A stretch of 64,000 bases of DNA, taken from NCBI GenBank assembly GCA_963753345.1, contig CAVWBU010000032.1:96001-160000 (forward strand). The letters run 5' to 3'. The notes beneath the pieces are model-generated. The model was given only the letters and a program-made list of their open reading frames with translations. It searched no databases and was not told the origin of the DNA. Shown one piece after another: positions 1 to 64,000 of this stretch. The stretch comes from an uncultured Fibrobacterota bacterium. Lineage in GTDB: Bacteria; Fibrobacterota; Chitinivibrionia; Chitinivibrionales; FEN-1185. Each line of letters opens with the position of its first letter. The first letter of the stretch is position 1. Made by a program: the position numbers and the translations under genes.

Positions 1-2
1 GG

Positions 3-761
3 CGCGACGCAGGGTACAAGGCTCAGACAAGCCCCAACGGCAAGCCCGTATTCTGGGGGCCGGGCGAGGCGTGGGTGCTCGGAGGCCTGTCCCGCGTGCT
101 CAAGTACATGACGGTGACGTACCCGAAACGGGATACGCTGGCAGGGCAGTTTCGCGAGCAGTGCGCCGCGATTGTCCCCCTTCAGCAGGGCGACGGCCTG
201 TGGACCACGAGTCTTCTTGACACGGTCGACTTTCCCGACCACGAGACGAGCTGCACCGCGTTTTTCTGTTGTGCCATGGCGTGGGGCATCAACAACGGCG
301 TGCTTGACAAAGCGACATTCGACGCGCCGCTGAGAAAGGCCTGGAGCGGCCTCGTGCGCAACGTGAGCGCGGCTGACGGCAGGTTGCAGCGGTGCCAGGG
401 CGTCGCCTCGGCGCCGGGAAGCGTGGATGTGAGCAATTCGAGCGCCGAGGGCGAGGGTGGGTTCTTGCTTGCTGCGGAGGAAATGTACAAATACGTGACG
501 AGCGCGGCGGGGTCCGTTGTGCACGTTACGCATAAGCCACCGGCTGCACACCAGACCGCAGCGATCCGCGTCATTAATGTCTCGCATTCAAGAACGACCT
601 TTTGTGTGCCGGAAAACGTTTCGGGATTTGCGGTCTATGATGTCACCGGCAGATTGTTGTGCTCTCGAACTATTGCCAAAACAGAGAAGCCGGCCAAGGT
701 ATCTTTGAGTGACAGGGATATCCCGGAAACAATCTATTATGTGAGGTTTTTGATAAAGTAA
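3..761 (+). CDS. Glycoside hydrolase family 105/88 protein with C-terminal secretion-signal-like domain (5' truncated by window edge)
   Basis: Frame is open from position 3 (…PNGKPVFWGPGEAWVLGGL). Motifs DGLW and ETSCTAFF…AMAWG are typical of GH105. C-terminal VYDVTGR…YYVRF tail. Confidence 0.8.
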   Translation, partial: RDAGYKAQTSPNGKPVFWGPGEAWVLGGLSRVLKYMTVTYPKRDTLAGQFREQCAAIVPLQQGDGLWTTSLLDTVDFPDHETSCTAFFCCAMAWGINNGVLDKATFDAPLRKAWSGLVRNVSAADGRLQRCQGVASAPGSVDVSNSSAEGEGGFLLAAEEMYKYVTSAAGSVVHVTHKPPAAHQTAAIRVINVSHSRTTFCVPENVSGFAVYDVTGRLLCSRTIAKTEKPAKVSLSDRDIPETIYYVRFLIK

Positions 762-774
762 TAAGGGGGATCGC

Positions 775-2097
775 ATGAGAAATGCATTTCGATCAACTGC
801 AGCTCTCGTTTCGCTCTTGTTAATGGCGCAAATGACAAGTGCCGACGAGTTCTCGCCCGACAGCATCAAGAGCATTATGCGGAAGGTGGCGAACTACAGC
901 TTCCAGCAATATGGCGGTGGAACAGCGGCCGGAATCAACAGAAACTGGGATGGCGGCACCATCATGACGGGCATCACGGGCCTGTATCGCACCACAAAAG
1001 AGCAGCAATGGCTCGACAGCATTGACAAGTGGGGGAATGGCTGGAACTGGACGTGGGGCGGCGGGACGGGCGACAACCTGTGCTGCATCCAGACGTTCTG
1101 CGAACGGTACATCGTGGACTCCGTCCCTGCCAATGCCTCCAAATATCAGGTCTCAAAAACCGCGCTCGACGGAATCCTGCAACAGCCCGTCAACCATCTT
1201 TTCGGATGGCAGGACGCGGTGTATATGGGTCTGCCGGATTTTTCCATGATGGGGTACATTACCGGAAGTCCCATGTACTACGATTCCCTCAACATCATGT
1301 TCCGGGGGGCGGAAAAAGATTTCCAGGACACCACCTACAAGCTCTGGTACTGGAATACGCTTCCGGCATTCAAGAAAACACCCGACGGCTATCCGCAGTT
1401 CTGGGGGCCGGGAAACGCCTGGGTGCTGGGCGGGCTTGTGCGCGCGCTCAAGTACATGCCGGCGAATTCAAAGTACAGGCCGGCATGGATAGCTACCTTC
1501 AAGACATTCTGCGACACCATCCGCAGCAAGCAGCAGCCGGACGGCATGTGGCGCACAAGCCTGTTCGAGCCGACCGAATTTCCGAACCCGGAATCGAGTT
1601 GCACCTCGTTTTTCGCCTACGCGATGGCGCTTGGCGTGTCGTGGGGAATTCTGGACACCAACACGTTTGTCCCGACCATTCGAAAGGCCTGGTCCGCGCT
1701 TGTCAAGGTTGTGGACACGAACGGGAGGGTCGGCTACGGTCAGCCGTGGAGCAATCAGCCGGGCAGCCCGACCATGGGCACTTCAATTCCGGAAGGCCAT
1801 GGCGCGTTTCTTCTGGCAGGGGAGGGCGTTGCCCTGATTGCGAATATTTCAACGTCGGTTGCCTCAGGAAACAACGGTGGGATTCATGGGCTAAGGATTT
1901 CCGGATCGGCAGGAAAATGGATACTTGTCTCGCGGACACACAGAAACGTTACCCTTCCGCCGGACGCAAAAGGAGCGGAAGTGTTCAGCATGAGCGGAGC
2001 GAGAATCTGCAGGATCGACAACTGCGGCCCGGCCCGCAGTTCCGTGCCTTCCTCTATGGCAACGGACGGTGTCTATTTTGTCAAATACCTGAAATAG
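775..2097 (+). CDS. Secreted glycoside hydrolase family 105/88 protein (unsaturated glycuronyl hydrolase-like)
   Basis: Signal peptide; WQDAVYMG, FWGPGNAWVLGGL, QQPDGMW and ESSCTSFF motifs; C-terminal VFSMSG…GVYFVK tail; GGGGGA RBS upstream. Confidence 0.82.
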   Translation: MRNAFRSTAALVSLLLMAQMTSADEFSPDSIKSIMRKVANYSFQQYGGGTAAGINRNWDGGTIMTGITGLYRTTKEQQWLDSIDKWGNGWNWTWGGGTGDNLCCIQTFCERYIVDSVPANASKYQVSKTALDGILQQPVNHLFGWQDAVYMGLPDFSMMGYITGSPMYYDSLNIMFRGAEKDFQDTTYKLWYWNTLPAFKKTPDGYPQFWGPGNAWVLGGLVRALKYMPANSKYRPAWIATFKTFCDTIRSKQQPDGMWRTSLFEPTEFPNPESSCTSFFAYAMALGVSWGILDTNTFVPTIRKAWSALVKVVDTNGRVGYGQPWSNQPGSPTMGTSIPEGHGAFLLAGEGVALIANISTSVASGNNGGIHGLRISGSAGKWILVSRTHRNVTLPPDAKGAEVFSMSGARICRIDNCGPARSSVPSSMATDGVYFVKYLK

Positions 2098-2120
2098 CGG
2101 GAAGCTATTCAGGGGGATAG

Positions 2121-2149
2121 GCGGATGGGCTTGTCATCCGCTTTTTTTT
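2121..2149 (+). terminator. Intrinsic terminator
   Basis: GCGGATG-ggcttgt-CATCCGC stem-loop followed by T8, downstream of the GH105 pair. Confidence 0.85.
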
Positions 2150-2241
2150 GATCTGAAGCTGAAGTGGCGCTGCCCAGTCTCATTTCGTATTTTATCATCA
2201 CCCACTCAAGGCCGCATCCATCACCAAAGGACTACAGCACC

Positions 2242-2949
2242 ATGTCCGAACCCTGGCACGACATAGACGATCCGGGCTATTTTAAGAAACCCGAAAAGAA
2301 AGGCGCGGCCTCCGCGAAAGAGGCCGACGATTCCCCCGCAGCGGAGAAGGCGAACAGCATCGTAACATTGTCCGATGCGAAATTCGTTCCGCCCGACGGC
2401 GGGATCGACTTCAACGACACGTGCCCGGCCCAGGTGTCGGTCGCGTACAAGGAGCAAACTTCGCAAACGCGGGTCACGTTCAAATTGTTCTGCACGTACA
2501 ACGGCGAGCAGGTCGATCTCAAGCACAAGGTGGACGCCAACGAAAGCGGCGGCACGGCCGAAGCGCAGCTTACGCTTTACTATCCCGACGATTACAGCGA
2601 CGGCTCGGTGGACTATTTCTTTACCGCGGAACATTCGCGTGCCGATAAGGCCGCACAAAGCGCCGTGCTCACCCTGCCGTATTCCCCGGCCGTCATCGTT
2701 GTCCGCCTTCCGGACGGAGACAATGCTTCCGCATGCGACAACGACTCGCTCAGGCTTTTCAGCACCGATTCGGCCGCTTCCTACAGCCGGACCATGGCAT
2801 TTTCCGACGGTGTGAAGCGCGACGGCGCCGTGGAGTTCGAGTTCGACGATGTCAAGGCCGGTTTGACCTATGCGCTGGAAATCAAAATTGACGGCAAGGA
2901 CGCCTGTCCTGTGTTCGAAGACCTTTCATGCGGGAACGGTGCCGCATAA
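2242..2949 (+). CDS. Hypothetical acidic, beta-rich protein
   Basis: Long ORF with host-like codon usage; ATG at 2242 (MSEPWHD); no family recognised. Confidence 0.7.
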   Translation: MSEPWHDIDDPGYFKKPEKKGAASAKEADDSPAAEKANSIVTLSDAKFVPPDGGIDFNDTCPAQVSVAYKEQTSQTRVTFKLFCTYNGEQVDLKHKVDANESGGTAEAQLTLYYPDDYSDGSVDYFFTAEHSRADKAAQSAVLTLPYSPAVIVVRLPDGDNASACDNDSLRLFSTDSAASYSRTMAFSDGVKRDGAVEFEFDDVKAGLTYALEIKIDGKDACPVFEDLSCGNGAA

Positions 2950-2991
2950 AAGGTTTCTCTCTGCGCGGGTTCGCGCAATAGCAGAAAGAGC

Positions 2992-3020
2992 AAGAGCGGC
3001 CTCATGCGACGGCCGCTCTT
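2992..3020. terminator. Hairpin between convergent genes (likely bidirectional terminator)
   Basis: AAGAGCGGCC-tcatgcgac-GGCCGCTCTT. Confidence 0.6.
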
Positions 3021-3050
3021 TCTATTGACGGACAGGAACCTGCCGCCGTG

Positions 3051-3629
3051 CTAGGGCAGCGGCGGCAGCGGGGGCACCGGCGGCACGGGCGCTTCGCCCG
3101 GCCTCGGGGGCCGCACCCTTCCCGGAGCCGGCGGCGGAGGGGGTACAGGCAGATCACCGGGCGCTGTAATCCGCACATGTACGGACGGCGGAGGCGGGGC
3201 AGGCGGTTCACCGGCAGTCACGGTCACGTGAACGCTTGGTGAGGGAGCGGGTTCGGACACATTCTCCGCCGCAATCGGAATACATTCGACAACACGGTTG
3301 GTCCGCCTTTCAACCCTTACGATCTGGTCTCCCGCGACATACAGCCGGAATCCGGGACGAGACGGCGGGAGCAGGGGCACGAGTTCAGGCGGGAGCGGCT
3401 CGAAGCGCCGCACGACAAAGGCCGGAGCCGGTTCGCCTACCACAATGTTCACATGCGCGAATCTTCGTGCGCGCCCGTGTCTGTGCCGACCGTAGTATTT
3501 GAAGATCACATCCCTGTCGCCGTCGGAGAACCGCTCAACCGCGACCCTCTTTTCAACGACAACCGCCACGCGACCGAAGGCGCCGGTGCACAGGCCCAGG
3601 CAGAGAAGAATGATAAACATGCGCTTCAT
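3051..3629 (-). CDS. Exported proline-rich protein (RcnB-like core)
   Basis: AGGAG RBS; signal peptide MKRMFIILLCLGLCTGAFG; PLPPELVPLLPP…YVAGDQIVRV core; Pro-rich tail. Confidence 0.65.
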   Translation of the reverse strand: MKRMFIILLCLGLCTGAFGRVAVVVEKRVAVERFSDGDRDVIFKYYGRHRHGRARRFAHVNIVVGEPAPAFVVRRFEPLPPELVPLLPPSRPGFRLYVAGDQIVRVERRTNRVVECIPIAAENVSEPAPSPSVHVTVTAGEPPAPPPPSVHVRITAPGDLPVPPPPPAPGRVRPPRPGEAPVPPVPPLPPLP

Positions 3630-3703
3630 AGGGTACTCCTTGTTGGGGTGATTGTCACAAAAATAAATCGGGAAACCAGGAAGATCGTGCTTGGGATCGT
3701 TGT

Positions 3704-4195
3704 TCATAAGGGTTTTGCCTGCGCAAGGACTGCTTCCATCGCCACCTTGAGCACCACCTTGCGCACCTGCGCGTCCTGGCCGTGCGAGCATTGCGGCCGG
3801 TGGATCTCTCCGGGGAACAGAATCGCGTACATACCGCTTGTCAATACATAATCGGTTTCGTTCGGAACGTTTCTGTAGGTGACCGTGTCTTTGCCTGCCG
3901 TGAGGTCTTCCAGGATTTCCCCGGTGCTGCCCGCCGGAGCGAACCCGATTATTTCCGAGCCGCTGTGCACGTACTGAACGTCTATGTATTTGGTGTGCGA
4001 CTCCGCCTTCTTCTGAGACTTGGGCAGCGTACGGTATTCCTGGACAAGCGCGAACATCTCCGGACCGTCGATTTCAAACCTGCCGGGCGCCACTATGGAG
4101 AAATCCGTGTTCCTGAGGTAGGTGAGTCCCTTGACAATGAGCGGCGGCAGAACCGGAGCATCGCGGTCAAGGCAGGCAAGGCTGCTTAGAAACAT
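3704..4195 (-). CDS. YhcH/YjgK/YiaL family protein
   Basis: ESHTKYIDVQY, FPGEIHRP and VRKVVLKV motifs. Confidence 0.9.
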   Translation of the reverse strand: MFLSSLACLDRDAPVLPPLIVKGLTYLRNTDFSIVAPGRFEIDGPEMFALVQEYRTLPKSQKKAESHTKYIDVQYVHSGSEIIGFAPAGSTGEILEDLTAGKDTVTYRNVPNETDYVLTSGMYAILFPGEIHRPQCSHGQDAQVRKVVLKVAMEAVLAQAKPL

Positions 4196-4483
4196 AGGAA
4201 GAGTTCTTGGTTGATGATGAATGATATTGCAAGCTTGGTCAGCCAAACTTGTCATGGTGATGAAAATAGTTTCGTCGCAGACTGGTTGATGGCCGAGTCT
4301 ACGATTGCGTCTACTAGGTCCTAACCGTTTTCGTGTGAACTTCATCCCGTTATTATCACCAAATGTATTTTGTGTAGGGCAAGATTTGCAAGAAAGAGAC
4401 TTCCGCCGCGGGTATCCAGAAGGTGGTCACCTTTGGAAACTAGTTGGCGCAAAATAGATTGGTTTGCTGATAAGAATTCCGTT

Positions 4484-4650
4484 GCCGCGCGTTAGGTGGA
4501 CCGAAGGGTGAGCAAGAGCGAATTGCCGGCCGACCCTCCCCGAAGGGGACTACGGGCGGTCCGGCAACGAGGCGGACGGCCGAGCCCGCAGGGAGACCGA
4601 CCCTTGGTTGGGGCGCCTGGTCCTGCGCTCCAACCAAGGGGAACGCCCAA
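4484..4650 (+). repeat. Structured intergenic repeat, module A copy 1
   Basis: GCCGCGCGTTAGG…GGGGAACGCCCAA; close homologue of 24208-24348. Confidence 0.9.
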
Positions 4651-4688
4651 TTCTTCCTGCTTTGTCAAAAGAACTCCTAGAGGTACTC

Positions 4689-5399
4689 ATGCCTTCCCCC
4701 ATCATTACAAGCATCCGTAAATCGCTCAGGCAAAGCAGCAGCGAAAAGACCAGAAGGACCGCGGAAACGTTCTTCAGGGAAAAGGCGAAATTTCACGGCG
4801 CGCCTTCCGCGGCATATCGGAAAATAGGACGCGAGCATTTCGCACAGGTGAAGAAGCTGGACAAGCGTGAGATCCTCTCCCTGTGCGAAGAGTTGTTGCA
4901 ATCCGGATATGTCGAAGAGGCGATCATCGCGTACGAATGGGCCGACCGGCTGCGCTCCTCGTTTACGGAATCGGATTTCACCGTGTTTGAACGGTGGCTC
5001 AGGAAGTACGTGAGCAACTGGGCCGAATGCGACACCCTGTGCAACCATGCGGTGGGATCGTTTGTGGAACAGTATCCTGCCTTTGTCAATCGCCTCAAGA
5101 TCTGGGCGAAATCGGGCAGCAGATGGTTCAGGCGCGCTGCGGCCGTGACGCTCGTTCTTCCCGCGCGCCGCGGGAAATTCCTTGCGGACGTTTTTGAGAT
5201 CGCCGGCATTCTCCTGGCCGACAGCGACGATCTCGTGCAAAAGGGGTACGGCTGGATGCTCAAAGAGGCAAGCAAGCTTCATCCGAAGGAAGTGTTCGAT
5301 TTCATCATGAAGCGCAGAACGGCGATTCCGCGGACCGCCTTGCGTTATGCAATTGAAAAGATGCCCCGTTCCATGAGGAAAAAGGCGATGGAGCGATGA
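4689..5399 (+). CDS. DNA alkylation repair protein (AlkD-like)
   Basis: NWAECD, W-RRAA, DDLVQKGYGWMLKE and RTALRYAIEK motifs. Confidence 0.9.
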   Translation: MPSPIITSIRKSLRQSSSEKTRRTAETFFREKAKFHGAPSAAYRKIGREHFAQVKKLDKREILSLCEELLQSGYVEEAIIAYEWADRLRSSFTESDFTVFERWLRKYVSNWAECDTLCNHAVGSFVEQYPAFVNRLKIWAKSGSRWFRRAAAVTLVLPARRGKFLADVFEIAGILLADSDDLVQKGYGWMLKEASKLHPKEVFDFIMKRRTAIPRTALRYAIEKMPRSMRKKAMER

Positions 5400-5528
5400 A
5401 GGGGAAGACCTAGGCGGCGGCGCCTTATCGGATTCTTCAGCCTGATTTTTTTTGAGCAAAAATCCCGTTTTTATTATATACTAACGGTATCAACATTTGC
5501 GTATCCACCTCAGGAAGGAGTCATTCGC

Positions 5529-6284
5529 ATGCCCATAGCATTTCTCCGCGCATCCGCCATTTTGGTTGTCCCGCTGTTGTTTTTTCTCATGGACGTCAAT
5601 TGCACCGTCACAAGCCAACCGACAACCCCGACGTCCCTTGCAACGCCGTCGTATCCGTACACCGCCGCGGCCGGCGAGTCCGACACCGTGTCGTGGGACC
5701 TGGTGCAGGGCGCAACCTCCTACACGCTGTACTATACAACCGACGAGAGTTTCCCAACCTTGTCGTCGCCTCGTATTTCGGTGGGGGCGGCGACGGTTTT
5801 CGTGCATAAAAGTCTTGACCCGACGTTGACGTACACCTATTGCGTTCAGGCGGCGGGCGGGGGCAGGGTAAGCGATCTTTCCGACGAAAGCTACGGGGTG
5901 CAGCCGCTGCCCATGATCCATGCCACCATTACCTTCGACAGCTACGCGGATGCGGATGTGGGTTTCATGTATTTCCTGATCGGGATTGACACCAACGGTA
6001 ACTACGTACCCACTGCCGGCACAAGACGGACCGTGGCCGGATTCACCGATGGCTACGGCAGCGCGACGTTCAACGTCACGGTCGATCACGACAATCTTTG
6101 GGGGTATTCGACATTCGAGGACTTGGACGGCAACGGGCTTCTGTCGACCGGCGACATGGTGTGGGGCAACGACACGAGCGCCGGCCATTATGGATATTTT
6201 TACTGGACGTCACAGTTCACATCGAGCAAAACCTTTTCCAAATCGTTTGACGAGGCGTTCGCCTCATTGCCGCATGTCTACTGA
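5529..6284 (+). CDS. Exported fibronectin type III domain protein
   Basis: Hydrophobic N-terminus; VSWDLVQGATSYTLYY…YTYCVQA FN3 pattern; AAGGAG RBS. Confidence 0.65.
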   Translation: MPIAFLRASAILVVPLLFFLMDVNCTVTSQPTTPTSLATPSYPYTAAAGESDTVSWDLVQGATSYTLYYTTDESFPTLSSPRISVGAATVFVHKSLDPTLTYTYCVQAAGGGRVSDLSDESYGVQPLPMIHATITFDSYADADVGFMYFLIGIDTNGNYVPTAGTRRTVAGFTDGYGSATFNVTVDHDNLWGYSTFEDLDGNGLLSTGDMVWGNDTSAGHYGYFYWTSQFTSSKTFSKSFDEAFASLPHVY

Positions 6285-6330
6285 ACCGTCCATATGGGTA
6301 TGTTGACAAATTAAGAAAACATCGAGACGT

Positions 6331-6495
6331 CTACGCCGTCAGCCTGAATGCGACATAAATGCCGAGCAGTGCCCCAACCATGCTGCCGATCAGCGTGCCT
6401 GCCGAAATCGCGCCGGCCCCGAACAGCGTCGGCGCGTAGCCGCCGATGAGCGAGCCCGCCACCATTCCGAACATTATCATTGTTTTTCGCGACAT
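6331..6495 (-). CDS. Small glycine-zipper membrane protein (54 aa)
   Basis: MSRKTMIMFGMVAGSLIGGY…GSMVGALLGIY; two hydrophobic segments. Confidence 0.7.
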   Translation of the reverse strand: MSRKTMIMFGMVAGSLIGGYAPTLFGAGAISAGTLIGSMVGALLGIYVAFRLTA

Positions 6496-6594
6496 GTTTC
6501 CTTGGCTCCGATCTCTGCCAATAATTAATAATAGTTCTGGTGGGGACACTAATGAGTAATCTTAAAAAAGAATAGGGCGTTCCCCGCAAGACAA

Positions 6595-6654
6595 AAGAAG
6601 AGTTGGGCGCCCCGCGGCTTCGCCGCAGCGAGGGGGATACTTCCCCCGCCAACA
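6595..6654 (-). repeat. Minimal composite repeat: B outer end fused directly to A outer end
   Basis: Reverse complement of 6622-6654 matches 23874-23906 at 32/33 nt, then continues GAAGCCGCGGGGCGCCCAACTCTTCTT like the end of module A. A second A-end copy lies at 6568-6587. Confidence 0.85.
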
Positions 6655-6662
6655 ACTTTTTG

Positions 6663-8108
6663 TTATTGATTATTATCTTTTGTCAATTCCTGGGCCGCAA
6701 ACCCTAATTTCAGCAGTGTGTCTTCCCGCCATTTCGGAGCCATAAACTGCACGCCCACGGGAATGCCGTTGCTTTTTCCGCACGGGACCGAGATCCCCGG
6801 TATGCCAGCAAGGTTTGCCGAAACGGTGTAGATGTCGGTGAGGTACATCTGGAGCGGGTCGTCGCACTTTTCGCCGATTTTGAACGCGGGCGTCGCGGCG
6901 ACAGGGGAGACGACGGCGTCGCATTTCGTAAACGCGGCGTCGAAGTCGCGGCCGATAAGGGTGCGCACCCGCGCGGCCTTGAGGTAGTAGGCGTCGTAGT
7001 AGCCCGAGGACAGCACGTAGGCGCCGAGCATGATGCGGCGCTTGACTTCCGCGCCGAACCCTTCGCGCCGCGTGGTCTGATACATGTCGACAAGGGATTT
7101 AGGGTCAGCCGAGCGGTACCCGTACTTGACGCCGTCGTACCGTGCGAGGTTGCTCGAGGCTTCCGCGGTGCAAATAATATAGTAGGTGGCGATACCGTAC
7201 CCGAGATTGGGCAGTGAGACATGGGCCGTTTTACAGCCCGAGGCCTTGAGCTTGTCAAGAAGCGACTCTATGGGGCCGCGTACCTCGGCCGACAGGCCTT
7301 CGCCGAAGTATTCTTTGGGAACGCCCACCGTGATGCTGCTCGCGCCGCCTGTGTAAAGGTCATTGGTGTTTGCAAATTGATTGCCCGCGCAGGTGGAGTC
7401 GCGTTTGTCGGGCACCGAGAGCACCTCAAGAAGAAGGCCGATGTCCCGCACGTCCGCGGCAATGGGCCCTATCTGATCGAGCGACGACGCGAACGCCACA
7501 AGGCCGTACCGCGACACGCGTCCGTAGGTCGGCTTGAGTCCGACGCTGCCGCAATGGCAGCACGGCTGGCGAATGGAACCGCCCGTGTCGGACCCGAGCG
7601 CCAGCGGCACAAGGCCGGCCGCAACCGCGGCGGCGCTGCCGCCGCTCGAGCCGCCCGGGATGCGGCCGGGGTCGTTGGGGTTTTTTGTGGGGCCGAAATA
7701 GGAGTTCTCGGTGCTCGAGCCCATGGCGAATTCGTCAAGGTTCGTTTTTCCCACAATAACGGCGCCCGCGGCCAGGAGCGCCTCCGCGACGGTCGCGTTG
7801 TAGGGCGGAACAAAATTTTCAAGGATTTTTGACGCGCACGTTGTGGTGACGCCCTCGGTGCATATATTGTCCTTGACGGCGACCGGAATGCCGCACAGCG
7901 GCATCGTCTTCTTGACGTCTGCGGAAAGGGTGTCTATGAAATCGGCGCGCAAAAGCGCTGCTTCGGGCTGCACCGAGATGAACGAATGGAGATCCTTATC
8001 GCGGCCGGCGATGCGGCCGAGGGCGGTCGAGACGAGTTCGCGGCTGGATACCTTGCCGTGTGCGCATTTCGCAACAACGCCCGACACGGGCTCGTCGAAG
8101 AAGTTCAT
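6663..8108 (-). CDS. gatA: Asp-tRNA(Asn)/Glu-tRNA(Gln) amidotransferase subunit A
   Basis: GKTNLDEFAMGSS, GGSSGGSA, GSDTGGSIRQP, EASSNLARYDG and EVKRRIMLG motifs. Alternative start at 8138. Confidence 0.97.
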   Translation of the reverse strand: MNFFDEPVSGVVAKCAHGKVSSRELVSTALGRIAGRDKDLHSFISVQPEAALLRADFIDTLSADVKKTMPLCGIPVAVKDNICTEGVTTTCASKILENFVPPYNATVAEALLAAGAVIVGKTNLDEFAMGSSTENSYFGPTKNPNDPGRIPGGSSGGSAAAVAAGLVPLALGSDTGGSIRQPCCHCGSVGLKPTYGRVSRYGLVAFASSLDQIGPIAADVRDIGLLLEVLSVPDKRDSTCAGNQFANTNDLYTGGASSITVGVPKEYFGEGLSAEVRGPIESLLDKLKASGCKTAHVSLPNLGYGIATYYIICTAEASSNLARYDGVKYGYRSADPKSLVDMYQTTRREGFGAEVKRRIMLGAYVLSSGYYDAYYLKAARVRTLIGRDFDAAFTKCDAVVSPVAATPAFKIGEKCDDPLQMYLTDIYTVSANLAGIPGISVPCGKSNGIPVGVQFMAPKWREDTLLKLGFAAQELTKDNNQ

Positions 8109-8125
8109 GGGGCGGTTCCCGGGGT

Positions 8126-8425
8126 TTACTTGTACCACCTGAACAGGTAGAGGCTCACGAAAACGCCGATGATCGAAAGCAGGTTGAATTTCATCTGGAA
8201 ACCGAGCTGGAACTTGATTGCCGCAATATCGATGAGCAGCGGCTTGTTGTTCACGAAATCACCGAATCCGAAGGAGATGAAATTATAGGTGAAGAACGTC
8301 TTGACCACGTTGTTGCCGCCCGGAATAAGGGCGAAGAGCGTGCCGAGATACGCGCCGATGAGAATGCCCACAATAACGAGGAGCACCAGCGTCCATATGT
8401 TTCTGTCCTTGAGGCCGATGGCCAT
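8126..8425 (-). CDS. DUF4321-like membrane protein
   Basis: 99 aa with two hydrophobic ends; IDIAAIKFQLGFQMKFNLLSIIG pattern. Confidence 0.75.
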   Translation of the reverse strand: MAIGLKDRNIWTLVLLVIVGILIGAYLGTLFALIPGGNNVVKTFFTYNFISFGFGDFVNNKPLLIDIAAIKFQLGFQMKFNLLSIIGVFVSLYLFRWYK

Positions 8426-8652
8426 GGCGTATTCCTTTTTTTATGTTGATAAAAGGATGATGCGCACGAATCCAGGCGCGGACGGTTCGGTGGTTTTGGG
8501 ACCGATATAGAATATAATTCTTCTGCCGTTGATCCACCCGGCCTTGGAAAGCCGGATCATGAAAAAGAACTTCACCACAGAGGCACGGAGAACACGGAGA
8601 AAGAAGATCAAGTCAAGGACAAGTACGAGATCGTTGATGCATTTGTCTTGCT

Positions 8653-8673
8653 GTCAACCGTCAACTGTCAACC
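8653..8673. repeat. Heptamer tandem repeat (GTCAACY x3)
   Basis: gtcaacc gtcaact gtcaacc, just past the protease stop codon. Confidence 0.7.
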
Positions 8674-8685
8674 ATTGGCTTTGTT

Positions 8686-9927
8686 TTATTGCTTTTCCTT
8701 GTATTCCCCGAGTACGATGGTGCTCTGCATCGGCTTGCCCTTGCGCACATAACTTATCACCACCGAATCGCCCACGAAATAGTCGAGGAAGAAACCGCCG
8801 ATGTCCGCCGAACTGCGGATGGGCCTGCTGCCCATCTGCACGACGATGTCCCCGCGGAGCAGCTTTGCCGTCTCGCCGGGACTGTGCTTTGCTATTTCCG
8901 ACACCACGACCCCGGTCGTTTTGTCGTAGCCGAGCGCCTGCGCAAGGGGCTTGGTGAGGTCCTGCACCGAAATGCCGGTGTAGATGAGCCGGCGCTTGCC
9001 ATAGGTGATGAGCTCCTTTGCCACGCGCTTGGCGCGGTCTATGGGAATGGCGAATCCGATGCCGATTGACCCGCGGTAGCTGTCGCTTCCCGTAAAGATG
9101 AACGTGTTGATGCCCACCACCTCGCCGAGCGCGTCCACGAGCGGCCCGCCGGAGTTGCCCTGGTTGATCGCCGCGTCGGTCTGGATCATACCCTGGTAGT
9201 ACACGCCCTCGCTCGGCGCGAAGTTGCGGTCCACGGCCGAAATCACGCCCAGGGTCACCGTGGGCCGCGCATCGTTGATAAAAAACCCGAACGGGTTGCC
9301 GATGGCAATGGCCCATTCGCCTATCATGAGCTTGTCGGATTCGCCGAGCTTTGCAGAAGGGAAAGCTGCGCCTTTCACCGAGACAATTGCGAGGTCGGTC
9401 TGCGGGTCAACCCCCACGATTTTTGCCTCAATCTGGCTGCCGTCGGACAGCGTGACGAACAATTTCTGTGCCTGTTCCACCACGTGGTAGTTGGTAAGGA
9501 TGTATCCATCCTTGCTGAAGAGGAACCCCGATCCCATGCGCTCCACCTCGCGCACGCGGGGCACCACCTCGGGGCTGAAGAAGAAATCGAAGAACTCGTC
9601 CGACGAATAGGCGCGCCGCACCACCTGCAGCTGCGTCACCACGATGCCCACCACGCTCGGCGAGACCATTTTTGTGGCGCGGACGATTGCGTTTGAGCGC
9701 GACCCCGTGATGTTGTCGCTGGGGGGCGGCGCGCCGCGCTCCTCCTGGGCTGCGGAAGATGACCCGGCGTCCGCGTTCACGGCCTTTTGCGCCTGCGTGT
9801 CGCGGGACTGGTAAAGCCTCCGAAACACCTCAGCTCCTGCGATACCACCCGCGATCAGGCCGATGACAAGGAGGAGGATGTAAAGCCCGGTATTGCCGGT
9901 TTGTGATTTAATGAAATTATTTCTCAT
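8686..9927 (-). CDS. HtrA/Deg-family trypsin-like serine protease with one PDZ domain
   Basis: GSGF, LTNYHVV, DLAIV and QTDAAINQGNSGGPL motifs; N-terminal TM helix. Start at 9927 or 9933. Confidence 0.93.
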   Translation of the reverse strand: MRNNFIKSQTGNTGLYILLLVIGLIAGGIAGAEVFRRLYQSRDTQAQKAVNADAGSSSAAQEERGAPPPSDNITGSRSNAIVRATKMVSPSVVGIVVTQLQVVRRAYSSDEFFDFFFSPEVVPRVREVERMGSGFLFSKDGYILTNYHVVEQAQKLFVTLSDGSQIEAKIVGVDPQTDLAIVSVKGAAFPSAKLGESDKLMIGEWAIAIGNPFGFFINDARPTVTLGVISAVDRNFAPSEGVYYQGMIQTDAAINQGNSGGPLVDALGEVVGINTFIFTGSDSYRGSIGIGFAIPIDRAKRVAKELITYGKRRLIYTGISVQDLTKPLAQALGYDKTTGVVVSEIAKHSPGETAKLLRGDIVVQMGSRPIRSSADIGGFFLDYFVGDSVVISYVRKGKPMQSTIVLGEYKEKQ

Positions 9928-9997
9928 GATCATTCTTTCCAGATGTTGATTGATTTTCAAATGTAAGTGATCTGCTTCTGCTTTTGCAATCTGCAAT

Positions 9998-10735
9998 CTA
10001 CATTTCAATCCCCTTGTATTCCACATAATCAAGCACCAGTCCGCAGGCCGGCGCGGTTTCGCCGACGGCTTTTCGGTTTTTGTTTTCGATAATCTCTGCC
10101 ATGGTCGAGGCCAGCCTTCCCCTGCCGATGTCCACGAGTGTGCCCACGATGGACCTGACCATTTTGTAAATGAAGCGGTCGGCGGTTATCGTAAACACAC
10201 GGAGGTCGTCCCGGTCGTCAAGCGACGCCCCGCTCACCGTGCACACCATGTTTTCGGTGGACGTGCCCGTGGCGCAGAAAGCGGAAAAGTCGTGCGTGCC
10301 CGCAAGCGCCGGGATGTTGTCGCGCACCTTTGCCCAGTCCACGTCGTGGAAGACCATCCAGACCCTTTTGTAAAGCAGTGGCCGTTTCCGCCGCGCCATA
10401 AAGTACTTGTACCGCCGCGCCACGGCCGAATACCGGGCGTGAAAGTCCGGCGCCGCCGGCCGCAGGCCGTACACGCAGATGTCGTCGTCGAGCACGGCGT
10501 TCACCGACCGCTCGCACCGCCCCGCGTCCAGTGCTCCGTCGATGTCCACGTGCGCGCCCTGGCCCGCCGCATGCACGCCCGCATCGGTGCGGCCGGCGCC
10601 CGTCACCCTGCATTCGCTGCGCACCACGGTGGTGAAGGCGGCGTTGAGCGCGTCCTGGACGCTCGGCGCGTTTTCCTGCGACTGCCAGCCGCCGTAACGC
10701 GTGCCGTCGTATTCGACGCGGAAGAAATAGCGCAT
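9998..10735 (-). CDS. truA: tRNA pseudouridine(38-40) synthase
   Basis: YDGTRYGGWQ, GAGRTDAGVHA, FHARYSA and MVRSIVG motifs. Confidence 0.97.
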   Translation of the reverse strand: MRYFFRVEYDGTRYGGWQSQENAPSVQDALNAAFTTVVRSECRVTGAGRTDAGVHAAGQGAHVDIDGALDAGRCERSVNAVLDDDICVYGLRPAAPDFHARYSAVARRYKYFMARRKRPLLYKRVWMVFHDVDWAKVRDNIPALAGTHDFSAFCATGTSTENMVCTVSGASLDDRDDLRVFTITADRFIYKMVRSIVGTLVDIGRGRLASTMAEIIENKNRKAVGETAPACGLVLDYVEYKGIEM

Positions 10736-11019
10736 GTGATCCTTTTTGGAATACTACGCTTTGAGGGACGACAGCCTTGATTCTTATTCTGGACGCAAGA
10801 GCCGATATCAGTCGTGACTTTTCCTTGCATGCAGATCCTGAGAAATTTGACCCTATAAAATAGTATTGGCTCTGGGGGTATCCAAAGAAGCTTGGCTTAG
10901 GCTGGGTTCGGTGACAGTCTGGGTCTTTGACCGGCATCAGATTACAGAGGTAGTAACAAACAGGTTTTCAATACCGGCCACAATGTTGATAATTGTAGCT
11001 ACAAATACTATTTTGACTC

Positions 11020-11271
11020 ATGCCGAAATGGAACGAGTTCGTCCCTGAAGAAATCGAATACGATTTTGAAAATGAGGAACTGCATGAACATTATATCACC
11101 ATTGATGAGGCTGCAGAATGTTTTCACAACCGGTATTCGGTCCAAAGGAACAAGAAGTTTAAGGACCGGTACAAGCTTCATGGAATAACCGACAGCGGCA
11201 GAAAGCTTACGGTAATCTTTCAGTTGAAAAGGCTTGGTGTCGTGAGAATTATCACCGGATGGGAGACGTGA
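11020..11271 (+). CDS. BrnT-like type II toxin
   Basis: 83 aa; H-ITIDEAAECF…RYKLHGITDSGRKLTVIF…VRIITG pattern. Confidence 0.75.
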   Translation: MPKWNEFVPEEIEYDFENEELHEHYITIDEAAECFHNRYSVQRNKKFKDRYKLHGITDSGRKLTVIFQLKRLGVVRIITGWET

Positions 11272-11275
11272 AACC

Positions 11276-11560
11276 ATGCGTATGATTCGAAACAAAAAAA
11301 CCTCGAAGAAAGAAAAAACAATTGACAATGCCGTCATGGAAGCCGCATATGACCATGACCAGTGGGAAAAAGAATTACCCGTCACCCCGAAAACGGTTCC
11401 CACCTCGATCCGACTGAGTCCGCGCACGATCCGCCGGGCGAAATTGTTCGCGCGCGTCCATTGTCAGCGCGGATATCAGAGCTGGCTGAAGAAGATCATC
11501 GAGGATCGCATCGATACGGAGTATGAGATTTACAAGGGAATACGCGGGACCGGAGCGTAA
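11276..11560 (+). CDS. Cognate BrnA/CopG-like antitoxin
   Basis: TSIRLSP…GYQSWLKKII ribbon-helix-helix pattern; directly downstream of the toxin. Confidence 0.72.
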   Translation: MRMIRNKKTSKKEKTIDNAVMEAAYDHDQWEKELPVTPKTVPTSIRLSPRTIRRAKLFARVHCQRGYQSWLKKIIEDRIDTEYEIYKGIRGTGA

Positions 11561-11635
11561 CAAGGGGATGGGTGCGCCTGAAATAATGGAGCCGGCGGCC
11601 GTACTAATCAACCAACAATATATTCTCGACTGGTC

Positions 11636-12763
11636 TCACACATTACCTTTCACTATCCTGTAGCAGAACACCTGAAACCCCGCCTTCGAATCATCAAACC
11701 TTCCGGTCTTGATGCCGGTGTCGAATTCCGCAAGAAGGGAGAAGATCCGCCGGTAATTCTCATAAGTGAATGATACCGCCTGGTCGATGAGCCGCGGCTT
11801 GATCACCGCCGGATACAGGCGGCCCGCCTGGCTTTCGGTAAAGATCCCCGCACCGAGGGCGAGTGCGAGCGCCGCCTCATTTTGCCGCGGCCTCGAAAAA
11901 GACCGGTAGTTCCCGAGCAGGGTGGGATTCGCTTTTGCAAACAGGGAAATCCTGAAAAGCGACCAGAAATGCCTGAAGATTGCGCCCACGTACGGCGGAA
12001 GATAAACGCTTCCGGTGTAGATGGATTCGATAATCTCCAGGCCGCGTGCCATGTTTTTTTCACCGAGCGCCTGGGCCAGTTCGAATTGCGTGGCCTCCCG
12101 CGTAGCTCCTGCAACGGCGTCGATCACATCGCGGCTGATTGCGGCTTTTGGCTCAAGGAAAAGGTCCAATTTCTGAAGTTCCGAATACAGGACCGCGGTG
12201 TCCGCGCCCACAAGGTCGACGAGATGCTCCGCGTCGTCCTTCGAAATGCGCCTGCCGAACAGGTGCGGAACCTGCGCCTCCACCCATTCGGCCATCTTGT
12301 AGTCGGGCGGTCTCGGAAATGTCTTCACGCAAAACCGCTCCGGCGCTTTTTTCGCAAACCCCTCAAAGGATTCGAGCCATGCCGAGTATTTTTTCGACAG
12401 CGCCGAATCTTTTGTCTTTCTTCCGCCCTGCACCTTGTCCGTTTCCATCACGACAAGCGCGTCGGGCACGTCGCATGCGAAAAGTCCGGTGAGCCGTGCG
12501 AGTTCGTTTTCGTCAAGAAGATGGACGTCCGGGATGATAAAGACGCGCAGCGGCGACAAAAGCGACGGCGTGATGATGCGCTCGCAGAATTCATCGAAGG
12601 CGGCGTCTTCGGCGTTGAAGCGGTGCACCTCGGCATCGGGCTGCTTTTTTTTCACCGCGGCGATAATGGCGGCGCGTTCGAGTTCGCGGCTCGTGATATC
12701 GTCGCCGGCAAGCAAGACAAAACGGAGCAGCAAATCGCCGGAGCTGGAAAAGATATCGCTCAT
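11636..12763 (-). CDS. holA: DNA polymerase III subunit delta
   Basis: TPSLLSPLRV, LVDLVGADTAVLYSELQKL and FELAQAL patterns; appropriate length. Confidence 0.88.
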   Translation of the reverse strand: MSDIFSSSGDLLLRFVLLAGDDITSRELERAAIIAAVKKKQPDAEVHRFNAEDAAFDEFCERIITPSLLSPLRVFIIPDVHLLDENELARLTGLFACDVPDALVVMETDKVQGGRKTKDSALSKKYSAWLESFEGFAKKAPERFCVKTFPRPPDYKMAEWVEAQVPHLFGRRISKDDAEHLVDLVGADTAVLYSELQKLDLFLEPKAAISRDVIDAVAGATREATQFELAQALGEKNMARGLEIIESIYTGSVYLPPYVGAIFRHFWSLFRISLFAKANPTLLGNYRSFSRPRQNEAALALALGAGIFTESQAGRLYPAVIKPRLIDQAVSFTYENYRRIFSLLAEFDTGIKTGRFDDSKAGFQVFCYRIVKGNV

Positions 12764-14028
12764 GGGATGAGGTTTTCGATGGCGTGATTTGAGGCGCTTA
12801 TTGTCGCGGCAAAGGCGGCCTGCGCGTTTGCAAAGCGGACTGCCTGGTCGCCGAGCGCCGAGGCCACCGCGGCCGCAAGGCCTTCGGCGCTGTCCGCAGG
12901 AAACGCGACGCCGGCGGCGATCAGTTCGTCGCCGCTTTCCTTCTGCGTCCGGTAATTAGGACCAAAGACCACCGGAATGCCGAATTGCGCCGCATCCCAC
13001 ATGTTGTGGCCGCCGGTGGCGTCGAAAGTTCCCCCCACGAAAGCGGCATCGGCGATTTTGTACATGGCCTCCATAATGCCCATTTTTTCCACCATGCACA
13101 CGTCCCAGCCTTTTTCGGCTTCGGCGTCGGTCAGGCGCTTCAGGCCGTTGCCCAGTTCGGCGGCGAGTGCGTCTGCGTCCCTGATGTGCCGCGGCACCAC
13201 GATGCACTTGACGGGAAACGACATGCGCCTGAGCGCGGCAAGCGCTCCGGCGATCACCGCTCCTTCGCCCGGATGCAGGCACCCTGCCGTAATGCAGCGC
13301 TCACCGGCCGCAAGTCCCATTTTTTTCCGGAGCGAGGCGCGTTCTTCTGCAGAAACCGGATGGACCGCGGCGGAGCGCTTCAGGTTCCCGGTCACGCGGA
13401 TGCGCGAGGCAGGAACGCCGAGCCTGGCGAACCGGTCCGCATAGGCCTGGTCCTGCGCAAGGACGATGTCGGGGTGGGAGAACAGAGGGGAAAGGAGCCA
13501 TGCAAACCGCCGGTACCACATCAGAGATTCCTCTTCGATGCGGGCATTGACAAGCCCCACGGGGACGCCCGCCATAGCGCAGGCCCACAGCATGCAGGGC
13601 CAGAGCTCGGTCTCAAAAATCCACACGCGGGACACGCTGTATGTTGACAATACGGAGCGCATGAGCCGCACCGAGTCGAGCGGGAGGTATCCCGCGGCGA
13701 CGACGTCGTGGCCGGCTGCCCGTGTAAGGTAGTCGACGCCGGTGCGCGTGGTTGCGGTAAGCAGATAGCGCTGGCCGGGGTGCTTCGACCTGAGAATATC
13801 GAGGAACCGCGACAGCAGCTTGGCCTCCCCGAGGGACGCTGCGTGCAGCCACACCGATTGCGCTGCCGTGCCGCTTCCTCGCGGCGGGGGAACACCCCTG
13901 CGCTCGCCAAGGTTCCATTGCCTTGACAAGTGCGATGAATGGAGGGCGAGCGCGGCCAGAGTGCCGCCGGCTTCCATGGCGGTGCTGTAGGCGAAAATGA
14001 GCAGGCGGAGCGGTAGATGGGTCATCAT
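12760..14028 (-). CDS. waaA: 3-deoxy-D-manno-octulosonic acid (Kdo) transferase
   Basis: WLHAASLGE, ETELWP, NARI, TGNLK, VPRH and GGHN motifs. Confidence 0.95.
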   Translation of the reverse strand: MMTHLPLRLLIFAYSTAMEAGGTLAALALHSSHLSRQWNLGERRGVPPPRGSGTAAQSVWLHAASLGEAKLLSRFLDILRSKHPGQRYLLTATTRTGVDYLTRAAGHDVVAAGYLPLDSVRLMRSVLSTYSVSRVWIFETELWPCMLWACAMAGVPVGLVNARIEEESLMWYRRFAWLLSPLFSHPDIVLAQDQAYADRFARLGVPASRIRVTGNLKRSAAVHPVSAEERASLRKKMGLAAGERCITAGCLHPGEGAVIAGALAALRRMSFPVKCIVVPRHIRDADALAAELGNGLKRLTDAEAEKGWDVCMVEKMGIMEAMYKIADAAFVGGTFDATGGHNMWDAAQFGIPVVFGPNYRTQKESGDELIAAGVAFPADSAEGLAAAVASALGDQAVRFANAQAAFAATISASNHAIENLIP

Positions 14029-14465
14029 TCGGCATCAACTCACTGTCTTTGCGCCTGCGCCGGCCTGGTGCGGAGCATGGAGTGTCTCACGTGCGGCGCC
14101 TTCGGGTGCTCAGGGGAGGGTGATCGGGTACGATTGCACGAAAACGGCGCTTCGATAAGCGCCGCGCTTTGATAATATAGTAGTTGAATGCGAGGCCGTG
14201 CCACGGCAAAAAGGATCGGCAATCAGAAATCGCCTGCACGAGCGTATTCTTCCATATATTTATGGAGCTGTAACATTGGGTTTGACATTTTTTTACAGCC
14301 AAACCTATATTATCACAACTATTTGCAGGGCATTTGGGCGGACGAGCGGGCTTTTCTTCCCTCTCACGACGAAGTGGTTCCGACCAACGCAGACGGCATG
14401 CGGAAAAAATCCTGTTTTCACTCATGCCTCCATCGGTTTTTCATCATGACTCCACGGCAAAGCGA

Positions 14466-16136
14466 ATGAACAAGAAGAGTTTCGGGGCGTCGATCCTTCT
14501 GCTTCTGAGTCTCGGCCTCTCGTGCTCGGTGTTTTCACCGGACACGAACCTTGGACGGGACATCGTGACGGGCGTCGATTCTTCCGTCACCGACCTCAAG
14601 TACGGATATGTCAAGGTGGACAGCATGTTCCTCGCCGTATCCGGGGCCAGAAGCGTCGTGGTTCCGGGGGGCGACACAAGCGTGTACGTGCTGCGGTCAG
14701 GCGTCCATCCCAGTCAGCTCGTGGCGGGAAGAATAGGGGACGACAGTGCCGTCGCGTATGCGGAATTTGACGTTACGAACACCATCCTCGCCACCCTCCG
14801 CACCGGATGCAGCCAGAACAGGGTGGACAGCGTGTATCTCCTCCTGCACTATAATCCAACCATCAACGATACTACGTTGAAGGACTATCCGGATTCAATG
14901 GTGAAGATCAGCGTGTTCTCGTGCCAGCGCAAGTTTTATCCGAGGGCGCGAAACAATCTGACAACGCCCGACATCGCGTTTTCGGACACGCTCACCTTCT
15001 CGCGCAAGAAGCCGGACACCACGTTCTACATTCCCCTCGGCCCGGATATCGTTTCTGTCCTCAATAGCGCGGTGAATGACACGGCCACCTATGTGCCCCA
15101 TCTTGCGGAATCGGACACCACCGTGGGATGGTCAAAGGGCGATTCGACAAGGCCGGTAAGGCCCGATACCGCCTACATAGAGGATTCGGTCATCCAGGTC
15201 TTTTCCGACACCTTCACTCATGCGACCATCACCGGCCTCCATGCTGCGATGCAGGGCGACACCGCGATCATTGGCTACACTGCCGGCTCGACGCCCGTGT
15301 CCGACACCGTTCCCTATGTGCGGAGCGTAATCAGCCTGATCAGCTCCAACCAGGATTCGTTGTCGATTGTCAATGACTTTGTCTGGCGGGAAAGGACAAT
15401 CCGGCAGCGGCTCGAGTACGATTCCGCCCAGAAGTACATCGCCGCGATCCATATCTACGCCGCCCCCGGCAGCGGGCTCGTCCGTTTCGTGGGACCGCCC
15501 GCGTTCAGCATCAGGTACCTCGATGCGAACTGCGACACCGCCGCGTCCACGAAGGGAACCTTGACAAGCACAAGTCTCGGGTACTATTTCGACATGACGT
15601 CGACCGAAGAAAATGCCATTCCGTCCGATTCCCTGGTGGTGTCCTGGCAGGCCGACCGTTTCGTGGAAATCCCCATCAACCTCGCGCCGCTGTGGAGCTT
15701 CGCGGCAGGCGGCGGCAACGGGAGGAACTACGCCGTTGTGCAGAACGCAACATGCTTTCTCTCGGCCGCGCTTCCCCTGATTGAAAGGGCGGGCGCCGAC
15801 ACCACCAACCGGAAAATCGTGTACGGCCTGCTCGACCACCGCATCACCGACTCGCGGGCGCATAGCAGCTCTACGCGCGATTCTCTTACCGCCATTCTGG
15901 CGTCCGGACGCATGCCCAACGACAGCATCGTTCTGGATACCGTCAGGTCCAATGTTTCCTCGACGATTTCCCTGCCGGTCACCATTTTTGCCCAGAGCAT
16001 GTTCGAAGAGAACCCGAGGCCGGCAACGGCGTATCTCTATGTGTTTGCAAGGACCACAAACGATTTCGCGCGGGCGGTGATCCGGAAACCCGCAACCGTC
16101 AAGTTCACGGCCCTGTTCTCCAATCCGCAGAAGTAG
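14466..16136 (+). CDS. Large hypothetical lipoprotein
   Basis: Lipobox-like LGLSC after a hydrophobic signal; long Thr/Ser/Asp-rich ORF. Confidence 0.75.
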   Translation: MNKKSFGASILLLLSLGLSCSVFSPDTNLGRDIVTGVDSSVTDLKYGYVKVDSMFLAVSGARSVVVPGGDTSVYVLRSGVHPSQLVAGRIGDDSAVAYAEFDVTNTILATLRTGCSQNRVDSVYLLLHYNPTINDTTLKDYPDSMVKISVFSCQRKFYPRARNNLTTPDIAFSDTLTFSRKKPDTTFYIPLGPDIVSVLNSAVNDTATYVPHLAESDTTVGWSKGDSTRPVRPDTAYIEDSVIQVFSDTFTHATITGLHAAMQGDTAIIGYTAGSTPVSDTVPYVRSVISLISSNQDSLSIVNDFVWRERTIRQRLEYDSAQKYIAAIHIYAAPGSGLVRFVGPPAFSIRYLDANCDTAASTKGTLTSTSLGYYFDMTSTEENAIPSDSLVVSWQADRFVEIPINLAPLWSFAAGGGNGRNYAVVQNATCFLSAALPLIERAGADTTNRKIVYGLLDHRITDSRAHSSSTRDSLTAILASGRMPNDSIVLDTVRSNVSSTISLPVTIFAQSMFEENPRPATAYLYVFARTTNDFARAVIRKPATVKFTALFSNPQK

Positions 16137-16145
16137 CGTGATGCA

Positions 16146-17381
16146 ATGAAAAGCAAGATCATTCTTGTGGTGTTTTGGGCGGGCGTTGGGGCCTCATGCT
16201 GGGGCCAGTCCCTGCTCGGGCTCACCTATCCCTTCGGCGTGCCGATGCAGGAAAATTCCGGGATGTCGCTCACCATGGGCGGCGCGGGTTGCGCGGTCGC
16301 CGCGGAGAACAACGTGATGCTTCTCAATCCGGCAAACCTCGGCACCATCGACAGGACGGTCCTGTCGGCCCTGTTTTCATTCGATTTCACGCAAATCAGC
16401 GAATCCTCATCGCATGACAATTTCTATTCCGCAGACCCGGTCCAGATTTCCATCGGCGTGCCGTTCGGGGTCGTGGGAACGTTCGGTCTCTCGTTCGACC
16501 AGCGCAGCAACATCGCCGCGTACTACAAAGACTCGGCGTCGCTGGTGTACAACGGCGACGCTTCGTGGTGGGTTGAGCAGGGGCTGTCGGCGCGCGGAGG
16601 GATTGTCACATGGGAGGCCGGATGGGGCAGGACCATCGGGAAGCTCGCCCAGGTCGGAATCTCCTACGAGCGGTTCTACCTGTTTGACGAACAGACAAAC
16701 CTGTCCCAGATGTTGCTTCCGCTCGTGTCATCGGCGATTTCCCGGGACAGCACGACGGTTGTGTGCAAGGGCAACGGAGTCCGGGCGGGCGTTGATGTTC
16801 CCGCGGGCCCCGTGCGGATCGGGATAACGGGCGAATACTACTTCACGAGCCCGGCATCGTCTACAAACGCGGTGTATGCAAACGGGCTTGACTCGGCGGT
16901 GGCGAATTCCGCCTCGTCGCTTTCGTTTTACCTGCGTCTGCCTCCGTCGCTTACCGTTGGGCTCAGCTGGGACATTTCGCCTGAGTGGCTCGTGGCGGGC
17001 GATGCGTCGTTTGTGTTCTGGCAGGACGCCCTGATCCAGGGACCTCTTTCCAAACCGGATTTCACCACCGCGGCCGGGTTCTCCCTCGGCGCCCAATACA
17101 TTCCGGCGCCGAACCTTCTCACGCCGAAGTACGCGGAGACCATTCGCTACCGTGCAGGCGTGCGCTTTGCCCAGCTGCCCTCAAAGCAATCGTACGAATA
17201 CGCAGTGAGTCTCGGGACCGGCCTTCCCATGGGTAAAGGCACGGGAATCCTCGATGTCGCGCTCGAGGCCGGGCGGCGCGAAAGCGGACAGTTTGCCGGA
17301 TACAGCGAAGACTTCCTGCACCTTGTGTTCGGGTTCAACGGAGGACACAAGTGGGTGCAGTCCGCACGAAGCACCTATTGA
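16146..17381 (+). CDS. Outer-membrane beta-barrel protein (FadL/PorV-like)
   Basis: Signal peptide; SLTMGGAG…NPANLG N-terminal motif; amphipathic strands. Confidence 0.8.
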   Translation: MKSKIILVVFWAGVGASCWGQSLLGLTYPFGVPMQENSGMSLTMGGAGCAVAAENNVMLLNPANLGTIDRTVLSALFSFDFTQISESSSHDNFYSADPVQISIGVPFGVVGTFGLSFDQRSNIAAYYKDSASLVYNGDASWWVEQGLSARGGIVTWEAGWGRTIGKLAQVGISYERFYLFDEQTNLSQMLLPLVSSAISRDSTTVVCKGNGVRAGVDVPAGPVRIGITGEYYFTSPASSTNAVYANGLDSAVANSASSLSFYLRLPPSLTVGLSWDISPEWLVAGDASFVFWQDALIQGPLSKPDFTTAAGFSLGAQYIPAPNLLTPKYAETIRYRAGVRFAQLPSKQSYEYAVSLGTGLPMGKGTGILDVALEAGRRESGQFAGYSEDFLHLVFGFNGGHKWVQSARSTY

Positions 17382-17407
17382 CGCACCCCTTCGCAAGCGA
17401 GGTGATT

Positions 17408-18241
17408 GTGGCGGTACATAAGAAAAACAACAGCACCAAAGCCGCGGGAAAAGAGCGCGCCGGGACGGCGAAGAAGGCCAAGAGGACTGTCCGCGCGCCC
17501 TACCGTGCAAAGAAGGCTCCCGCCGGCGCAAAGCCGCGCGCCGCGGCCCGTTTACGGCCGGCGCGGAGGACGGCTGCCGCAGCCGCCTTTGCAATAAGGA
17601 ATCCACCGCGTCCGCCGCGGCGGATTTCGCCGTCGGCTCGTGCCGGGCAGGGCGTGGTGAATTTTCCCGGCCTGCCATTCCGAAACGGCAAAGGGCCGGC
17701 GGGCCCCAAGTACTTTTTCTCCACCGATATCCCCGATAAATACAACGAAACCTATCTGCGCGCTCTTCCCAGGGACCCGTTGTGGCTCTTTGCCTACTGG
17801 GAACTTTCGGGCGAAACAGTGGAGCTGTTGCGGCGGCACGTGGGCGGCGACGCCTTCGCCGGTTCCAAATGGGTGCTGCGCGTGCTCGACGTCACCGACA
17901 TTGTCTACAACGGTTCCAACGCATGGCGGCAGGCGGACGTCGAGCTTGCGCCGTACGCTTCCTCGTGGTACGTCAAGGTGTGGGAGCCGGGCCGGTCCTA
18001 CCTTCTGCAAGTGGGGATCGTAACGTCCGACGGCAGATTTTTCTCGGCCGTCAATTCGAACGCGGCGCAGATGCCCAGAAACGCCGTGTCGGCGGTGCTC
18101 GACGAAGAATGGACCACCGCCTCCACCGACGAGCTCATCCGGCTTTCCGGGGGCCTCTCCGGGAGGCTGCTCGGCGCGAGCGAGAATTCCTCCGGGGCCT
18201 CCGCAAGCGGTTCCGGGTCCGGCTCGGGCTCCATGTCGTGA
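17408..18241 (+). CDS. DUF4912 domain protein with basic low-complexity N-terminus
   Basis: LPRDPLWLFAYWE, LRVLDVT and SWY motifs; directly upstream of GH57. GTG start is approximate. Confidence 0.85.
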   Translation: MAVHKKNNSTKAAGKERAGTAKKAKRTVRAPYRAKKAPAGAKPRAAARLRPARRTAAAAAFAIRNPPRPPRRISPSARAGQGVVNFPGLPFRNGKGPAGPKYFFSTDIPDKYNETYLRALPRDPLWLFAYWELSGETVELLRRHVGGDAFAGSKWVLRVLDVTDIVYNGSNAWRQADVELAPYASSWYVKVWEPGRSYLLQVGIVTSDGRFFSAVNSNAAQMPRNAVSAVLDEEWTTASTDELIRLSGGLSGRLLGASENSSGASASGSGSGSGSMS

Positions 18242-18273
18242 AACGCCCCAGGGCGGCTGCACCGGAGAAGGCG

Positions 18274-19881
18274 ATGGAAATAACTCCCCGAAAAAACGAT
18301 CCTCGTGGGCACGTGTGCCTCGTGCTCCACGCCCACCTTCCGTACGTGCGCCATCAGGAATGCGAGTACTTCCTCGAGGAAAACTGGCTGTTTGAGGCCA
18401 TCACCGAAACGTACATCCCGCTGCTTGCCGTTCTGGAGAACTGCGCGGCCGACCGCGTGCCCTTCAGGATAACCATGTCGATGACGCCCCCGCTGGCGGC
18501 CATGCTGAGGGACGCGCTGCTGCAGGAGCGGTACGTGCGCCATATCGACCGTCTTATCGAGCTTGCGAAAAAGGAATGCGTCCGCACGAAGAGCGACCCT
18601 TCGTTCAACCGGACCGCGCGCATGTACCTCGACAAGTTCACCATGTGCAGGACCGTGTTCGTGGACGTTAACAAGTGCGACATCGTGAGGAATTTCCGGA
18701 AGCTCCAGGACCAAGGCGTCCTCGAAATAATCACCTGCGGCGCGACGCACGGGTTCCTGCCCACCATGCAGTTCAACCCCAATGCGGTGAAGGCGCAGGT
18801 GGAAGTGGCGGTGCAGTCCTACTTCGAGACGTTCGGCAGGAACCCGGTGGGCATGTGGCTTCCCGAGTGCGGCTACTACAACGGCCTCGAAAAGATTCTC
18901 GAGGCCGCCGGCATCCTGTATTTCTTTACCGACGCGCACGGCATCCTGTTTGCCGAGCCGAGGCCCAAATACGGGGTGTTCGCGCCCGTGTACTGCGCGG
19001 GGACCCATGTCGCCGCGTTCGGCCGCGACATCGAGTCGTCGAAATCGGTGTGGAGCTCGAAGGAAGGGTATCCCGGCGACCCCGACTACCGTGAGTTTTA
19101 CCGCGACATAGGGTTTGACCTCGACATCGACTATGTCCGGCCGTACATCGATCCCATCGGCATCCGCATCAACACGGGCATCAAGTACTACCGGATCACG
19201 GGAAAAACCGACCGCAAGGAACCCTACAACCACGAGGCAGCCCTTGCAAAAGCTGCTCTCCATGCGGGAAACTTCGTGTTCAACCGGGAAAAACAGATCG
19301 AATATCTCGCCTCCATCATGGACCGGAAGCCCCTCATCGTCGCGCCGTACGACGCGGAGCTGTTCGGCCACTGGTGGTACGAAGGGCCCGACTGGCTCAA
19401 CTTTCTTATCCGCAAAATCGCGTTCGAGCAGAACACGCTATCGCTGTGCACCGCGTCGGACTACCTTGCCGCCAACCCGCGCAACCAGAGCTGCAGCCCG
19501 TCGTTCTCGAGCTGGGGCTTTAAGGGGTATTCGGAGGTGTGGCTCGAGGGAACCAACGACTGGCTGTACCGCCATCTTCACAAAATGGAAGAACGCATGG
19601 TGGACTCCGCGCGCCGGTTTCCCGACGCCGCGGGCGTGTCGCGCCGCGTCCTCAACCAGATGGCCCGTGAACTTCTGCTTGCGCAGTCGAGCGACTGGGC
19701 CTTTATCATGAAGACCGGCACCATGGTGCAGTACGCGGTGCGGCGGTCAAAGGAGCACATCGCGAACTTCAACCGGCTGTTCGACGAGCTCAGCGGCGGA
19801 AGCATCGACGAGAATTTTCTGTCGCTTCTCGAATCGCACAATAATATTTTTCCAAATATCAATTACCGGGTGTATGCTTAG
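18274..19881 (+). CDS. GH57 1,4-alpha-glucan branching enzyme (DUF1957 domain)
   Basis: LHAHLPYV, ETYIPLL, WLPECGY, PYDAELFGHWWYEG and LAQSSDW motifs. Confidence 0.95.
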   Translation: MEITPRKNDPRGHVCLVLHAHLPYVRHQECEYFLEENWLFEAITETYIPLLAVLENCAADRVPFRITMSMTPPLAAMLRDALLQERYVRHIDRLIELAKKECVRTKSDPSFNRTARMYLDKFTMCRTVFVDVNKCDIVRNFRKLQDQGVLEIITCGATHGFLPTMQFNPNAVKAQVEVAVQSYFETFGRNPVGMWLPECGYYNGLEKILEAAGILYFFTDAHGILFAEPRPKYGVFAPVYCAGTHVAAFGRDIESSKSVWSSKEGYPGDPDYREFYRDIGFDLDIDYVRPYIDPIGIRINTGIKYYRITGKTDRKEPYNHEAALAKAALHAGNFVFNREKQIEYLASIMDRKPLIVAPYDAELFGHWWYEGPDWLNFLIRKIAFEQNTLSLCTASDYLAANPRNQSCSPSFSSWGFKGYSEVWLEGTNDWLYRHLHKMEERMVDSARRFPDAAGVSRRVLNQMARELLLAQSSDWAFIMKTGTMVQYAVRRSKEHIANFNRLFDELSGGSIDENFLSLLESHNNIFPNINYRVYA

Positions 19882-19936
19882 GAGTGATCGAGGATATTCG
19901 CCACAACAGACTGCGTCTTAACAGAAGGAGAGGACC

Positions 19937-20710
19937 ATGAAACGGTTTGCAATACTCGCGGCTGTGGTTCTTGCGGCATGCGGTGCGGCAGTGGGACAGC
20001 AGAAGGAGACGTTCGACATTTACGGTGTCCTGGGATACGGCTTCGGGATTGGAGGCAGAGACCTCGGGGCGTCGCAGACATTTTCAGGAGGAACCCTTAC
20101 TGAGAAGACTGATAACTATATCAACTACGGAGCTGGACTGAAAATCGAGGGGGGCGCGAGCTACAAACTCATGCAGCATTTGTATGGCCAGGCTGCGCTC
20201 TGCTATTCCAATGGACTGTTCGGCATCAAGAAGGACGTGAACCAAGTCGGGGTCGATGAGGTGACCGATCAGTATTCCTTCTCTACGTTCGGCATAAAGG
20301 TCCTTGCTAAGCCCACATTCCAGGTATTTGATCTTTTCAACGCCTACACCAGTTTCGGTATCGGGTTGTATTTCGCGTTTTCGTCCATCGACCACAAGGA
20401 AACGGCCGGCGGCATGTCTGCAAGAGCTGACGACAGCAACTGGCCAAGCCTGGCGTTTACCGGCGCGCTCGGATTGGAATATCCTCTCAACCGAAGCGTG
20501 GTACTTTTCGGCGAAGTGTATTGCGAAGAGATGGGTTTCATGCTGCATGAAAGGACGGTGTCAAATTCCAATTACCCCGCCGGCGATCCGTGGGCCAACG
20601 GAACAACTACCTTTGAGGCGAATTCAAAAGACCCGAATATTAAAACACCAGAAAACATTCCGGGCTCCAATGCGGCCATCCGCGTGGGTGTCAGGATTCC
20701 GCTATTATAG
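19937..20710 (+). CDS. Outer-membrane beta-barrel protein
   Basis: Signal peptide; alternating strands ending AIRVGVRIPLL; strong RBS. Confidence 0.78.
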   Translation: MKRFAILAAVVLAACGAAVGQQKETFDIYGVLGYGFGIGGRDLGASQTFSGGTLTEKTDNYINYGAGLKIEGGASYKLMQHLYGQAALCYSNGLFGIKKDVNQVGVDEVTDQYSFSTFGIKVLAKPTFQVFDLFNAYTSFGIGLYFAFSSIDHKETAGGMSARADDSNWPSLAFTGALGLEYPLNRSVVLFGEVYCEEMGFMLHERTVSNSNYPAGDPWANGTTTFEANSKDPNIKTPENIPGSNAAIRVGVRIPLL

Positions 20711-20749
20711 ATTCTGTTCATTCAATAAATAATTCTTTACAAAAGATTT

Positions 20750-20788
20750 AGGCGCTCCGACGTTTTCACAGCGGGGCGCTTCTATTTT
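20750..20788 (+). terminator. Probable intrinsic terminator
   Basis: GGCGCTCCG…CGGGGCGCT stem followed by TCTATTTT. Confidence 0.5.
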
Positions 20789-20806
20789 CACCTCGGCCTT
20801 CGCACT

Positions 20807-21172
20807 TTGGGGGTCGGGAGGTTCTCACTATCGTTTCGCAAGGGTAAGGCAGTGGTGCTTTGCACCATTTATTATGTCACTTGCCCTTTCACTCCCGAGC
20901 CCAGACCCACTTTGTTGTCACTTGCGTTCCCCAGGGCAAGGTAGTTGGTGCTTCGCACCAGATATTATGTCTCTTGCCCTGTCAGCAGCGAAAGAAAGTA
21001 GGCAAAGAACGCCGCGCCTGCAGCGCCGCAACAACCCCTCGGCCTCCGGGCCGCTCGTGAACTCACCCGGCAGGACAAGGGCTTTACTTTGCATTAAGAT
21101 GCCGGGCTCGAACAGCACGAGCGGCCAACCCTCCGGCCTCGGGGGCGGCGCTGATGGCGGAAGGAAAAGCGG
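20807..21172. repeat. Structured non-coding element D with a duplicated ~48-nt hairpin
   Basis: Two copies of AGGGYAAGG…TGGTGCTTYGCACCA…TATTATGTC-CTTGCCCT; further stems GGCCGCTCGTG/CACGAGCGGCC and CAGCGCCGC/GCGGCGCTG. Confidence 0.7.
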
Positions 21173-21231
21173 ACAAGTCATTCGAATCTTCGCAAGCCGC
21201 TATTGACAATTGCGTAATGTTCCCCTGTTTT

Positions 21232-21362
21232 TCAACTACCGCTCTTGGGTGCCCCCACACAGCACCATGGTTCTGCAACCGCCTCCACTCGGGGTGCACC
21301 CAGGAGGGGGTAGCGGAGGACGCCGAAGGCGGCTGAAGCGAGGGGGAAACTTCCCCCACAAA
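21232..21362 (+). repeat. Structured intergenic repeat, module B copy 1
   Basis: TGGGTGCC…CACCCAGGAGGGGGTAGCG…AGCGAGGGGGAAACTTCCCCCAC; homologous to the reverse complement of 23874-24037. Confidence 0.85.
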
Positions 21363-21363
21363 A

Positions 21364-21726
21364 TTATTTCTTTCTTCTCTCACTCATCTCCACTGCCACA
21401 CTCTTCGCATATCGCAGCGCCTGTGGTTTGTCAACCCTCACCGTCGCGCCTGTCACGCGCTGGTCTTCCATCACAATCTCCAGCACTCTTGCGGCAAGTT
21501 TCTCAAGAAGCCGATATCGTGAACCTTCAATCTCTGCCATGATTTTTCTCTTGAGTGCCTTGTAATTTACCGTATCGGAAATCGAATCCGTTTGAGCTGC
21601 CTTGGATGCGTCGAACTCAAACGAGAGGTTGATGATCACATCTTGTTTTACGTCGCGTTCCCATTCGTTGTCGCCGATCACGGTGCGGAGAAGCAGGTCG
21701 ACGATCGACAGCTTTGCAAAAGGCAT
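21364..21726 (-). CDS. folB: Dihydroneopterin aldolase (FolB/FolX family)
   Basis: IG…ER…Q, DTVNY, LLEKLA and VDKPQAL motifs. Confidence 0.92.
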   Translation of the reverse strand: MPFAKLSIVDLLLRTVIGDNEWERDVKQDVIINLSFEFDASKAAQTDSISDTVNYKALKRKIMAEIEGSRYRLLEKLAARVLEIVMEDQRVTGATVRVDKPQALRYAKSVAVEMSERRKK

Positions 21727-21824
21727 TGAAATCCTCCCCTGAAAATGACTGCCTCCCGTAAAGTGGACGGGCAGGGAATTATTTTACAGTGGTCAAGGGT
21801 ATCCGAAAAAAAACAGGTTCCATC

Positions 21825-23855
21825 ATGAAAGATACTACAAAGCCGCGTCGGCCGGAACTTCTCGCGCCCGCCGGCACCGTGGAGTGCTTCCGTGCGGCCA
21901 TTGACGCGGGCGCAAACGCCGTGTACCTCGGGCTCACCGATTTCAACGCGCGGCTCCGCGCCCGCAACTTCACCATGAAGACCCTCTCATACGCGGTGCC
22001 GTTCGCGCACGCAAGGGGCGTGCGGGTGTATGTGACATTCAACACGCTTGTCAAGCAGGCGGAGCTCGGGCGCGCCGTTGATTTCCTGTACCAGATCGAG
22101 CAGATCGGCGTGGACGCGGTCATCGTTCAGGACATGGGAATCGCGCGGATTGCGGCCGCGGAGTTTCCGCGCTTGCGCCTGCACGCGAGCACGCAGACGG
22201 CCGTGCACAACAGCGCGGGCGCGGACGCCTGCAGGCGGCTCGGATTCCGTCGCGTGGTGCTTGCGCGCGAGCTCACGCTCGCGGAAATCGGCACAATATG
22301 CGCTGCCTCCAAGATCGAAGTAGAGGTGTTCGTGCACGGCGCACTGTGTTATTCGATTTCGGGCGAGTGCCTTGCGTCAAGTTTTTTCGGCGGATCGAGC
22401 GGCAACCGCGGCAGGTGCACGCAGGTGTGCAGGCGCGCGTTCGACAGGCTGCCGACTGCGAAGGGCGCAGCGCAGGATATTTTTTCTCGCCCAGCGACCT
22501 TTCCGCAGTCGACTCGGCTGCCGCAATTGGCGCGGCAGGCGTGGCGAGCCTCAAGATCGAGGGCCGCATGAAGGCGACCCAGTACGTTCGACGCCGCGAC
22601 AGGCGCTTTCCGGATGGTGCTTGACGATCCGGGAAAAACGGAAGAGGCCAAGCTGCGGCTGTCGCGCGATATGGGGAGAAGGAAAACAAGGCTTTTTCTT
22701 GACGGCATTGTTCATGACGGGATCATCGACCACGTGAACCCGTCGGGCACGGGAATTCCCCTCGGCACGCTTGTTAAAGTTGACGGACGGGAGATCGTCG
22801 TGGCGGCCGCGGAGCGGCCCGGAGCAGGCGATCTGATACGGGTGCACCCGAAGGATGGGACCGAAGGAGTGACGGCGGCCGTGGAGAGCGTTACCGTCAA
22901 AGGAGACGAGGTACACATCATCCTTGATAAAGTCATTGAGTGCGGTCCCGGTGATTCGGCATATCTCGTCGGCTCCGAGAAATCGGCGGGGAAAGGCGAT
23001 ACGAAGTTCGACGTAAAGCCCGCGGGGTTCCGCGAAAACCTCCGGGACAGCTTTGCCATGGCGCGCCGTCACAGCGCGCCGCCTCCGGTCCAGGCAAACC
23101 GCGACCGCCGGCTGTTTGTCAGAATAGACTCGTTTGACTGGCTTCCGCTGCTTGACGCGCCGGACATTGGAGGAGTAATTTGCGCTTTCGACAAAGATGG
23201 CGTGCGGCGTCTGGCGGGTGATGAAGAGGCGAAGAAAAAGCTCGGTCGCGCCGCCTATGTCGAGCCGCCGCCGTTCATAGGGGAAGGTGAGCTTGCGGAA
23301 TGGCGGGGGATTGTGCGCGAGATGTGTGCCGGGGATACATTCGGCCTGATGGCCGCGAACCTGGGGCATGTTCCGCTTGCCGCCGGCATCGTGCGCGTGC
23401 GGGCCGACTTCCAGCTGTGGTGCCTCAACCGGGCGGCGCAGGCCGCGTACCGCGGCCTCGGCATGAAACACTTCACCTATTCCCTCGAAGACGACTCGAT
23501 GAACATCCGCGAATGCGCTTCACAGAACGGAATGATGTATCTGTTTACGCACGTGCCGCTGTTCGTTTCCAGGATAAAGCCGGCGGTCGAGCCGGGTGCG
23601 CGCTTGGTTGACCGGTTGGGGCGAAAGACGTTTGTCGCGGAAAAACATGGGCTGCACTACCTTGTGGCGGAGGAGACGGTGTGCCTTTTTCACAAGCGCC
23701 GAAGGCTTGAGGAACTCGGCATCCTCACGTTCTGCGTTGATCTGAGTTTCATGGAGCCGGACGGGAAGGTTCTGGGTGAGATTCTGGATTGCTATACAAA
23801 CGAGAAGAAGTTTCCGGGGTCGTGCCTTTTTAATTTCAAGGGCGGTCTAAAATAG
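21825..23855 (+). CDS. U32 peptidase-family protein (RlhA/TrhP-like), interrupted by two compensating frameshifts
   Basis: PELLAPAG, HASTQ, VHGALC and NRGRCTQVCR in frame 1; YFFSPSDL and SLKIEGRMK in a shifted frame (~22450-22588); the original frame resumes at DAATGAFRMVLDD. Confidence 0.85.
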
Positions 23856-23873
23856 CTCTTACAGAGATGATAC

Positions 23874-24037
23874 TGTTGGTGGGGGAAGTATCCCCCTCGC
23901 TGCGGCCCGGCGCTACCTAACAACTCAACTCTCGTCAATCGCGCCGGTCCTTCGCTACCCCCTCCTGGGTGGCCGCCTTGACAAAGCGGTAGCAAAACCA
24001 TGTATTGCTGTGGCGGCACCCACGGAGAATAGTTGAA
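23874..24037 (-). repeat. Structured intergenic repeat, module B copy 2
   Basis: Reverse complement aligns end to end with 21232-21362, with a longer internal hairpin. Confidence 0.85.
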
Positions 24038-24090
24038 ACGTTGAATAGTTGAAAAGCCAATACCAGAAAACTGGACAAAGAAAAACAAGT

Positions 24091-24118
24091 GTCATTGCGA
24101 GCGCAGCGAAGCAATCTC
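24091..24118. repeat. REP-like short palindrome GTCATTGCGAGCGCAGCGAAGCAATCTC
   Basis: ATTGC…GCAAT stem; partial second copy GTCATTGCGAG near 36097. Confidence 0.6.
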
Positions 24119-24207
24119 CCAATGATTTTTACCTAAAAGAACCTTGTCTGATTTGCTGCGAATGCCGATTGGCGTGAGAATGTAACTTGACGGAATAGAG
24201 TTCTTCT

Positions 24208-24348
24208 GCCGCGCGTTAGGTGGACCGGAGGGTGAGCTAGAGCGAATTGCCGGCCGACCCCGGCCGAAGGCCATCGGGGCGGTCCGGCAACGAGGCGAAC
24301 AGCCGAGCCCGCAGGGAGACCGACCCCGCGAAGCGGGGGAACGCCCAA
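24208..24348 (+). repeat. Structured intergenic repeat, module A copy 2
   Basis: GCCGCGCGTTAGGTGGACC…GGGGGAACGCCCAA. Confidence 0.9.
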
Positions 24349-24372
24349 ATCTTCTTAAGAAATTAATTTGAA

Positions 24373-25143
24373 TTATAAGTGTTGGCCCTCAGGCGGCACA
24401 TCGGGCAGGGGACTCATGTTAAAGTAGAGCTTTACAAACAGGGTAAACGCCTCTTCGAATTTCTTTCCGTACGACACTTCCGGGTTGCGGCCCGGGTTGT
24501 CGAGCTCGAGCTTCTGCCACTCCTTCAGCTGATACACCAGTTCCCTCGATATGATGCGCAATTTGATGATCTGGTTGTTCTGCGTCTGCCACGCATGTAT
24601 CCGCGCGTCGGATTTGGGAGAGGTGAGCGAGATGTCGAAGGCCGAGTCGGGGATGCAGATGCTTTTCGGCAGGGCGTAGGGAGAGTTGCGCGCCGCGCAA
24701 TACAAGAAGTAAAAACCTTTCAGGAACCGCGGGAAGAACGCGTCGAGGTACAAAAGCTTGTCCCACCGCTCGTGCTGCAGGTCGCGCTCGAAGGTCTCGA
24801 GCGTCGGAATAAACGTTTTGACCACGCGGTTGAGAATGTCCGCCTCAAAACTTGAAATCATGAATGCCTTGTCGGGCGGCTCATCGTGCATGATTTTCTG
24901 GCGCCCGTCCTTGGTCACCTTCACTTCGAAGTCGGTGACCGGCGCGATAAGGACGTAGTACGATTCGTCTTCGTCGGAACCGCCGAAACTCACCTTCACT
25001 TTTTCAAATTGATGGGTCTCGTCGTTGAAGGAGACGTTGAGCCGCGCAAGAGGAATTCCGTAGGACGTGCGTTTGCCCGGTGTTTCCGCGCCCGCGAGGG
25101 AGAGCAGCGCAATGATCGCGATGAGTAGGATCTGAGGAACCAC
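24373..25143 (-). CDS. Exported hypothetical protein
   Basis: Signal peptide; host-like codon usage; follows the fusA operon. Confidence 0.72.
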   Translation of the reverse strand: MVPQILLIAIIALLSLAGAETPGKRTSYGIPLARLNVSFNDETHQFEKVKVSFGGSDEDESYYVLIAPVTDFEVKVTKDGRQKIMHDEPPDKAFMISSFEADILNRVVKTFIPTLETFERDLQHERWDKLLYLDAFFPRFLKGFYFLYCAARNSPYALPKSICIPDSAFDISLTSPKSDARIHAWQTQNNQIIKLRIISRELVYQLKEWQKLELDNPGRNPEVSYGKKFEEAFTLFVKLYFNMSPLPDVPPEGQHL

Positions 25144-25166
25144 GATCCCCCATTCCGTGTTTCAGC

Positions 25167-25886
25167 TCAAACAGCCCGATCCGCCTGGTTCTCCTCCGCA
25201 ATCAGCAGTATGCGCGGATCAAGCTTCAGGTTCAAGTCGGACGCCATCACGGCATCATGGTCTTTCACGAGGTTCAAGTGAATGAAATCACCCCGCGGCT
25301 GAAGACAGATGAGGATGGCGATGTCGTCCATAAACGGCGACAGCATCGGGGGCACACGGTCCTTGCCGGTCGCGTCTTCCTTGAGCGTGGCGCTGAACCA
25401 GAGCTCGAAACCGTTGTCGCGCGCGAAACGCCTGAATTCCGAAAATTCCCCGGCGGTCGCCTTGTTGAAATTGTATCCGTCCACGACGATAGTTTCAACG
25501 GAAAAATTCCCTTTCTCGATAAGCGTGCGGATGTTCTTTTCGATCTTTTCGACCGAAACGTTGGCCTGCTCGAAATTCATCACGAGCCTGTTTCTTATTA
25601 TATCATCATGAACGTCCATGGCGCAATCAAGTTTATACCTCCGCGCGATTTCCTGGAAAATATCCTCGTACCACCGCACGATGTGCCCGATGTTGCCCGA
25701 GTACGAAAGGTGGATGATGTGCTTGCCCTGAAAGAGCTGATCGGTTGCGATGTGCACGAGACACGCGGTCTTGCCGATGCCTTTCCGCGCGGCGATCACG
25801 CCGATGTTCCCTGTGCCCACGCCGCCGCGCGTTGACTTTTCGAGAATCCTGAGCGGGCTTCTCCGGATCAGTTCCTGCCGTACCAT
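25167..25886 (-). CDS. RecA/DnaB/KaiC-like P-loop NTPase-fold protein
   Basis: Walker A-like ARKGIGKT and Walker B-like IVVDG; ATG at 25886 with GGAGG RBS. Confidence 0.8.
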   Translation of the reverse strand: MVRQELIRRSPLRILEKSTRGGVGTGNIGVIAARKGIGKTACLVHIATDQLFQGKHIIHLSYSGNIGHIVRWYEDIFQEIARRYKLDCAMDVHDDIIRNRLVMNFEQANVSVEKIEKNIRTLIEKGNFSVETIVVDGYNFNKATAGEFSEFRRFARDNGFELWFSATLKEDATGKDRVPPMLSPFMDDIAILICLQPRGDFIHLNLVKDHDAVMASDLNLKLDPRILLIAEENQADRAV

Positions 25887-25926
25887 GCTCCGTTCCTCCG
25901 TGTGGTTTGTTGCCGGGCGAGTGCGG

Positions 25927-28012
25927 TCAGGCCCGCTTCTTCGCCTGTTCCTGGTACTGTTTGACAAGCTCCTCGCACGTGCCCGCCGGCACCTTGCCGT
26001 AGCGGGCGAATTCCATGGTGAAATTCGCCTTGCCCTGCGTGATGGAGCGCAGCACGGTCGAGTAGCCGAACATCTCCGCGAGCGGGACCTCGGCGTCCAC
26101 GCGCGAGAAGGTGTTGTCTTCCGAAGTGCTGATGATGATGCCGCGCCGCTGGTTGATGGACGCGAGTGCGTTGCCCTGGAACTCGGCCGGCCCTTCTATC
26201 GAAACTTTCATGATGGGTTCGAGGATCTCCGGTTTTGCCCTGTCGTAGGCCTGGCGGAACGCGCCGATGGCCGCGAGCTGAAACGCCATGTCCGATGAGT
26301 CAACCGGATGCGACTGGCCGTCGTTGATGGTGACCTTGACGCCTACAATGGGGAAGCCGATTACGGTGCCTTTCGCGAGGCATGCCTTGAATCCCTTGTC
26401 GCACGACGGGATGAATTCCCGCGGTATGTCGCCGCCTTTGATCTCGTCGACGAACTCGTAGTCCTTGTCGTGCATGGGTTCCATGATGCCGGCCACACGA
26501 CCATACTGGCCCGAACCGCCGGTCTGTTTCTTGTGCGTGTAGTCAAATTCCACGCGCGCCGTTATGGTCTCCCGGTAGGCCACCTGGGGCATGCCGGTAT
26601 CGAGTTCGACGTTGTATTCGCGCCGCATTCTCTCTATGTAAATTTCGAGGTGCAGCTCGCCCATGCCCCGGATGATGGTCTCCTTTGATTCGGGGTCCAC
26701 GAAGGCGTGGAACGTGGGGTCTTCCTTGGAGAACCGGTTGAGCGCCTTCGACATATTGTCGTCCGATTTCTTGTCTTTGGGCTTGATGGCGAGGGAGATG
26801 ACCGGGTCGGGAACGTACATTGACGTTAGCGAATAGTGCAGGTCTGTCTGCGAGAAGGTGTCGCCGGAGGCGCAGTCGATGCCGAACAGGGCCACGATAT
26901 CGCCGCAGGGAGCGTACTGGATGTCCTCCATGGCGCTGGCGTGCATGCGCACGAGCCTGCCCACCTTGAATGTCCTGCCGGTGCGGTTGTTCCTCAGTTC
27001 GTCGCCCTTCTTGAGCGAACCCTGGTAGATGCGGATGTAGGTGAGTTGGCCGTAGTGGCCGTCTTCGAGTTTGAATGCAAGGGCCACGGCGGGCATGTCG
27101 TCCTTCGCCGCAAGGGGCACCTCGGCTTCGTTGTTGTCAAGGTCGAGCGCGCTGTACTGCCGGTCGAGCGGCGAGGGAAGATAGTCGACGACCGCGTCGA
27201 GGAGCGGCTGCACGGCCTTGTTTTTGTAGGCCGAGCCGACAAACACCGGCGTCAGGTCGAGCGAGAGCACGCCCTTGCGCACCGCCGTGCGGATTTGCTC
27301 CTCGGTTGCCTTTCCGTCAAGATACGCCTCGGCGAGTTCGTCGCAGTACATCGAGACCGCGTCGATGAGCTCCACGCGCCGGGCCTCGGCCTCGTCGGCG
27401 AGCGTCGGCCGGGATCGCGTCTTCGCGAAGGTCTTCGCCGTGCCCGCCCTCGAAATACAGCGCCTTCATGGTAACGAGGTCCACCACGCCCGTGAATTTG
27501 TCCTCCAGGCCGATGGGGATCTGCATGAGCACCGCGTTATGGCCGAGCTTGTCGCAGAGCTGCTCCTTCACGCGGTAGGGGTTGGCGCCCGCACGGTCGC
27601 ATTTGTTGATAAACGCGATCCTCGGCACCTTGTAGCGCTTGAGCTGGCGGTCCACGGTGATCGATTGCGACTGCACGCCCCCCACGGAGCACAGCACCAG
27701 CACCGCGCCGTCGAGAACGCGGAGGGCGCGCTCCACTTCGATGGTGAAGTCGACGTGCCCGGGCGTGTCGATAAGGTTGATCGGGTGCTCGCGCCACTCC
27801 ACGTTGGTGGCGGCCGAGGCGATGGTGATCCCCCGCTCGCGCTCCAGTTCCATGGAGTCCATAGTGGCGCCGACGCCGTCCTTGCCCTTCACCTCGTGGA
27901 TGGCGTGGATCTTGTTGCAATAGTACAGGATCCGCTCGGAAAGCGTTGTCTTGCCCGAGTCGATGTGGGCGCTGATGCCGATGTTCCTCATTGTCGAAAC
28001 GTCAATTGCCAT
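25927..28012 (-). CDS. fusA: Elongation factor G (one-base frameshift near 27407)
   Basis: [23 protein letters not shown] and NKCD in the first ORF; GMGELHL, YRETIT, HPVDSS and EMFGY in the second. Confidence 0.93.
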
Positions 28013-28269
28013 GATACGAAGGTCTCCTCGGGAATCTGAAAATCACGCGACTAAAATACTTCCATGACGATGCTATCACAGGCTTTTTGTCCCGGATGCG
28101 GGACCGGATATTCTGTGCGGTGGCGCTTTCGGGGAGGCCAAAACAACAGAGCGGCCGTGATATTTCCGGCGGAAAAAAACCGTACCAAAATACTTTGCGG
28201 AGCCTCGGGCGCGGCAAAGAAATATCTTGGTTGATGTCGAACGGAGAAAAAGGTAAATTCCTATTCCCC

Positions 28270-29334
28270 ATGAAAGTCCTCTACTACATCACCTCACACG
28301 GTTACGGCCATGCGGTGCGGTCCGCCGCAATTTGCAACCTCCTGTCGGCCCGTACCGAGGTGGTGTTCCGCACCACCGTTCCCCGGCGGTTCTTCGAGGA
28401 GGAAGTAAAACGTCCGTTCACCTGCGCGCCCGCCGAGTTCGACTGCGGGTGCATTCAGACCGACGGCGTCACGGTCGATGAAGAAAAAACGCTCTATCGC
28501 TACCGCGAGATCGCGCGAGCAAACGCGCGCCTTTTGAACAAGGAAGCCGCGTGGTGCGCAACGAACGGGGTTTCCGTCATCGCAAGCGACATCGTTCCCT
28601 TTGCGTTCGAGGTCGCCCGGACGGCGGGCATCCCGTCGGTCGCAACCACGAATTTTACCTGGCACACCATTTACGAGGAATACGCGTCGCGGGCGCCGTG
28701 GTTCTCGCCGGAACTTGACAAGATAAGAGAACAGCATTCCGCCGCCGACCTCCTCCTGGCCATGTTCCCCGCGAACCCGATGCCGTACTTTGCGAACAGG
28801 AAAGACGTCGGCCCGGTGGGCCGCCGGGGGGCGGATGTGCGCAACCGCCTTCTCGACGAGGCCGGCGCAGGTCCCGACCGGAACGTGGGGCTTATCTACG
28901 CGGGCAACTTCGGCATGGACGGCGTCCAATGGCGGGCGCTGGAGAAGTTCGGCGATTGGGAATTTTTCGGGTTGTATCCTCTCAAGGATGCGCCCGCCAA
29001 TTACCACCGCATTTCGAAACGCGCCTTTCGCTACCAGGACTGCATCGCGTCGGCCGACGTCATGATCGCCAAGCTCGGCTACGGCACCTGCGCGGAATGT
29101 TTCATCAACGGCCTGCCTATCGTCTACCTGCCGCGAGAGGGGTTCGCCGAATTCCCCGTTCTGCATGCGGCCGTGACCGACTGGGGCCACGGCTACCTTC
29201 TGTCAAGAGAGGACTTTTACGGCCTTGCCTGGGGTGATGCGCTCGGCCGTGCAACAAAGCGGGGCAGGCCCGCGGTAGTGGCCCCGGACGGCGCGCTCGC
29301 GTGTGCGCGGGAGATCGAACGGCTCGTGAGGTAG
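28270..29334 (+). CDS. GT-B glycosyltransferase-like protein
   Basis: YYITSHGYGHAVRS, NFTW and KLGYGTCAEC motifs. Confidence 0.8.
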   Translation: MKVLYYITSHGYGHAVRSAAICNLLSARTEVVFRTTVPRRFFEEEVKRPFTCAPAEFDCGCIQTDGVTVDEEKTLYRYREIARANARLLNKEAAWCATNGVSVIASDIVPFAFEVARTAGIPSVATTNFTWHTIYEEYASRAPWFSPELDKIREQHSAADLLLAMFPANPMPYFANRKDVGPVGRRGADVRNRLLDEAGAGPDRNVGLIYAGNFGMDGVQWRALEKFGDWEFFGLYPLKDAPANYHRISKRAFRYQDCIASADVMIAKLGYGTCAECFINGLPIVYLPREGFAEFPVLHAAVTDWGHGYLLSREDFYGLAWGDALGRATKRGRPAVVAPDGALACAREIERLVR

Positions 29335-29420
29335 GTCAGAAGCGAACGCGCATGCAAAGGACAAGAAAAAGCTTGTGAAATCAAAAATTCGCATGTATAC
29401 TTTTATTGGAGGAAAAAACC

Positions 29421-29651
29421 ATGATGAGCACTGTTACCACACGCGGCCAGACCGCCATTCCCGCCGCAATCCGCCGGCGGTATAATATCAAACCGCAGAG
29501 CCGTATCGAATGGATCGACGACGGCCACAGCATTGCGGTGGTCCCGGTTTCCGAAGATGCCGTGAAGTCATTGCGGGGAAGATTCCGGCATTTCAACCTG
29601 AGCGCTGCGCTTGCCGGTCTGCGCAGGGAAGAGCGGCGGCGTGGCAGATAA
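29421..29651 (+). CDS. AbrB/MazE/SpoVT-family antitoxin
   Basis: STVTTRGQTAIPAAIRRRYNI motif; overlaps the PIN gene. Confidence 0.88.
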   Translation: MMSTVTTRGQTAIPAAIRRRYNIKPQSRIEWIDDGHSIAVVPVSEDAVKSLRGRFRHFNLSAALAGLRREERRRGR

Positions 29652-30066
29652 GGCGTTCGTGCTGGACACGTCGGCGCTTCTGGCTTTTGTTCAGAATGAA
29701 GCCGGCGCCGAAAGGGTCGACCAGATCCTCAGGGCCGGCAGGAAGCGTGACTGCGGCGTCTTCATTTCGTTTGTGTCAATGGCCGAGCTATACTACGTTT
29801 CGTGGCGGGAGGCCGGGCGCTCGGCCGCGTTGGAGCTCATTGTCAACGTGAAGGCCCTTCCGGTCACCATCATCGAGTCGGCCGAAAGGCTTACCCTGCT
29901 TGCGGGAAGCATAAAGGCCACCTCTCGTCTTTCTCTGGCCGATGCCTTCATTGCGGCCACAGCGTCGCATATCGGCGGAATTCTTGTGCACAAGGATCCG
30001 GAATTCGAACAGGTTGAAAACCTGGTTGCAACGGAACAACTGCCGTACAAGAAATCAACCCGCTGA
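29641..30066 (+). CDS. vapC: PIN-domain VapC toxin
   Basis: FVLDTSAL, E(L)YY, LSLADAF and HKDPEF motifs. Confidence 0.88.
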   Translation: MADKAFVLDTSALLAFVQNEAGAERVDQILRAGRKRDCGVFISFVSMAELYYVSWREAGRSAALELIVNVKALPVTIIESAERLTLLAGSIKATSRLSLADAFIAATASHIGGILVHKDPEFEQVENLVATEQLPYKKSTR

Positions 30067-30071
30067 GCCAA

Positions 30072-31133
30072 GTGGCGGAGGTCCATCCCGTGCCTCGAAT
30101 AACCTTCCCTTCCTCCGAGTACCGGCTCCTCGAATCCCTCAAGCCTTTCCTTAACTACAGGAAGAACGCCCGGTACCCGGTTGGCATCGGCGACGATGCT
30201 GCAGTGCGCACCTGTTCGAAGGGCGAAAGGCTTGTCATCACCGCAGATTCATTTGTCCAAGATGTGCATTTCAGGCTTTCGTACATGACGCTTGAAGAGG
30301 TGGGGTACAAGGCAGCGGCGATCAACCTGAGTGATTGCGCGGCCGTGGCCGCGGTGCCCGACGGCGCGCTTGTCCAGGTCATCTTCCCGAAGACTCTGAA
30401 CAAAGGACAAATCGGTGACGGGATTAGACAGCTTTACAAAGGGCTTAACAGTGCGTGCAGAAAATGGGATTTTCCGATTGTGGGCGGCAATTTGTCCGCA
30501 GGACCATGCTGGATTATCGACATAACGCTGCTTGGCAGACAGGGAAAATCAGGCCGGCTGCTTTTGCGAACCGGAGCGAAGAAGGGCGATGGGCTCTGGG
30601 TGACGGGTACGCCGGGCGATTCCGCTGCAGGCCTCGCCGCTCTCAAGAAGTGGGGACGACGCCATGTGCCGGCAAGGTTCAAAACGCTGGTGTTGCGCCA
30701 TATCCGGCCTCAACCGCGCATCGAAATCGGCCGCGCGCTCGGCGGCGATCGCAGGGTGCATGCGCTCATCGATGTCTCCGACGGCATTTCCAAGGACAGC
30801 CGCACGTTGTCGTTTGAAAACGGGCTGGGGATTGAACTCGTTGGCGAGCCGGCCTGCGTTTCGCCCGCCGCCCGCCGCCTTGCAAAGGTGCTGGACGTTG
30901 ACTGGCGAGAATGGTATCTGAACGGCGGCGAGGACTACGAACTTATGTTTGCCGCCGCGCCCGAATTTGATCCGCGCATGATTGCCGCCCGATGTAACGT
31001 CCCGCTCACGCGCATCGGCACGTTTGTCGCGCACACCCAAGGAGTGCTGCTACGACACGCGGATGGCGGCACCTGTCGCCCGGGCCGGGGCGGGTGGGAT
31101 CATCTCCGGAAGGACATTCTTCAACAGACGTGA
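30072..31133 (+). CDS. thiL: Thiamine-monophosphate kinase
   Basis: GIGDDAA, VHF, NLSD, IDVSDG and GGEDYEL motifs. Confidence 0.95.
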   Translation: MAEVHPVPRITFPSSEYRLLESLKPFLNYRKNARYPVGIGDDAAVRTCSKGERLVITADSFVQDVHFRLSYMTLEEVGYKAAAINLSDCAAVAAVPDGALVQVIFPKTLNKGQIGDGIRQLYKGLNSACRKWDFPIVGGNLSAGPCWIIDITLLGRQGKSGRLLLRTGAKKGDGLWVTGTPGDSAAGLAALKKWGRRHVPARFKTLVLRHIRPQPRIEIGRALGGDRRVHALIDVSDGISKDSRTLSFENGLGIELVGEPACVSPAARRLAKVLDVDWREWYLNGGEDYELMFAAAPEFDPRMIAARCNVPLTRIGTFVAHTQGVLLRHADGGTCRPGRGGWDHLRKDILQQT

Positions 31134-31278
31134 CTCCTCCCTGATCCGACCGAAGGCCGGACTGCCTTACCATGAAGAACGAAGTGACGATCCCCGCCGC
31201 GTGGGGCGGCGTTCCTCAAGAACGCGGATCGGATCAACACACTACCATCCGCCAACCTGGTAATGTATTTTTGAAAAC

Positions 31279-33171
31279 ATGATGCAACGACGGCGAAAGA
31301 AACTGGGTGAAATCCTCATCGCCCAGGGAATGATCACCAACGAGCAGCTGGTGGAAGCCCTGCAGGTGCACAAGCGCACGGGCGTAAGCCTCGGCACCGT
31401 GCTGGTGAACCTCGGCTACATTTCCGAAGAAGACCTCACCGGAACCCTGGGCGCCCAGATCCAGCTCGAGCAGCGCAAGCGGATCGGCGAAATCCTCATC
31501 GACCAGGGGCTTATCAACCAGGATCAACTGCAACAGGGGCTCGAAGAACAGAAAAAGACCGGGCAGCCGATAGGAAAATGCCTCATCGGGCTGAAATTAA
31601 TCTCCGAAGACAAGCTCGTGGACGCCCTGTCGGCCCAGCTTGACATCCAGCGCGTCGTGCTCGAGAATTTCAATTTCGACCGCGACCTTGTCACCCGCAT
31701 TCCCGAGGACATGGCCCGGCGCTACAAGGCGATTACGCTCTTTGAGAGAGACGGCATTCTCACCGTTGCTTTGGCCGACCCCTCCAACCTGCGCACCATA
31801 GACCATTTCAAATTCAAGACCGGCAAGGAAATCGATCCGGTCATCGCGACCGAGAAGAGCATCATGGCCGCGATCGAAAAGAATTATTCCACCAGCGTGC
31901 AGCAGATGTCCGAACTGCTCGGCTCGGTGCATGTTGACGAACTGGACGTGGTGAAACACGAGGAGGAGGAGGAGGAGGGCGGCGGGCTCACCGACGAGGA
32001 AGGCAAGCAGATCGTAAAGCTCGTCAACCTCATCATCACCCAGGCGGTGAACGAAAACGCGTCCGATATCCACATCGAGCCCATGGACGCCTATGTCCGG
32101 CTCCGGTATCGCATCGACGGCGAGCTTGAGGAGAAGAACCCGATTCCGCTCCCGCTGCGCGCGCAGATCACGTCGCGCCTCAAGATTATGGCCGGCATGG
32201 ACATCGCCGAGAAACGCAAGCCACAGGACGGCCACATCGAGATACGCCACCAGGGCCGCAACATCGACTTCCGCGTGTCAACGTTCCCGGTCATGACCCG
32301 CACCAGGGGCGTCAACGAGAAAATGGTGCTGCGTATCATAGACCAGCAGGCGCATCAGCTCACGCTCGACCAGCTCGGCTTTCTGCCGGGCATGCTCAAG
32401 CAGTTCGATGACCTCGTGCGGGGATCCGACGGCATCATTCTGGTCACCGGCCCCACGGGAAGCGGCAAGAGCAGTACGCTGTACGCTTCGCTCGCTCGCG
32501 TCACCCAATTCTACGAAAACCGGAAGAACATCGTCACCATGGAAGACCCGGTGGAATTCGTTCTCGACGGCGTGAACCAGGGACAGATCAACGTCAAGGC
32601 CGGATTCAACTTCGACGACGGCATGCGGTCCATTCTGCGACAGGACCCGGACATTGTGATGGTGGGAGAAATGCGCGACAAGCAGACGTGCGAGATGGCG
32701 ATCCAGGCCGCGCTCACCGGCCACATGGTGTATTCCACGCTCCACACCAACGACTCCGCGAGCGCGTTCACCCGTCTTCTCGACATGGGCATCGAGCCGT
32801 TCCTCATCTGTTCCACCGTGCGCGGAGTGCTCGCGCAGCGTCTCGTGAGGAGGATCTGTTCAAAATGCAAGGAGACGTACAGCGAGGATCCCGAAGTGCT
32901 GGAAAAGCTCGGCCTCAAGCCCGGCATCACTCTTTACAAAGGGAAAGGCTGCCGGGTCTGCAACAACAGCGGATACAAGGGCCGCACCGGCATCTACGAG
33001 CTCCTTGTCCCCGATTCGACGGTCAAGAAGATGATCATCGAGCACAGGACGTCCGACGACATCAAGGATTACGCCGTCGAAAAGGGCGGTTTCGACACGC
33101 TACGGAAGGACGGCCTGCGCAAGTGCGCCGACGGCGTCACCACATTGGAACAGGTGCTGGGAGCGTCCTAG
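31279..33171 (+). CDS. PilB/GspE-family pilus or secretion ATPase with tandem MshEN-like N-terminal domains
   Basis: ASDIHIEP, GPTGSGKS, EDPVE, LRQDPD, STLHTND and a tetracysteine motif. Confidence 0.93.
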   Translation: MMQRRRKKLGEILIAQGMITNEQLVEALQVHKRTGVSLGTVLVNLGYISEEDLTGTLGAQIQLEQRKRIGEILIDQGLINQDQLQQGLEEQKKTGQPIGKCLIGLKLISEDKLVDALSAQLDIQRVVLENFNFDRDLVTRIPEDMARRYKAITLFERDGILTVALADPSNLRTIDHFKFKTGKEIDPVIATEKSIMAAIEKNYSTSVQQMSELLGSVHVDELDVVKHEEEEEEGGGLTDEEGKQIVKLVNLIITQAVNENASDIHIEPMDAYVRLRYRIDGELEEKNPIPLPLRAQITSRLKIMAGMDIAEKRKPQDGHIEIRHQGRNIDFRVSTFPVMTRTRGVNEKMVLRIIDQQAHQLTLDQLGFLPGMLKQFDDLVRGSDGIILVTGPTGSGKSSTLYASLARVTQFYENRKNIVTMEDPVEFVLDGVNQGQINVKAGFNFDDGMRSILRQDPDIVMVGEMRDKQTCEMAIQAALTGHMVYSTLHTNDSASAFTRLLDMGIEPFLICSTVRGVLAQRLVRRICSKCKETYSEDPEVLEKLGLKPGITLYKGKGCRVCNNSGYKGRTGIYELLVPDSTVKKMIIEHRTSDDIKDYAVEKGGFDTLRKDGLRKCADGVTTLEQVLGAS

Positions 33172-33172
33172 A

Positions 33173-35395
33173 ATGACTAGCGGTGTTTCCCGCACCCCGC
33201 TGCTGGAAAAAATAGCTCTCAATCCCGTGCAGAAAGAGGCCGTGCTGTACGATCTGGGCCCCCAGCTCGTGTTCGCGGGCGCGGGCACGGGAAAGACAAG
33301 GGTTCTCACCGCGAAGATCGCCTGGCTCATCCGGCACAAGAACGTCGCCCCCGGCCGCATATTCGCCGCGACGTTCACCAACAAGGCCGCGCGCGAAATG
33401 CAGCGCCGCGTCGAGGACCTCGCGGACCTGCCGTGCGCAGGTCTGTGGATAGGAACCTTTCACTCGCTGTGCGCCCGGATCCTGCGCAGGGAAGCGGGGC
33501 GCCTGGGTTTTCCCCCGTGGTTCTCCATTTTCGACGCCGACGACCAGCTTGCATGCGTAAAGAAGCTCGCCAGGGCGCTGTCGCTCGACGAGCGCACCAT
33601 GCCGCCGCGCCTCGTGCTTTCGGCGATATCGCGGTACAAAAACGCCTGCGTCCCTCCTGCGGGCCTTGCCGGAACGGGAGCAAGCTTCTTCGAATCGGCA
33701 ATCATCCGCGCCTACGGCGCGTACCAGGAAAGCCTGCGCGCGCAGCAGGCCATGGACTTTGACGATCTTTTGTCGAATTGCGTGTACCTGCTGCGGGACA
33801 ACCCGGACGTTCTGCAGAAGTATCAATCGTCCTTTTCGCATGTTCTTGTGGACGAATACCAGGACACCAACACGGCGCAATTGCATCTTGTAAAGCTGCT
33901 CGGCGCTGCCCACGGCAACGTGTTCGTGGTGGGCGACGACGACCAGAGCATCTACGCGTGGCGCGGGGCGCAGGTGGAGAACATCCTCACGTTCGAAAAG
34001 GCGTTCCCCGGCACAAAGACGTTCACCCTGGAGCAGAACTACCGCTCCACTGGCCCGGTACTCTCCTTTGCCAATGCCGCCATCGAGCCGAACACCGTGC
34101 GGGCGAAGAAACGGCTCTGGACGGGACGGCAAGGGGGCTTGCCGGTGGCGGTGGTCCGCTATCGCGACGACCGGCACGAATCGGAATCGGTGTGCGACGC
34201 CGTGAACAAATGCGTGCAGGAGGGCGCACGGTCCGGCGACATCGCGGTGCTCTTCAGGACCAACGCGCAGTCGCGGCTGTTTGAGGACTCCATGCGCAAG
34301 CGCCGCATCCCCTATGTGCTTGTGGGCGGGACAAGTTTTTACGAGCGCCGGGAGATCAAGGACTGCCTCGCGTACCTGCGGCTGTGCGTCAACCCGAAGG
34401 ACGACGTCTGCTGCCAGCGGATCGTCAACGTCCCGCCGCGCGGTATGGGCGACAAGGCCAGGGAACGGCTCGAGGCGCGAAGCCGCGAACTGGGGAAGTC
34501 CCTTCTCCAGACCGTTCTTGACGATCCGGAAACGGCCGCGTACGGCCGCGGCCAGAAGGGGCTCTTGGACCTGCGCGAAACATTCACCCTGCTTGCAGAC
34601 CTCATTGCGCAACACGAATCACCCGCCGAAGTGCTCACGCAAATGCTGTCGCTCACCGATTATCTCACCATGTTCGAGGGCGAGGATTCCGAGGAGGCGG
34701 AGAGCCGGATCGACAACGTGAGCGAACTGGTGAACGCCGTGTCGTTCTGGACGGAGGAGAATGCCGGGAAGGGTCTTTCGGATTTCCTCGAGGAGATATC
34801 GCTCGCATCGGATGTGGACCGCTGGGAGCAGAAGGCCGATTCGGTGAACCTCATGACGCTCCACTGCGCAAAGGGGCTCGAATTCGGGAGGGTGTTTATT
34901 GTCGGGTGCGAAGACGGCATTCTGCCGTCGCGGCAAAACTTCGACGACAGCGCCAAGATCGAGGAGGAGCGGAGGCTCTTCTACGTGGGCATCACCAGGG
35001 CCATGGACGGGCTGGCGGTGTCGCATGCCGACCAGCGGTGGCGTTTCGGCAGCTGCATCCCGCAGACGCCGTCGCGGTTCTTGGCGGCGATTCCGCGGGA
35101 ACTGTATGAGTATATTGACAAAAGCGGAGTGTATGCGGGCGAGGAAAAGAAGCCTCTCAAGGAGCGTTTCCGCGAACCTGCTTCGGAAAGCCAGGAACCC
35201 GCGTACCGTCACGAGGATTTTTCGCAGGAAACCGTGCAGTTCCGTATGGGACAGCACGTGCAGCACAAGCTGTACGGCAGAGGAAAAATCGTGAACCTGA
35301 GCGGGTTCGGCGACGATATGCGGATCATCGTGCTGTTCAACGACGGCGCGCGGAGGAAGATGATGGCGAAATTCGCGGACCTGGAGACATCGTAG
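33173..35395 (+). CDS. uvrD: UvrD/PcrA ATP-dependent DNA helicase
   Basis: AGAGTGKT, TFTNKAA, VDEYQD, LEQNYRS, TLHCAKGLEF and EERRLFYVGITRA motifs. Confidence 0.93.
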   Translation: MTSGVSRTPLLEKIALNPVQKEAVLYDLGPQLVFAGAGTGKTRVLTAKIAWLIRHKNVAPGRIFAATFTNKAAREMQRRVEDLADLPCAGLWIGTFHSLCARILRREAGRLGFPPWFSIFDADDQLACVKKLARALSLDERTMPPRLVLSAISRYKNACVPPAGLAGTGASFFESAIIRAYGAYQESLRAQQAMDFDDLLSNCVYLLRDNPDVLQKYQSSFSHVLVDEYQDTNTAQLHLVKLLGAAHGNVFVVGDDDQSIYAWRGAQVENILTFEKAFPGTKTFTLEQNYRSTGPVLSFANAAIEPNTVRAKKRLWTGRQGGLPVAVVRYRDDRHESESVCDAVNKCVQEGARSGDIAVLFRTNAQSRLFEDSMRKRRIPYVLVGGTSFYERREIKDCLAYLRLCVNPKDDVCCQRIVNVPPRGMGDKARERLEARSRELGKSLLQTVLDDPETAAYGRGQKGLLDLRETFTLLADLIAQHESPAEVLTQMLSLTDYLTMFEGEDSEEAESRIDNVSELVNAVSFWTEENAGKGLSDFLEEISLASDVDRWEQKADSVNLMTLHCAKGLEFGRVFIVGCEDGILPSRQNFDDSAKIEEERRLFYVGITRAMDGLAVSHADQRWRFGSCIPQTPSRFLAAIPRELYEYIDKSGVYAGEEKKPLKERFREPASESQEPAYRHEDFSQETVQFRMGQHVQHKLYGRGKIVNLSGFGDDMRIIVLFNDGARRKMMAKFADLETS

Positions 35396-35424
35396 GGGAA
35401 AAGCGTATTTCTCTTTTGGCTCGT

Positions 35425-35527
35425 TCAACCTCATCCCCCGGCCCCTTCTCCCACAAGGAGAAGGGGGAAAGAATTATTTTCTAATATAACGCACCTCCCC
35501 GTGGGAGAGGGGAAGGGGTGAGGTTGA
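35425..35527. repeat. REP-like inverted doublet
   Basis: TCAACCTCATCCCC…CCCCTTCTCC-caca-AGGAGAAGGGG, closed by an inverted partner ending GGGGTGAGGTTGA. Confidence 0.7.
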
Positions 35528-35558
35528 GGGGAAAACCTTTTCAGAAGCGGGCATTTTT

Positions 35559-35846
35559 ATGATAGACAAAGAACATGTCAAGCACATTGCCAACCTTTCC
35601 CGCTTGTCACTTTCGGATGCCGAGACCGAAGCGTTCACCCATCAACTCGCCTCGATCATCGGCTACATGGATCAGCTTAACAAAGCGGACACTTCTGGCG
35701 TGGAGCCCACCGCGTTCATCGCGCCCGCCCGCGACCCCATGCGCGAAGATGCCGAAACACCCTCGCTGCCCCGTGAAAAGCTGCTTGCCAACGGCCCCAA
35801 AGTCAAGAACGGGCATTTTGCGGTGCCGAAGGTTATTAATCAATAA
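35559..35846 (+). CDS. gatC: Asp/Glu-tRNA amidotransferase subunit C
   Basis: HIANLSRL, GVEPT, REDA and FAVPKVI motifs. Confidence 0.95.
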   Translation: MIDKEHVKHIANLSRLSLSDAETEAFTHQLASIIGYMDQLNKADTSGVEPTAFIAPARDPMREDAETPSLPREKLLANGPKVKNGHFAVPKVINQ

Positions 35847-35865
35847 TCAATAACATACAGCAGAT

Positions 35866-36022
35866 TTGGGCGTTCCCCTCCCCCTCGACAAAGCTCGGGG
35901 TCGGGTCGGTTCTCCTTCCGGTCTCGGCCTTCGGCCTCGGGCCGCCTCGGCCCTATGCCGCGTGGCGCGGCGGGTCCGGGCGGCATCCCACTTTGGCGGG
36001 ACCTCCAGTCGCCCCTAACGCG
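35866..36022 (-). repeat. Structured intergenic repeat, module A copy 3 (inverted)
   Basis: Reverse complement CGCGTTAGGGGCGACTGGAGG…GAGACCGGAAGGAGAACCGACCC…GGGGAACGCCCAA; closest to 62231-62398. Confidence 0.9.
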
Positions 36023-36160
36023 AAAACCAAAACAACAACTGGAAGCTGGGTTTTTTTTATTGCCGCGCGCAGTATACCAATGAAGTTGCAGAAAGCGTCA
36101 TTGCGAGTGCTTGGAATTCCAGGTGGCGCAAAGATGTAATTGACTTAACGGATTTCTTCT

Positions 36161-36306
36161 GCCGCGCGCTAGGCAGGACCGGAGTGGTCCCGCCGTAGCG
36201 GGATTGCCGGCCGACCCCTCGCCGAAGGCGACTAGGGGCGGACCGGCAACGAGGCGAACAGCCGAGCCCGGAGGGAGGGCCGCCGCTGCGAAGCAGCGGG
36301 GCGCCC
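36161..36306 (+). repeat. Structured intergenic repeat, module A copy 4
   Basis: GCCGCGCGCTAGG…TTGCCGGCCGACCC…CCGGCAACGAGGCGAACAGCCGAGCCCG…GGGGCGCCC. Confidence 0.88.
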
Positions 36307-36331
36307 GATTCTTTTTCTTTGAGCTATTTAT

Positions 36332-36817
36332 TTATCCTAAGTGATTAAACTCCGCATTCTCCAGAAATTCCTTCGGCTCGTTGACAAACTCAAGAAGATG
36401 CTCCACCAGGTGCTCGTGTTTCTGCTCTTCGACGATAAGAAACTGCAGCGCCTTCTTGTCGTCCTTCGAGGAGGCCTTGGAGAGCATGTCGGAGTACAGC
36501 GAGATGCTTTTGGTTTCCAATTCAAGCGCCTTGCCGTAGGCCTGGGCGTAATCGTAGACCGCCTGAGGGAGAACAAACTGCTCCGCGAGACCGGCAAAAA
36601 TGCGCTTCGCCTCCGCCGACGCGGTGCCCGGCTGGGGCGCCCCCGGGGCTTTTTTCTTTTGTTGCCATTCGTTAAAAAGGTCAAAATGCTTCTGCTCCTC
36701 CGAGGCCAAAACCGCAAAGATCCCGGCCAACGCCTTGAACGGAGATTCCGCCCCGAGCTTTTCGTAGTATGCTTTGCCTTCCAGTTCGATGCCCTTTGCG
36801 AGTTCAAGAGGGTCCAT
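36332..36817 (-). CDS. Ferritin-like/rubrerythrin-family protein
   Basis: Two E…EExxH diiron half-motifs (EEQKH twice). Confidence 0.88.
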   Translation of the reverse strand: MDPLELAKGIELEGKAYYEKLGAESPFKALAGIFAVLASEEQKHFDLFNEWQQKKKAPGAPQPGTASAEAKRIFAGLAEQFVLPQAVYDYAQAYGKALELETKSISLYSDMLSKASSKDDKKALQFLIVEEQKHEHLVEHLLEFVNEPKEFLENAEFNHLG

Positions 36818-36829
36818 TGATGTTCCTTG

Positions 36830-37372
36830 CTATTGAAGAGTGATGGTTTTCTTTTCCACGTCGATGTGTTTGTCCTTGAAATTTGCGGTCGCGCCCGCGG
36901 CAAAAATGACCTTGACCTTCGCGCCCACGGAAAGTTTTACGTCCTTGGGGTCGCCGCTGTCAAGCGGAATGGTGAATGAGAACTCAGTCACCCCGTTGAC
37001 CTGTTTGCAGTCCGCGCTCAGGATATCGTTTTTTCCACCTATGGCCGTGTCCGGTTTGTGCGACACGTCGCTCACGCCGTATTCGTCGGACGAGACCGTC
37101 TTGCCGTTCACCAGCGCGCCCATGATCATGTTCGCGCCTTTCATCATGCTTGTGGGGTTGAAGCCGACGGCAACCCAGCCTTTTGTCGGGTACGTCACCT
37201 GAGCGCGCAGGTTGGCGCCGTCGACCTTGTATGCAAAAGTAAACTTGCCGGCCTTGACCGTTGTGTACGGTGTTTCCTTGGCCGTGGCGGCGGCCGAATC
37301 GCCGGCCGCGTTCGCGAGAAAAACAGCGGCGCAGATCAGCACAACGACCGATGCCGTTCGAGCAAGTGTCAT
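36830..37372 (-). CDS. Exported DOMON domain protein
   Basis: Signal peptide; GWVAVGF…MMKGANMIMG and a C-terminal His. Confidence 0.85.
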   Translation of the reverse strand: MTLARTASVVVLICAAVFLANAAGDSAAATAKETPYTTVKAGKFTFAYKVDGANLRAQVTYPTKGWVAVGFNPTSMMKGANMIMGALVNGKTVSSDEYGVSDVSHKPDTAIGGKNDILSADCKQVNGVTEFSFTIPLDSGDPKDVKLSVGAKVKVIFAAGATANFKDKHIDVEKKTITLQ

Positions 37373-37375
37373 GTG

Positions 37376-37609
37376 CTATTTCTTCTTCCTGAAAAAGGTT
37401 GATTTTACCCACGACCAGTTGAGAACAACATGGATGATGATGAGAGCGACAAAAGTATAGCCCGTGTACAGGTGCACCTGGCGGACCATGCCGAACGGAA
37501 TCGACTCCGCGAAAAGCGACATCATCACCCCCGTAACGGCCTGGGCAACGGCGACAACCGCCAAAACGGGATTGGTGATTCTGAGCGCGACAACCTTTGT
37601 GAAAGCCAC
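37376..37609 (-). CDS. DUF4405-like small membrane protein
   Basis: Hydrophobic helices with VHLYTG and IHVVLNWSWV. Confidence 0.75.
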   Translation of the reverse strand: MAFTKVVALRITNPVLAVVAVAQAVTGVMMSLFAESIPFGMVRQVHLYTGYTFVALIIIHVVLNWSWVKSTFFRKKK

Positions 37610-37633
37610 AAGTTCTCCTTTCGCAAATCGGCC

Positions 37634-38194
37634 TTAAGCGCCCGGCGCGCCCGCGGCGGCCTTCATGGCGGCCTCGACGCCCTTGGAGAAATCGGTCGGG
37701 ACCGTGGTCATGCGGGCGGCCTTTTCCTTGTCGAGCAGGTACAGAGCGGCCGTGTCGGTCCCGATGAGCTTGAGCTGGGCAATGATATCGTTGTCGTTTT
37801 CCTCTTCTTCGGTCTGCTCGGTAACATACCACTGGAGAAACACTTCGGTGGCGTGATCTTTTTCCTTTACCGCCAGTTCCACCAGGTCGCCGATGCACTT
37901 GGTGATGAACTGTTCGTGGGCGAGCGTCTTGGTGAACATGTCCATGGGCGATTTGAACTCGGCCGGCGGCTCCTTGATGGAAAGCAGATTAATCTTGCCG
38001 CCCATCTTGATCACGTATTCGTAGAACTTCATGGCGTGCAGCATTTCCTCGTGGTACTGGACCATGAACCAGTTGGCGAACCCCTTGAGGCCCTTGAACG
38101 CGCAGTCGGCCGACATGGCCGAATACAGGTAAGCCGAGTACATTTCGTTGTTGATCTGGACGTTAAGCGCGTCTTCCATCTTCTTTGAGATCAT
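37634..38194 (-). CDS. ftnA: Non-heme ferritin
   Basis: LNVQINNEMYSAYLY, EEMLHA, HEQFIT and FLQWYVTEQTEEE motifs. Confidence 0.93.
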   Translation of the reverse strand: MISKKMEDALNVQINNEMYSAYLYSAMSADCAFKGLKGFANWFMVQYHEEMLHAMKFYEYVIKMGGKINLLSIKEPPAEFKSPMDMFTKTLAHEQFITKCIGDLVELAVKEKDHATEVFLQWYVTEQTEEEENDNDIIAQLKLIGTDTAALYLLDKEKAARMTTVPTDFSKGVEAAMKAAAGAPGA

Positions 38195-38471
38195 GCTATC
38201 CTCCTTTGATAAGCTGTGTTGGCGACCGTCATGCGTGCATCTTGATGATTACGTACCATGCGGCATGAAGGTTATCTTTGCAACCTAACAAACATAATAA
38301 AATGCACGGCCGATTTCATCATAAATCACGGGCAGTGATGGTTTAAGGATTGAAGACTGTCATTTCATTCCCTAAAGTATGGTAATAGCGCTTCGCGCTT
38401 TGCATTATGTCTATTGCCTCTTCTCCACAGCTTGCTGCGGGAGTCTTCAACTATTTTCATCATAATTATTT

Positions 38472-39452
38472 ATGAGCCATGTCCCGTCATACCAAAGTCT
38501 CTCCGCTTCCGAATGGGACGAGCGCATTGCAGCGGCAGAAGCGCTTTTCTCGCCGTGCATGCTGTGCCCGCGCAGATGTAAAGCGGACAGAAAGGCAGGG
38601 AAGAAGGGGCGCTGCGGGGCGGGAAATGAGCTTGTCATTTCGAGCATATTCCCGCATCACGGCGAGGAGCCGCCCGTTTCCGGCACGAAAGGATCGGGCA
38701 CGGTGTTTTTCGCGCATTGCTCGCTCCGGTGCTGCTTCTGCCAGAATTTCCAGATATCGCAGGAGGGTGAGGGCGAACCGTATACCGAGCAAAGGCTTGC
38801 AGAAAGAATGCTCTGGCTCCAGGGGAGCGGCGTTCACAATATCAACCTTGTGACGCCCACACATTTTCTGCCGCATATTCTTCGCTCGCTCAAGATCGCG
38901 GCGGCCGAAGGCCTTTCGCTTCCCATTGTCTGGAACTCAAGCGGCTACGAGCTTGCAGAGGCGCTTGCCCTGCTCAGGGGAATCGTGGATGTTTACTTAC
39001 CGGACATGAAATACGGGTCGAACGAATCGTCACAGCGGTACTGCGGCGCGCCGGACTACGTGGAAATGAATCAGGCCGCCGTGCGCGAAATGTTCCGCCA
39101 GGTGGGGCCGCTCAAAACCGACAGGGAGGGGATTGCATACCGGGGAATGTGCATACGGCACCTGGTGTTGCCGGAAGGCTGGGCGCATTCCAGAAAGATC
39201 TTCGATTTTCTGCGCAGCGCGTTCGATCCGGCAGACATCACCCTGAGCCTCATGGCGCAGTATCGCCCCCTGTACAGGGTAAAGGAGTTCCCGGAACTTC
39301 TGCGCGGAATTTCACGGGAAGAATACGATGTGGTGCTTGCGGAAGCGGAAGACGCCGGGATCAATGTGTTTCCCCAGGAGCTTGCGCTCCTCGACGAAAG
39401 CTTTTGCATCGATTTTACAACAAGGAAAAGCGAGCCGTTGACTGGGAGGTGA
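38472..39452 (+). CDS. Radical SAM protein, PflX-like
   Basis: CMLCPRRC, HHGEEPP, CSLRCCFCQN, YLPDMKY and IRHLVLP motifs. Confidence 0.9.
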   Translation: MSHVPSYQSLSASEWDERIAAAEALFSPCMLCPRRCKADRKAGKKGRCGAGNELVISSIFPHHGEEPPVSGTKGSGTVFFAHCSLRCCFCQNFQISQEGEGEPYTEQRLAERMLWLQGSGVHNINLVTPTHFLPHILRSLKIAAAEGLSLPIVWNSSGYELAEALALLRGIVDVYLPDMKYGSNESSQRYCGAPDYVEMNQAAVREMFRQVGPLKTDREGIAYRGMCIRHLVLPEGWAHSRKIFDFLRSAFDPADITLSLMAQYRPLYRVKEFPELLRGISREEYDVVLAEAEDAGINVFPQELALLDESFCIDFTTRKSEPLTGR

Positions 39453-39454
39453 AT

Positions 39455-39502
39455 GCGTTGGACCGTTCGAGTGTTGGTGCGTTAGAGTGTTCGAGCGTTA
39501 CC
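39455..39502. repeat. Degenerate octamer tandem repeat (x6)
   Basis: gcgttgga ccgttcga gtgttggt gcgttaga gtgttcga gcgttacc. Confidence 0.65.
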
Positions 39503-39521
39503 TCATCAACCCATTAACCTG

Positions 39522-39701
39522 TCACACGAACAGCTCTTCCAACAGCGACGAGGAGGATTTCTTGGGCTGCTTCCTGGGCTTCTCGCGTGATTCCCTGTCG
39601 ATGGCGTGTAAAAAGAACCGGGAAACGCTGTAGAGGAAGCCGGCGAAGAGAAGCGCCCACATTGTCAACCAGTACCAGGAGGGATTCTTCTTGAAGAGCA
39701 T
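39522..39701 (-). CDS. Small single-pass membrane protein (59 aa; absent from the ORF track)
   Basis: Translated by hand: MLFKKNPSWYWLTMWALLFAGFLYSVSRFFLHAIDRESREKPRKQPKKSSSSLLEELFV. Confidence 0.6.
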   Translation of the reverse strand: MLFKKNPSWYWLTMWALLFAGFLYSVSRFFLHAIDRESREKPRKQPKKSSSSLLEELFV

Positions 39702-39787
39702 TGCTACAACCCGTGTGAGTGGTAAAAGAGAAAGTTATTCCTATTCAATAATATAATTCATGCTTTCATTTGTGAAGGGGGAATCGC

Positions 39788-40249
39788 ATGGAATACGAAG
39801 TTGGACGTGCCGGAAAAATCGTGGTGATCCGCCTGAACGACGGCGATCCGATGTACTCGTCCATCGAGGCCGCGGCGGCGAAGGAAAGCATCGCAAGCGC
39901 CGCGGTGTGGCTCGTGGGAGGCATCAAGAACGCCGGCGTGGTGGTCGGGCCGAAGAAGGAGGATTCGTTCCCGCTGGAGGTGATCGAGAAACACTTTGCG
40001 GACGGCCGCGAGATCGCGGCCGTGGGCACGATATTCACCAATGCCGAGGGCAAGCCCAAGCTCCATATGCATGCGGCCATAGGCAAAGGGGACGAGGTCG
40101 TTGCAGGGTGTCCCCGCAAGGGCGCGGACTGCTGGCTGGTTGACGAAGTGATAATCATGGAGATACGCGGCCTGTCTGCGCGCCGCGTTAAGGAGGCAAA
40201 ATGCGGACTTGAGCTGTTGAGCATCCGGGCCGGAGCAAAAAAATCGTAG
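39788..40249 (+). CDS. PPC/DUF296 domain protein
   Basis: VIRLNDGD and PKLHMHAAIG motifs. Confidence 0.85.
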   Translation: MEYEVGRAGKIVVIRLNDGDPMYSSIEAAAAKESIASAAVWLVGGIKNAGVVVGPKKEDSFPLEVIEKHFADGREIAAVGTIFTNAEGKPKLHMHAAIGKGDEVVAGCPRKGADCWLVDEVIIMEIRGLSARRVKEAKCGLELLSIRAGAKKS

Positions 40250-40345
40250 GTTTCGCAAAGGTATTGTTTGCCGCGGCCGTATTCTTTTGATATTTTAGTT
40301 TATAGGGTCGCGAAGTCTTCAGCCTTTTCCTTTAGGAGGAATATC

Positions 40346-40885
40346 ATGATGAAGCGTGTGTCTGTCTTGTTCGCCGTGTCGCTTGCGTGTCTGCTGCTTG
40401 CCGCAGGATGTCAGAAAAAGGTCACCAAAGTCCAGGAGCCGGTGAAGCCGGCCGAACAGCCCGCGCCAAAGGCTGTCGAAGCCCCGGCGCCCGTGCAGCT
40501 TCCGGATTCCTTCAAAGTGGTGGACCTCGACGCAAAAATGAAGGAAATTCTTGTCCCGGTGTATTTCAACTACGACAAGTACGATCTGCTTCCCGAGAGC
40601 GTAACCAAACTCGAAAAGATCGCGCCCTTTTTGCAGAGCAACACCGCCATCCGCGTGCTCATCGAGGGCAACGCCGACGAGCGCGGGTCGGCCGAATACA
40701 ACGTGGGCCTCGGCGAAAGCCGCGCTCGTACCGTAAAGAACTACCTCACCACCTACGGCATCCCGGACACGCGCATGGAAATCACCTCGTACGGCAAGGA
40801 GCGGCCTGCGTTTCCCAATTGCGGGACGGATGAATCGTGTCATGCGAAGAATAGACGGGTTGAGTGGAAGATCCTGGCAAAGTAA
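40346..40885 (+). CDS. pal: Peptidoglycan-associated lipoprotein (OmpA family)
   Basis: Lipobox LAAGC; VYFNYD, IEGNADERGSAEYN, SYGKERP and NRRVE motifs. Confidence 0.9.
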   Translation: MMKRVSVLFAVSLACLLLAAGCQKKVTKVQEPVKPAEQPAPKAVEAPAPVQLPDSFKVVDLDAKMKEILVPVYFNYDKYDLLPESVTKLEKIAPFLQSNTAIRVLIEGNADERGSAEYNVGLGESRARTVKNYLTTYGIPDTRMEITSYGKERPAFPNCGTDESCHAKNRRVEWKILAK

Positions 40886-40903
40886 ATAATAATAGAAATA
40901 CTC

Positions 40904-41127
40904 TGGTGGGGGCACCACCTGACGGTGGTTCCCCCTGGCCCCCGGCTTCCGCCTCGGCACCTATCACATCCATCCCAATACGGCGGCGATCCGGGGGCAC
41001 ACTCCCTCCTGCGAAGGTGCGCGCGAGTTCGTTCGCTTGACACTCGCGAAGCGTCGCACCTTCGCAACGCAACCGTTGCGGTATACCCCCTCCGCCTCCG
41101 GCACCTCCCCCTGAAACAGGGGGAGGA
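40904..41127 (-). repeat. Structured intergenic repeat, module C copy 1
   Basis: A ~115-nt block is nearly identical to the one within 61972-62172; GGGGG…CCCCCT outer hairpin as in module B. Confidence 0.88.
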
Positions 41128-41301
41128 AAAACCAATAATAAGTTCGGAAATTCTCTAAAGTCAATAATCATAAAAGAATCCTCTCCCATCTCCACACCAT
41201 GGACGACGTCGAAAACACTGGCGTTTGAAAAGGTCCCTGCCCCTAATTATTGCTTTTCCGCATCGATGATACTATATTTTTACCAGAAAGGGATCGATAC
41301 G

Positions 41302-41511
41302 ATGCTCAGTTCGACCATATCCTCCAAGTTCCAGGTCGCCATTCCCAAGCGGGTGAGGGAGCAGCTCTGCCTTAAGGCGGGAACAAGGGTCCACGTCATT
41401 CCCTACCGCGACCGGATCGAGTTCATTCCCGTGCGTCCAATGAAATCCATGAGGGGTTTCATCAAACGGAAGTTCAGCAGCGCGATCATCCGGGAAAAGG
41501 ACCGTGTGTGA
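41302..41511 (+). CDS. AbrB/MazE/SpoVT-family antitoxin
   Basis: STISSKFQVAIPKRVREQL motif; 4-nt overlap with the PIN gene. Confidence 0.88.
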   Translation: MLSSTISSKFQVAIPKRVREQLCLKAGTRVHVIPYRDRIEFIPVRPMKSMRGFIKRKFSSAIIREKDRV

Positions 41512-41894
41512 ACCTCGTCGATTCCTCGGGTTGGATCGAGTACTTTCTGGATCTGCCCGGTGCCGCGCATTTCGCCCGGCCCATCGAGGATGAAAAAGAG
41601 CTCCTTGTCCCTTCAGTCTGCATCTACGAGGTCTTTCGGAAACTGCTCACCGAGACGGACGAGACCACCGCGCTTCAGGCGGTGACCCAGATGCAGCTGG
41701 GCAGGGTGGTGGAGCTTGACGAGGTCCTTGCAATCAACGCCGCCCGCCTCGGGTACGATCTCAAGCTCCCTTTTGCGGACAGCATCATCCTTGCCGCGGC
41801 CTTGATGCACCGGGCCACCCTCTACACTATGGACGAGCACTTCAAGGACAAGCCCTGGGTCAAGTACTTCCCCCACAAATCCAAACTTTCCTAG
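41508..41894 (+). CDS. vapC: PIN-domain VapC toxin
   Basis: VDSSGWIEYF, IYEV, ADSII and TMDEHF motifs. Confidence 0.9.
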   Translation: MNLVDSSGWIEYFLDLPGAAHFARPIEDEKELLVPSVCIYEVFRKLLTETDETTALQAVTQMQLGRVVELDEVLAINAARLGYDLKLPFADSIILAAALMHRATLYTMDEHFKDKPWVKYFPHKSKLS

Positions 41895-42021
41895 ATTTTT
41901 CTCACACGGCCTCCGGTTGAGGATCTCAATGAGGGCAAAGTCTATCTTTTGACTTGCGTGCTTCGTTGGTGAGAATTCCGGTTGGCGCGAAAAAAAGTAA
42001 TTGACTGAATAGAATTCTGCT

Positions 42022-42196
42022 GCCGCGCGTTAGGGGCGACCGGAAGCCGCTCTGGAGAGCGGTGCCGCCCGGACCTGGCCGCGTACCCGCGGCATTGGGC
42101 CGTGACGGCCCGAGGGCTTGCCCGAGACTGGAGGGAGAACCGCCCCCAGTGTAGAGACGCCACACCGTGGCGTCTCTACACTGGGGGAACGCCCAA
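42022..42196 (+). repeat. Structured intergenic repeat, module A copy 5
   Basis: GCCGCGCGTTAGGGGCGAC…GGGGGAACGCCCAA; the terminal stem is a perfect 21-bp inverted repeat. Confidence 0.9.
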
Positions 42197-42322
42197 TTTT
42201 TTTTGGTATTTGCTCAAACCTCCCTTTCCCTTGAAATCCCCCCCGGTAGCATATATTTTTGATGTTCTTTTTTGACATCACCATCTCCTTTCCATATTAA
42301 TACACACCTTTTGGAGGCTCCT

Positions 42323-45121
42323 ATGGCAAAGTACGTGTACTTTTTCGGCGGCGGCAAGGCCGACGGCAACGAATCGATGAAAAACCTTCTTGGCGGCAAG
42401 GGCGCGAATCTTGCCGAAATGGCCGGACACCCCAAGCTCCGGCTGCCTGTGCCTCCCGGCTTCACGGTCACCACCGAAGTCTGCACCTACTATTATGAGA
42501 ACAAAAAGACCTATCCCAAGGAGCTCAAAGGCCAGGTGAACAAGGCCATGGCCCAGGTTGAAAAACTCATGGGCAAGAAGTTCGGCGATCCCAACGACCC
42601 GCTGCTCATGTCGGTCCGCTCGGGCGCGCGCCGCTCCATGCCCGGCATGATGGACACGGTGCTCAACGTCGGGCTTAACGACGTCACCATCCAGGGTCTT
42701 ATCGCCAAAACCAACAACCCGCGCTTCGCCTACGACGCCTACCGCAGGCTCGTGATGATGTATGCGGACGTTGTCATGGAAAAAGCCGCTGGTATCGAGC
42801 TCGAAGGCGGCAAGGGAATTCGCAAATTGATGGATGAGAGACTTGGCGAGGTCAAGAAACAAAAGGGCTACAAGATCGACACGGACCTGACAGCCGACGA
42901 TCTCAAGGCGCTTGTGGCGGAGTTCAAGCAGATGGTGAAAGACCATCTCGGCCAGTCGTTCCCGGAAACACCTGAGGAACAGTTGTGGGGCGGCATCGGC
43001 GCGGTGTTCATGAGCTGGAACGGCAAGCGCGCGGTCGACTACCGACGCATCGAGAAGATACCGGACGACTGGGGAACTGCGGTCAATGTGCAGAGCATGG
43101 TGTTCGGCAACATGGGCGAGGATTCGGCCACGGGCGTCGCCTTCACGCGCAACCCGGGCAACGGCGACAACCACTTTTACGGCGAATACCTCATCAACGC
43201 GCAGGGTGAAGACGTGGTGGCCGGCATCCGCACGCCCGCTCCCATCAATGCGCAATCGGCAAACGACCAGAGCAGGAACCTTCCCACGCTCGAAAGCGCA
43301 TTTCCTGAATGCTACAAGCAGCTCTTTGCGTTCCAGAACGGGCTCGAAAAGCATTACAAAGACATGCAGGACATCGAATTCACCATTGAAAAAGGCAAGC
43401 TGTACATGCTGCAATGCCGCGTTGGAAAACGCAACGGCGTTGCCGCGGTGCGCATGGCCGTTGACATGTACAAAGAAAAATTGATCGACGCAAATACCGC
43501 CATCATGCGCGTTGGCCCCAACCAGCTCGTGGAGCTCCTGCTGCCCATGATCGATCCCAAGGCGGAAAGCGCCACGTCGCCGATTGCCAAGGGACTTCCT
43601 GCAGGCCCGGGCGGCGCCAAGGGTCGCGCGGTGTTCACGTCGAAGGACGCGGTGGCATGGGCCGAGCGCGGGGAGAAGGTTATTCTTGTCCGTGAAGAAA
43701 CTTCTCCCGAAGACGTTGACGGCATGCACAAGGCCCAGGCCATTCTCACGGCCAAGGGCGGCATGACCTCGCATGCCGCGCTCGTTGCGCGCGGCTGGGG
43801 CAAGTGCTGCGTGGTCGGGTGCGCCGACATCGAGGTCGGCAACGACAACAAGCACTTTACAACCAAGAAGGGCGTCAGCATCAAGGAAGGCGACTGGCTC
43901 ACGCTCAACGGCACCAAAGGCACGGTGTATCAGGGCGGCCTGTCGCTCATCGACGTGGACCTCGCCACGAACACCACCTACAAGGACCTCATGGCGCTTG
44001 TCGACAAAACGCGCGTGCTCAAAGTGCGCACCAATGCCGACACGCCCAAGGACGCCAAAAAGGCCGTGGAGTTCGGCGCGGAGGGCATCGGCCTGTTCCG
44101 CACCGAGCACATGTTCTACGGCGAGGGCTCCGACAAGCCGCTGTTCCTCCTTCGCAAGATGATCATGAGCAAGACGCTTGACGAGCGCAAGGCTGCGCTG
44201 GCCGAGCTGTTCCCGTTCGTCAAAAGCGACATCAAGGCCACCATGGAGGCCATGGGCGGCAGGCCGGTAACCATCCGGCTGCTCGACCCGCCGCTGCACG
44301 AGTTCGTGCCGCACGCGGCCGACAAGCTCGAGGCGCTCGGGCGCGAGCTGCACGTGGACGCGGCGGAGCTTCACAAACGCGCCGAGGGCCTGCGGGAGAA
44401 CAACCCCATGCTCGGTCACCGCGGCGTGCGCCTCGGCATCACGTATCCCGAGATCACCGAGATGCAGGTGCGCGCCATTCTCGAAGCGGCCGGCGAGCTC
44501 ATCAAGGAGGGCAAGGAGGCGAATCCCGAGATCATGATTCCGGTCACCTGCACGGTCGCGGAAATCAATGACCAGAAGGTCATTGTGGACCGCGTGTATC
44601 CGGAAGTTTGCGCGAAAGTGGGACTCAAGAAGATCCCGTTCATGTACGGCACCATGATCGAAATCCCGCGCGCCGCGCTCACGGCCAACAAAATGGCGCA
44701 GACCGCGGAATTCTTTTCGTTCGGCACCAACGACCTCACGCAGATGGGCTTCGGCTTCTCGCGCGACGACATCGGCAGCTTTTTGCCCGATTATCTCAAC
44801 AAGAAGACCCTGCCGGCCGACCCGTTCCAGACCATCGATCAGGAAGGGATCGGCGAGCTCATCAAGATCGGCATCGAGCGCGGACGCTCGGTGCGGCCGA
44901 AGCTCAAGGTCGGGATATGCGGCGAGCACGGCGGCGATGCGGATTCGGTCAAGTTCTGCCACCGCGTGGGCATGAATTATGTTTCCTGTTCGCCCTTCCG
45001 CGTACCCATTGCCCGGCTGGCGGCCGCGCAGGCGGCAGTGGAGGCTTCGGTAAAAACGAAGAAGCCCGCACAGAAGAAAGCCGGCAAGGCGAAGAAATCT
45101 TCTTCCAAGAAGAGAAAGTAA
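42323..45121 (+). CDS. ppdK: Pyruvate, phosphate dikinase
   Basis: LLGGKGANLAEM, SVRSGA, GGMTSHAA, GLFRTEHMF and GICGEHGG motifs. Confidence 0.98.
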   Translation: MAKYVYFFGGGKADGNESMKNLLGGKGANLAEMAGHPKLRLPVPPGFTVTTEVCTYYYENKKTYPKELKGQVNKAMAQVEKLMGKKFGDPNDPLLMSVRSGARRSMPGMMDTVLNVGLNDVTIQGLIAKTNNPRFAYDAYRRLVMMYADVVMEKAAGIELEGGKGIRKLMDERLGEVKKQKGYKIDTDLTADDLKALVAEFKQMVKDHLGQSFPETPEEQLWGGIGAVFMSWNGKRAVDYRRIEKIPDDWGTAVNVQSMVFGNMGEDSATGVAFTRNPGNGDNHFYGEYLINAQGEDVVAGIRTPAPINAQSANDQSRNLPTLESAFPECYKQLFAFQNGLEKHYKDMQDIEFTIEKGKLYMLQCRVGKRNGVAAVRMAVDMYKEKLIDANTAIMRVGPNQLVELLLPMIDPKAESATSPIAKGLPAGPGGAKGRAVFTSKDAVAWAERGEKVILVREETSPEDVDGMHKAQAILTAKGGMTSHAALVARGWGKCCVVGCADIEVGNDNKHFTTKKGVSIKEGDWLTLNGTKGTVYQGGLSLIDVDLATNTTYKDLMALVDKTRVLKVRTNADTPKDAKKAVEFGAEGIGLFRTEHMFYGEGSDKPLFLLRKMIMSKTLDERKAALAELFPFVKSDIKATMEAMGGRPVTIRLLDPPLHEFVPHAADKLEALGRELHVDAAELHKRAEGLRENNPMLGHRGVRLGITYPEITEMQVRAILEAAGELIKEGKEANPEIMIPVTCTVAEINDQKVIVDRVYPEVCAKVGLKKIPFMYGTMIEIPRAALTANKMAQTAEFFSFGTNDLTQMGFGFSRDDIGSFLPDYLNKKTLPADPFQTIDQEGIGELIKIGIERGRSVRPKLKVGICGEHGGDADSVKFCHRVGMNYVSCSPFRVPIARLAAAQAAVEASVKTKKPAQKKAGKAKKSSSKKRK

Positions 45122-45164
45122 GGCCGAAAGCTAAACGCACCTATTGACAAGGTCGTTCATATGT

Positions 45165-45202
45165 AAAGGGCGGGATCAGCGGATCTTGCCCTTTTCTTTT
45201 TT
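45165..45202 (+). terminator. Intrinsic terminator after ppdK
   Basis: AAAGGGCGGGATC-agcg-GATCTTGCCCTTT followed by a T-rich tract. Confidence 0.8.
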
Positions 45203-45263
45203 CAACAAGAAAACGTCCGGTCCGGCTCTTTTTACCATTTTCAATAGAAACGAGGTTGCATCA

Positions 45264-46025
45264 GTGAAGCAATCCTTCATTGCCTTGGCGATTGCCGCCG
45301 CAGTTTTTCTGTCCCTGTCGGGCTGTTCGTCCGACAAAAAAGTCACCGCGCTTACCACCCAGGACCAGAAGGTGAGCTACATGTTCGGCCTCAACATGGG
45401 CGGATATCTCAAGAAGCTCGATATCAAGGTGGACCGTGCCGCGCTGATCCAGGGAATAACCGACACCTTGTCGGGCGCGAAACCGCTCCTGACGTCGGAG
45501 CAGGTGATGGCCCTCCAGCAGGAATTTTCCAAGACGATGCAGGAGAAGCAGATGGCCGAGATTAAGGCGCTGAGCGAAAAGAACGGCAAGGAAGGCTCGG
45601 AATTTCTGGAAAAGAACAAGAAGGAAAAGGGTGTTATCACCACCGCATCCGGCCTGCAGTACACTATTCTCAAGCAGGGCACGGGCGCCAAGCCCACCGC
45701 GACGGATGTCGTGTCGGTGAACTATCGCGGGACATTTATTGACGGAAAAGAATTCGACAATTCGTACACCCGCGGCCAGCCCGCCACGTTCCCGGTGACC
45801 GGCGTCATCCCCGGATGGACCGAGGCGCTGCAGCTCATGCAGGTGGGCACCAAGGCGAAGCTGTTCGTGCCCGGGAAACTCGGCTACGGCGAACGCGGCA
45901 TGGGTCAGCAGATACCTCCCAACAAGACGCTTCTTTTCGAAGTGGAGCTGCTTTCGATCCAGCCGAAAACCGCGGCCGCGCCGGCCGGCGCGACTCCCGC
46001 AGGAGCACAGAAGAAGATAAAGTGA
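45264..46025 (+). CDS. FKBP-type peptidyl-prolyl isomerase lipoprotein (FkpA/Mip-like)
   Basis: Lipobox LSGC; TASGLQY, VIPGWTEAL and LLFEVELL motifs. Confidence 0.93.
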   Translation: MKQSFIALAIAAAVFLSLSGCSSDKKVTALTTQDQKVSYMFGLNMGGYLKKLDIKVDRAALIQGITDTLSGAKPLLTSEQVMALQQEFSKTMQEKQMAEIKALSEKNGKEGSEFLEKNKKEKGVITTASGLQYTILKQGTGAKPTATDVVSVNYRGTFIDGKEFDNSYTRGQPATFPVTGVIPGWTEALQLMQVGTKAKLFVPGKLGYGERGMGQQIPPNKTLLFEVELLSIQPKTAAAPAGATPAGAQKKIK

Positions 46026-46204
46026 GCGAACAGAAGTTTTGTTGATGGAACCATGCGGCTCGCAAAGGATTGCGGGCCGCATTTCATTTTTCCGGAACGT
46101 GCGGGGAGCACCGATCTTCAACAGCCGCTATTTGTTGGTAGGTTATGGTGAAGAATGTATTTTTTATAATTGTGTGAGGGAAGACATTCTATGGAGACAA
46201 CCCG

Positions 46205-46579
46205 ATGCCGGTGAGAGTACTTGTCGCGGATGATAATCTCGATGTCCAGGAGCTGGTGAACGACATTCTCATCATCAATTTCAAGGACGTTTCCGTGGAA
46301 CGGGTGCTCGATGCCAACGGGCTTCGCGAAGAACTCGGGGCGGCAAAACGGCCCTACGACCTGATCATTGTGGCCTCGGGTCTTGCCGATCCGCAGGGAA
46401 AGTCGGCTCCTGCCATAATCCGGGAGGAATTCCGGGCCGTCAGCGGCAAGACGGTGATCCTCGAAGACGCCCCCGGCCAGGTCAAGCGCGGTCCGGGCAC
46501 GGCGGGCATTCCCGTCCTCACCAAGCCCTTCTCCCTCGACGAATTCGGCGATTGCGTCAGAAAAATATGCCCCCGCTGA
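46205..46579 (+). CDS. Single-domain response-regulator receiver (atypical)
   Basis: VLVADD…YDLIIV…LTKPFSLDE. Confidence 0.8.
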   Translation: MPVRVLVADDNLDVQELVNDILIINFKDVSVERVLDANGLREELGAAKRPYDLIIVASGLADPQGKSAPAIIREEFRAVSGKTVILEDAPGQVKRGPGTAGIPVLTKPFSLDEFGDCVRKICPR

Positions 46580-46609
46580 CGCAGTTGCATCGGTAACGAG
46601 GAGGCCGCC

Positions 46610-47245
46610 ATGGCCCTTGCCCTTTCGCGGGGAGATTCCATCCTTTTCATCGGCGACAGCATCACCGACTGCGGCAGGCGCGCCGGCCAGGTGGGCCCCA
46701 TGGGCCGCGGGTATCCGCTGCTGGTGTCGTCGAGGCTGTCCGCAAAGTTCCCTCACCTCGGTCTCTCTTTTGTCAATAAAGGAATTTCCGGCGACAGGAT
46801 AAAGGACCTGGCCGCGAGATGGGGGCGGGACGCAGTTGCCCTGCGGCCGACCATCATCTCGATTCTCGCGGGCGTCAACGACACCTGGAGGAGATTCGAC
46901 AGCGGCGAGGAGACCCCTGCCGCGGAGTTCGAAGCGGTCTTCCGCCGGATTCTCGAGGCCACGCGTCGGGAAACCTCGGCCGCGCTGGTGCTCTGCGAGC
47001 CGTTTGTGGTGCCGTGCGGGCTCGTTACCGGCGCTTGGCGCCAAGACCTCGATCCGAAGATCGCGGCAGTGCGGGAGCTTGCCGCCGAGTTCGGCGCAAT
47101 CCTCGTTCCGCTCGACGAACTATTCACCGCGGCCGCTGCCGAGGCGGCTCCCGGATACTGGGCCGAAGACGGCGTTCACCCGACCAATGCCGGCCACGGA
47201 CTCATCGCGCAGGCGTGGCTCAGGCATGTGCTTGACATAGAGTAA
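46610..47245 (+). CDS. SGNH/GDSL hydrolase
   Basis: FIGDSIT, NKGISG, GVND and DGVHP blocks. Confidence 0.93.
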   Translation: MALALSRGDSILFIGDSITDCGRRAGQVGPMGRGYPLLVSSRLSAKFPHLGLSFVNKGISGDRIKDLAARWGRDAVALRPTIISILAGVNDTWRRFDSGEETPAAEFEAVFRRILEATRRETSAALVLCEPFVVPCGLVTGAWRQDLDPKIAAVRELAAEFGAILVPLDELFTAAAAEAAPGYWAEDGVHPTNAGHGLIAQAWLRHVLDIE

Positions 47246-47282
47246 TACGCGAAGGGGATGGGGCGTGGAACGGTCTGCCGGC

Positions 47283-48056
47283 ATGTCGTATTTCGATTCT
47301 CACTGCCACCTCCAGGACAAGCGTCTCCTGCCCGGCATCGCCGGCGTTTGCGCGCGGGCGAAAAGCGCCGGGGTCTCCATCGTGTCTTGCTGCGGAAGCG
47401 CTGAGGGTGATTGGGAATCGGTAAAGAAGCTTTCAGGGGCACATTCATGGATAGTTCCTTCCTTCGGGCTTCATCCCTGGTATGTTGCGGACCGAAGCGC
47501 GGATTGGGAAAAAAAACTTTCGGCCTTTCTCAAGGATAATCCCGCGGCCTGTGTCGGCGAAATCGGCATCGACCACGCGCTTGACAAATCAACCTTTGCG
47601 GATCAGGAAAAAGTCTTTCTGCGGCAGCTCGCCATTGCGGCCGAATTCGCCAGGCCGGTCACCATTCACTGCGTGCGGGCATTCGGCCGCCTCATTGAAT
47701 TGCTCCGGCAGGCCGGCGGCGTTTTCCAGGGCGGCATCGTTCATTCCTACTCGGGCCCGCCCGAACTCGTGACAACGCTCGAAGGATTCGGCCTTTCGAT
47801 CTCGTTTTCCGGCTCCATAACGTTTCCCAGGAACAAGAAATCCCGCGCTTCGGTTAATGCGGTTGCACCTGACCGGCTGTGTCTCGAAACCGACAGCCCG
47901 GACATAAAGCCCAGCGAGTGGGATGGGGCGGTAAACGAACCTGCTTCGATTACGCTTGTCGCCAAGGCAGCGGCGGAACTGCGGGGAATGCAATTGAAGG
48001 AAGTCGCCGAATTGACGTTAAGGAATGCGTCCAGGATCTTCACGGGAAGAAGTTGA
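47283..48056 (+). CDS. TatD-family hydrolase
   Basis: DSHCH, GLHPW, GEIGID, IHC, HSYSG and LETDSP motifs. Confidence 0.93.
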   Translation: MSYFDSHCHLQDKRLLPGIAGVCARAKSAGVSIVSCCGSAEGDWESVKKLSGAHSWIVPSFGLHPWYVADRSADWEKKLSAFLKDNPAACVGEIGIDHALDKSTFADQEKVFLRQLAIAAEFARPVTIHCVRAFGRLIELLRQAGGVFQGGIVHSYSGPPELVTTLEGFGLSISFSGSITFPRNKKSRASVNAVAPDRLCLETDSPDIKPSEWDGAVNEPASITLVAKAAAELRGMQLKEVAELTLRNASRIFTGRS

Positions 48057-48263
48057 CAGTTGACGGTTGATAGTTGACCGGGACTGTCAATTCCCGACAT
48101 TTTCAAAGACACCCGGCGGATTTATCATCCTAGACGTTATATCTGAAATCAACCCTCACCATCAAAAACCAATGGCATGGAGAAAAGGACTGCAGTAAGG
48201 GCCGAGAAAACGTCCCGCTTGATTGCTTTCAACTGTCAACTTCCAACTCTCAACTTTCAACTA
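48052..48263. repeat. Inverted pair of heptamer arrays
   Basis: GTTGAYN x4 (48052-48079) and YCAACTN x5 (48229-48263). Confidence 0.75.
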
Positions 48264-48341
48264 TCCTAAAACACCGCGACCGCGGCAATATTATTTTTGT
48301 TACTCCTTCGTCCTAGACCCATTCCAGAAAAGGCTGTTTTA

Positions 48342-50111
48342 ATGCATCAGTTAAGAACTCACACGTGCTGCGAGCTCAGGAAAACCGACGTCGGCAGGGA
48401 AGTGGCCCTGTGCGGCTGGATCCATTCCCGACGGGACCACGGCGGCGTGCTTTTTATCGACCTCAGGGACAACTTCGGGCTCACCCAGGTGGTGGTGTAT
48501 CCTGCGGTCGCGTTTCTCGACGAGGTGTCGCGGCTCCCCAAGGAGACTGTTGTCCGTTTCGGCGGCAGGGTAGCATTCCGGTCCGAGGAAAACATCAATC
48601 CCAAACTTCCCACGGGCGAAGTTGAGGTCGTGGTGGAATCGTACGAAGTGCTCGGTTCCTGCGACCCGCTGCCGCTCAACGTGTTTCCCGAAGACGACGC
48701 ACCCGAAGACCTGCGCCTGCGGTACCGGTTCCTCGATCTTCGCAGAAGTAAACTACACCGGAACATTGTCCTGCGTTCCGACGTCATCGCGAGCATGCGG
48801 CGCCGCATGTGGGACCTGGGGTTCAAGGAGTTCCAGACGCCCATCCTCACCAGCTCCTCGCCCGAGGGCGCGCGCGACTACCTCGTGCCGTCGCGCATTC
48901 ATCCTGGCAAGTTCTATGCCCTGCCGCAGGCGCCGCAGCAGTTCAAACAGCTTCTCATGATATCCGGGTTCGACCGGTACTTCCAGATCGCGCCGTGTTT
49001 CCGCGACGAGGACGCCCGGGCCGACCGCTCGCCGGGCGAGTTCTACCAGCTCGACATGGAAATGTCCTTTGTGAATCAGGAAGATATTTTCAAGGTCGTC
49101 GAAACCCTGATCTGCGGTATTTTCACCGAGTTTTCCAAGAAGAAAATCGACGCGCCGCCGTTCGTGCGCATTCCGTACCGGGAATCGATGATAAAGTACG
49201 GCACCGACAAACCCGATCTTCGCATCCCGATTGATATGCGCGACTGCACTTCGATATTCGCGCAATCGGGGTTCAAGGTGTTCCGCGGCGCCATCGAGAC
49301 CGGCGCGGTGGTGCGGGCGATTCCGGTGAAAGGCATCGCCTCCAAGCCGAGAAACTTCTTCGACAAGCTCGTGGACCACGCCACATCCATCGGCGCAAAA
49401 GGGCTCGCGTACCTGCAGTGGCTCGACGCAGGAGTAAAGGGGCCGCTCATGAAGTTCCTGACGCCCGAAGAGCTGGGGAAAATCGAATCGCTTTGCGGGA
49501 CGGGCAAAGGCGACGTGGTTTTTTTCGTTTGCGATACGCCGCAGACCACCAACAAACTGTGCAGTGAACTGCGCGTCAAGCTGGGGAGCGACCTCGGCAT
49601 GATCGATCCGGATGCGTTCAGGTTCTGCTGGATCGTTGATTTTCCGATGTACGAATGGGACGAAGAGAACAAGTGCGTCGCTTTTTCCCACAATCCGTTT
49701 TCCATGCCTCAGGGAGGCATGGAGGCGCTTGCCGCGAAGCAGCCGCTCGACATTCTGGCGCACCAGTACGACATCGTGTGCAACGGCATCGAGCTGTCCA
49801 GCGGCGCCATACGCAATCACCAGCCCGAGATCATGTACAAGGCATTCGAGATCGCGGGCTACAATAAGGAAACGGTCGACGAGCGGTTCGGCGCCATGAT
49901 CAGCGCCTTCAAGCTCGGCGCGCCTCCCCACGGCGGCATCGCGCCCGGCATCGACCGCATCGTGATGCTGCTTGCCGGCGAAGAGAACATCCGCGAGGTG
50001 ATCGCGTTTCCCATGAACCAGCGCGCGCAGGACCTTCTGATGAACGCGCCGGCAACCGTTTCACAGAAGCAGCTAAGGGAACTGCATGTTCGCGTTGTGG
50101 AGCATACCTGA
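48342..50111 (+). CDS. aspS: Aspartate--tRNA ligase (likely non-discriminating)
   Basis: [28 protein letters not shown] and [14 protein letters not shown] motifs. Confidence 0.97.
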
Positions 50112-50259
50112 CGGTGCTGAGGGAATGCGGCGCGGCGTTCCCCTTGCTGTCCCGGGATCCGATTCTTTCCGGCCATCCTTGACTTCGGCGGCATCGTATC
50201 ATACAATGATATGATTTGACTTTTCCCCTCACTTTCACCCTTTTTCAAATGGAGGTTCC

Positions 50260-50847
50260 ATGAAGCGTTCTCTTGCATTAACAGTCGCGGTTGCGTCACT
50301 CATCTTTGTCCTTGGTTGCGGTACGCCCACTCTCATTTACAACAAGACATTGCCGGAAATCAAAGCGCCTGCCGACAAGGCGCTGTGCGTGCTCGTGCGC
50401 CCCATGGCGTTCATGGGGGCCACGTTCATTCCAGTGTATTGCGACCAGAAATATGAGGGAGGCACCGAAGGCAACACCATGCTCACCTTCCCGGTTGATC
50501 CCGGCGAACACTACATCATCGCCGACGCCACCAACAAATCCAAAGTGAAGTACAATTTTCAGGCCGGGAAGGTGTATTTCATATGGCATACGGTTGTTTC
50601 ACTTTCCTCTGGCATAATCAAGATAAACACCAGCACGTTCGCGCCGATGGACGGCGAATCGGCCACGAAGAAGATAGAGGATGAAAAGGGCAAAATCACC
50701 TGGGTGCAGAAGAACCCCGAAGACAAGGATTCGAAGGATTTGAGTGCGAATGATTTCGAGGATGTCAAGAAGGATTACGAGAAGTGGGCCGCAGACGGCA
50801 AGAACGCGGCGGACGCCAAGAAAGAGGCGGAGTATCCCGGATATTGA
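50260..50847 (+). CDS. Hypothetical lipoprotein (DUF2846-like)
   Basis: Lipobox VLGC; VDPGEH…AGKVYFI pattern. Confidence 0.7.
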   Translation: MKRSLALTVAVASLIFVLGCGTPTLIYNKTLPEIKAPADKALCVLVRPMAFMGATFIPVYCDQKYEGGTEGNTMLTFPVDPGEHYIIADATNKSKVKYNFQAGKVYFIWHTVVSLSSGIIKINTSTFAPMDGESATKKIEDEKGKITWVQKNPEDKDSKDLSANDFEDVKKDYEKWAADGKNAADAKKEAEYPGY

Positions 50848-51033
50848 TGTTTCGAAAACTTCAAGAGGTACATGCACGGTCGCCAGACCGTGCATTTTTT
50901 TTCCCGTGCGGCGCAAACTTCGTTCACCCGCAGCAGCCGCTTTTTTCTTCGCCCGCGAGCCATGTGCCGTCCCCAACTACTATTTTATGGTGCCGGCCGG
51001 CAGGAGCCGGCTCACTTAACGCATAAGGCAACC

Positions 51034-51768
51034 ATGTTTTCACAGCGGATAGCGCTTGTCACCGGCGGTTCGCGCGGCATCGGCAGGGCCGTAGTGACGG
51101 AATTCCGGTCGAAGAACGCGACTGTGTACTTCACCTACCACCGCCACGAACAGGCCGCCGAAGAAACGACTTCGCAGACCGGCGCGCACAAGATTCTTTG
51201 CCCGCAGGAAGACGGTGTTGCCATCGAAAAAGCCGTGGACGATATCGTGAAGCGCGAGGGCCGCATCGACATTCTCATCAACAACGCGGGAATCACATCG
51301 GACCAGTACCTGATGATGATGCCTTCCGACGAATGGGACAAAGTCATCGACACCAACCTCAACGGCGCGTTCCGGTTTGCAAAGGCGGTCGCGCGTCCCA
51401 TGATGGCGGCGAAGAAGGGCGTCATCGTGAATGTCGCCTCGGTTTCGGGGCTGGTGGGCATCGGCGGGCAGACCAACTACGCGGCCTCAAAGGGCGCCCT
51501 TATCGCCTTCACCCGTTCGCTTGCCGCCGAGCTTGGGCCGCGCGGCATCCGCGTGAACGCGGTGGTGCCCGGATTTGTGGAGACCGACATGACCGCCAGG
51601 ATGCCGCGCCAGGTGAAGCAGCAGAACCTCGAACGGATCCTTGTCAAACGTTTCGGGACGCCAGGGGAAATCGCGGCCGCGGTCGCGTTTCTTTCGTCCG
51701 ACGATTCGTCCTACATCATCGGTCAGGCGCTTGTCGTCGACGGCGGCCTCACCTCAACCGTGGCGTGA
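51034..51768 (+). CDS. fabG: 3-oxoacyl-ACP reductase family SDR
   Basis: TGGSRGIG, NNAG, YAASK and PGFVETDM motifs. Confidence 0.88.
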   Translation: MFSQRIALVTGGSRGIGRAVVTEFRSKNATVYFTYHRHEQAAEETTSQTGAHKILCPQEDGVAIEKAVDDIVKREGRIDILINNAGITSDQYLMMMPSDEWDKVIDTNLNGAFRFAKAVARPMMAAKKGVIVNVASVSGLVGIGGQTNYAASKGALIAFTRSLAAELGPRGIRVNAVVPGFVETDMTARMPRQVKQQNLERILVKRFGTPGEIAAAVAFLSSDDSSYIIGQALVVDGGLTSTVA

Positions 51769-51775
51769 CCGTTTC

Positions 51776-52717
51776 ATGATCGTCTTTCTTTTTCCCGGAC
51801 AGGGATCTCAGGAAATCGGCATGGGGAGCGACCTTTTCAAAGGCGACTCCCATTTCCGCTCGCTCGTGACGCTCGGCAGCGACCTCACCCGCGAGGACCT
51901 CGAAAAGCTGTGCCTGCGCGGGCCGGAAAAACGGCTGCGGCGGGCGCAGTTCCTCCAGCCGCTCCTGACCGCGGTGTCCCTCGGTTACCTCCGGCACGTG
52001 CGCGAGCGGGGAATAACTCCCCATGCCGTGCTCGGCCATTCGCTGGGCGAAATAACGTCGCTTGCCGCAAGCGGCGTCATATCGGACGAGGAAGCGGTTG
52101 TGATGGCGGCAAAACGGGGCGAATTCATGGACGAGGCCGCGGCCCGCTGCAACGGCGGCATGATGGCCGTGCTGTTCACTCCTCTTGACAAAGTGAATGA
52201 GATTCTCTCGGCAATGGACAGGCCCCGCGACATCGTGCTTGCAAACGACAACGCGCCGGATCAGATCGTGGTGTCGGGAGATATGGGGGCGCTGGAGGAG
52301 TTTTCGCGGCTGCTTCATGCCGCGGGCGTCGGCAAGACCAAGTCGATCCTTGTCGCAGGGCCGTGGCACAGCCCGTTCATGGAAAGCGCGAGGGAGGAAT
52401 TCGGCAGGTGGGTCGCGCCCGTTTCCTTCAAGGCGCCCCGTGAGCCGCTCATGCTCAATGCGGCGGGCGCGTTTGTGACCGATCCGGTGGTCATCAAGGA
52501 CCTGGTCACGCGCCAGCTCGTGAGTCCCGTGTTCTGGCGCGCGTGCATGGAGTCGCTCCGTGTGATGAAAGCGGATGTCTTCCTTGAGATCGGCCCCCAG
52601 CGGGTGCTGTCGGGCCTTGTGCGGGTGAACGGATATCCGAAAACCACCAGAGTCTATAATGTCAACAACCTTACCGGCCTCAACCGCGCGGCGCACGACC
52701 TTGCCTTGGCGTCCTGA
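51776..52717 (+). CDS. fabD: Malonyl-CoA:ACP transacylase
   Basis: FPGQGSQ, GHSLGE, HSPFM and EIGP motifs. Confidence 0.9.
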   Translation: MIVFLFPGQGSQEIGMGSDLFKGDSHFRSLVTLGSDLTREDLEKLCLRGPEKRLRRAQFLQPLLTAVSLGYLRHVRERGITPHAVLGHSLGEITSLAASGVISDEEAVVMAAKRGEFMDEAAARCNGGMMAVLFTPLDKVNEILSAMDRPRDIVLANDNAPDQIVVSGDMGALEEFSRLLHAAGVGKTKSILVAGPWHSPFMESAREEFGRWVAPVSFKAPREPLMLNAAGAFVTDPVVIKDLVTRQLVSPVFWRACMESLRVMKADVFLEIGPQRVLSGLVRVNGYPKTTRVYNVNNLTGLNRAAHDLALAS

Positions 52718-52731
52718 CGGCGCGGGAACCT

Positions 52732-53097
52732 ATGTCTTCCAAAAAGGACCTCATCCGCGAGTACAAGCAGCGCATTGCTCCGATGGGAGTGTTCCGCGTG
52801 ACCAATTCCGCGAACGGAAAAATCCTCGTCGGCAGTTCAAAAAGCCTCGACACCAAATTCAACAGCATCCTCTTCCAGCTTAGAATCGGCAGGTTCCCCA
52901 ATCCCGCGCTCCAGGCCGACTTCGAAACGTGCGGGGAAGCGGCTTTTTCATACGAGATTGTCGATACGCTTGAACCAAAAGACGATCTTCTTTACAACTA
53001 CGATGATGACCTGAAAACACTTGAGGAACTATGGCTTGATAAGTTGAGGCCGTATGATGAAAAAGGATACAATAGTGAGAAGCTGCGGAAGTTGTAG
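52732..53097 (+). CDS. GIY-YIG-superfamily small protein
   Basis: MGVFRVTN…GKILVGS and NPALQAD pattern. Confidence 0.75.
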   Translation: MSSKKDLIREYKQRIAPMGVFRVTNSANGKILVGSSKSLDTKFNSILFQLRIGRFPNPALQADFETCGEAAFSYEIVDTLEPKDDLLYNYDDDLKTLEELWLDKLRPYDEKGYNSEKLRKL

Positions 53098-53178
53098 ATT
53101 GATGATTGTGAATTGAAAAACAGCTTAACCGTTTTCTTAGGTTTTTAAATCTACAATCTAAATTCTACATTCTACAAT
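53092..53178. repeat. Inverted pair of AT-rich heptamer arrays between convergent genes
   Basis: ttgtaga ttgatga ttgtgaa ttgaaaa … aatctac aatctaa attctac attctac. Confidence 0.6.
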
Positions 53179-54263
53179 TAAGTGACCGGCGGCGGAAAAT
53201 ACCTGTCGAGCCGCGAAAAAATAAATTTGTCTCCCGCCAGCACGATCTGCTTGCCCATCAGCGCGTCGCGCACGTTGATCTGCCGCATGAACACCCTGGC
53301 CCATACGTCCGCATTGACCGTGACCGTGAGGTCCGGCGAAGGAACTTTCCCTTCCGTAAATGTGCAGGTGCCATGGTCCACGGCAAGGGTAACCGCATAG
53401 TTCTTGTCCGGGAATTCAAACTGGAGCACCGTCTTCAGGCGGGCGGTTGCCAGCGGGTCGACGCTCCTTGCCATCTCCTGCATCAGGATGCGCACGTCCG
53501 ACATCACGTTTTTGCTCAGAAGGTCCAGGTTGTTTGATTGTTCCCCCATGGCAAGCGCATGTTCCCAGTAGATGTTCGAGTACTTGCTGAAATAGGAAAG
53601 GTCGGGCGACAGCGGCGCAGACGCCTTTTGCTGCGTCTCGGACGAGATCGCGCCTGCCGAAGCGAGTTCGTACCCTGCCTTGATAAAGGCGGCCTCAATC
53701 GACTTGACCGTGAGCGGCTTGGCAAGCGTGAATTGCAGCAGGTACGATTCGGGCCTCGTAAGCTCGCCGCAAAGCTCCATGGACATGGCGTTGGCATACA
53801 GGGAGAACATGCTCCTCACTGCGGAGAAATTCTCGTCTCCCTTGAAAGCCCCCACCACGATCGCGGCGATCTTCTTGGGCCATTTTTCGGGGAAGCGGAG
53901 CGCATTGCGCACCGTGCCCAATGGCGACTGCTCGAATTTCGATTGCGTGAGAGGCAGGGTGCGGTCGAGCACGTTTTTGAGGTGGCTGCTCACGGTGAAC
54001 GCGTTGAGCGGCGTGGCGCAGACGACCATCTCCGCGTCGAGGATGTCCTTAAGGATCATTGCCATGTCGTCGCGGATCACGCAGGTCCCCGGCGAGGTGA
54101 CCCAGCAGCCGTAGCAGCCGAGGCACTGCTTTATGTCAAGCGACGGCAGGTCGCGGTCGACCAGGTCTGCGCCTCCCTCGATCGCGCCCTTGACAAAGAG
54201 GTCGGTAAGGCGCCGGGTGAAACCGTTTTTTCTCGGATACGCGCGCAACAGGAGCATTTTCAT
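53178..54263 (-). CDS. Iron-sulfur flavoprotein (flavodoxin-fold) fused to an SCP2 lipid-binding domain
   Basis: CLGCYGCW…GTC motif, ATP(L)N and DRT; C-terminal LQFEF…PDLTV…ALMGKQIVLAGD SCP2 pattern. Confidence 0.85.
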   Translation of the reverse strand: MKMLLLRAYPRKNGFTRRLTDLFVKGAIEGGADLVDRDLPSLDIKQCLGCYGCWVTSPGTCVIRDDMAMILKDILDAEMVVCATPLNAFTVSSHLKNVLDRTLPLTQSKFEQSPLGTVRNALRFPEKWPKKIAAIVVGAFKGDENFSAVRSMFSLYANAMSMELCGELTRPESYLLQFTLAKPLTVKSIEAAFIKAGYELASAGAISSETQQKASAPLSPDLSYFSKYSNIYWEHALAMGEQSNNLDLLSKNVMSDVRILMQEMARSVDPLATARLKTVLQFEFPDKNYAVTLAVDHGTCTFTEGKVPSPDLTVTVNADVWARVFMRQINVRDALMGKQIVLAGDKFIFSRLDRYFPPPVT

Positions 54264-54727
54264 GGCGTGCGGTCCATCATTGCAAGCGCCATGGTCCCCC
54301 TGGCCACCGTCTTTCTGCCCACCAACGCCTCAACAGAATAGCTGAACAGGCTGCCGAAACTGGTTTCGCACGTGGACCGGAGCACGAGCGTTTCGCCTGG
54401 AAACGCGGGGCTGACGAATTTCATGCTTGCCGAAGCCAGGAAAAAGATGCGAGGCTCTTTTTCCGGAGCGTCACCCTTCACCTTCCTGGAGAGACCCCAC
54501 AAAAGCCCGCTGGTCTGGGCGAGCGCGTCCGTCACCAGGACGCCGGGCATCACCGGTTTTCCGGGAAAATGGCCGGCGAAGAACGGCTCGTCGCTCCGTA
54601 TGGCGCGCTCGGTCACGATCTCCCGGTCGGGCACGAGCTTTATCACCCGGTCCACAAAAAGGAAGGGCGGGCGATGGGGAAGGATCGCAAGGATGTCTTC
54701 CATGGTGAAATTCGTAGCGCCGGTCAT
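54260..54727 (-). CDS. fabZ: FabA/FabZ-family 3-hydroxyacyl-ACP dehydratase
   Basis: LPHRPPFLFVDRV and FFAGHFPGKPVMPGVL motifs. Confidence 0.88.
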   Translation of the reverse strand: MTGATNFTMEDILAILPHRPPFLFVDRVIKLVPDREIVTERAIRSDEPFFAGHFPGKPVMPGVLVTDALAQTSGLLWGLSRKVKGDAPEKEPRIFFLASASMKFVSPAFPGETLVLRSTCETSFGSLFSYSVEALVGRKTVARGTMALAMMDRTP

Positions 54728-55545
54728 CGTTCGTCACCGTCCCTGCTGCTGGTTTCCCAGCATGTTCCTTTGTCAAGCTCCTCAAGCTGCTCCGACATCA
54801 GATCGCGCACCCGCCGCGCAAAGTCGGGCGCCGTCTCGGCCGCCTTGCTGCGGCAGGCTTCAAGAAGACGGATCACGTACCTGAATCGATACGGGGGGAA
54901 AATACTCCCTTTGCGGCGCGCCATGAGCGGAAGATCGGAATGGATGACCGCCGGCACAACGGGTGCGCCGGAATCCACGGCTATTTTGAACGGGAAGGTC
55001 CCGAACGGAAGGAGTTTTCCGGTCTTTGCGCGCGTGCCCTCGGGGAACACAAGGAGGTTCTTGCCCGAAGCAAGTATCGCCCTGCATTTTTCCATGGCCG
55101 CGGCAAGCGACGAAAGCGAATCCGGGTCGATGCTCACAAAGTCGAGGTGCTTTACAAATGTTGAAAACAGCGGGACCCCGGCGTAGTTCGACTTGATGAC
55201 CACGCCGCTTTGCGGGAGCATGGAGAGCATGATGAGCGCATCAAGCCTGCTCCGGTGGTTTGCCACCACCACCGACCCGCGCACCGCGCGTGCGCGTCCG
55301 CCCGGCTGTTCCGTAAACGAATACACGCCCAGGCCGGGCAGCCAGATTCTCACGAGAACAAACGCATACGCCTTGAGTACCGAATACATGATCCGCTGCA
55401 TGAGGCGGGGCCAGGGCGCAAGGATCATGAGAAAAGGAATGCCGACAAGGAAAAACATCACCGCGGACAGGAAATACCCGAGATAGCCGATGATGCCGAG
55501 AAAGATTTTGAGAGGGTACCAGGGGGTGATGGGAATATCCTGCAT
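54724..55545 (-). CDS. Lysophospholipid acyltransferase (PlsC family)
   Basis: ANHRSRLD, VFPEGTR and PVVP motifs. Confidence 0.9.
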   Translation of the reverse strand: MQDIPITPWYPLKIFLGIIGYLGYFLSAVMFFLVGIPFLMILAPWPRLMQRIMYSVLKAYAFVLVRIWLPGLGVYSFTEQPGGRARAVRGSVVVANHRSRLDALIMLSMLPQSGVVIKSNYAGVPLFSTFVKHLDFVSIDPDSLSSLAAAMEKCRAILASGKNLLVFPEGTRAKTGKLLPFGTFPFKIAVDSGAPVVPAVIHSDLPLMARRKGSIFPPYRFRYVIRLLEACRSKAAETAPDFARRVRDLMSEQLEELDKGTCWETSSRDGDER

Positions 55546-55571
55546 AATTACGTCGGGTCTGCAAGCAGCGG

Positions 55572-56117
55572 CTAAAACGGCGTCTTGATCTCACTCAGAA
55601 ACGGAAGTTTCGTGTCCTTGTCCGAAACAACGGGATGTTCCACCGGCCAAGCGACGCCGATGGCGGGATCGTTCCACCTGATGCCCGCGTCGTGGGCCGG
55701 TGAGTAGTATGCGTCAACTTTGTACAGAAACTCCGTGTCCGCCGACAGGGTGCAGTATCCGTGCGCGAATCCCCGGGGGATATAGAGCATCCGTTTATCC
55801 TTCTCGCCCAGCGTGAACCCCAGCCACCTGCCGAAGGTTTTCGATTTTTTCCGCAGGTCCACCACCGCGTCGAAGACTTCGCCGCGCACCACGCGGACGA
55901 GCTTGCTCTGATCAAACGGCGGTCTCTGGAAATGCAGGCCGCGCACCACGCCGGCCGCGAAGGACCGCGCGTGATTGTCCTGAACGAAATTCGAGGCGAG
56001 ACCGTGCGCGTCCAGTTCCCGCGCCGCGAACGATTCCAGAAAGAAGCCGCGGCTGTCCTCGTGGACGATAGGTTCGATGAGCCACACGCCCGGCAGTCCT
56101 GTTTCGGTGAATTTCAT
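55572..56117 (-). CDS. rmlC: dTDP-4-dehydrorhamnose 3,5-epimerase
   Basis: DSRGFF, VQDN, RGLHFQ, GFAHG and WNDP motifs. Confidence 0.96.
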   Translation of the reverse strand: MKFTETGLPGVWLIEPIVHEDSRGFFLESFAARELDAHGLASNFVQDNHARSFAAGVVRGLHFQRPPFDQSKLVRVVRGEVFDAVVDLRKKSKTFGRWLGFTLGEKDKRMLYIPRGFAHGYCTLSADTEFLYKVDAYYSPAHDAGIRWNDPAIGVAWPVEHPVVSDKDTKLPFLSEIKTPF

Positions 56118-56989
56118 CAGCGTTTTCCCGATGCGAGCTGCAGAAGGTAGTCGCCATAGCTGTTCTTCTTCATGGGCTCCGCGAGGCGCGAAAGCTGCTC
56201 CGCGGTGATGTACCCGAGATGGAACGCTATTTCCTCCGGGCACGAGACCTTAAGCCCCTGGCGCGACTGTATGGTCTCAACGAACACCGAGGCCTGCAGC
56301 ATTGACTCGTGGGTGCCGGTGTCGAGCCATGCAACGCCCCTGCCGAGGAGCACCACGTCGAGCTTCCCCTCCTGTAAATAGGTCATATTGAGGTCGGTTA
56401 TTTCGAGTTCGCCGCGCGCAGACGGTGCAAGCCGCGACGCGCGCCGGGCGACCTGGCTGTCGTAAAAGTAAAGTCCGGTCACGGCATACGGAGACACGGG
56501 CCGTTTCGGCTTCTCCACCAGGCCGACGGGTTTTCCTTCGGCGTCAAGCTCGACGACGCCGTACCGTTCCGGGTCGGTCACCCAGTACCCGAAAATGGTC
56601 GCCCTGCCCCTGTCGACCGCGGCTTTGGCAAGCGTGCCCACAAGGCCGTGTCCCCAGAAGATGTTGTCGCCGAGGATGAGCGCCACCGAGTCGCTGCCGA
56701 TAAAATCCTTTCCGATGATGAACGCCTGCGCGATTCCCTCTGGTTTGGGCTGTACCGCATACGAAAGGTTGATGCCCCACTGGCCGCCGTCGCCGAGCAG
56801 GCGCCTGAACGCATCGATGTCCTGCGGCGTACTTATGACGAGGATGTCGCGTATGCCCGCGAGCATGAGAATGGAAAGCGGGTAATACACCATGGGCTTG
56901 TCGTAGATCGGCATGAGCTGCTTGCACACCGCGAGCGTCACGGGATACAGGCGCGTGCCCGAGCCGCCGGCGAGGATGATGCCTTTCAT
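56117..56989 (-). CDS. rmlA: Glucose-1-phosphate thymidylyltransferase
   Basis: [29 protein letters not shown] and WLDTGT motifs. Confidence 0.97.
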
Positions 56990-57108
56990 GGCGTCCTTCT
57001 TGTTGCTGGGTTGTTCCTCTGCGAAAATCGAGAGGTGAACGATTTCAGAAAATACAATCTGTCACCCGCTGAATGAAGTTCAAAAGGTCGGCGGGCTGGG
57101 AATGGAAA

Positions 57109-57135
57109 GGGCCGGAACAATGGTTGTTCCGGCCC
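57109..57135 (-). terminator. Hairpin downstream of the OMP gene
   Basis: Perfect 12-bp stem GGGCCGGAACAA-tgg-TTGTTCCGGCCC; weak T tract. Confidence 0.6.
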
Positions 57136-57164
57136 CGAGATGCTGTGCGATGCGGACTCTGAGC

Positions 57165-57878
57165 TTAGAAGTAGAACGCCAGGGTGAGAGCGCCGACCGC
57201 TGTGATACCGAAAGTCGTAGTTGCGCCGCCCTTGACTGTGGGGCTGCCGGGTGCGGTGGATTTCTGGTCGTAGGGGGCAGTCACCGAATACCCGAGCCGG
57301 TATTCCGCGCTCAGGCTCAATTCCTTGATAATAAAGAATTCGATGCCGCCGAGCGCGGCGATGTTAAAGTTAAAGCCGCCTACATAGGCTGTGCCGTTAA
57401 TTGTTTGCGGGGCATTTGTTACCGTGTACTGAGGGGTTCCGGTGGGTTCAGCATCTTTTTCCGAAGTCGCCGTTGACACAAACCCCAATGCGCCGCCCAC
57501 GTAAGGGCTCACTCGAGTCTTGAGCAAATGATACTCCGCCCCAACGTTGAGGCCGACACTCCAGGCGTTCATATCGCCGGCTGTCCCGCCGCCGGCAGGA
57601 GCCGGGGTTCCCTGATCGGCAAGTCCGAACAGCAGACTTCCGCGAAGGGCCAAAGGATCCAATATGTAGTACTTGAATCCCGCTCCACCGTTATAAGCAG
57701 TGGCCCCCAGTAGCGACAGTCCGCTGAAAGTAAAGAGCGCTGCCTTCGAGCCCGACTGCACGCACTGGCCCATGTCGTCTGCCGATACAAGAGATGCAGG
57801 AGCAACCAGCGCCAGCACCACCGCACCGCATAGCGCGGTTTTTCGGAATCCACTCAAAACAAGTGAAGAAGACTTCAT
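57165..57878 (-). CDS. Outer-membrane beta-barrel protein
   Basis: Signal peptide; SPYVGG; C-terminal LTLAFYF barrel signal. Confidence 0.85.
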   Translation of the reverse strand: MKSSSLVLSGFRKTALCGAVVLALVAPASLVSADDMGQCVQSGSKAALFTFSGLSLLGATAYNGGAGFKYYILDPLALRGSLLFGLADQGTPAPAGGGTAGDMNAWSVGLNVGAEYHLLKTRVSPYVGGALGFVSTATSEKDAEPTGTPQYTVTNAPQTINGTAYVGGFNFNIAALGGIEFFIIKELSLSAEYRLGYSVTAPYDQKSTAPGSPTVKGGATTTFGITAVGALTLAFYF

Positions 57879-57985
57879 ACAACACCCCTTTCTTTAATGT
57901 GGAAACCTTTCAACGTCTCTTACGCTGCCAAATCTAAAATATTAAAAGGGAAAGTGATGTCCAACAAAATATCAAAGATTTTCCA

Positions 57986-58402
57986 TCACTCGCCGATTAC
58001 CTGAACAAAAATCTTCCTTCCCCGCGGCCGGTTATCGTGGTCGATGACCACGATCTGCTGCCAGGTTCCGAGAATGAGTTTCCCTTCCGTAAACGGTACG
58101 GAGATTCCCGGGCCCATGAGCGTGGCGCGGAGGTGCGAGAAACCGTTGTCGTCGCCCCAGGTCTCCGAATGGCGGGTCTTAAGACTGCTCGGCACGAGCT
58201 TGTCGAGCCGGTCTTTCATGTCCTGCGCAAGCGCCGGCTCGAATTCAATGGTAGATATGGACGCGGTCGAGCCCACCACAAAGACCGTGGCAATGCCGCT
58301 TTCGATTTCCGATCTTGCAATGATTGACTGGACCTCCGGGGTGATGTTCACGACGTCGGAGAATCCCCGCGTCTGGACGGTAAAACTGTTTCCGAAAACC
58401 AT
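57986..58402 (-). CDS. YjbQ/UPF0047 family protein
   Basis: DNGFSHL, LGTWQQI and DNRPR motifs. Confidence 0.92.
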   Translation of the reverse strand: MVFGNSFTVQTRGFSDVVNITPEVQSIIARSEIESGIATVFVVGSTASISTIEFEPALAQDMKDRLDKLVPSSLKTRHSETWGDDNGFSHLRATLMGPGISVPFTEGKLILGTWQQIVVIDHDNRPRGRKIFVQVIGE

Positions 58403-58522
58403 GAGGCGGCCTTTCTGTTTGTGAAACCAAAATACATTCGGGACTCGCGACTGCGGATTCGCGCTTCGCGGTCGCATGCATGCGGCAGCCGGACATATTT
58501 TCTGTGTGAGGAGAAACTGCGA

Positions 58523-59455
58523 ATGGCCGGTCTTGACGAACACATAGCTCTGTTCCTTGACTACCTGCTCAAGGAAAAAGGCTTCTCGCCGCTCACGGTC
58601 GGGGCGTATGGCGGCGACCTTGCGCAGTTCCGGACCTTTACAGAGCAGACCTGCACCGGCGCGGGGTTCGAAGACGTCATGAAAAAGGCCGTGATGCGCG
58701 ACTTTATTTACGCACAAGGCGAACAGGGCCTTACGCCGCGCTCGATCGCGCGGAAGGTGGCGGCGCTCAAGTCGTTTTCGAAGTTCTGCGTGAGGCGGCA
58801 TATCCTGTCTGTCAACCCTGCAAAGCTCCTGGCAAGCCCCAAGCTCGACAAGCCGCTTCCTGCCTTTCTCACCGAAAGGCAGGCGCGGGAACTGACGGTC
58901 GCCGGCGCTCCCGGCGGGAAACAGCGCGCTGCAACGGATGTGCTCAGGAGCCGGGCCATCGTCGAGCTTTTATACGGCACCGGGCTTCGCCTTGCAGAAC
59001 TGCACGGCCTCAACGCGGACACCATCGATTACAAGCGCGCCACGGTCCGCGTGCTTGGCAAGGGGAGAAAAGAGCGGGTGGTGCCGGTCACCGATTCGGC
59101 CGTGAATGCAATACGGGAATACTTGAAGACCCGGCCGGGCCTTCCCGGGAACGCGCCGCTTTTCGCAGGCCGCAGGGGAGGCCGCCTTTCCCGCAGGCAG
59201 ATAGAACGCATCGTTGCGCAGGAACTTTCCGCGGTCACCAGTCAGAGGAAACGCAGCCCGCACGTGCTCAGGCATTCGTTCGCCACGCACCTGCTCGACC
59301 GCGGGGCCGACATCCGCGCGGTCAAGGAGCTGCTCGGCCACTCGTCGCTGGCAACCACGCAGATCTACACCCACATGTCAAAGGAACACCTGCTCAAGGT
59401 GTACCGCAGGGCGCACCCGCGCGCCGAGGTTGCGCGTCCTGCCGGGCAAAGCTGA
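58523..59455 (+). CDS. xerC: Tyrosine recombinase XerC/XerD family
   Basis: LYGTGLR, GKGRKER, HVLRHSFATHLL and LLGHSSLATTQIY motifs. Confidence 0.9.
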   Translation: MAGLDEHIALFLDYLLKEKGFSPLTVGAYGGDLAQFRTFTEQTCTGAGFEDVMKKAVMRDFIYAQGEQGLTPRSIARKVAALKSFSKFCVRRHILSVNPAKLLASPKLDKPLPAFLTERQARELTVAGAPGGKQRAATDVLRSRAIVELLYGTGLRLAELHGLNADTIDYKRATVRVLGKGRKERVVPVTDSAVNAIREYLKTRPGLPGNAPLFAGRRGGRLSRRQIERIVAQELSAVTSQRKRSPHVLRHSFATHLLDRGADIRAVKELLGHSSLATTQIYTHMSKEHLLKVYRRAHPRAEVARPAGQS

Positions 59456-59470
59456 CAATTCCTCAACGGA

Positions 59471-59497
59471 AAAAGCCGGAACACTGCTCCGGCTTTT
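59471..59497. terminator. Bidirectional terminator
   Basis: AAAAGCCGGA-acactgc-TCCGGCTTTT between convergent genes. Confidence 0.75.
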
Positions 59498-59516
59498 GTC
59501 AATCTGTTTGCGGTAA

Positions 59517-60017
59517 CTACTCGTCGGAGCCGGGTGGCCCGCCATGCCCGCCGGGAGGACCATGATGCGGCCCGTCTCCATGGTGGTCGCCCTGCATGGG
59601 CGGACGAAGCTCGTTGCTCAGCAGCTTTTCAAACTGTTCCTTGGTGAGAACGGACTTGAGCGCGATCATGTGGTCGGCCATCTGTTCCGCCATCGCCCTG
59701 TGGAGCTCGCCCATTTCCTTTGCATAGCCGTGCAGAACGGTCTTGGAAGGAGAGGGTTTGAGCAGCTCATCCTTGCTTTTGTCAAGGAGCACCTTCATTT
59801 TTTCGAAGTTCTGCTTGCGAAACTCCATCGACTGCTTCCTCATGTCCTTGAGCCTGGCCTTCTGATTTTCGGAAAGGCCGAGCTGCGCCCAGATCCTGTG
59901 GCGTGTCGAATCCCTTGAAAATGAGGCGGAATCCTGCGCGCCTTGCGCGCCCTGCGCGTGCGGCGCGGCGACCATCAGACAGAGAGTCAGTCCACTCAAG
60001 GTCATTGCGAAACGCAT
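59517..60017 (-). CDS. Periplasmic Spy/CpxP/ZraP-like protein
   Basis: Signal peptide; LGLSENQK and VLTKEQ LTxxQ-like motifs; His/Gly/Pro-rich tail. Confidence 0.85.
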   Translation of the reverse strand: MRFAMTLSGLTLCLMVAAPHAQGAQGAQDSASFSRDSTRHRIWAQLGLSENQKARLKDMRKQSMEFRKQNFEKMKVLLDKSKDELLKPSPSKTVLHGYAKEMGELHRAMAEQMADHMIALKSVLTKEQFEKLLSNELRPPMQGDHHGDGPHHGPPGGHGGPPGSDE

Positions 60018-60033
60018 ACTGCCCTCCACGGTT

Positions 60034-60360
60034 CTATTCCTGATACAAAACCTCTTCGTAATAGCCGTACGAATTCGAGTTTTCGCGGTACACGTCGCTG
60101 TTGATATAGGTGTTGACGCCGTTCAGGTCTTCGGCGATTTCGGCCGAATACGACGCGCGCGACGGCGACAGACGCAGTGCGGTGAACACCGACACCGCGA
60201 TAAGCAGCGACGCCGCCAGACCGAAAACGGTACGTTCCACGGCCCTTCTCCTGTTGATGCGCCGGATAACGGCGCCGTACAGGTTCTCCGGCAGCGGCGG
60301 AATGCTTGCGAGCTGGGCGAGCGCGGCCCGCGGCATCTGGTTCTCAAAATTCTGTTCCAT
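60034..60360 (-). CDS. Putative membrane anti-sigma factor
   Basis: Single TM helix (AASLLIAV); immediately downstream of the ECF sigma gene. Confidence 0.65.
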   Translation of the reverse strand: MEQNFENQMPRAALAQLASIPPLPENLYGAVIRRINRRRAVERTVFGLAASLLIAVSVFTALRLSPSRASYSAEIAEDLNGVNTYINSDVYRENSNSYGYYEEVLYQE

Positions 60361-60369
60361 AAAAACCCC

Positions 60370-60897
60370 CTAATTTTCCCCGAACTTCTTCCGTATTTCC
60401 TCCTTGAGCCGAAAGAGCTGCGTACGGAGGCTTCCCGCGCTCTTGCCCGTGATATCGGCCAGTTCTTCAAACGAGAACCCGAGCATTTCGCGGCCGGTGA
60501 GAAGGAAGCGCTCTTCGGCCGTGATGCTCTTGAGTATTTTCTGCATGTCCTCTTTCACGTCTATGCCTTCCGCCGATGATACCGTTGGTCCAGTGTCTTC
60601 GTCAAGTTCCTGCATTTCGTTTACGCGGCTCTGTTTTGAGAGCAGCGTCATGCATGCGTTGAATGTTATCCTGTAAATCCATGTCGATAACGCAGAACCT
60701 CCGCCGAACTTGCGAAGAGAGTTATAGACCCTTATGAACGTCTCCTGAACCGCCTCCTGCGCCGCCCCGGAATCGCCGTGAAGCGTCCGGTAAGCTATTT
60801 TCCATGAAAACGGCGCGTAATAGTCGTACAGCGCCCTAAATGATGCCCGATCTCCTTTTCTCGCGCGCTGTACCGTGAGATCGTCCAGTTCATTCAT
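60370..60897 (-). CDS. ECF RNA polymerase sigma factor
   Basis: VQETFIR, STWIYRITFN and FSFEELA motifs. Confidence 0.92.
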   Translation of the reverse strand: MNELDDLTVQRARKGDRASFRALYDYYAPFSWKIAYRTLHGDSGAAQEAVQETFIRVYNSLRKFGGGSALSTWIYRITFNACMTLLSKQSRVNEMQELDEDTGPTVSSAEGIDVKEDMQKILKSITAEERFLLTGREMLGFSFEELADITGKSAGSLRTQLFRLKEEIRKKFGEN

Positions 60898-61029
60898 TCT
60901 TTCAACCTATTTGACATCAAAAAATGATTCAATGTTACAGAGGGGTAAACTTATTTTACCCCGTACATAAGGATGCTAAAACATACGTTGTGCAGCGGCC
61001 GCATTCAAAGAATTTGAAAGGGGCATACG

Positions 61030-61488
61030 GTGCAAAATCAAGGCAATGCGATCATCGTGGCCTCGGACCACGCAGGGTTCAAGCTCAAGGAGTTTGTCAA
61101 GCGTGAACTGGGGAACCGGTCGATTCCGGTCGAAGACGTCGGGGTGTTCAGCGAGGAGCGGAGCGATTACCCGATATTCATTGCTAGGGCGGCCTCAAAA
61201 GTATCCAGCGGCGCTTTCCGCCGGGGCATCGTCCTGTGCGGGTCGGGGATCGGCGCGTCCATTGTGGCCAACCGGTTCAAGAACGTGCGCGCCGCGCTGT
61301 GCGTGACTCCGGAAATGGCGGAAATGTCCCGCCGGCATAATGACAGCAATGTTCTCGCAATGGGCGAGAGAATCACCCCGCCCGAAACCGCCGCGAAGAT
61401 ACTTTCCGTGTGGCTCGACACGCCGTTTGACGGCGGCCGCCACGAGACACGGGTGCGTCAGATCGACACGGTTGTCGGAACGCAATAA
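61030..61488 (+). CDS. rpiB: Ribose-5-phosphate isomerase B
   Basis: SDHAG, CGSGIG, HNDSN and FDGGRH motifs. Confidence 0.96.
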   Translation: MQNQGNAIIVASDHAGFKLKEFVKRELGNRSIPVEDVGVFSEERSDYPIFIARAASKVSSGAFRRGIVLCGSGIGASIVANRFKNVRAALCVTPEMAEMSRRHNDSNVLAMGERITPPETAAKILSVWLDTPFDGGRHETRVRQIDTVVGTQ

Positions 61489-61496
61489 CGCAGGAG

Positions 61497-61961
61497 ATGC
61501 CGATGACGGCCAGGAAAACGCGCGCCCGCAGGCGCACGCGCGCCCCGTGGGACGAGTACTTCATGAAGATCGCGCAGCAGGTGGCCACGCGCTCGACCTG
61601 CGACCGCAAGAACGTGGGCGCGGTGATCGTGCGCGACAAGACCATCCTTTCGACCGGGTACAACGGCAGCGTGCGCGGTATGCCGCACTGCGACGACGTG
61701 GGCCACACCATGGAAAACGGCCACTGCATCGCCACGGTGCACGCCGAAGCCAATGCGATCATCCAGGCCGCCAAGAACGGCGTGGCGCTTGACGGAGCGG
61801 ACATCTACATAACGGCGTCGCCGTGCTGGCACTGCTTCAAGCTCATCGCCAACAGCGGGATAAAGAGGATTTTCTACCTCGAATTCTACCGCGACAATCA
61901 CGTCATTGAAGTAGCGGGACAGGCGGGAATAGAGTTAAGGCAAGTAGTAATTAATTCTTGA
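61497..61961 (+). CDS. dCMP deaminase (ComEB family)
   Basis: WDEYFM, TGYNG, HAEANA and PCWHC motifs. Confidence 0.93.
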   Translation: MPMTARKTRARRRTRAPWDEYFMKIAQQVATRSTCDRKNVGAVIVRDKTILSTGYNGSVRGMPHCDDVGHTMENGHCIATVHAEANAIIQAAKNGVALDGADIYITASPCWHCFKLIANSGIKRIFYLEFYRDNHVIEVAGQAGIELRQVVINS

Positions 61962-61971
61962 ACCAATAATC

Positions 61972-62172
61972 TTGCTGGGGGCACCGCTTCGCGTTTCCCC
62001 CTCGCTTCGGCCTCCTCGGCCTTCGGCCTGCGGTGTCCTGCGCTACCCCCTCCAGCAAAGGGGCGCGCGAGGTCGCTCGCTTGACGCTCGCGAAGCGTCG
62101 CCCCTTCGCAACGCAACCGTTGCGGAACAACCCCCTCCGCCTTCGGCACCTCCCCCTTAACAAGGGGGAGGA
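61972..62172 (-). repeat. Structured intergenic repeat, module C copy 2 (contains the B core)
   Basis: Homologous to 40904-41127; the reverse complement includes GGAGGGGGTAGCGCAGGAC…GAAGCGAGGGGGAAAC as in module B. Confidence 0.88.
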
Positions 62173-62230
62173 CATTCAATACTGCAGTTATTGATGGTTG
62201 GTGGTTTAAGAAATGGCGACGACCCTGACT

Positions 62231-62398
62231 GCCGCGCGTTAGGGGCGACTGGAGGCCGCGCTGGAGCGCGGTGCCGCCTGACCACGGCCCGCAGGGCCAT
62301 TGTGGCAGGCGGCCCGAGGCCGAAGGCCGAGACCGGAAGGAGAACCGACCCCCAGTACAGTGGTGCATCCTGCACTACCGTACTGGGGAAACGCCCAA
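62231..62398 (+). repeat. Structured intergenic repeat, module A copy 6
   Basis: GCCGCGCGTTAGGGGCGACTGGAGG…GGGGAAACGCCCAA. Confidence 0.9.
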
Positions 62399-62428
62399 AT
62401 AGTTGTTTTGAAATTCAGATAATGGAAG

Positions 62429-63193
62429 TTATTGATGTCTCTTATGCCACGCTACGACATCGTCGTACTTGAGCGTCCCTCCGAAAATGTCAAGGCTGCT
62501 GCCCACCGTGGCGTCGACCCGGCCGCCACCGAGATCGAGCACACGGTCGAGATCGCCCGTGGATCGTATGCCGCCCGCATAGGTGACGGGCAGCGGCGAG
62601 AATTCTCCGAGGAGTTTCACCAGTCCTTCGTCGATGCCCGAGCGTTTTCCCTCGACGTGCGCGGCGTGGACGAGAAATTCGTCGCAATAGGCCCCGAGCG
62701 TTTCCAGCGTATCTTTCGAAACGGCAACCGACGTGAGCCGCTGCCAGCGGTCGGTTGCTATATAGTAAACTTTATCCTTGAGGATGCAGCTGAGATCAAG
62801 CACCAGCCGCTCTCTGCCCACGAGCGCCGTCATGGCCTTGAGATTTTCCAGGTGGAGGCGTCCCTCTTTGAAAACGTAGGAGGTGACGATCACGTGCGAA
62901 GCGCCCATGTCGAGGTATTTCCGAGCGTTTTCCGGCGTAATGCCGCCGCCGATGTGGAACCCCTGCGGGAATTCGGCCAGAGCGGCGGCCGCCGCGTCGC
63001 GGTTGCCGGGCCCGAGCATGATGACATGCCCGCCCGCAAGGCCGTCGCGTTTGTATAGTGCCGCGAAGTGCGAGGCCGGAAGGTCGGTTGCGAAGTTGGT
63101 GACCAGCGCGTCCGGCTCCGCGTCGGACAGCGTGCTGCCCACGATCTGCTTCACCTTGCCTTCATGCAGATCTATACAGGGACGGAATTTCAT
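62429..63193 (-). CDS. hisA: ProFAR isomerase, eukaryotic His6-type
   Basis: FRPCIDLHEGKVKQIVG, GHVIMLG, LVLDLSC and TVGSSLDIFGG motifs. Confidence 0.93.
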   Translation of the reverse strand: MKFRPCIDLHEGKVKQIVGSTLSDAEPDALVTNFATDLPASHFAALYKRDGLAGGHVIMLGPGNRDAAAAALAEFPQGFHIGGGITPENARKYLDMGASHVIVTSYVFKEGRLHLENLKAMTALVGRERLVLDLSCILKDKVYYIATDRWQRLTSVAVSKDTLETLGAYCDEFLVHAAHVEGKRSGIDEGLVKLLGEFSPLPVTYAGGIRSTGDLDRVLDLGGGRVDATVGSSLDIFGGTLKYDDVVAWHKRHQ

Positions 63194-63336
63194 GGGTAAG
63201 ATCCTTTGTTATTTTCACTGAAAATATACTTTACCATGACGACATTCGGAAGTACGTCATGACCTTTGGACACCATCATGCAGCAAATATATTTTCTTAC
63301 GAGGACTGCGTTGAACCTACTAGAAAAGGAGAGGGT

Positions 63337-64000
63337 ATGCGTTGTACCATGGTGATTGCCGTATGCGGCGCGCTGCTGCTGGCCGGATGCTCCAAACCCG
63401 AGATGCGATCCGAAGTGATGGACAAGTACCCCAACGGCGCCAAGAAAAAAGAGAACTATGTCATGGTGCTGGGGGCGAAAAAGGACGTGGCGCGCACCGT
63501 GTACTATTTCCAAGACGGCAGCATCCAGTCGGACACGCATTACAAGAAGGGGAAGCCGGACAGCATCATGATCGGCAATTATCCCAACGGCAAGCGGCTG
63601 TTGGAGACCGGATACAAAGAGGGGAAGAAAGACGGAAAGGACGTATCGTGGTATGAGGACGGCAAGGTCAAGACTGAGGCGACCTATGCCTGCGACACGC
63701 CGCTCGGGACCGCCACGGCCTACTTTCCGGACGGGAAAAAATCTTCCGAGATGAGCTTTAAGAACGGTAAGAAGGACGGTGTCGAAACCGTGTGGTTTTC
63801 CAACGGCAACAAGAAGCGCATGACCACCTATGCCGCGGGAAACAAGAACGGCCCGGAAAAGAAATGGCTCGAAAACGGCACGATCGAAATCGAACAGAAC
63901 TATGTCAACGACTTTCTCGACGGCCCGTCCACCGAATACTACGAGAACGGCAAAAAGGAGACCGAGGCGACCTACAAAAACGGCCAGCTTGACGGCGTCA
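63337..64000 (+). CDS. MORN-variant repeat lipoprotein (YwqK-like), 3' truncated by window edge; absent from the ORF track
   Basis: Hand translation MRCTMVIAVCGALLLAGC (lipobox), then repeated YPNG/YEDG/FPDG/FSNG/YENG…YK-G units with no stop codon. Confidence 0.85.
   Translation, partial: MRCTMVIAVCGALLLAGCSKPEMRSEVMDKYPNGAKKKENYVMVLGAKKDVARTVYYFQDGSIQSDTHYKKGKPDSIMIGNYPNGKRLLETGYKEGKKDGKDVSWYEDGKVKTEATYACDTPLGTATAYFPDGKKSSEMSFKNGKKDGVETVWFSNGNKKRMTTYAAGNKNGPEKKWLENGTIEIEQNYVNDFLDGPSTEYYENGKKETEATYKNGQLDGV

Follow-up and report, generated by a model that had tools for sequence, protein, structure and literature searches.

Does selection maintain the fold of Module A, a non-coding unit repeated six times in the window (the 64,000-nucleotide stretch of DNA analysed here as a whole), and if so, what kind of element is it?

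Results

All six copies were found at the positions and on the strands that an earlier note on this DNA had given them. Its division into two subfamilies (A, copies 1, 2 and 4; B, copies 3, 5 and 6) was seen in alignment A1, and the four terminal stems that it quoted are present in exactly that form, each differing in sequence yet staying paired. The cores lie at 4488-4650 (+), 24212-24348 (+), 35866-36022 (-), 36165-36308 (+), 42026-42196 (+) and 62235-62398 (+). Copies begin with GCCGCGCGTTAGG (copy 3 with TTTTCGCGTTAGG) and finish with GGGAACGCCCAA (copy 4 with GGGGCGCCCGA). A covariance model trained on 46 copies (R1) recovered exactly these six from the window at E ≤ 0.001, with E-values from 3.9e-29 to 1.5e-44, which is far beyond chance.

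Copy 1 (subfamily A, 4484-4650, +; R1 151 bits, E 1.5e-44) carries a long terminal hairpin and is followed by a DNA_alkylation gene in the same orientation (4689-5399; Pfam). Copy 2 (subfamily A, 24208-24348, +; 145.8 bits) is the shortest of the six, and its 3' end faces, at a distance of 25 nt, the stop of a convergent ORF called by our own gene finder (24373-25143, -). Copies 3 and 4 are arranged head-to-head: the distance from the 3' end of copy 3 (subfamily B, 35866-36022, -; 114.8 bits) to the stop of gatC, a convergent gene (35559-35846, +; Pfam GatC), is 20 nt, and that from the 3' end of copy 4 (subfamily A with the P1 variant GCGCU/GGCGC, 36161-36308, +; 113.2 bits) to the stop of a rubrerythrin gene, also convergent (36332-36817, -; Pfam), is 24 nt. 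Copy 5 (subfamily B, 42022-42196, +; 100.9 bits) is followed, 75 nt downstream, by the PPDK gene (42272-45121, +; Pfam) and lies before that gene's own promoter-like box; this site is also occupied in four of five genomes of the genus. Copy 6 (subfamily B, 62231-62398, +; 126.9 bits) faces another convergent gene, His_biosynth (62429-63193, -; Pfam), with 31 nt from its 3' end to the stop of that gene.

Module A folds into a 5-bp closing helix, P1 (GCGUU/AACGC), that encloses four to six GC-rich hairpins connected by conserved purine-rich linkers (GGAGG, CGAGGCGAAnAGCCGAG and CCGACCC). The branched unit spans GCCGCGCGUUAGG to GGAACGCCCAA and measures 105-240 nt. In copy 2, on the plus strand throughout, the 5' strand of P1 (GCGTT, 24213-24217) pairs with AACGC at 24340-24344 in the MFE fold. 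P1 pairs covary across families (UA to CG, GC and AU), and the versions seen are GCGUU/AACGC, GCGCU/AGCGC, GCGUG/CACGC, GCGCC/GGCGC and GGCCU/AGGCC. P3 (24233-24246; GUGAGC-UAGA-GCGAAU), which contains tandem G.A/A.G, was assigned from the helix 2 pair counts and from alignment A3; other copies have GUGCGC/GCGCAU, UCCCGC/GCGGGA or CCGCGC/GCGCGG instead. P4 (24248-24289) is a long bulged hairpin in the MFE fold, UGCCGG.../...CCGGCA with a C-GAA-G cap, and all 16 of its 16 pairs (helices 3-5 of alignment A4) had changed on both sides. P5 (24291-24307; C-GA-GGC GAACA GCC-GA-G; helices 7-8) is, in sequence, the best-conserved block of the whole family. P6 (24308-24316), a small hairpin seen in the alignment (CCC-GCA-GGG) and followed by the conserved AGACCGAC, has weaker support, as its register is not the same in both subfamilies. 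The variable terminal hairpin P7 (24324-24338) reads CCCCGC-GAA-GCGGGG in copy 2; 104 such terminal segments, extracted from 114 copies, included 85 distinct ones and ranged from 15 to 117 nt.

The helices are nearly all Watson-Crick, with G-U in only 37 of 2819 cells. Loops are mostly C-GNA-G triloops (193 of 465 triloops), and just 6 of 381 tetraloops are GNRA. Triloops of this C-GNA-G type are particularly stable when the DNA is single-stranded. Folding energy by itself is weak evidence for the structure: for copy 2, the z-score was -2.14 for the sense RNA (3 of 200 shuffles were as good), -1.29 for the antisense RNA and -1.61 for DNA.

The stronger evidence comes from covariation in two alignments, A4 (84 sequences) and A5 (31 sequences from other families, other orders and one genome labelled as another phylum, with just one sequence from the window's own genus). 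In A4, 33 of 37 pairs had changed on both sides and 89.7% of cells were paired, compared to 35-51% with partners slid, a level reached in none of 500 shuffles; in A5 the values were 34 of 37 and 88.7%, compared to 31-48%, and as both alignments were fitted to the model, these pair counts lean towards it. The covariation score of the slid-partner controls was 5-10 times lower. The proposal that this is a structured non-coding family whose pairing is kept under sequence change is therefore well supported, with about 89% of cells paired, compared to 31-51% when slid, over the two alignments, and Module A shows the covariation across distant relatives that is generic to structured RNA families. 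The linker nucleotides are likewise conserved across orders and across a phylum-level gap. Selection appears to act on the fold of one strand and on the linker nucleotides. Compensatory change has preserved the fold across orders, and also in a genome of another phylum-level group, which indicates that something reads the structure.

The element is far more widespread than six copies in one lineage, which was the scope of the earlier note. A profile search of the window's own genome (G000, 4.5 Mb) gave 426 matches, 351 of them with a complete core, which make up 1.93% of the DNA; all 150 of 150 scored candidates matched over the full length. Four of the five other genomes of the genus are saturated with Module A, and the fifth (G003) had none among 67 candidates scored. 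Matches occurred in 37 of 151 genomes of the phylum sample, in other orders, and in a genome titled Saprospiraceae (G153, which holds locus L079), where 125 of 150 scored candidates matched; G100 had 39 matches. Around G153, matches were confined to 3 of 36 relatives and to 7 of the 150 other genomes of its phylum sample. Copies per genome range from 1-5 up to over 125-350, in a patchy distribution. Most genomes of family f10 have 1-5, and in its low-copy genomes all four of the four copies inspected lie 60-77 nt upstream of a co-directional gene. A scattered occurrence of this kind, with bursts in separate lineages, is what a spreading element typically shows.

Does Module A belong to a catalogued RNA family? 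A cmscan of the whole window against Rfam 15 (4227 covariance models, including RF01705) gave no match at the gathering score, and at E ≤ 5 no match fell on a copy. The loci from other lineages were likewise without an Rfam 15 match (L079 at E ≤ 10, L108-L112 at the gathering score and seven further loci at E ≤ 1), so that across the window and the other-lineage loci searched no Rfam 15 family lies at a Module A position. This includes Flavo-1 (RF01705), to which the ends of the unit had been likened: its model stayed below the gathering score on every copy.

Module A is intergenic and occurs in both orientations. Among the 335 copies with a called gene on both sides, 110 were in convergent spacers, 104 in co-directional spacers in sense, 67 in co-directional spacers in antisense and 54 in divergent spacers, as judged with our own gene finder, a crude one that marks 75% of the genome as coding. 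A copy is present in about 25% of convergent spacers, compared to about 8% of co-directional ones, an enrichment of around threefold. Copies build up where they are least harmful, at gene 3' ends and between convergent genes. Where copies are paired, 26 pairs are head-to-head, 3 tandem and 2 tail-to-tail. Orientation is weakly linked to the G-rich strand (129 versus 91).

Module A is one module of a mosaic repeat system, in which it is mixed with other repeat modules. An AT-rich box (..TTGGCGT..TTGAC.GAATAGAGTTC.., by consensus and profile coordinates) lies directly before copy 2 (24149-24207, +), and the same box precedes copies 1 (4432-4483), 4 (36109-36160) and 5 (41966-42021) and is missing at copies 3 and 6. 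Genome-wide, 229 of the 351 complete copies carry it and 98 do not; it is also missing in other lineages. A second structured repeat family, Module U, lies directly upstream of copy 2 (23879-24027, +), followed by short GTTGAA repeats (24028-24056). Module U has 282 matches in the genome, and 159 of these are directly upstream of one of the 351 Module A copies.

The hairpins are exchangeable, as had been proposed: entire hairpins are gained, lost or substituted, and this holds for orthologous sites too. Alignment A3 contains an optional hairpin (..CACCCGAAGGGGTG..) that has entered at three separate positions; at the orthologous PPDK site there are reduced forms, 88-nt and mini, and at another site only the termini are left as a remnant. 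For 27 copies of the closest relatives with anchors on both sides, G000 has a same-strand copy at around 18 sites and lacks one at around 9; two of the latter were inspected and neither was a clean empty site, one being a remnant of an internal deletion and the other an indel of a gene together with the element. All 15 of the 15 positional orthologues compared were less alike (0.49-0.86) than the best paralogue (0.81-0.93), and they differ through block replacement with hairpin variants found elsewhere in the family. Module A thus diversifies by gain, loss and swap of whole hairpins at the repeated CCGACCC joints. Young copies are almost absent, with only about 10 pairs reaching 93% whole-unit identity once segmental duplicates are excluded, and there was no sign of current mobility.

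We found no partner enzyme. G000 (94% complete) contains no Y1 transposase (0 of 2 candidates), reverse transcriptase or TnpB-type domain, and no transposase-like family occurs among the proteins neighbouring Module A. PF01797 (Y1) was not found in G000, G001, G100 or G096. Y1 genes are present in G002, G004, G005, G022 and G153, and none of 9 Y1 or TnpB-type loci had a convincing Module A within 1.5 kb. Single units have no terminal inverted repeats, their ends having only the 5-bp P1 in common, and the flanks of 7 head-to-head pairs contain no target-site duplication or direct repeat.

Discussion

What kind of element would behave in this way? We see about an even chance that Module A is a dispersed element of the REP/BIME/BOX kind, with the single-strand fold as the object of selection. 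High copy number, either orientation and mosaic context speak for a dispersed repeat at least as much as for an RNA gene. The most likely reason for selection on the fold would be that a trans-acting protein recognises the folded strand, as RNA or single-stranded DNA, during copying or recombinational exchange. Transcribed within neighbouring messages, the units would fold at gene ends into a structured block of very high stability, which could halt exonucleases or read-through. Several observations count against a dispersed repeat, namely the lack of a mobilising enzyme, of terminal inverted repeats and of target-site duplications, the scarcity of young copies, and the position of the f10 copies upstream of co-directional genes. 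In addition, linker conservation across lineages is seen more typically in functional RNAs than in selfish repeats, and the purine-rich loops, the tandem G.A pairs and the better sense z-score argue for one functional strand.

Alternatively, the copies would be real non-coding RNA genes or cis-acting RNA domains, whose conserved multi-helix junction binds a protein or ligand, transcribed from their own upstream box and amplified to hundreds in a few lineages. This is possible, if somewhat unlikely. It accords with the covariation among distant relatives (34 of 37 pairs), the conserved unpaired linkers, the strand-specific purine loops and tandem G.A pairs, the slightly better folding of the sense strand of copy 2 and the low-copy f10 genomes. 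It also accords with the conserved upstream box of 229 of the 351 copies, the TAGATTTC of which resembles the -7 element consensus TAnnTTTG, as found in front of PPDK. However, the box lacks a TTG at the spacing of the PPDK promoter-like box, besides being absent from many copies and from other lineages. The downstream genes are unrelated (DUF5915, ATPase_2/DUF234, GGDEF, thioesterase, PPDK and alkylation repair), half of the G000 copies are directed into a convergent gene at its 3' end, presence varies and hairpins are swapped at orthologous sites, and the near-absence of G-U pairs is unusual for RNA families.

A bolder proposal, which we consider unlikely, is that Module A represents a new structured nucleic-acid class. 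Its conserved multi-helix junction would be the working part, as a protein docking site or catalytic RNA, and self-copying would be guided by structure instead of terminal repeats. Module A would also have passed between lineages labelled Bacteroidota and those of Fibrobacterota, with bursts to hundreds of copies in some of them.

It is quite improbable that the unit is a structure-based transcription stop or insulator, or a protector of mRNA 3' ends, domesticated at gene ends and acting on any incoming transcript. Such a role fits the convergent-spacer enrichment, the T-rich run after the unit in G000 (consensus TcTTTTttTT) and the spacing to neighbours: the 3' end of the profile match, which includes 15 nt of downstream flank, is a median of 5 nt from the stop when the downstream gene is convergent, and a median of 59-111 nt from the start, leaving room for a promoter, when it is co-directional, as at the PPDK site, where the element is just upstream of the gene's own promoter-like box. 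However, 121 of 335 copies have no co-directional upstream gene to terminate, and a simple hairpin would suffice, leaving the conserved junction and linkers unexplained. Nor is the unit an intrinsic terminator, in which a GC-rich hairpin is directly followed by a U-run: the T-run begins 4 nt past P1 and about 10 nt past the last hairpin, P7, and is replaced by A-rich sequence in the f10 and G153 copies.

Very improbable is a recognition structure for single-strand DNA transposition, REP-like and served by a RAYT or IS200/IS605-type tyrosine (HUH) transposase, since, although Watson-Crick-only helices with C-GNA-G triloops, BIME-like head-to-head pairs, location at gene ends and the Y1 genes of five genomes suit it, the copy-rich G000 and G100 are among the four genomes without Y1, no Y1 or TnpB-type locus is flanked by Module A, the link to the G-rich strand is weak, and the unit is long and branched, not a 20-40 nt palindrome.

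If Module A is a dispersed repeat, it would be the most structurally elaborate one described in bacteria, and its lack of terminal repeats, duplications and a partner transposase suggests that it spreads by a novel route; should it be an RNA, the class is new and widespread. In either case, about 2% of a genome consists of one folded element listed in no catalogue. The hundreds of near-repeats also matter for the annotation and assembly of metagenome-derived genomes, where they break contigs and create false ORFs. The small, complete genomes of a sister family of the phylum, in which Module A occurs at 1-5 copies, make transcript mapping and deletion tests practical.

How does Module A compare with known systems? 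Flavo-1 is given in Table 1 of PMC2864571 as a Bacteroidetes motif, likely to be an RNA and not cis-regulatory. Both are candidate non-coding motifs of the Fibrobacterota-Chlorobiota-Bacteroidota group without a tie to a downstream gene, and one Module A carrier is labelled Saprospiraceae, but, compared by its Rfam model, Flavo-1 matches no Module A copy at any threshold tried. MITEs, such as the Correia elements of Neisseria and the P. gingivalis MITE, are similarly non-coding, intergenic and high in copy number, and vary in presence among relatives. They differ in that the single Module A unit has no terminal inverted repeats, no target-site duplication was seen in 7 head-to-head pairs, and near-identical young copies are lacking.

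The REP/BIME of enterobacteria and pseudomonads are built from a short (20-40 nt) imperfect palindrome, and a Y1 (HUH) RAYT gene is flanked by the repeats. Module A shares their hundreds of intergenic copies, their location at gene 3' ends and in convergent spacers, their inverted, head-to-head pairs and their mosaic with short motifs, and would, as its predicted fold suggests, also form stable hairpins when transcribed. It differs from RAYT-associated REP/BIME in having neither the short-palindrome unit nor, among the 9 Y1 or TnpB-type loci, a repeat-flanked Y1 gene; with its closing helix and four to six hairpins over 105-240 nt, its fold is far more elaborate, and its linkers are conserved across orders. 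The BOX elements of Streptococcus pneumoniae (boxA-boxB(n)-boxC) likewise have conserved end modules around internal modules that vary in number, along with a strong predicted fold, no identified mobilising enzyme and >100 copies. They are unrelated in sequence, and in Module A the modules are single hairpins, inserted at CCGACCC joints within one junction, in a family that spans phylum-level groups.

Copies, boundaries and anatomy of Module A

The six window copies of Module A, a folded intergenic repeat family, lie where the earlier note had placed them (4484-4650, 24208-24348, 35866-36022, 36161-36306, 42022-42196 and 62231-62398), as inspection of the sequence showed. A MAFFT alignment of the six, with a mean column identity of 68%, bore out both the conserved ends and the division into subfamilies 1/2/4 and 3/5/6. 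R1, a covariance model of 163 positions and 37 base pairs made from 46 copies, recovered these six copies and no others in the window at a cutoff of E ≤ 0.001; their E-values run from 3.9e-29 to 1.5e-44.

The window's own genome (4.52 Mb in 55 contigs, 55.9% G+C) holds many more. A strict end-to-end pattern found 114 copies, and a profile that included 60 nt of upstream sequence gave 426 matches, 351 of them with a complete core; the total amounts to 1.93% of the genome. All 150 candidates scored in this genome matched R1 over its full length. Around some copies, stretches of 1.3-1.5 kb are 99.9-100% identical between contigs (C44, C45, C46 and a few other contig pairs), and these are likely to be assembly duplicates or recent segmental duplications.

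The unit starts with GCCGCGCGUUAGG and ends with GGAACGCCCAA. In near-identical pairs of copies the likeness stops 2-14 nt 5' of CGCGTTAGG and 0-13 nt 3' of GCCCAA; because they diverge exactly at the ends that had been proposed, those ends delimit a natural unit. The helix P1 (GCGUU/AACGC) closes a junction bearing P3, a long bulged P4 and P5 (C-GA-GGC...GCC-GA-G, with tandem G.A pairs), and conserved GGAGA..CCGACCC comes after a small hairpin, P6. The last hairpin, P7, varies between copies: the 114 pattern copies yielded 104 terminal segments, 85 of them distinct, with lengths of 15-117 nt. An optional hairpin (..CACCCGAAGGGGTG..) was found at three different insertion points, and minimal forms of 105-115 nt retain P1, P3, a 3-bp P4, P5, the linkers and P7.

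Distribution and known families

Records matching the conserved two-block pattern were labelled Chitinivibrionales, Chitinispirillaceae, Fibrobacteres or Fibrobacterota, plus one Saprospiraceae. Module A saturates four of the genus's five other genomes, and the fifth, G003, had none among 67 candidates scored. The scans took in roughly 400 genomes altogether. At least 37 of 151 genomes in the phylum sample match the model. These include a 2.3 Mb genome with at least 39 matches and at least 20 of the 55 genomes of another family, f10, mostly with at least 1-5 copies each. The genome with the Saprospiraceae-titled locus gave at least 125 matches among 150 candidates scored; few of its relatives (at least 3 of 36) also match, and a compact second model, R2, matches at least 7 of the 150 other genomes sampled from its phylum. 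A pattern scan of viral contigs gave no match and blastn found none in plasmids and phages; a scan of metagenomes returned 73 stretches.

With cmscan, Rfam 15 gave no match in the window at the gathering score, none on the window copies at E ≤ 5, and none on copies from other lineages. The resemblance to Flavo-1 that the earlier note suspected was therefore not borne out, the comparison being by Rfam model. Flavo-1 is listed in Table 1 of PMC2864571; the portions of the literature covered by our search hold no description of an element like Module A.

Pairing is kept while sequence changes

The claim that Module A keeps its pairing despite sequence change held up in two alignments. Changes on both sides were seen in 33 of the 37 pairs among 84 distinct sequences from several genomes and in 34 of the 37 among 31 sequences, one of them from the window's genus; both counts are per sequence, not per event, and are biased in favour of the model to which the alignments were fitted. 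Paired cells made up 89.7% of the larger alignment, against 35-51% with slid partners, and 88.7% of the smaller, against 31-48%. The observed pairing values were reached in none of 500 shuffles of the 84 sequences, a control that ignores relatedness. A single distant genome has five different complementary forms of P1.

The helices are almost purely Watson-Crick (G-U in 37 of 2819 cells). Among the loops the C-GNA-G type dominates, with 193 of 465 triloops, and GNRA occurs in only 6 of 381 tetraloops. Triloops of this type confer unusual stability on single-stranded DNA, so the strand that folds could be either DNA or RNA, or both. The annotated strand is marked as the folding one by its purine-rich loops and tandem G.A pairs. 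Folding energy alone is weak evidence here, because any equally GC-rich sequence folds well; for copy 2 the z-scores were -2.14 for sense RNA, -1.29 for antisense RNA and -1.61 for DNA. Counts of G-U against A-C were uninformative as to the folded strand, since the mismatches are concentrated at three pairs that align poorly. We also rejected an alternative helix, which would join the 5' linker to the 5' strand of P4: its excess of complementarity is small (-9.75 against -8.77 kcal/mol) and it is broken in several combinations.

Conserved linkers, low-copy lineages and strand-specific loops speak for a true RNA family, which we regard as possible though doubtful. Riboswitch identity was rejected on the ground that the genes downstream are unrelated, and identity with integron attC sites on the ground that copies occur in either orientation, dispersed among housekeeping genes.

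Position relative to genes

Genes were called with a codon-usage gene finder made for this analysis (2968 genes, 75% coding), whose calls matched Pfam for those window genes that were checked. Of the copies, 335 are flanked on either side by a called gene: 110 of these have convergent neighbours, 104 lie in sense and 67 in antisense between co-directional genes, and 54 have divergent neighbours. Module A thus occupies about 25% of convergent spacers compared to about 8% of co-directional ones. In the window, copies 2, 3, 4 and 6 each face a convergent gene whose stop codon is 20-31 nt from their 3' end, and co-directional genes lie downstream of copies 1 and 5. In f10 genomes, each of the four copies inspected has a co-directional gene 60-77 nt downstream, and these genes are unrelated. 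A role as terminator or insulator ranks lower than an RNA family, and we consider it unlikely. Orientation is only weakly biased by replication strand: 129 copies against 91, 83 being undecided.

At four f10 loci (L113, L115, L118 and L120), short C/A-rich tandem repeats of the CACACCT and CCTAAAT/CCCTAA types stand 30-90 nt upstream of Module A and are partly complementary to TTAGGG at its 5' end.

Between copy 5 and the PPDK start codon is the gene's own promoter-like box, TTG-N20-TATTTTTG (TTGAAA-N17-TATATTTTTG; window ~42229-42262), which matches the -33/-7 type of Bacteroidota. In each of the genus's six genomes the box is conserved. As it sits downstream of the element and is kept in Module A-free G003, Module A is not the PPDK leader.

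Mosaic partners

An AT-rich box (TTGGCGC..TTGAC.GAATAGATTTC) precedes 229 of the 351 complete copies. Directly upstream of 159 copies is Module U, a second GC-rich structured repeat family (consensus start GTGGGGGAAGT.TCCCCC, end GGGGGCACCCA; 282 matches in the genome), with short GTTGAA repeats in between. In the window, Module U lies at 23879-24027 (plus strand), 21244-21359 (minus) and, in part, 61993-62055 (plus), and short tandem (A)GTTGAA(A) repeats fill 24028-24056 between Module U and the Module A box; such repeats also appear in a consensus made from about 200 copies. Neighbouring Module A copies no more than 700 nt apart are arranged head-to-head in 26 cases, in tandem in 3 and tail-to-tail in 2.

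Upstream of copy 6 (window ~61975-62185) are other GC-rich repeat modules (..CTTCGCAACGCAACCGTTGCGGAA.., ..CCCCCTTAACAAGGGGGAGG..), which also adjoin Module A copies at loci of two other genomes, G001 and G005. A small hairpin, GTCATTGCGAG..CGAAGCAATC, found between modules at ~24091-24116 and 36095-36110, looks like another short dispersed palindrome.

Turnover, probable exchange and the question of mobility

The PPDK site is filled in four of five genus members, by full, 88-nt reduced, mini and differently capped forms; the 88-nt one seems to have arisen by deletion between the two CCGACCC repeats. In the closest relatives, 27 copies are anchored on both sides; for about 18 of them the window's genome has a partner on the same strand, and for about 9 it does not. 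Positional orthologues were 0.49-0.86 alike, compared to 0.81-0.93 for the best paralogue, and were the less alike in all 15 cases compared. They differ in whole blocks, which have been replaced by hairpin variants that are common in other family members, a sign of exchange among copies. Almost no pairs are >93% identical over the unit, so no recent burst has taken place.

One site of the window's genome that lies outside the window (contig C26:231284-231440) holds a 35-nt palindrome made up solely of two inverted Module A 3' termini (TTGGGCGTTCC..hairpin..GGGGCGCCCAA) and a Module U end remnant; there, a close relative has the full composite of Module U, box and Module A.

Domain searches found neither a Y1 transposase nor a reverse transcriptase or TnpB-type domain in the window's genome, the Y1 genes of other carriers have no flanking Module A, no target-site duplication was seen at Module A, and the proteins flanking its copies belong only to ordinary large paralogue families; that Module A is a substrate of an HUH transposase also ranks lower, and is very improbable.

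We give about an even chance to our preferred reading, which is suggested by copy number, occurrence in either orientation, location at gene ends and head-to-head pairs, together with the mosaic partners, the patchy spread across lineages and the swapping of hairpins: Module A would be a REP/BIME/BOX-like dispersed repeat, whose folded single strand is maintained by selection.

Follow-up and report, generated by a model that had tools for sequence, protein, structure and literature searches.

An abundant intergenic repeat family with a covarying six-helix fold and variable hairpins

The stretch of DNA analysed here (the window, 64 kb) carries six copies of a structured element, Module A. They were recovered by the covariance model R1, searched over the whole window on both strands (E<=0.001; 105-143 bits), and nhmmer returned the same six copies and no others. 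An earlier note on this DNA had placed six copies at these sites; all are present, and the end motifs and the four last stems quoted there read as claimed. With E values of 1e-24 to 1e-33 and pairing far above that of shuffled and slid controls, these are not chance matches. The features are as follows.

4444..4482, plus strand: leader of copy 1, atypical, with TTGGCGC and without TTGAC.
4483..4652, plus strand: body of copy 1; R1 137.3 bits over the full model (1-163); subfamily ACGAGG; long last hairpin.
4651-4664: T/C-rich tail that follows copy 1.
23877..24056, minus strand: module U', the partner lying upstream of copy 2; folded on the opposite strand, it terminates in a hairpin and A/U runs.
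24145..24206, plus strand: AT-rich leader of copy 2, TTGGCGT .. TTGAC .. TAGAGT; consensus from anchored and MAFFT profiles.
24207..24350, plus strand: body of copy 2; R1 137.3 bits; subfamily ACGAGG; shortest form.
35864..36027, minus strand: body of copy 3; R1 118 bits; subfamily CCGAGG; no leader; back to back with copy 4.
36105..36159, plus strand: leader of copy 4; motifs and spacing as in the leader consensus.
36160..36310, plus strand: body of copy 4; R1 118.8 bits; variant closing helix GCGCT.. / ..GGCGCCC.
41960..42020, plus strand: leader of copy 5; motifs and spacing as in the leader consensus.
42021..42198, plus strand: body of copy 5; R1 105.3 bits; subfamily CCGAGG; eight consecutive T follow the body.
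62230..62400, plus strand: body of copy 6; R1 143.2 bits; subfamily CCGAGG; no leader.

Six copies turned out to be a large undercount for the family. In the 4.5-Mb genome (G000), nhmmer detects 407 Module A loci (427 merged loci by blastn), which total 60,409 bases or 1.34% of the genome. Of these, 316 are full length and 91 truncated: 76 retain only the 5' part, 13 only the 3' part and two are internal fragments. The units are intergenic and occur in both orientations. The split into two subfamilies proposed for the window (copies 1/2/4 and 3/5/6) is real and extends genome-wide: our script could parse 220 of the 233 distinct full copies, and of these 129 are ACGAGG and 91 CCGAGG. Given that nearly every full copy is unique (233 distinct sequences in 239), there has been no recent burst. 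Synteny breaks and contig ends in metagenome-assembled genomes (MAGs) of the lineage are marked by Module A units.

The body of the element, 140-175 nt long and with a G+C content of 66-79% (56% for the genome), is closed by helix P1 (GCGUU/AACGC). Nested inside it, helix P1b surrounds the four hairpins P2-P5. The hypervariable hairpin P6 sits on the 3' side, where it separates the P1b strand from that of P1. This fold is backed by covariation and not by thermodynamic stability: single-sequence folding energy is no better than that of shuffles (z -1.23; reverse strand -0.30). Alignments based on a covariance model are biased towards the structure of that model. Pairing was scored on a MAFFT alignment of 46 copies unfitted to any structure. 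Here, 88.2% of the cells pair as compared to 78.9% in shuffles, none of 500 shuffles reaches the observed value, and sliding the partners leaves 35-50% pairing. In the 23 distant copies, which come from other families, the paired fraction is 89.5% as compared to 64.8% (reached in 0 of 500 controls), and 33 of 38 pairs have changed on both sides. In these distant copies the two variable P1 pairs read UA/CG/GC and UA/CG/AU/GC, and P1b reads GC/CG and CG/UA/GC/UG. Helices contain more G-U than A-C oppositions (86 to 41 in 55 copies; 31 to 7 in the 23 distant copies), which favours the given strand.

In the 145 copies parsed for it, the last hairpin takes no fewer than 103 distinct sequences. Together with the pairing in the unfitted and distant alignments, this upholds the earlier proposal of a non-coding element in which structure is kept rather than sequence. 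Crude open reading frame (ORF) calls overlap 113 of the 239 full copies by more than 60 nt. Within the genome, covariation is partly the product of whole hairpin modules being swapped between copies and not of independent compensatory mutations. P2 and P3 types are common to both subfamilies, and a 27-nt mini-insert is found in at least three different places within bodies.

Several elements accompany the body. An AT-rich leader is conserved before about half of the copies, and is shared by G000 and its relatives G001 and G002. An exact TTGAC precedes 218 of 390 bodies in the interval searched (about 15-60 nt before the body), and of 179 leader cores located at most 40 nt upstream, 163 lie at exactly 9 nt. 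Directly 3' of the unit follow about 10 nt rich in U and poor in G (positions +2 to +11: T 55-79%, with 47% at +9; G 2-11%), a tail that is T-rich in distant genomes as well. In most copies P1 and this tail are separated by 3 nt, a gap that is atypical for an intrinsic terminator, in which a U run begins 0-2 nt after a GC-rich stem. The partner module U' precedes 126 of 387 bodies on the opposite strand. Each of three U' motifs occurs 124-192 times, with a body within 350 nt after 83-108 of the occurrences and before only 4-7 of them. U' folds better on the minus strand (RNAalifold -27.3) than on the plus strand (-12.3), and its minus-strand pairs include 240 G-U and 9 A-C.

The window's aspartyl-tRNA synthetase has its best matches in MAGs at 62-67% identity, which are mostly labelled Victivallaceae, Lentisphaeria, Kiritimatiellales or Verrucomicrobia; judging from its sequence, the host is a PVC-group bacterium and not a member of the Bacteroidota. 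At least 36-48 of 36-48 scored candidates match in each of the relatives G001, G002, G004 and G005, and none match in G003, which belongs to this genus as well and is 99% complete. Across the order, 17 of 81 genomes match at E<=1e-4 and 64 do not; outside it, matches occur in three of 79 sampled genomes, which belong to other classes of the same phylum (PVC group). The architecture is the same in these three genomes and in the other families of the order, where copy number is 1-20. Distant relatives score more weakly, keeping the unpaired junction sequences and differing in their stems. Because architecture and junctions persist across the phylum with different stems, we conclude that the fold is old and selected. 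In the present genus, its copy number has risen to the hundreds, the AT-rich leader has been gained, and the unit often stands back to back with U'. Public metagenomes contain the same conserved pattern in at least 120 contig stretches, as judged by pattern match alone and not by the model.

Single sites, in turn, are changeable. At orthologous intergenic positions in sister species, copies are different, inverted or internally deleted. The site of copy 2 is occupied by a diverged, leaderless orthologue in G002 and by an inverted copy in G004, and that of copy 3 by a different module in G001. The G001 orthologue of copy 4 is nearly identical in its centre, while P1 and P1b have changed concordantly on both strands, as have P2 and P6. 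Upstream of the pyruvate phosphate dikinase gene, where copy 5 resides, G004 has a full but differently built copy, and the copies of G002 and G005 carry an internal deletion. Between G000 and G001, whole cassettes have been replaced within flanks that are 80-94% identical, for example U' by an inverted Module A, and the U-tail changes together with the cassette.

The reading that we prefer, and that we consider about as likely to be right as wrong, is that Module A is the body of a structured intergenic mosaic repeat, probably transcribed and exchanged between sites by recombination, and not a set of six sRNA genes. Transcription would proceed on the given strand, either from the AT-rich centre or by read-through, and the closed fold and U-tail together may protect the 3' end and make it terminator-like. 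Exchange among copies, by recombination or gene conversion with the conserved junctions as crossover points, would spread or overwrite them, which would be why the hairpins look 'exchangeable', as the earlier note put it. If the ability to fold decides which copies serve as good donors or are retained, the fold would persist while single loci decay. Given that neither a mobility enzyme nor a protein family of more than three copies was found in this genome, this mechanism of spreading is inferred solely from comparisons at a few loci. The host may employ Module A for termination or insulation at gene ends, or for RNA stabilisation, or may merely tolerate it. Conservation of the junctions across the phylum would also fit a functional RNA that works with a protein or ligand.

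A bolder interpretation, which we regard as rather unlikely, takes Module A and U' together as a new kind of transposase-free replicator built on an RNA fold, or alternatively sees here a new and abundant kind of functional RNA that has its own protein or ligand partner. In the first case, each cassette would be a self-contained, terminator-capped structured RNA that copies itself into, and overwrites, other intergenic sites through an RNA or single-strand intermediate or an unknown host protein reading the junctions. The heritable unit would be the fold, which is what is conserved across the phylum.

Some bacteria carry many paralogous sRNAs, and Module A could likewise represent genuine small-RNA genes, trans-acting or protein-binding, that have multiplied in the genus. 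In each unit, the AT-rich leader or centre would supply a promoter and the U-tail a terminator, with the purine-rich GGA/GGAG junctions and loops as the working surface. The covarying stems between phylum-wide conserved junctions, the excess of G-U over A-C on the given strand, the U-rich tail as part of the unit and the leader shared by three genomes are all in line with such genes. So is the divergent arrangement of U', centre and Module A, which resembles two transcription units, and sites remain occupied across species. However, consensus scans of copies 2, 3 and 4 revealed neither a sigma-70 promoter nor a canonical hairpin-plus-T terminator. Some 400 copies, 91 of them truncated, and internally deleted orthologues are unlike the outcome of purifying selection on each gene, and the element is absent from the nearly complete genome of the same genus and from most of the order. 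We judge this explanation rather unlikely.

Another candidate is a non-autonomous transposon resembling the REP/REPIN-RAYT or IS200/IS605 miniatures. Module A would then be its folded end in single-stranded DNA, where a nuclease would recognise the hairpins and move the unit. Hundreds of extragenic copies at gene ends, in both orientations and sporadic among relatives, would suit this class, as would the synteny breaks at copies and a hairpin about 11-12 nt from the right end. The two ends differ, and, as in that class, there are no terminal inverted repeats to be seen and no target duplication in the flanks of 70 listed copies or at orthologous junctions; the only inverted similarity covers 7-8 nt (leader TTGGCGC and 3' GCGCCCAA) and does not covary with P1 type. 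Y1 transposase genes (PF01797) are present in G002, G004 and G005. By contrast, G000 (94% complete) has no PF01797 match, and TnpB (PF07282) and reverse transcriptase were not found in it; G003 also has none of the three, and in the sister genomes the Y1 and reverse transcriptase genes have no Module A copy within 1.5 kb. No protein family of G000 exceeds three copies, a count to be read with the frequent failure of insertion sequences to assemble in MAGs. Moreover, the end hairpin needed for recognition by the enzyme is the most variable part of Module A, and its six-helix junction greatly exceeds the known ends of REP or IS200 in complexity. Tolerance of G-T alone cannot separate DNA from RNA. 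Rfam models exist for guide RNAs of the IS200/IS605 type, and none match in the window. A transposon end is, on this evidence, improbable.

Very improbable is a cis-regulatory leader or riboswitch acting on the downstream gene. A multi-helix junction with conserved unpaired nucleotides, the position of copy 1, 39 nt before a start codon, and the usual same-strand orientation of the next gene in genomes with one copy would be expected of such an element. The one sub-threshold Rfam match, to the c-di-GMP-II variant aptamer, scores 26 bits where the gathering score is 40, and with E 0.49 in a search of 30.8 kb it does not rise above chance. The downstream genes, however, share no common function: ten genes from ten loci are unrelated and include LpxK, URO-D-like, acyltransferase, ThiI-like, LolA and KdpD. 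Relative to the upstream and downstream genes, 228 copies are oriented same/same in 69 cases, same/opposite in 68, opposite/same in 53 and opposite/opposite in 38. A convergent gene is thus faced by 106 of the 228, with the 3' end of the element at a median of 27-31 nt from its stop, and by eight of the 19 copies with a called downstream gene in distant genomes.

Module A lies outside Flavo-1 and every other family of Rfam 15. Flavo-1 (RF01705; gathering score 42 bits) is given in Table 1 of PMC2864571 as a Bacteroidetes motif and an orphan structured RNA candidate that is not cis-regulatory. It shares this orphan status with Module A and differs in host phylum and length (76 model positions against about 163). 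The same table reports Acido-Lenti-1 (RF01687; 37 bits) from Acidobacteria and Lentisphaerae, and a bioRxiv text (10.64898/2026.10.21.760802) calls it abundant and of unknown function. Over the window, Rfam 15 gave no match at gathering score. The resemblance to Flavo-1 suggested earlier also fails in permissive scans, with no match at E<=10 over copies 3/4 or at E<=1 over 20 loci; zero matches to its model in the whole genome carry little weight alone, as control genomes likewise yield zero. Acido-Lenti-1, an abundant orphan motif of a related lineage, is present in the genome once, as a separate 45-nt module (G000:C48:15683-15727; 41.9 bits) in a repeat-rich spacer, 136 nt from the body of a Module A copy. 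This 46-position motif differs from Module A in sequence and fold, and its model matches no Module A copy in the window, in copies 3/4 or among the 20 loci. An assignment of Module A to Flavo-1 or a further catalogued family such as Acido-Lenti-1, whether as a plain member or as a longer variant, had in its favour only the similar ends proposed in the earlier note and the occurrence of Acido-Lenti-1 in Lentisphaerae; with neither model matching the copies, it has a negligible chance of being correct.

Among known repeats, REP units of enterobacteria and pseudomonads are single imperfect palindromes of 20-40 nt, often found as inverted pairs and linked to RAYT transposases. Module A shares with REP/BIME elements the hundreds of extragenic copies, which lie in either orientation and for the most part at the 3' ends of genes, the mosaics with other modules, single-strand folding, long persistence and variation between close relatives. 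Inverted pairs also occur (copies 3/4; G001), and, as for REPINs, the 407 loci are extragenic and form mosaics with upstream modules and nested inserts. In contrast to a short palindrome, Module A forms a six-helix junction of 140-175 nt in which unpaired sequences are conserved; its fold is conserved across the phylum and G000 has no detectable RAYT (Y1) gene.

BOX elements of pneumococci and RIME-type elements of rhizobia adjoin genes in at least 100 copies, with conserved end modules, a variable or exchangeable middle, stable predicted RNA folds and no recognisable transposase. Module A is similar in all of these respects. While BOX varies in the number of tandem box units, Module A varies a hairpin inside a conserved multi-helix fold, and, unlike BOX/RIME, it has distant low-copy relatives in other families and classes and is paired with an opposite-strand module in about a third of copies. 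Correia and ERIC elements have terminal inverted repeats, target duplications and one long hairpin, none of which is seen in Module A; what they have in common with it is a size in the range of 100-200 nt, the many copies, the position between genes and possible effects on transcripts. A MITE was likewise rejected, given the lack of terminal inverted repeats and target-site duplication; no related autonomous element was found in G000.

If our interpretation holds, a single uncatalogued RNA-like fold would account for 1.3% of a bacterial genome, and for more when leader and partner module are included. This fold would be conserved in diverged sequence across a phylum and, at the same time, turn over between sister species without a recognisable mobility enzyme. 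Module A also inflates spurious ORF calls, and a covariance model would allow annotators to mask it. Two questions are made testable by this family: whether structured extragenic repeats are kept folded by selection on the host or on the replicator, and how repeats may move without a transposase.

Sequence reading finds the six stretches that the earlier note had described, with their ends and the quoted last stems, at the following places in the window:

4483-4652, plus strand, Module A copy 1
24207-24350, plus strand, Module A copy 2
35864-36027, minus strand, Module A copy 3
36160-36310, plus strand, Module A copy 4
42021-42198, plus strand, Module A copy 5
62230-62400, plus strand, Module A copy 6

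The covariance-model check agrees with this: our model of Module A (R1), run over the whole window on both strands, returned exactly six matches (E≤0.001, 105-143 bits), and nhmmer recovered the same six copies. The count of six is right for the window and no more than a sample of the genome (G000, with the window at C32:96001-160000; 4.52 Mb in 55 contigs, 55.9% G+C, 94% complete), where the total is about 400. By nhmmer there are 407 loci (316 full length, 76 5′-only, 13 3′-only and two internal), which together occupy 60,409 bases (1.34% of the genome); querying by blastn with the six copies gave 427 merged loci, and a search for the 5′ motif (one mismatch) with a short filter gave 385-393 sites. 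R1 matched each of the 150 candidates scored in G000 (93-143 bits). Almost all full copies differ in sequence (233 distinct sequences among 239), neighbouring copies lie a median of 5.8 kb apart, and those in the window have 66-79% G+C as compared with 55.9% for the genome. Three sets of contigs (C44/C45/C46, C10/C39/C43 and C4/C5/C16) are short and carry near-duplicate gene sets in three copies each, a pattern that suggests heterogeneous strains or collapsed repeats within the MAG; the copy counts may therefore be slightly inflated.

R1 was built from the six window copies and 40 further G000 copies with a structure drawn by hand, and comprises 163 positions and 38 pairs. In the outermost helix, P1, GCGUU pairs with AACGC, and a 5′ GCGCC variant goes with a 3′ GGCGC. 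P1b (AGGN with NCC) surrounds four hairpins, namely P2 with a loop of four bases, the long P3, which has three bulged nucleotides in its 3′ strand, and the short P4 and P5. The variable hairpin P6 is placed after the 3′ strand of P1b and before that of P1. In a MAFFT alignment of the 46 copies, made without fitting to a structure, 88.2% of the cells are paired, as compared with 78.9 ± 0.5% in shuffles (none of 500 as high) and 35-50% when the partners were slid, and 164 cells are changed on both sides versus 62 in shuffles. A set of 23 copies belonging to other families in the order was aligned with R1, so that the alignment leans towards the model structure; here pairing is 89.5% versus 64.8%, and 33 of the 38 pairs show change on both sides (none of 500 shuffles). 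In these distant copies the two variable P1 pairs read UA/CG/GC and UA/CG/AU/GC, and the P1b pairs GC/CG and CG/UA/GC/UG. Within helices, G-U is more frequent than A-C (86 versus 41, and 31 versus 7 in the distant copies), an excess that favours the Module A strand as given. We take the fold to be genuine, ancient and under selection. Folding energy was dropped as evidence, since neither strand gives a significant value (z of -1.23, and -0.30 for the reverse). Two further structural proposals were rejected: an outer helix between the leader heptamer TTGGCGC and the 3′ end, as the heptamer covaries neither with P1 type nor, by eye in 70 flanks, with the last bases, and a tRNA-like reading (acceptor-like P1 followed by CCA), as CCA is not kept in distant copies.

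The aspartyl-tRNA synthetase of the window finds its best matches (62-67% identity) in MAGs mostly labelled Victivallaceae, Lentisphaeria, Kiritimatiellales or Verrucomicrobia, and the host is therefore a PVC-group bacterium. At E≤1e-4, R1 has matches in 17 of the order's 81 genomes, spread over 11 of its 33 genera; the class-level set comprises these same 81 genomes. High copy number is restricted to the window's own genus, with every scored candidate matching in G000, G001, G002, G004 and G005; no match was found in G003 of the same genus (99% complete) or in the two other genera of the family. The rest of the order has 1-19 weaker matches per genome (35-64 bits), and in a phylum sample of 150 genomes, a single copy was found in each of three genomes among the 79 from outside the order (38-44 bits). 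In the distant copies the stems differ, with both the architecture and the unpaired sequences at the junctions preserved. At least 120 contig stretches in public metagenomes are candidates by their match to the conserved pattern. Phages and plasmids gave no match by blastn, and the sole IMG/VR pattern match was rejected as a chance occurrence in coding DNA, without a model match.

In many copies the body follows a conserved leader, AT-rich and roughly 60-75 nt long, with the order TTGGCGC, TTGAC and a TAGATT-like motif. Exact TTGAC occurs about 15-60 nt before the body, the interval searched, in 218 of 390 bodies, and 163 of the 179 leader cores found up to 40 nt upstream lie at exactly 9 nt; the remaining core matches are mostly chance and in coding DNA. 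On the 3′ side, positions +2 to +11 are 55-79% T (47% at +9) and 2-11% G, and the T-rich tail is also found in distant copies. A true sRNA gene family, which a leader and tail of this kind would suit, is possible but unlikely; at copies 2-4, a consensus promoter scan and a terminator scan found nothing.

Further upstream of many copies lies a second structured module, U′, on the opposite strand, as exemplified by:

23877-24056, minus strand, U′, structured module upstream of copy 2

U′ precedes 126 of 387 bodies. Its three motifs occur 124-192 times each genome-wide; per motif, 83-108 occurrences have a body downstream within 350 nt and only 4-7 have a body before them. It folds on the opposite strand (RNAalifold -27.3 versus -12.3; 240 G-U and 9 A-C minus-strand pairs), terminates with a hairpin and, after it, runs of A and U, and had no match in an Rfam scan. 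From its orientation and position we therefore derive a common layout of U′ leftward, an AT-rich centre carrying 8-nt GTTGAA-type repeats, and A rightward, of which copies 3 and 4 form an A/A version. Between U′ and the leader at 24030-24056, three or four of these 8-nt units stand in tandem; they are also present upstream of G002 L154 and of G004 L045 and L155, and are conserved across species of the genus. They may serve as protein-binding sites or as parts of a promoter. A small palindromic module (GTCATTGCGAG .. CGAAGCAATC) also lies between U′ and the leader, at 24091-24118 and at 36097-36109, and the genome has 29 exact occurrences of its 11-mer. Before copy 6, at 61975-62180, there is a GC-rich variant of the upstream module with several ccccctt..aaggggg-type hairpins.

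Comparison with sister genomes shows turnover. At the site of copy 2, G002 has a diverged copy in the same orientation without leader (80 bits) and G004 a copy in the opposite orientation. At the site of copy 5, the G004 copy is complete, with P3, P4 and P6 modules that differ, and G002 and G005 have internally deleted copies, G005 with an extra inverted copy as well. Around copies 3 and 4 synteny breaks in G002, G004 and G005; in G001, where the flanks are 80-94% identical, a U-type module stands in place of copy 3 and the leader. The G001 A copy there is nearly identical to G000 in its centre and differs concordantly on both strands of P1 and P1b, and also in P2 and P6, with the length of the U-tail changing along with the cassette. 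A second locus carries U′, leader and A in G000 and inverted A, leader and A in G001. Module types are also partly shuffled between the two subfamilies (ACGAGG and CCGAGG). Module A loci behave like a birth-and-death population overwritten by recombination. The block replacing copy 3 in G001 is very similar to the variant at 61975-62180. G003 was rejected as a clean empty site, because the upstream gene differs at the locus; in that genome (G003:C57:12900-13700, L138) the ends of two convergent genes are separated by 3 nt, compared with a spacer of ~500 nt full of repeats in G000. A 27-nt GC-rich mini-insert is nested inside bodies at no fewer than three different positions (L002, L013, L022, L030 and L039 of G000). 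It has 72 matches genome-wide, 40 of them with a body start up to 350 nt upstream, so that about half are within or beside a body and the others away from bodies. It resembles an insertion element of very small size.

Repeated DNA extends from position -300 or so up to the 3′ end of the body, where it stops. A reading of Module A as the end of a single-strand DNA transposon we regard as improbable: Y1 transposase, RVT_1 and TnpB were all searched for in G000 (94% complete) and none was found, no copies lie near such genes in sister genomes, and no multi-copy protein family of G000 exceeds three copies.

The start of a co-oriented gene lies about 100-150 nt from the 3′ end. We consider a role as a cis-regulator highly improbable; the adjoining genes are unrelated to each other, and all orientations occur. 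Among 228 copies with ORFs of at least 150 aa, the upstream and downstream genes relative to the copy are same/same in 69, same/opposite in 68, opposite/same in 53 and opposite/opposite in 38. The stop of a convergent gene lies a median of 27-31 nt from the 3′ end, and the upstream gene about 300-370 nt (median) away. Orientation agrees weakly with local GC skew (202 of 340) and not significantly with local gene strand (182 of 340). Copy 5 sits just upstream of a promoter-like TTGAAA .. TATATT pair within 42205-42275, the stretch before the pyruvate phosphate dikinase start, which is conserved in four species (orthologous sites L167, L168 and L169); ordinary sigma-70-type promoters may therefore exist in the genus. 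As an incidental observation, the ORF adjoining one distant copy (L148:2-1450, genome G045) has FG-GAP repeats and a Tc-toxin mid/N-terminal Pfam domain.

That Module A belongs to a catalogued family is the least probable alternative. The resemblance to Flavo-1 that had been suggested for its ends was not borne out: Rfam 15 gave no match at gathering score in the whole window, permissive scans of copies 3/4, 20 loci and the U′ region returned chance-level matches only (STnc480, c-di-GMP-II-GAG and STnc150), and the Flavo-1 model had no match in G000, in a search that matched nothing in control genomes either. Acido-Lenti-1, with 150 of 853 candidates scored, gave one match (41.9 bits, G000:C48:15683-15727, L171), a separate 45-nt module in a repeat-rich spacer, 136 nt from a Module A body. 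The literature searched, on the end motifs as well as on repeats and structured RNAs of Verrucomicrobia, Lentisphaerae and Kiritimatiellae, contained nothing relevant, and within it we found no printed description of Module A.

Given an old, selected fold and the birth-and-death turnover of its loci, our reading, to which we give about an even chance, is that Module A is a structured intergenic mosaic repeat that is probably transcribed, with a protected terminator-like 3′ end. On this reading the U-tail would have a role, some mechanism would copy the repeat, and the host may or may not benefit.

Follow-up and report, generated by a model that had tools for sequence, protein, structure and literature searches.

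A fused B–A piece behind gatA in an uncultured Fibrobacterota bacterium, probably a deletion relic of a modular intergenic repeat family

Several families of non-coding bacterial repeats offer points of comparison for the locus described here. The BOX elements of Streptococcus pneumoniae are built from short modules (boxA-boxB-boxC, ~45-60 nt); forms without boxB exist, and the form consisting of the ends only is common. To our knowledge, BOX elements have neither coding capacity nor a dedicated enzyme. The REP/BIME repeats and REPINs of Enterobacteria and Pseudomonas, which are associated with RAYT transposases, are extragenic hairpin repeats that number in the hundreds and often lie close behind stop codons. 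REP sequences have been proposed to stabilise 3' ends and are assembled with linkers into mosaics. Correia elements of Neisseria and MITEs carry inverted repeats at their termini, are flanked by a target-site duplication (TA in the case of Correia) and occur in many copies of a short form; a shorter Correia form produced by internal deletion exists. Replication slippage between short direct repeats, finally, is a general mechanism of deletion.

The piece that concerns us here is 60 bp long and joins the outer ends of two repeat modules, B and A. It lies behind gatA in a 64,000-nucleotide stretch of DNA (the window, C32:96001-160000) from the genome of an uncultured Fibrobacterota bacterium, which is assembled into 55 contigs with a total of 4.52 Mb and is 94% complete (G000 in the comparisons below). 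Positions without a contig name are those of the window. The features of the locus are as follows.

6654 down to 6595, minus strand: the 60-mer, TGTTGGC-GGGGG-AAGTAT-CCCCC-TCGCT-GCGGC-GAA-GCCGC-GGGGCGCCCAA-CTCTTCTT
6622-6654, minus strand: head of the B module, with the outer TGTTGGC, a hairpin GGGGG-AAGTAT-CCCCC (6632-6647) and then TCGCTGCGGC
6622-6630, minus strand: junction repeat CGCTGCGGC, identical at 8 of 9 positions to CGCCGCGGC of two full A copies
6595-6626, minus strand: 3' end of the A module, with a hairpin GCGGC-GAA-GCCGC (6614-6626), the tail GGGGCGCCCAA (6603-6613) and then CTCTTCTT
6568-6587, minus strand: a second, orphan A tail, GCGGGGAACGCCCTATTCTT, starting 7 bases past the 60-mer and 15 nt downstream of the first tail motif
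6663-8138, minus strand: gatA (TIGR00132, 596 bits against a cut-off of 481; Pfam Amidase, E 2e-151), its stop codon 8 nt upstream of the 60-mer
6331-6549, minus strand: the next open reading frame downstream, a small hydrophobic protein of 72 aa as listed, start uncertain, without a Pfam family

The composition of the 60-mer, as read in an earlier note on this DNA, is confirmed. Its B part, the reverse complement of 6622-6654 (TGTTGGCGGGGGAAGTATCCCCCTCGCTGCGGC), is identical to 23874-23906 at 32 of 33 positions and corresponds in nhmmer searches to positions 3 to ~33 of the B model and 2-33 of the C model. It runs directly into the outer end of A: the reverse complement of 6595-6621 (GAAGCCGCGGGGCGCCCAACTCTTCTT) matches 24330-24356 at 22 of 27 positions and 36290-36316 at 23 of 27, and the A part as a whole corresponds to positions 160-192 of the A model. 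With blastn-short, positions 29-55 of the 60-mer are identical (27/27, E 1e-8) to a full A copy at C48:18606-18580. The two parts overlap: the last five bases of the junction repeat, 6622-6626, not only finish the B head but also supply the 5' arm of A's terminal hairpin. The tail at 6603-6613 is the 3' strand of the helix that closes the A module, and the 5' strand of this helix is absent from the 60-mer. The extra A end noted at 6568-6587 is also present; it is an A-type tail, and the resulting double-tail arrangement recurs at ten other places, to which we return below. The stretch 6568-6654 is no assembly artefact, since it is identical in independent contigs of a different study: two Logan contigs from two runs, covering 6553-6794 (X4) and 6569-6798 (X5), show 0 differences and 0 gaps. 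Four runs were examined for joints or indels at 6568-6654, and none was seen.

The modules belong to a large repeat family. B measures ~180 nt and A ~190 nt, and in composites of the two a short tandem tract lies between them. A profile search of the genome gave 430 A matches, 394 of which reach the 3' end, and 303 B matches; the distinct heads of B/C type number 311. The family comprises 216 B-to-A composites, 178 copies of A without B and 95 copies of B without A. A co-oriented A tail is found 313-690 nt downstream of 216 of the 311 heads, about seven times the ~30 expected if A tails were scattered over non-ORF DNA, and there is one case only of an opposite-strand A within 700 nt of a B head. 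B and A are therefore not independently placed but truly juxtaposed, in strict order and orientation. This order (216 against 1) favours the interpretation offered in the earlier note, namely a single element, acting or moving as a unit, whose two ends are B and A. The 60-mer would then be a MITE-like minimal derivative that retains both cis-acting ends of the transposable unit and is itself mobilisable.

Both modules are structured. The A tail, GGGG(AA)CGCCC, is the 3' strand of the closing helix and has its partner, GCGTT or GCGCC, ~125 positions upstream; the helix (45-49:172-176) covaries, with TA in 187-190 and CG in 61-63 of 260 distinct copies at its two varying pairs. The A hairpin directly before the tail varies freely in sequence while its pairing is kept. 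The head hairpin of B is nearly invariant in sequence, with covariation at pair 9:18 (GC in 228 and AT in 18 of 251 copies). The B head hairpin and the A tail are the parts of the family most conserved in sequence, a second point in favour of a MITE-like derivative defined by its ends. Partial forms are found elsewhere in the genome, with head, tract and A at C20:48157 and the head alone at C14:11042.

The family extends beyond this genome. The exact B head motif occurs 206 times in G000, 146, 76, 30, 16 and 0 times in five other species of the genus; several further genera of the order have 3-18 copies of the motif. By BLAST, copies of A are numerous in the four congeneric species rich in the B head motif; an exact 13-mer from the head of A undercounts A in G002, G004 and G005 (at least 40 BLAST matches each), and no claim that A is absent is based on it. 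Searching the whole window against Rfam gave 0 matches at the gathering score, and 23800-24420 gives a 7-bit chance match (E 2.1). The family has distinct modules in a fixed order and orientation and is intergenic, non-coding and present in many copies, as expected of modular interspersed repeats. A search of article full texts found no literature on such repeats in this bacterial group. We conclude that A and B form an abundant, genus-wide and previously undescribed family of modular, structured intergenic repeats.

Other recurrent sequences are found in and around the modules. Upstream, 243 B heads share a consensus of an A run and then TTTTTGGT, and downstream of A tails the consensus is AANTCTTTTTTT; both are general rather than specific to individual copies. 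The B-A spacer at 24091-24119 contains GTCATTGCGAGCGCAGCGAAGCAATCTCC, which has ~18 copies in the genome and a related piece at 36097-36112. A short repeat rich in TACATTCTACAAT units is present at 53092-53196, C41:32300-32420 and C21:195898-196065; the copies on C41 and C21 stand in place of the middle of A, between the A 5' half and the tail. A repeat of ~60 nt beginning with GTCATTTCATTCC is found at 38358-38419 and C18:78258-78330, with up to 23 BLAST matches, and the copy on C18 sits inside a B module. Some repeat-bearing stretches are present twice in identical or near-identical form (C44/C46, C32:49259/C54:4757 and C27:273354/284848), through duplication of the segments or redundancy in the assembly.

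The fused form is unique. A blastn-short search of the genome with the 60-mer gave 328 matches, of which the self-match alone is full-length. A regular expression requiring a tail no more than 260 nt behind a head returned six candidates: two palindromic heads of inverted B copies lying by orphan tails, two other hairpins, the 60-mer, and C35:154975. The last is the only other true head-plus-tail piece and joins B 5-36 to A 142-191 at a different junction. A head flank followed by a tail within 38 nt occurs at one place in 61 genomes of the order, the 60-mer itself, and the fused form is absent from the 60 other genomes, which include five congeneric ones that carry the modules. The earlier note had held that its interpretation would fall if B/C and A ends were distributed independently and no other fused copies existed. 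The first half of this does not apply, the modules being juxtaposed far above chance; as to the second, the search across the genome with BLASTN-short and across the 60 other genomes by pattern found no second copy with the same junction. The 60-mer and the C35 piece are two independent derivatives that retain precisely the conserved ends, which again suits a MITE-like origin, but a fused form with a single copy in one of 61 genomes does not.

The ends themselves were compared with permuted controls. At the 60-mer, a terminal inverted repeat is limited to the 5 nt GTTGG/CCAAC. In 139 composites, the energy of the duplex between left and right flanks is -5.09 kcal/mol against -5.22 +/- 0.13 kcal/mol for permuted pairs, and the outermost bases, taken position by position, pair as often as they do after permutation. 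The longest direct word shared by the 24-nt flanks of the same composites is 4.54 against 4.47 +/- 0.08 after permutation, and these flanks show no target-site duplication beyond the permuted controls. By eye, the flanks of single copies appear complementary, A-rich on the left and T-rich on the right; permutation gave no copy-specific signal, and the appearance stems from the general A-rich left and T-rich right context. An inverted tail upstream of B, considered as a possible terminal inverted repeat, is found at only 3 of 243 heads. As to enzymes, the Y1 (RAYT/IS200-type) transposase domain PF01797 has 0 matches in G000 (94% complete), while a control search detected it in 6 of 14 reference genomes. 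Twelve intervals of less than 6 kb lead from a solo B to a co-oriented solo A and contain ORFs of unrelated sizes; in nine ORFs from seven of the 12, Pfam scans revealed no transposase or recombinase domain.

Within composites, the history of the B part is not linked to that of the A part. A Mantel test on 211 non-duplicate composites, exact duplicates having been dropped before the final test, gave a correlation between B-part and A-part distances of r -0.007 (permutation sd 0.02), and comparison of the head-bearing half of B with the tail-bearing half of A gave r 0.001. The test has power, since the two halves of A correlate at r 0.53. Between the two halves of B the value is r 0.09, which implies that B itself is mosaic. 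In line with the Mantel values, the nearest B relative of a composite has a median rank of 98 of ~210 among its A relatives, which is random. Nearest other copies lie at a median distance of 0.14 for B and 0.10 for A, which speaks against a recent burst of copying. The proposal that B and A act as the two ends of one mobile element is thus not supported, given their unlinked histories and the 178 A and 95 B copies that stand alone. Nor is there support for the 60-mer as a MITE-like minimal derivative, since it is a singleton with neither end pairing nor target duplication beyond the permuted controls. We consider this interpretation very improbable and already close to refuted.

The 60-mer is more readily understood as a product of loss. 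The junction lies within a direct repeat, CGC(T/C)GCGGC, that is common to the flank of the B head and the arm of the A hairpin and matches at 8 of 9 positions, a placement that points to slippage or illegitimate recombination. The A subtype with the same terminal hairpin is represented by two complete copies, C48:18606 and C49:14988, in which lead-in and 5' arm read CGCCGCGGC. Slippage or illegitimate recombination would have occurred between the near-identical 9-mers CGCTGCGGC, after the B head hairpin, and CGCCGCGGC, in the 5' arm of the A hairpin. In its simplest version, this would be an internal deletion of roughly 250-600 nt in one B-tract-A composite behind gatA. The event would have taken out the interior of B, the tract and the initial four fifths of A, leaving the B head hairpin, the A terminal hairpin, a closing-helix 3' strand deprived of its partner and, downstream, an older orphan A tail. 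We infer both the deletion and the composite that served as its substrate, and consider it probable that 6568-6654 is a single, immobile relic of the modular repeat family that arose in this way.

Because composites are the rule (216 of 311 heads), one deletion suffices to produce the 60-mer. Deletion is the simplest account for further reasons. The chance meeting of ~7 truncated heads with 67 orphan tail motifs within 15 nt has an expectation of 0.005; no reciprocal product is found, as 0 of the 303 B matches start at model positions 21-60; and other partial forms exist with other break points. The count of 67 orphan tails is inflated by chance matches, as the strict tail motif read backwards gives 124 matches, and only the ten orphan tails beside resident tails are used in what follows. 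Evidence against deletion is that no sister genome shows a full composite at the gatA site. The retention of head plus tail in two derivatives, the 60-mer and the piece on C35, could hint at selection on the ends, although the search targeted only that combination. The reverse order of events, in which the hairpin doublet is an ancestral, unoccupied target into which the interiors of B and A were inserted later, has its formal possibility in its favour. It is difficult to reconcile with the lack of any other such doublet in 61 genomes, with the occurrence of A (178) and B (95) alone, each with a full structure of its own, and with the A tail being half of a helix that, in complete copies, it forms with a strand 125 nt upstream. 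We attach almost no credence to it.

Relatives of the organism give some insight into the history of the gatA locus. B-derived sequence follows gatA at three of ten loci scanned (three of five within the genus, G000 and G002-G005). It is nearly complete in G005 (model 4-169), covers model 88-130 in G002 and consists of the head only in G000; the profile scan found none in G003, G004, G007 and four further relatives. Since B-derived sequence is found behind gatA in G000, G005 and G002, the B head at this place is probably old and vertically inherited. No A was found at the gatA site of G005 and G002, and the A tail of the 60-mer may for that reason have arrived with other DNA. An alternative to internal deletion can be built on this, namely that an old solo-B head after gatA was joined to an A tail, second tail and 72-aa gene from another locus, by illegitimate recombination at the common 9-mer, when the linkage of gatA to an NlpC/P60 gene broke.

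Gene order agrees with such a junction up to a point. An NlpC/P60 lipoprotein gene follows gatA in G002, G003, G005, G007 and G036, and synteny downstream of gatA in G000 is unlike that of these five relatives, the gene being located on C41. The window from 5711 to 6660 has no DNA match in G002-G005, and the 72-aa ORF itself has none in these genomes. The broken synteny fits a two-locus junction as well as it fits an internal deletion. The reciprocal junction of A 5' part and B interior is, however, absent from the assembly, as seen from the starts of the B matches above. It was also sought upstream of the NlpC/P60 gene on C41 and is not there; that gene lies behind an A copy with a foreign insert and no B remainder. 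Slippage over a few hundred bases requires fewer assumptions than an event between loci at an 8/9-nt match. Furthermore, in the closest relative, G001 (gatA 91% identical), contigs end at positions corresponding to window 5711 and 7025, the latter inside gatA, so that G001 is not among the ten loci scanned; the stretch between them is missing, and these facing ends suggest the same gene order before G000 and G001 separated. We regard the joining of two loci as unlikely, and internal deletion remains the preferred explanation.

Immediately downstream of gatA (window 6655-6669 and counterparts), almost every species of the genus has its own arrangement, with respect to both the neighbouring gene and the repeat content, and the region is a rearrangement hot spot. 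G002-G005 were considered as sources of an empty site for the 60-mer and have other neighbours behind gatA. Among 80 gatA loci kept from metagenome contigs none exceeds 67% identity, and the matches in other genome contigs, in a search that left near relatives outside, come from distant phyla only (at most 58%).

The second A tail at 6568-6587 has parallels. Orphan A tails 17-41 nt downstream of a resident A tail occur at ten other places, where ~0.13 would be expected, and the spacers between the tails are unrelated.

C16:113773, C16:247495, C18:40430, C27:273354 and C27:284848: double tails, with an orphan tail behind a complete A copy
C31:89764, C32:72039, C43:2164, C44:9140 and C46:9554: double tails, with an orphan tail behind a complete A copy

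In eight of the ten, a GGGGCGCCC tail comes first and a GGG(G/A)AACGCCC tail second, and in many doublets the 3' arm of a hairpin otherwise lost is still attached to the second tail. Judged by their sequence, the second tails resemble remnants of older A copies, namely their final 15-30 bases, left behind when replacement proceeded from the 5' side.

Comparison of sites between G000 and G001 also bears on turnover. At 23874-24356, a B-to-A composite is present in both genomes (contig C80 of G001) between flanking genes that are ~90% identical. The two genomes agree in the head hairpin (23874-23906), and A ends in 30 identical nt (24327-24356), whereas everything between these ends (B interior, tract and A interior) has diverged strongly, far beyond the level seen in the flanks. 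At ~9951-10005, between htrA-like and truA-like genes, G001 has an inverted B-A composite of ~415 nt (G001:C224:3107-3523) and G000 has 54 unrelated bases that include TGCAATCTGCAATCTACATTT; the comparison reveals neither a clean empty site nor a duplication. The divergence of the interior at the first site and the lack of a clean empty site at the second suggest turnover by exchange between copies more than by cut-and-paste. The preservation of both ends at 23874-24356 is a further point that could be claimed for the MITE-like derivative discussed above. It can also be taken to mean that two parts, the head hairpin of B and the terminal hairpin and tail of A, act as site-stable, cis-acting anchors for a putative factor, the interiors being swapped by gene conversion without a transposase. 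Besides this site, the unlinked histories of B and A, the mosaic nature of B and the ten double tails are hints in that direction. If true, the 60-mer and the piece on C35 would be anchor-only states that define the minimal cis requirements for maintaining and spreading the repeats. We consider the anchor model a long shot.

Near the second of these sites, a segment of 741 nt in G000 (10896-11637) has 25 nt in its place in G001. It contains two small ORFs, the first of which is BrnT-toxin-like (PF04365, E 7e-6, below the curated cut-off).

Whatever its origin, the 60-mer may serve as a 3' hairpin of the gatA transcript. B heads lie a median of 25 nt behind a co-oriented stop codon (by crude ORF calls), and the distance at gatA amounts to 8 nt. 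Co-orientation of the upstream gene is found for 128 of 212 composites (p 0.003) and for 61 of 90 lone B copies (p 0.001; binomial tests, crude ORF calls), and no such bias is seen for lone A (91 of 167, crude ORF calls). The 141-nt stretch around the piece has a predicted fold of -46.5 kcal/mol (z -2.29) in which the two expected hairpins form. These observations are compatible with an exapted structure, that is, hairpins of any origin that selection has retained because they terminate the gatA transcript or stabilise its 3' end. However, a scan of 6200-6900 for intrinsic terminators (a G+C-rich hairpin directly followed by a T run) found no site at 6568-6654, where the T-rich run is at least 12 nt from either stem, and in 40% of composites the upstream gene does not share their orientation. 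Exaptation of this kind, which is compatible with an origin by deletion and does not exclude it, seems improbable to us.

In conclusion, the 60-mer is an ordinary decay product of an interesting and still unexplained repeat family. It cannot define the "ends" of a B+A transposon, and its value is that of negative evidence: models for the spread of the family must explain the ordered juxtaposition of B and A, at about seven times chance, without transposition of a unit. Candidate routes to this juxtaposition are targeted insertion beside a resident module and exchange between copies.

Set against the systems described at the outset, the deletion itself has its counterpart in replication slippage, with an 8/9-nt direct repeat at the junction, hairpin-forming flanks and a loss of a few hundred bases; this comparison is drawn from one product, the parental allele not being among the sequences here. 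Correia elements and MITEs share with the A/B family that they are non-coding, abundant and intergenic, and formally the 60-mer corresponds to the short form of Correia. The family differs from them in that terminal inverted repeats, target duplication and a multi-copy short form are all lacking. With REP/BIME it has in common many extragenic hairpin repeats near stop codons that are assembled in mosaics, but no Y1/RAYT gene was found in G000, and the units are far larger and no simple palindromes. In contrast to the inverted doublets of REPINs, B and A are dissimilar and co-oriented (216 on the same strand against 1 on the opposite strand within 700 nt). The likeness to BOX consists of intergenic modules in fixed order and orientation, an interior that is variable or missing, predicted stable folds and a lack of coding capacity and of any known dedicated enzyme. 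The 60-mer is the formal counterpart of the ends-only BOX form, which is common in BOX and a singleton here. Unlike the BOX modules, to which they bear no sequence relation, B and A are ~180-190 nt long and multi-helix, each also occurs alone, and their histories are unlinked. By analogy, the family appears closest in kind to the modular interspersed repeats represented by pneumococcal BOX and enterobacterial BIMEs.
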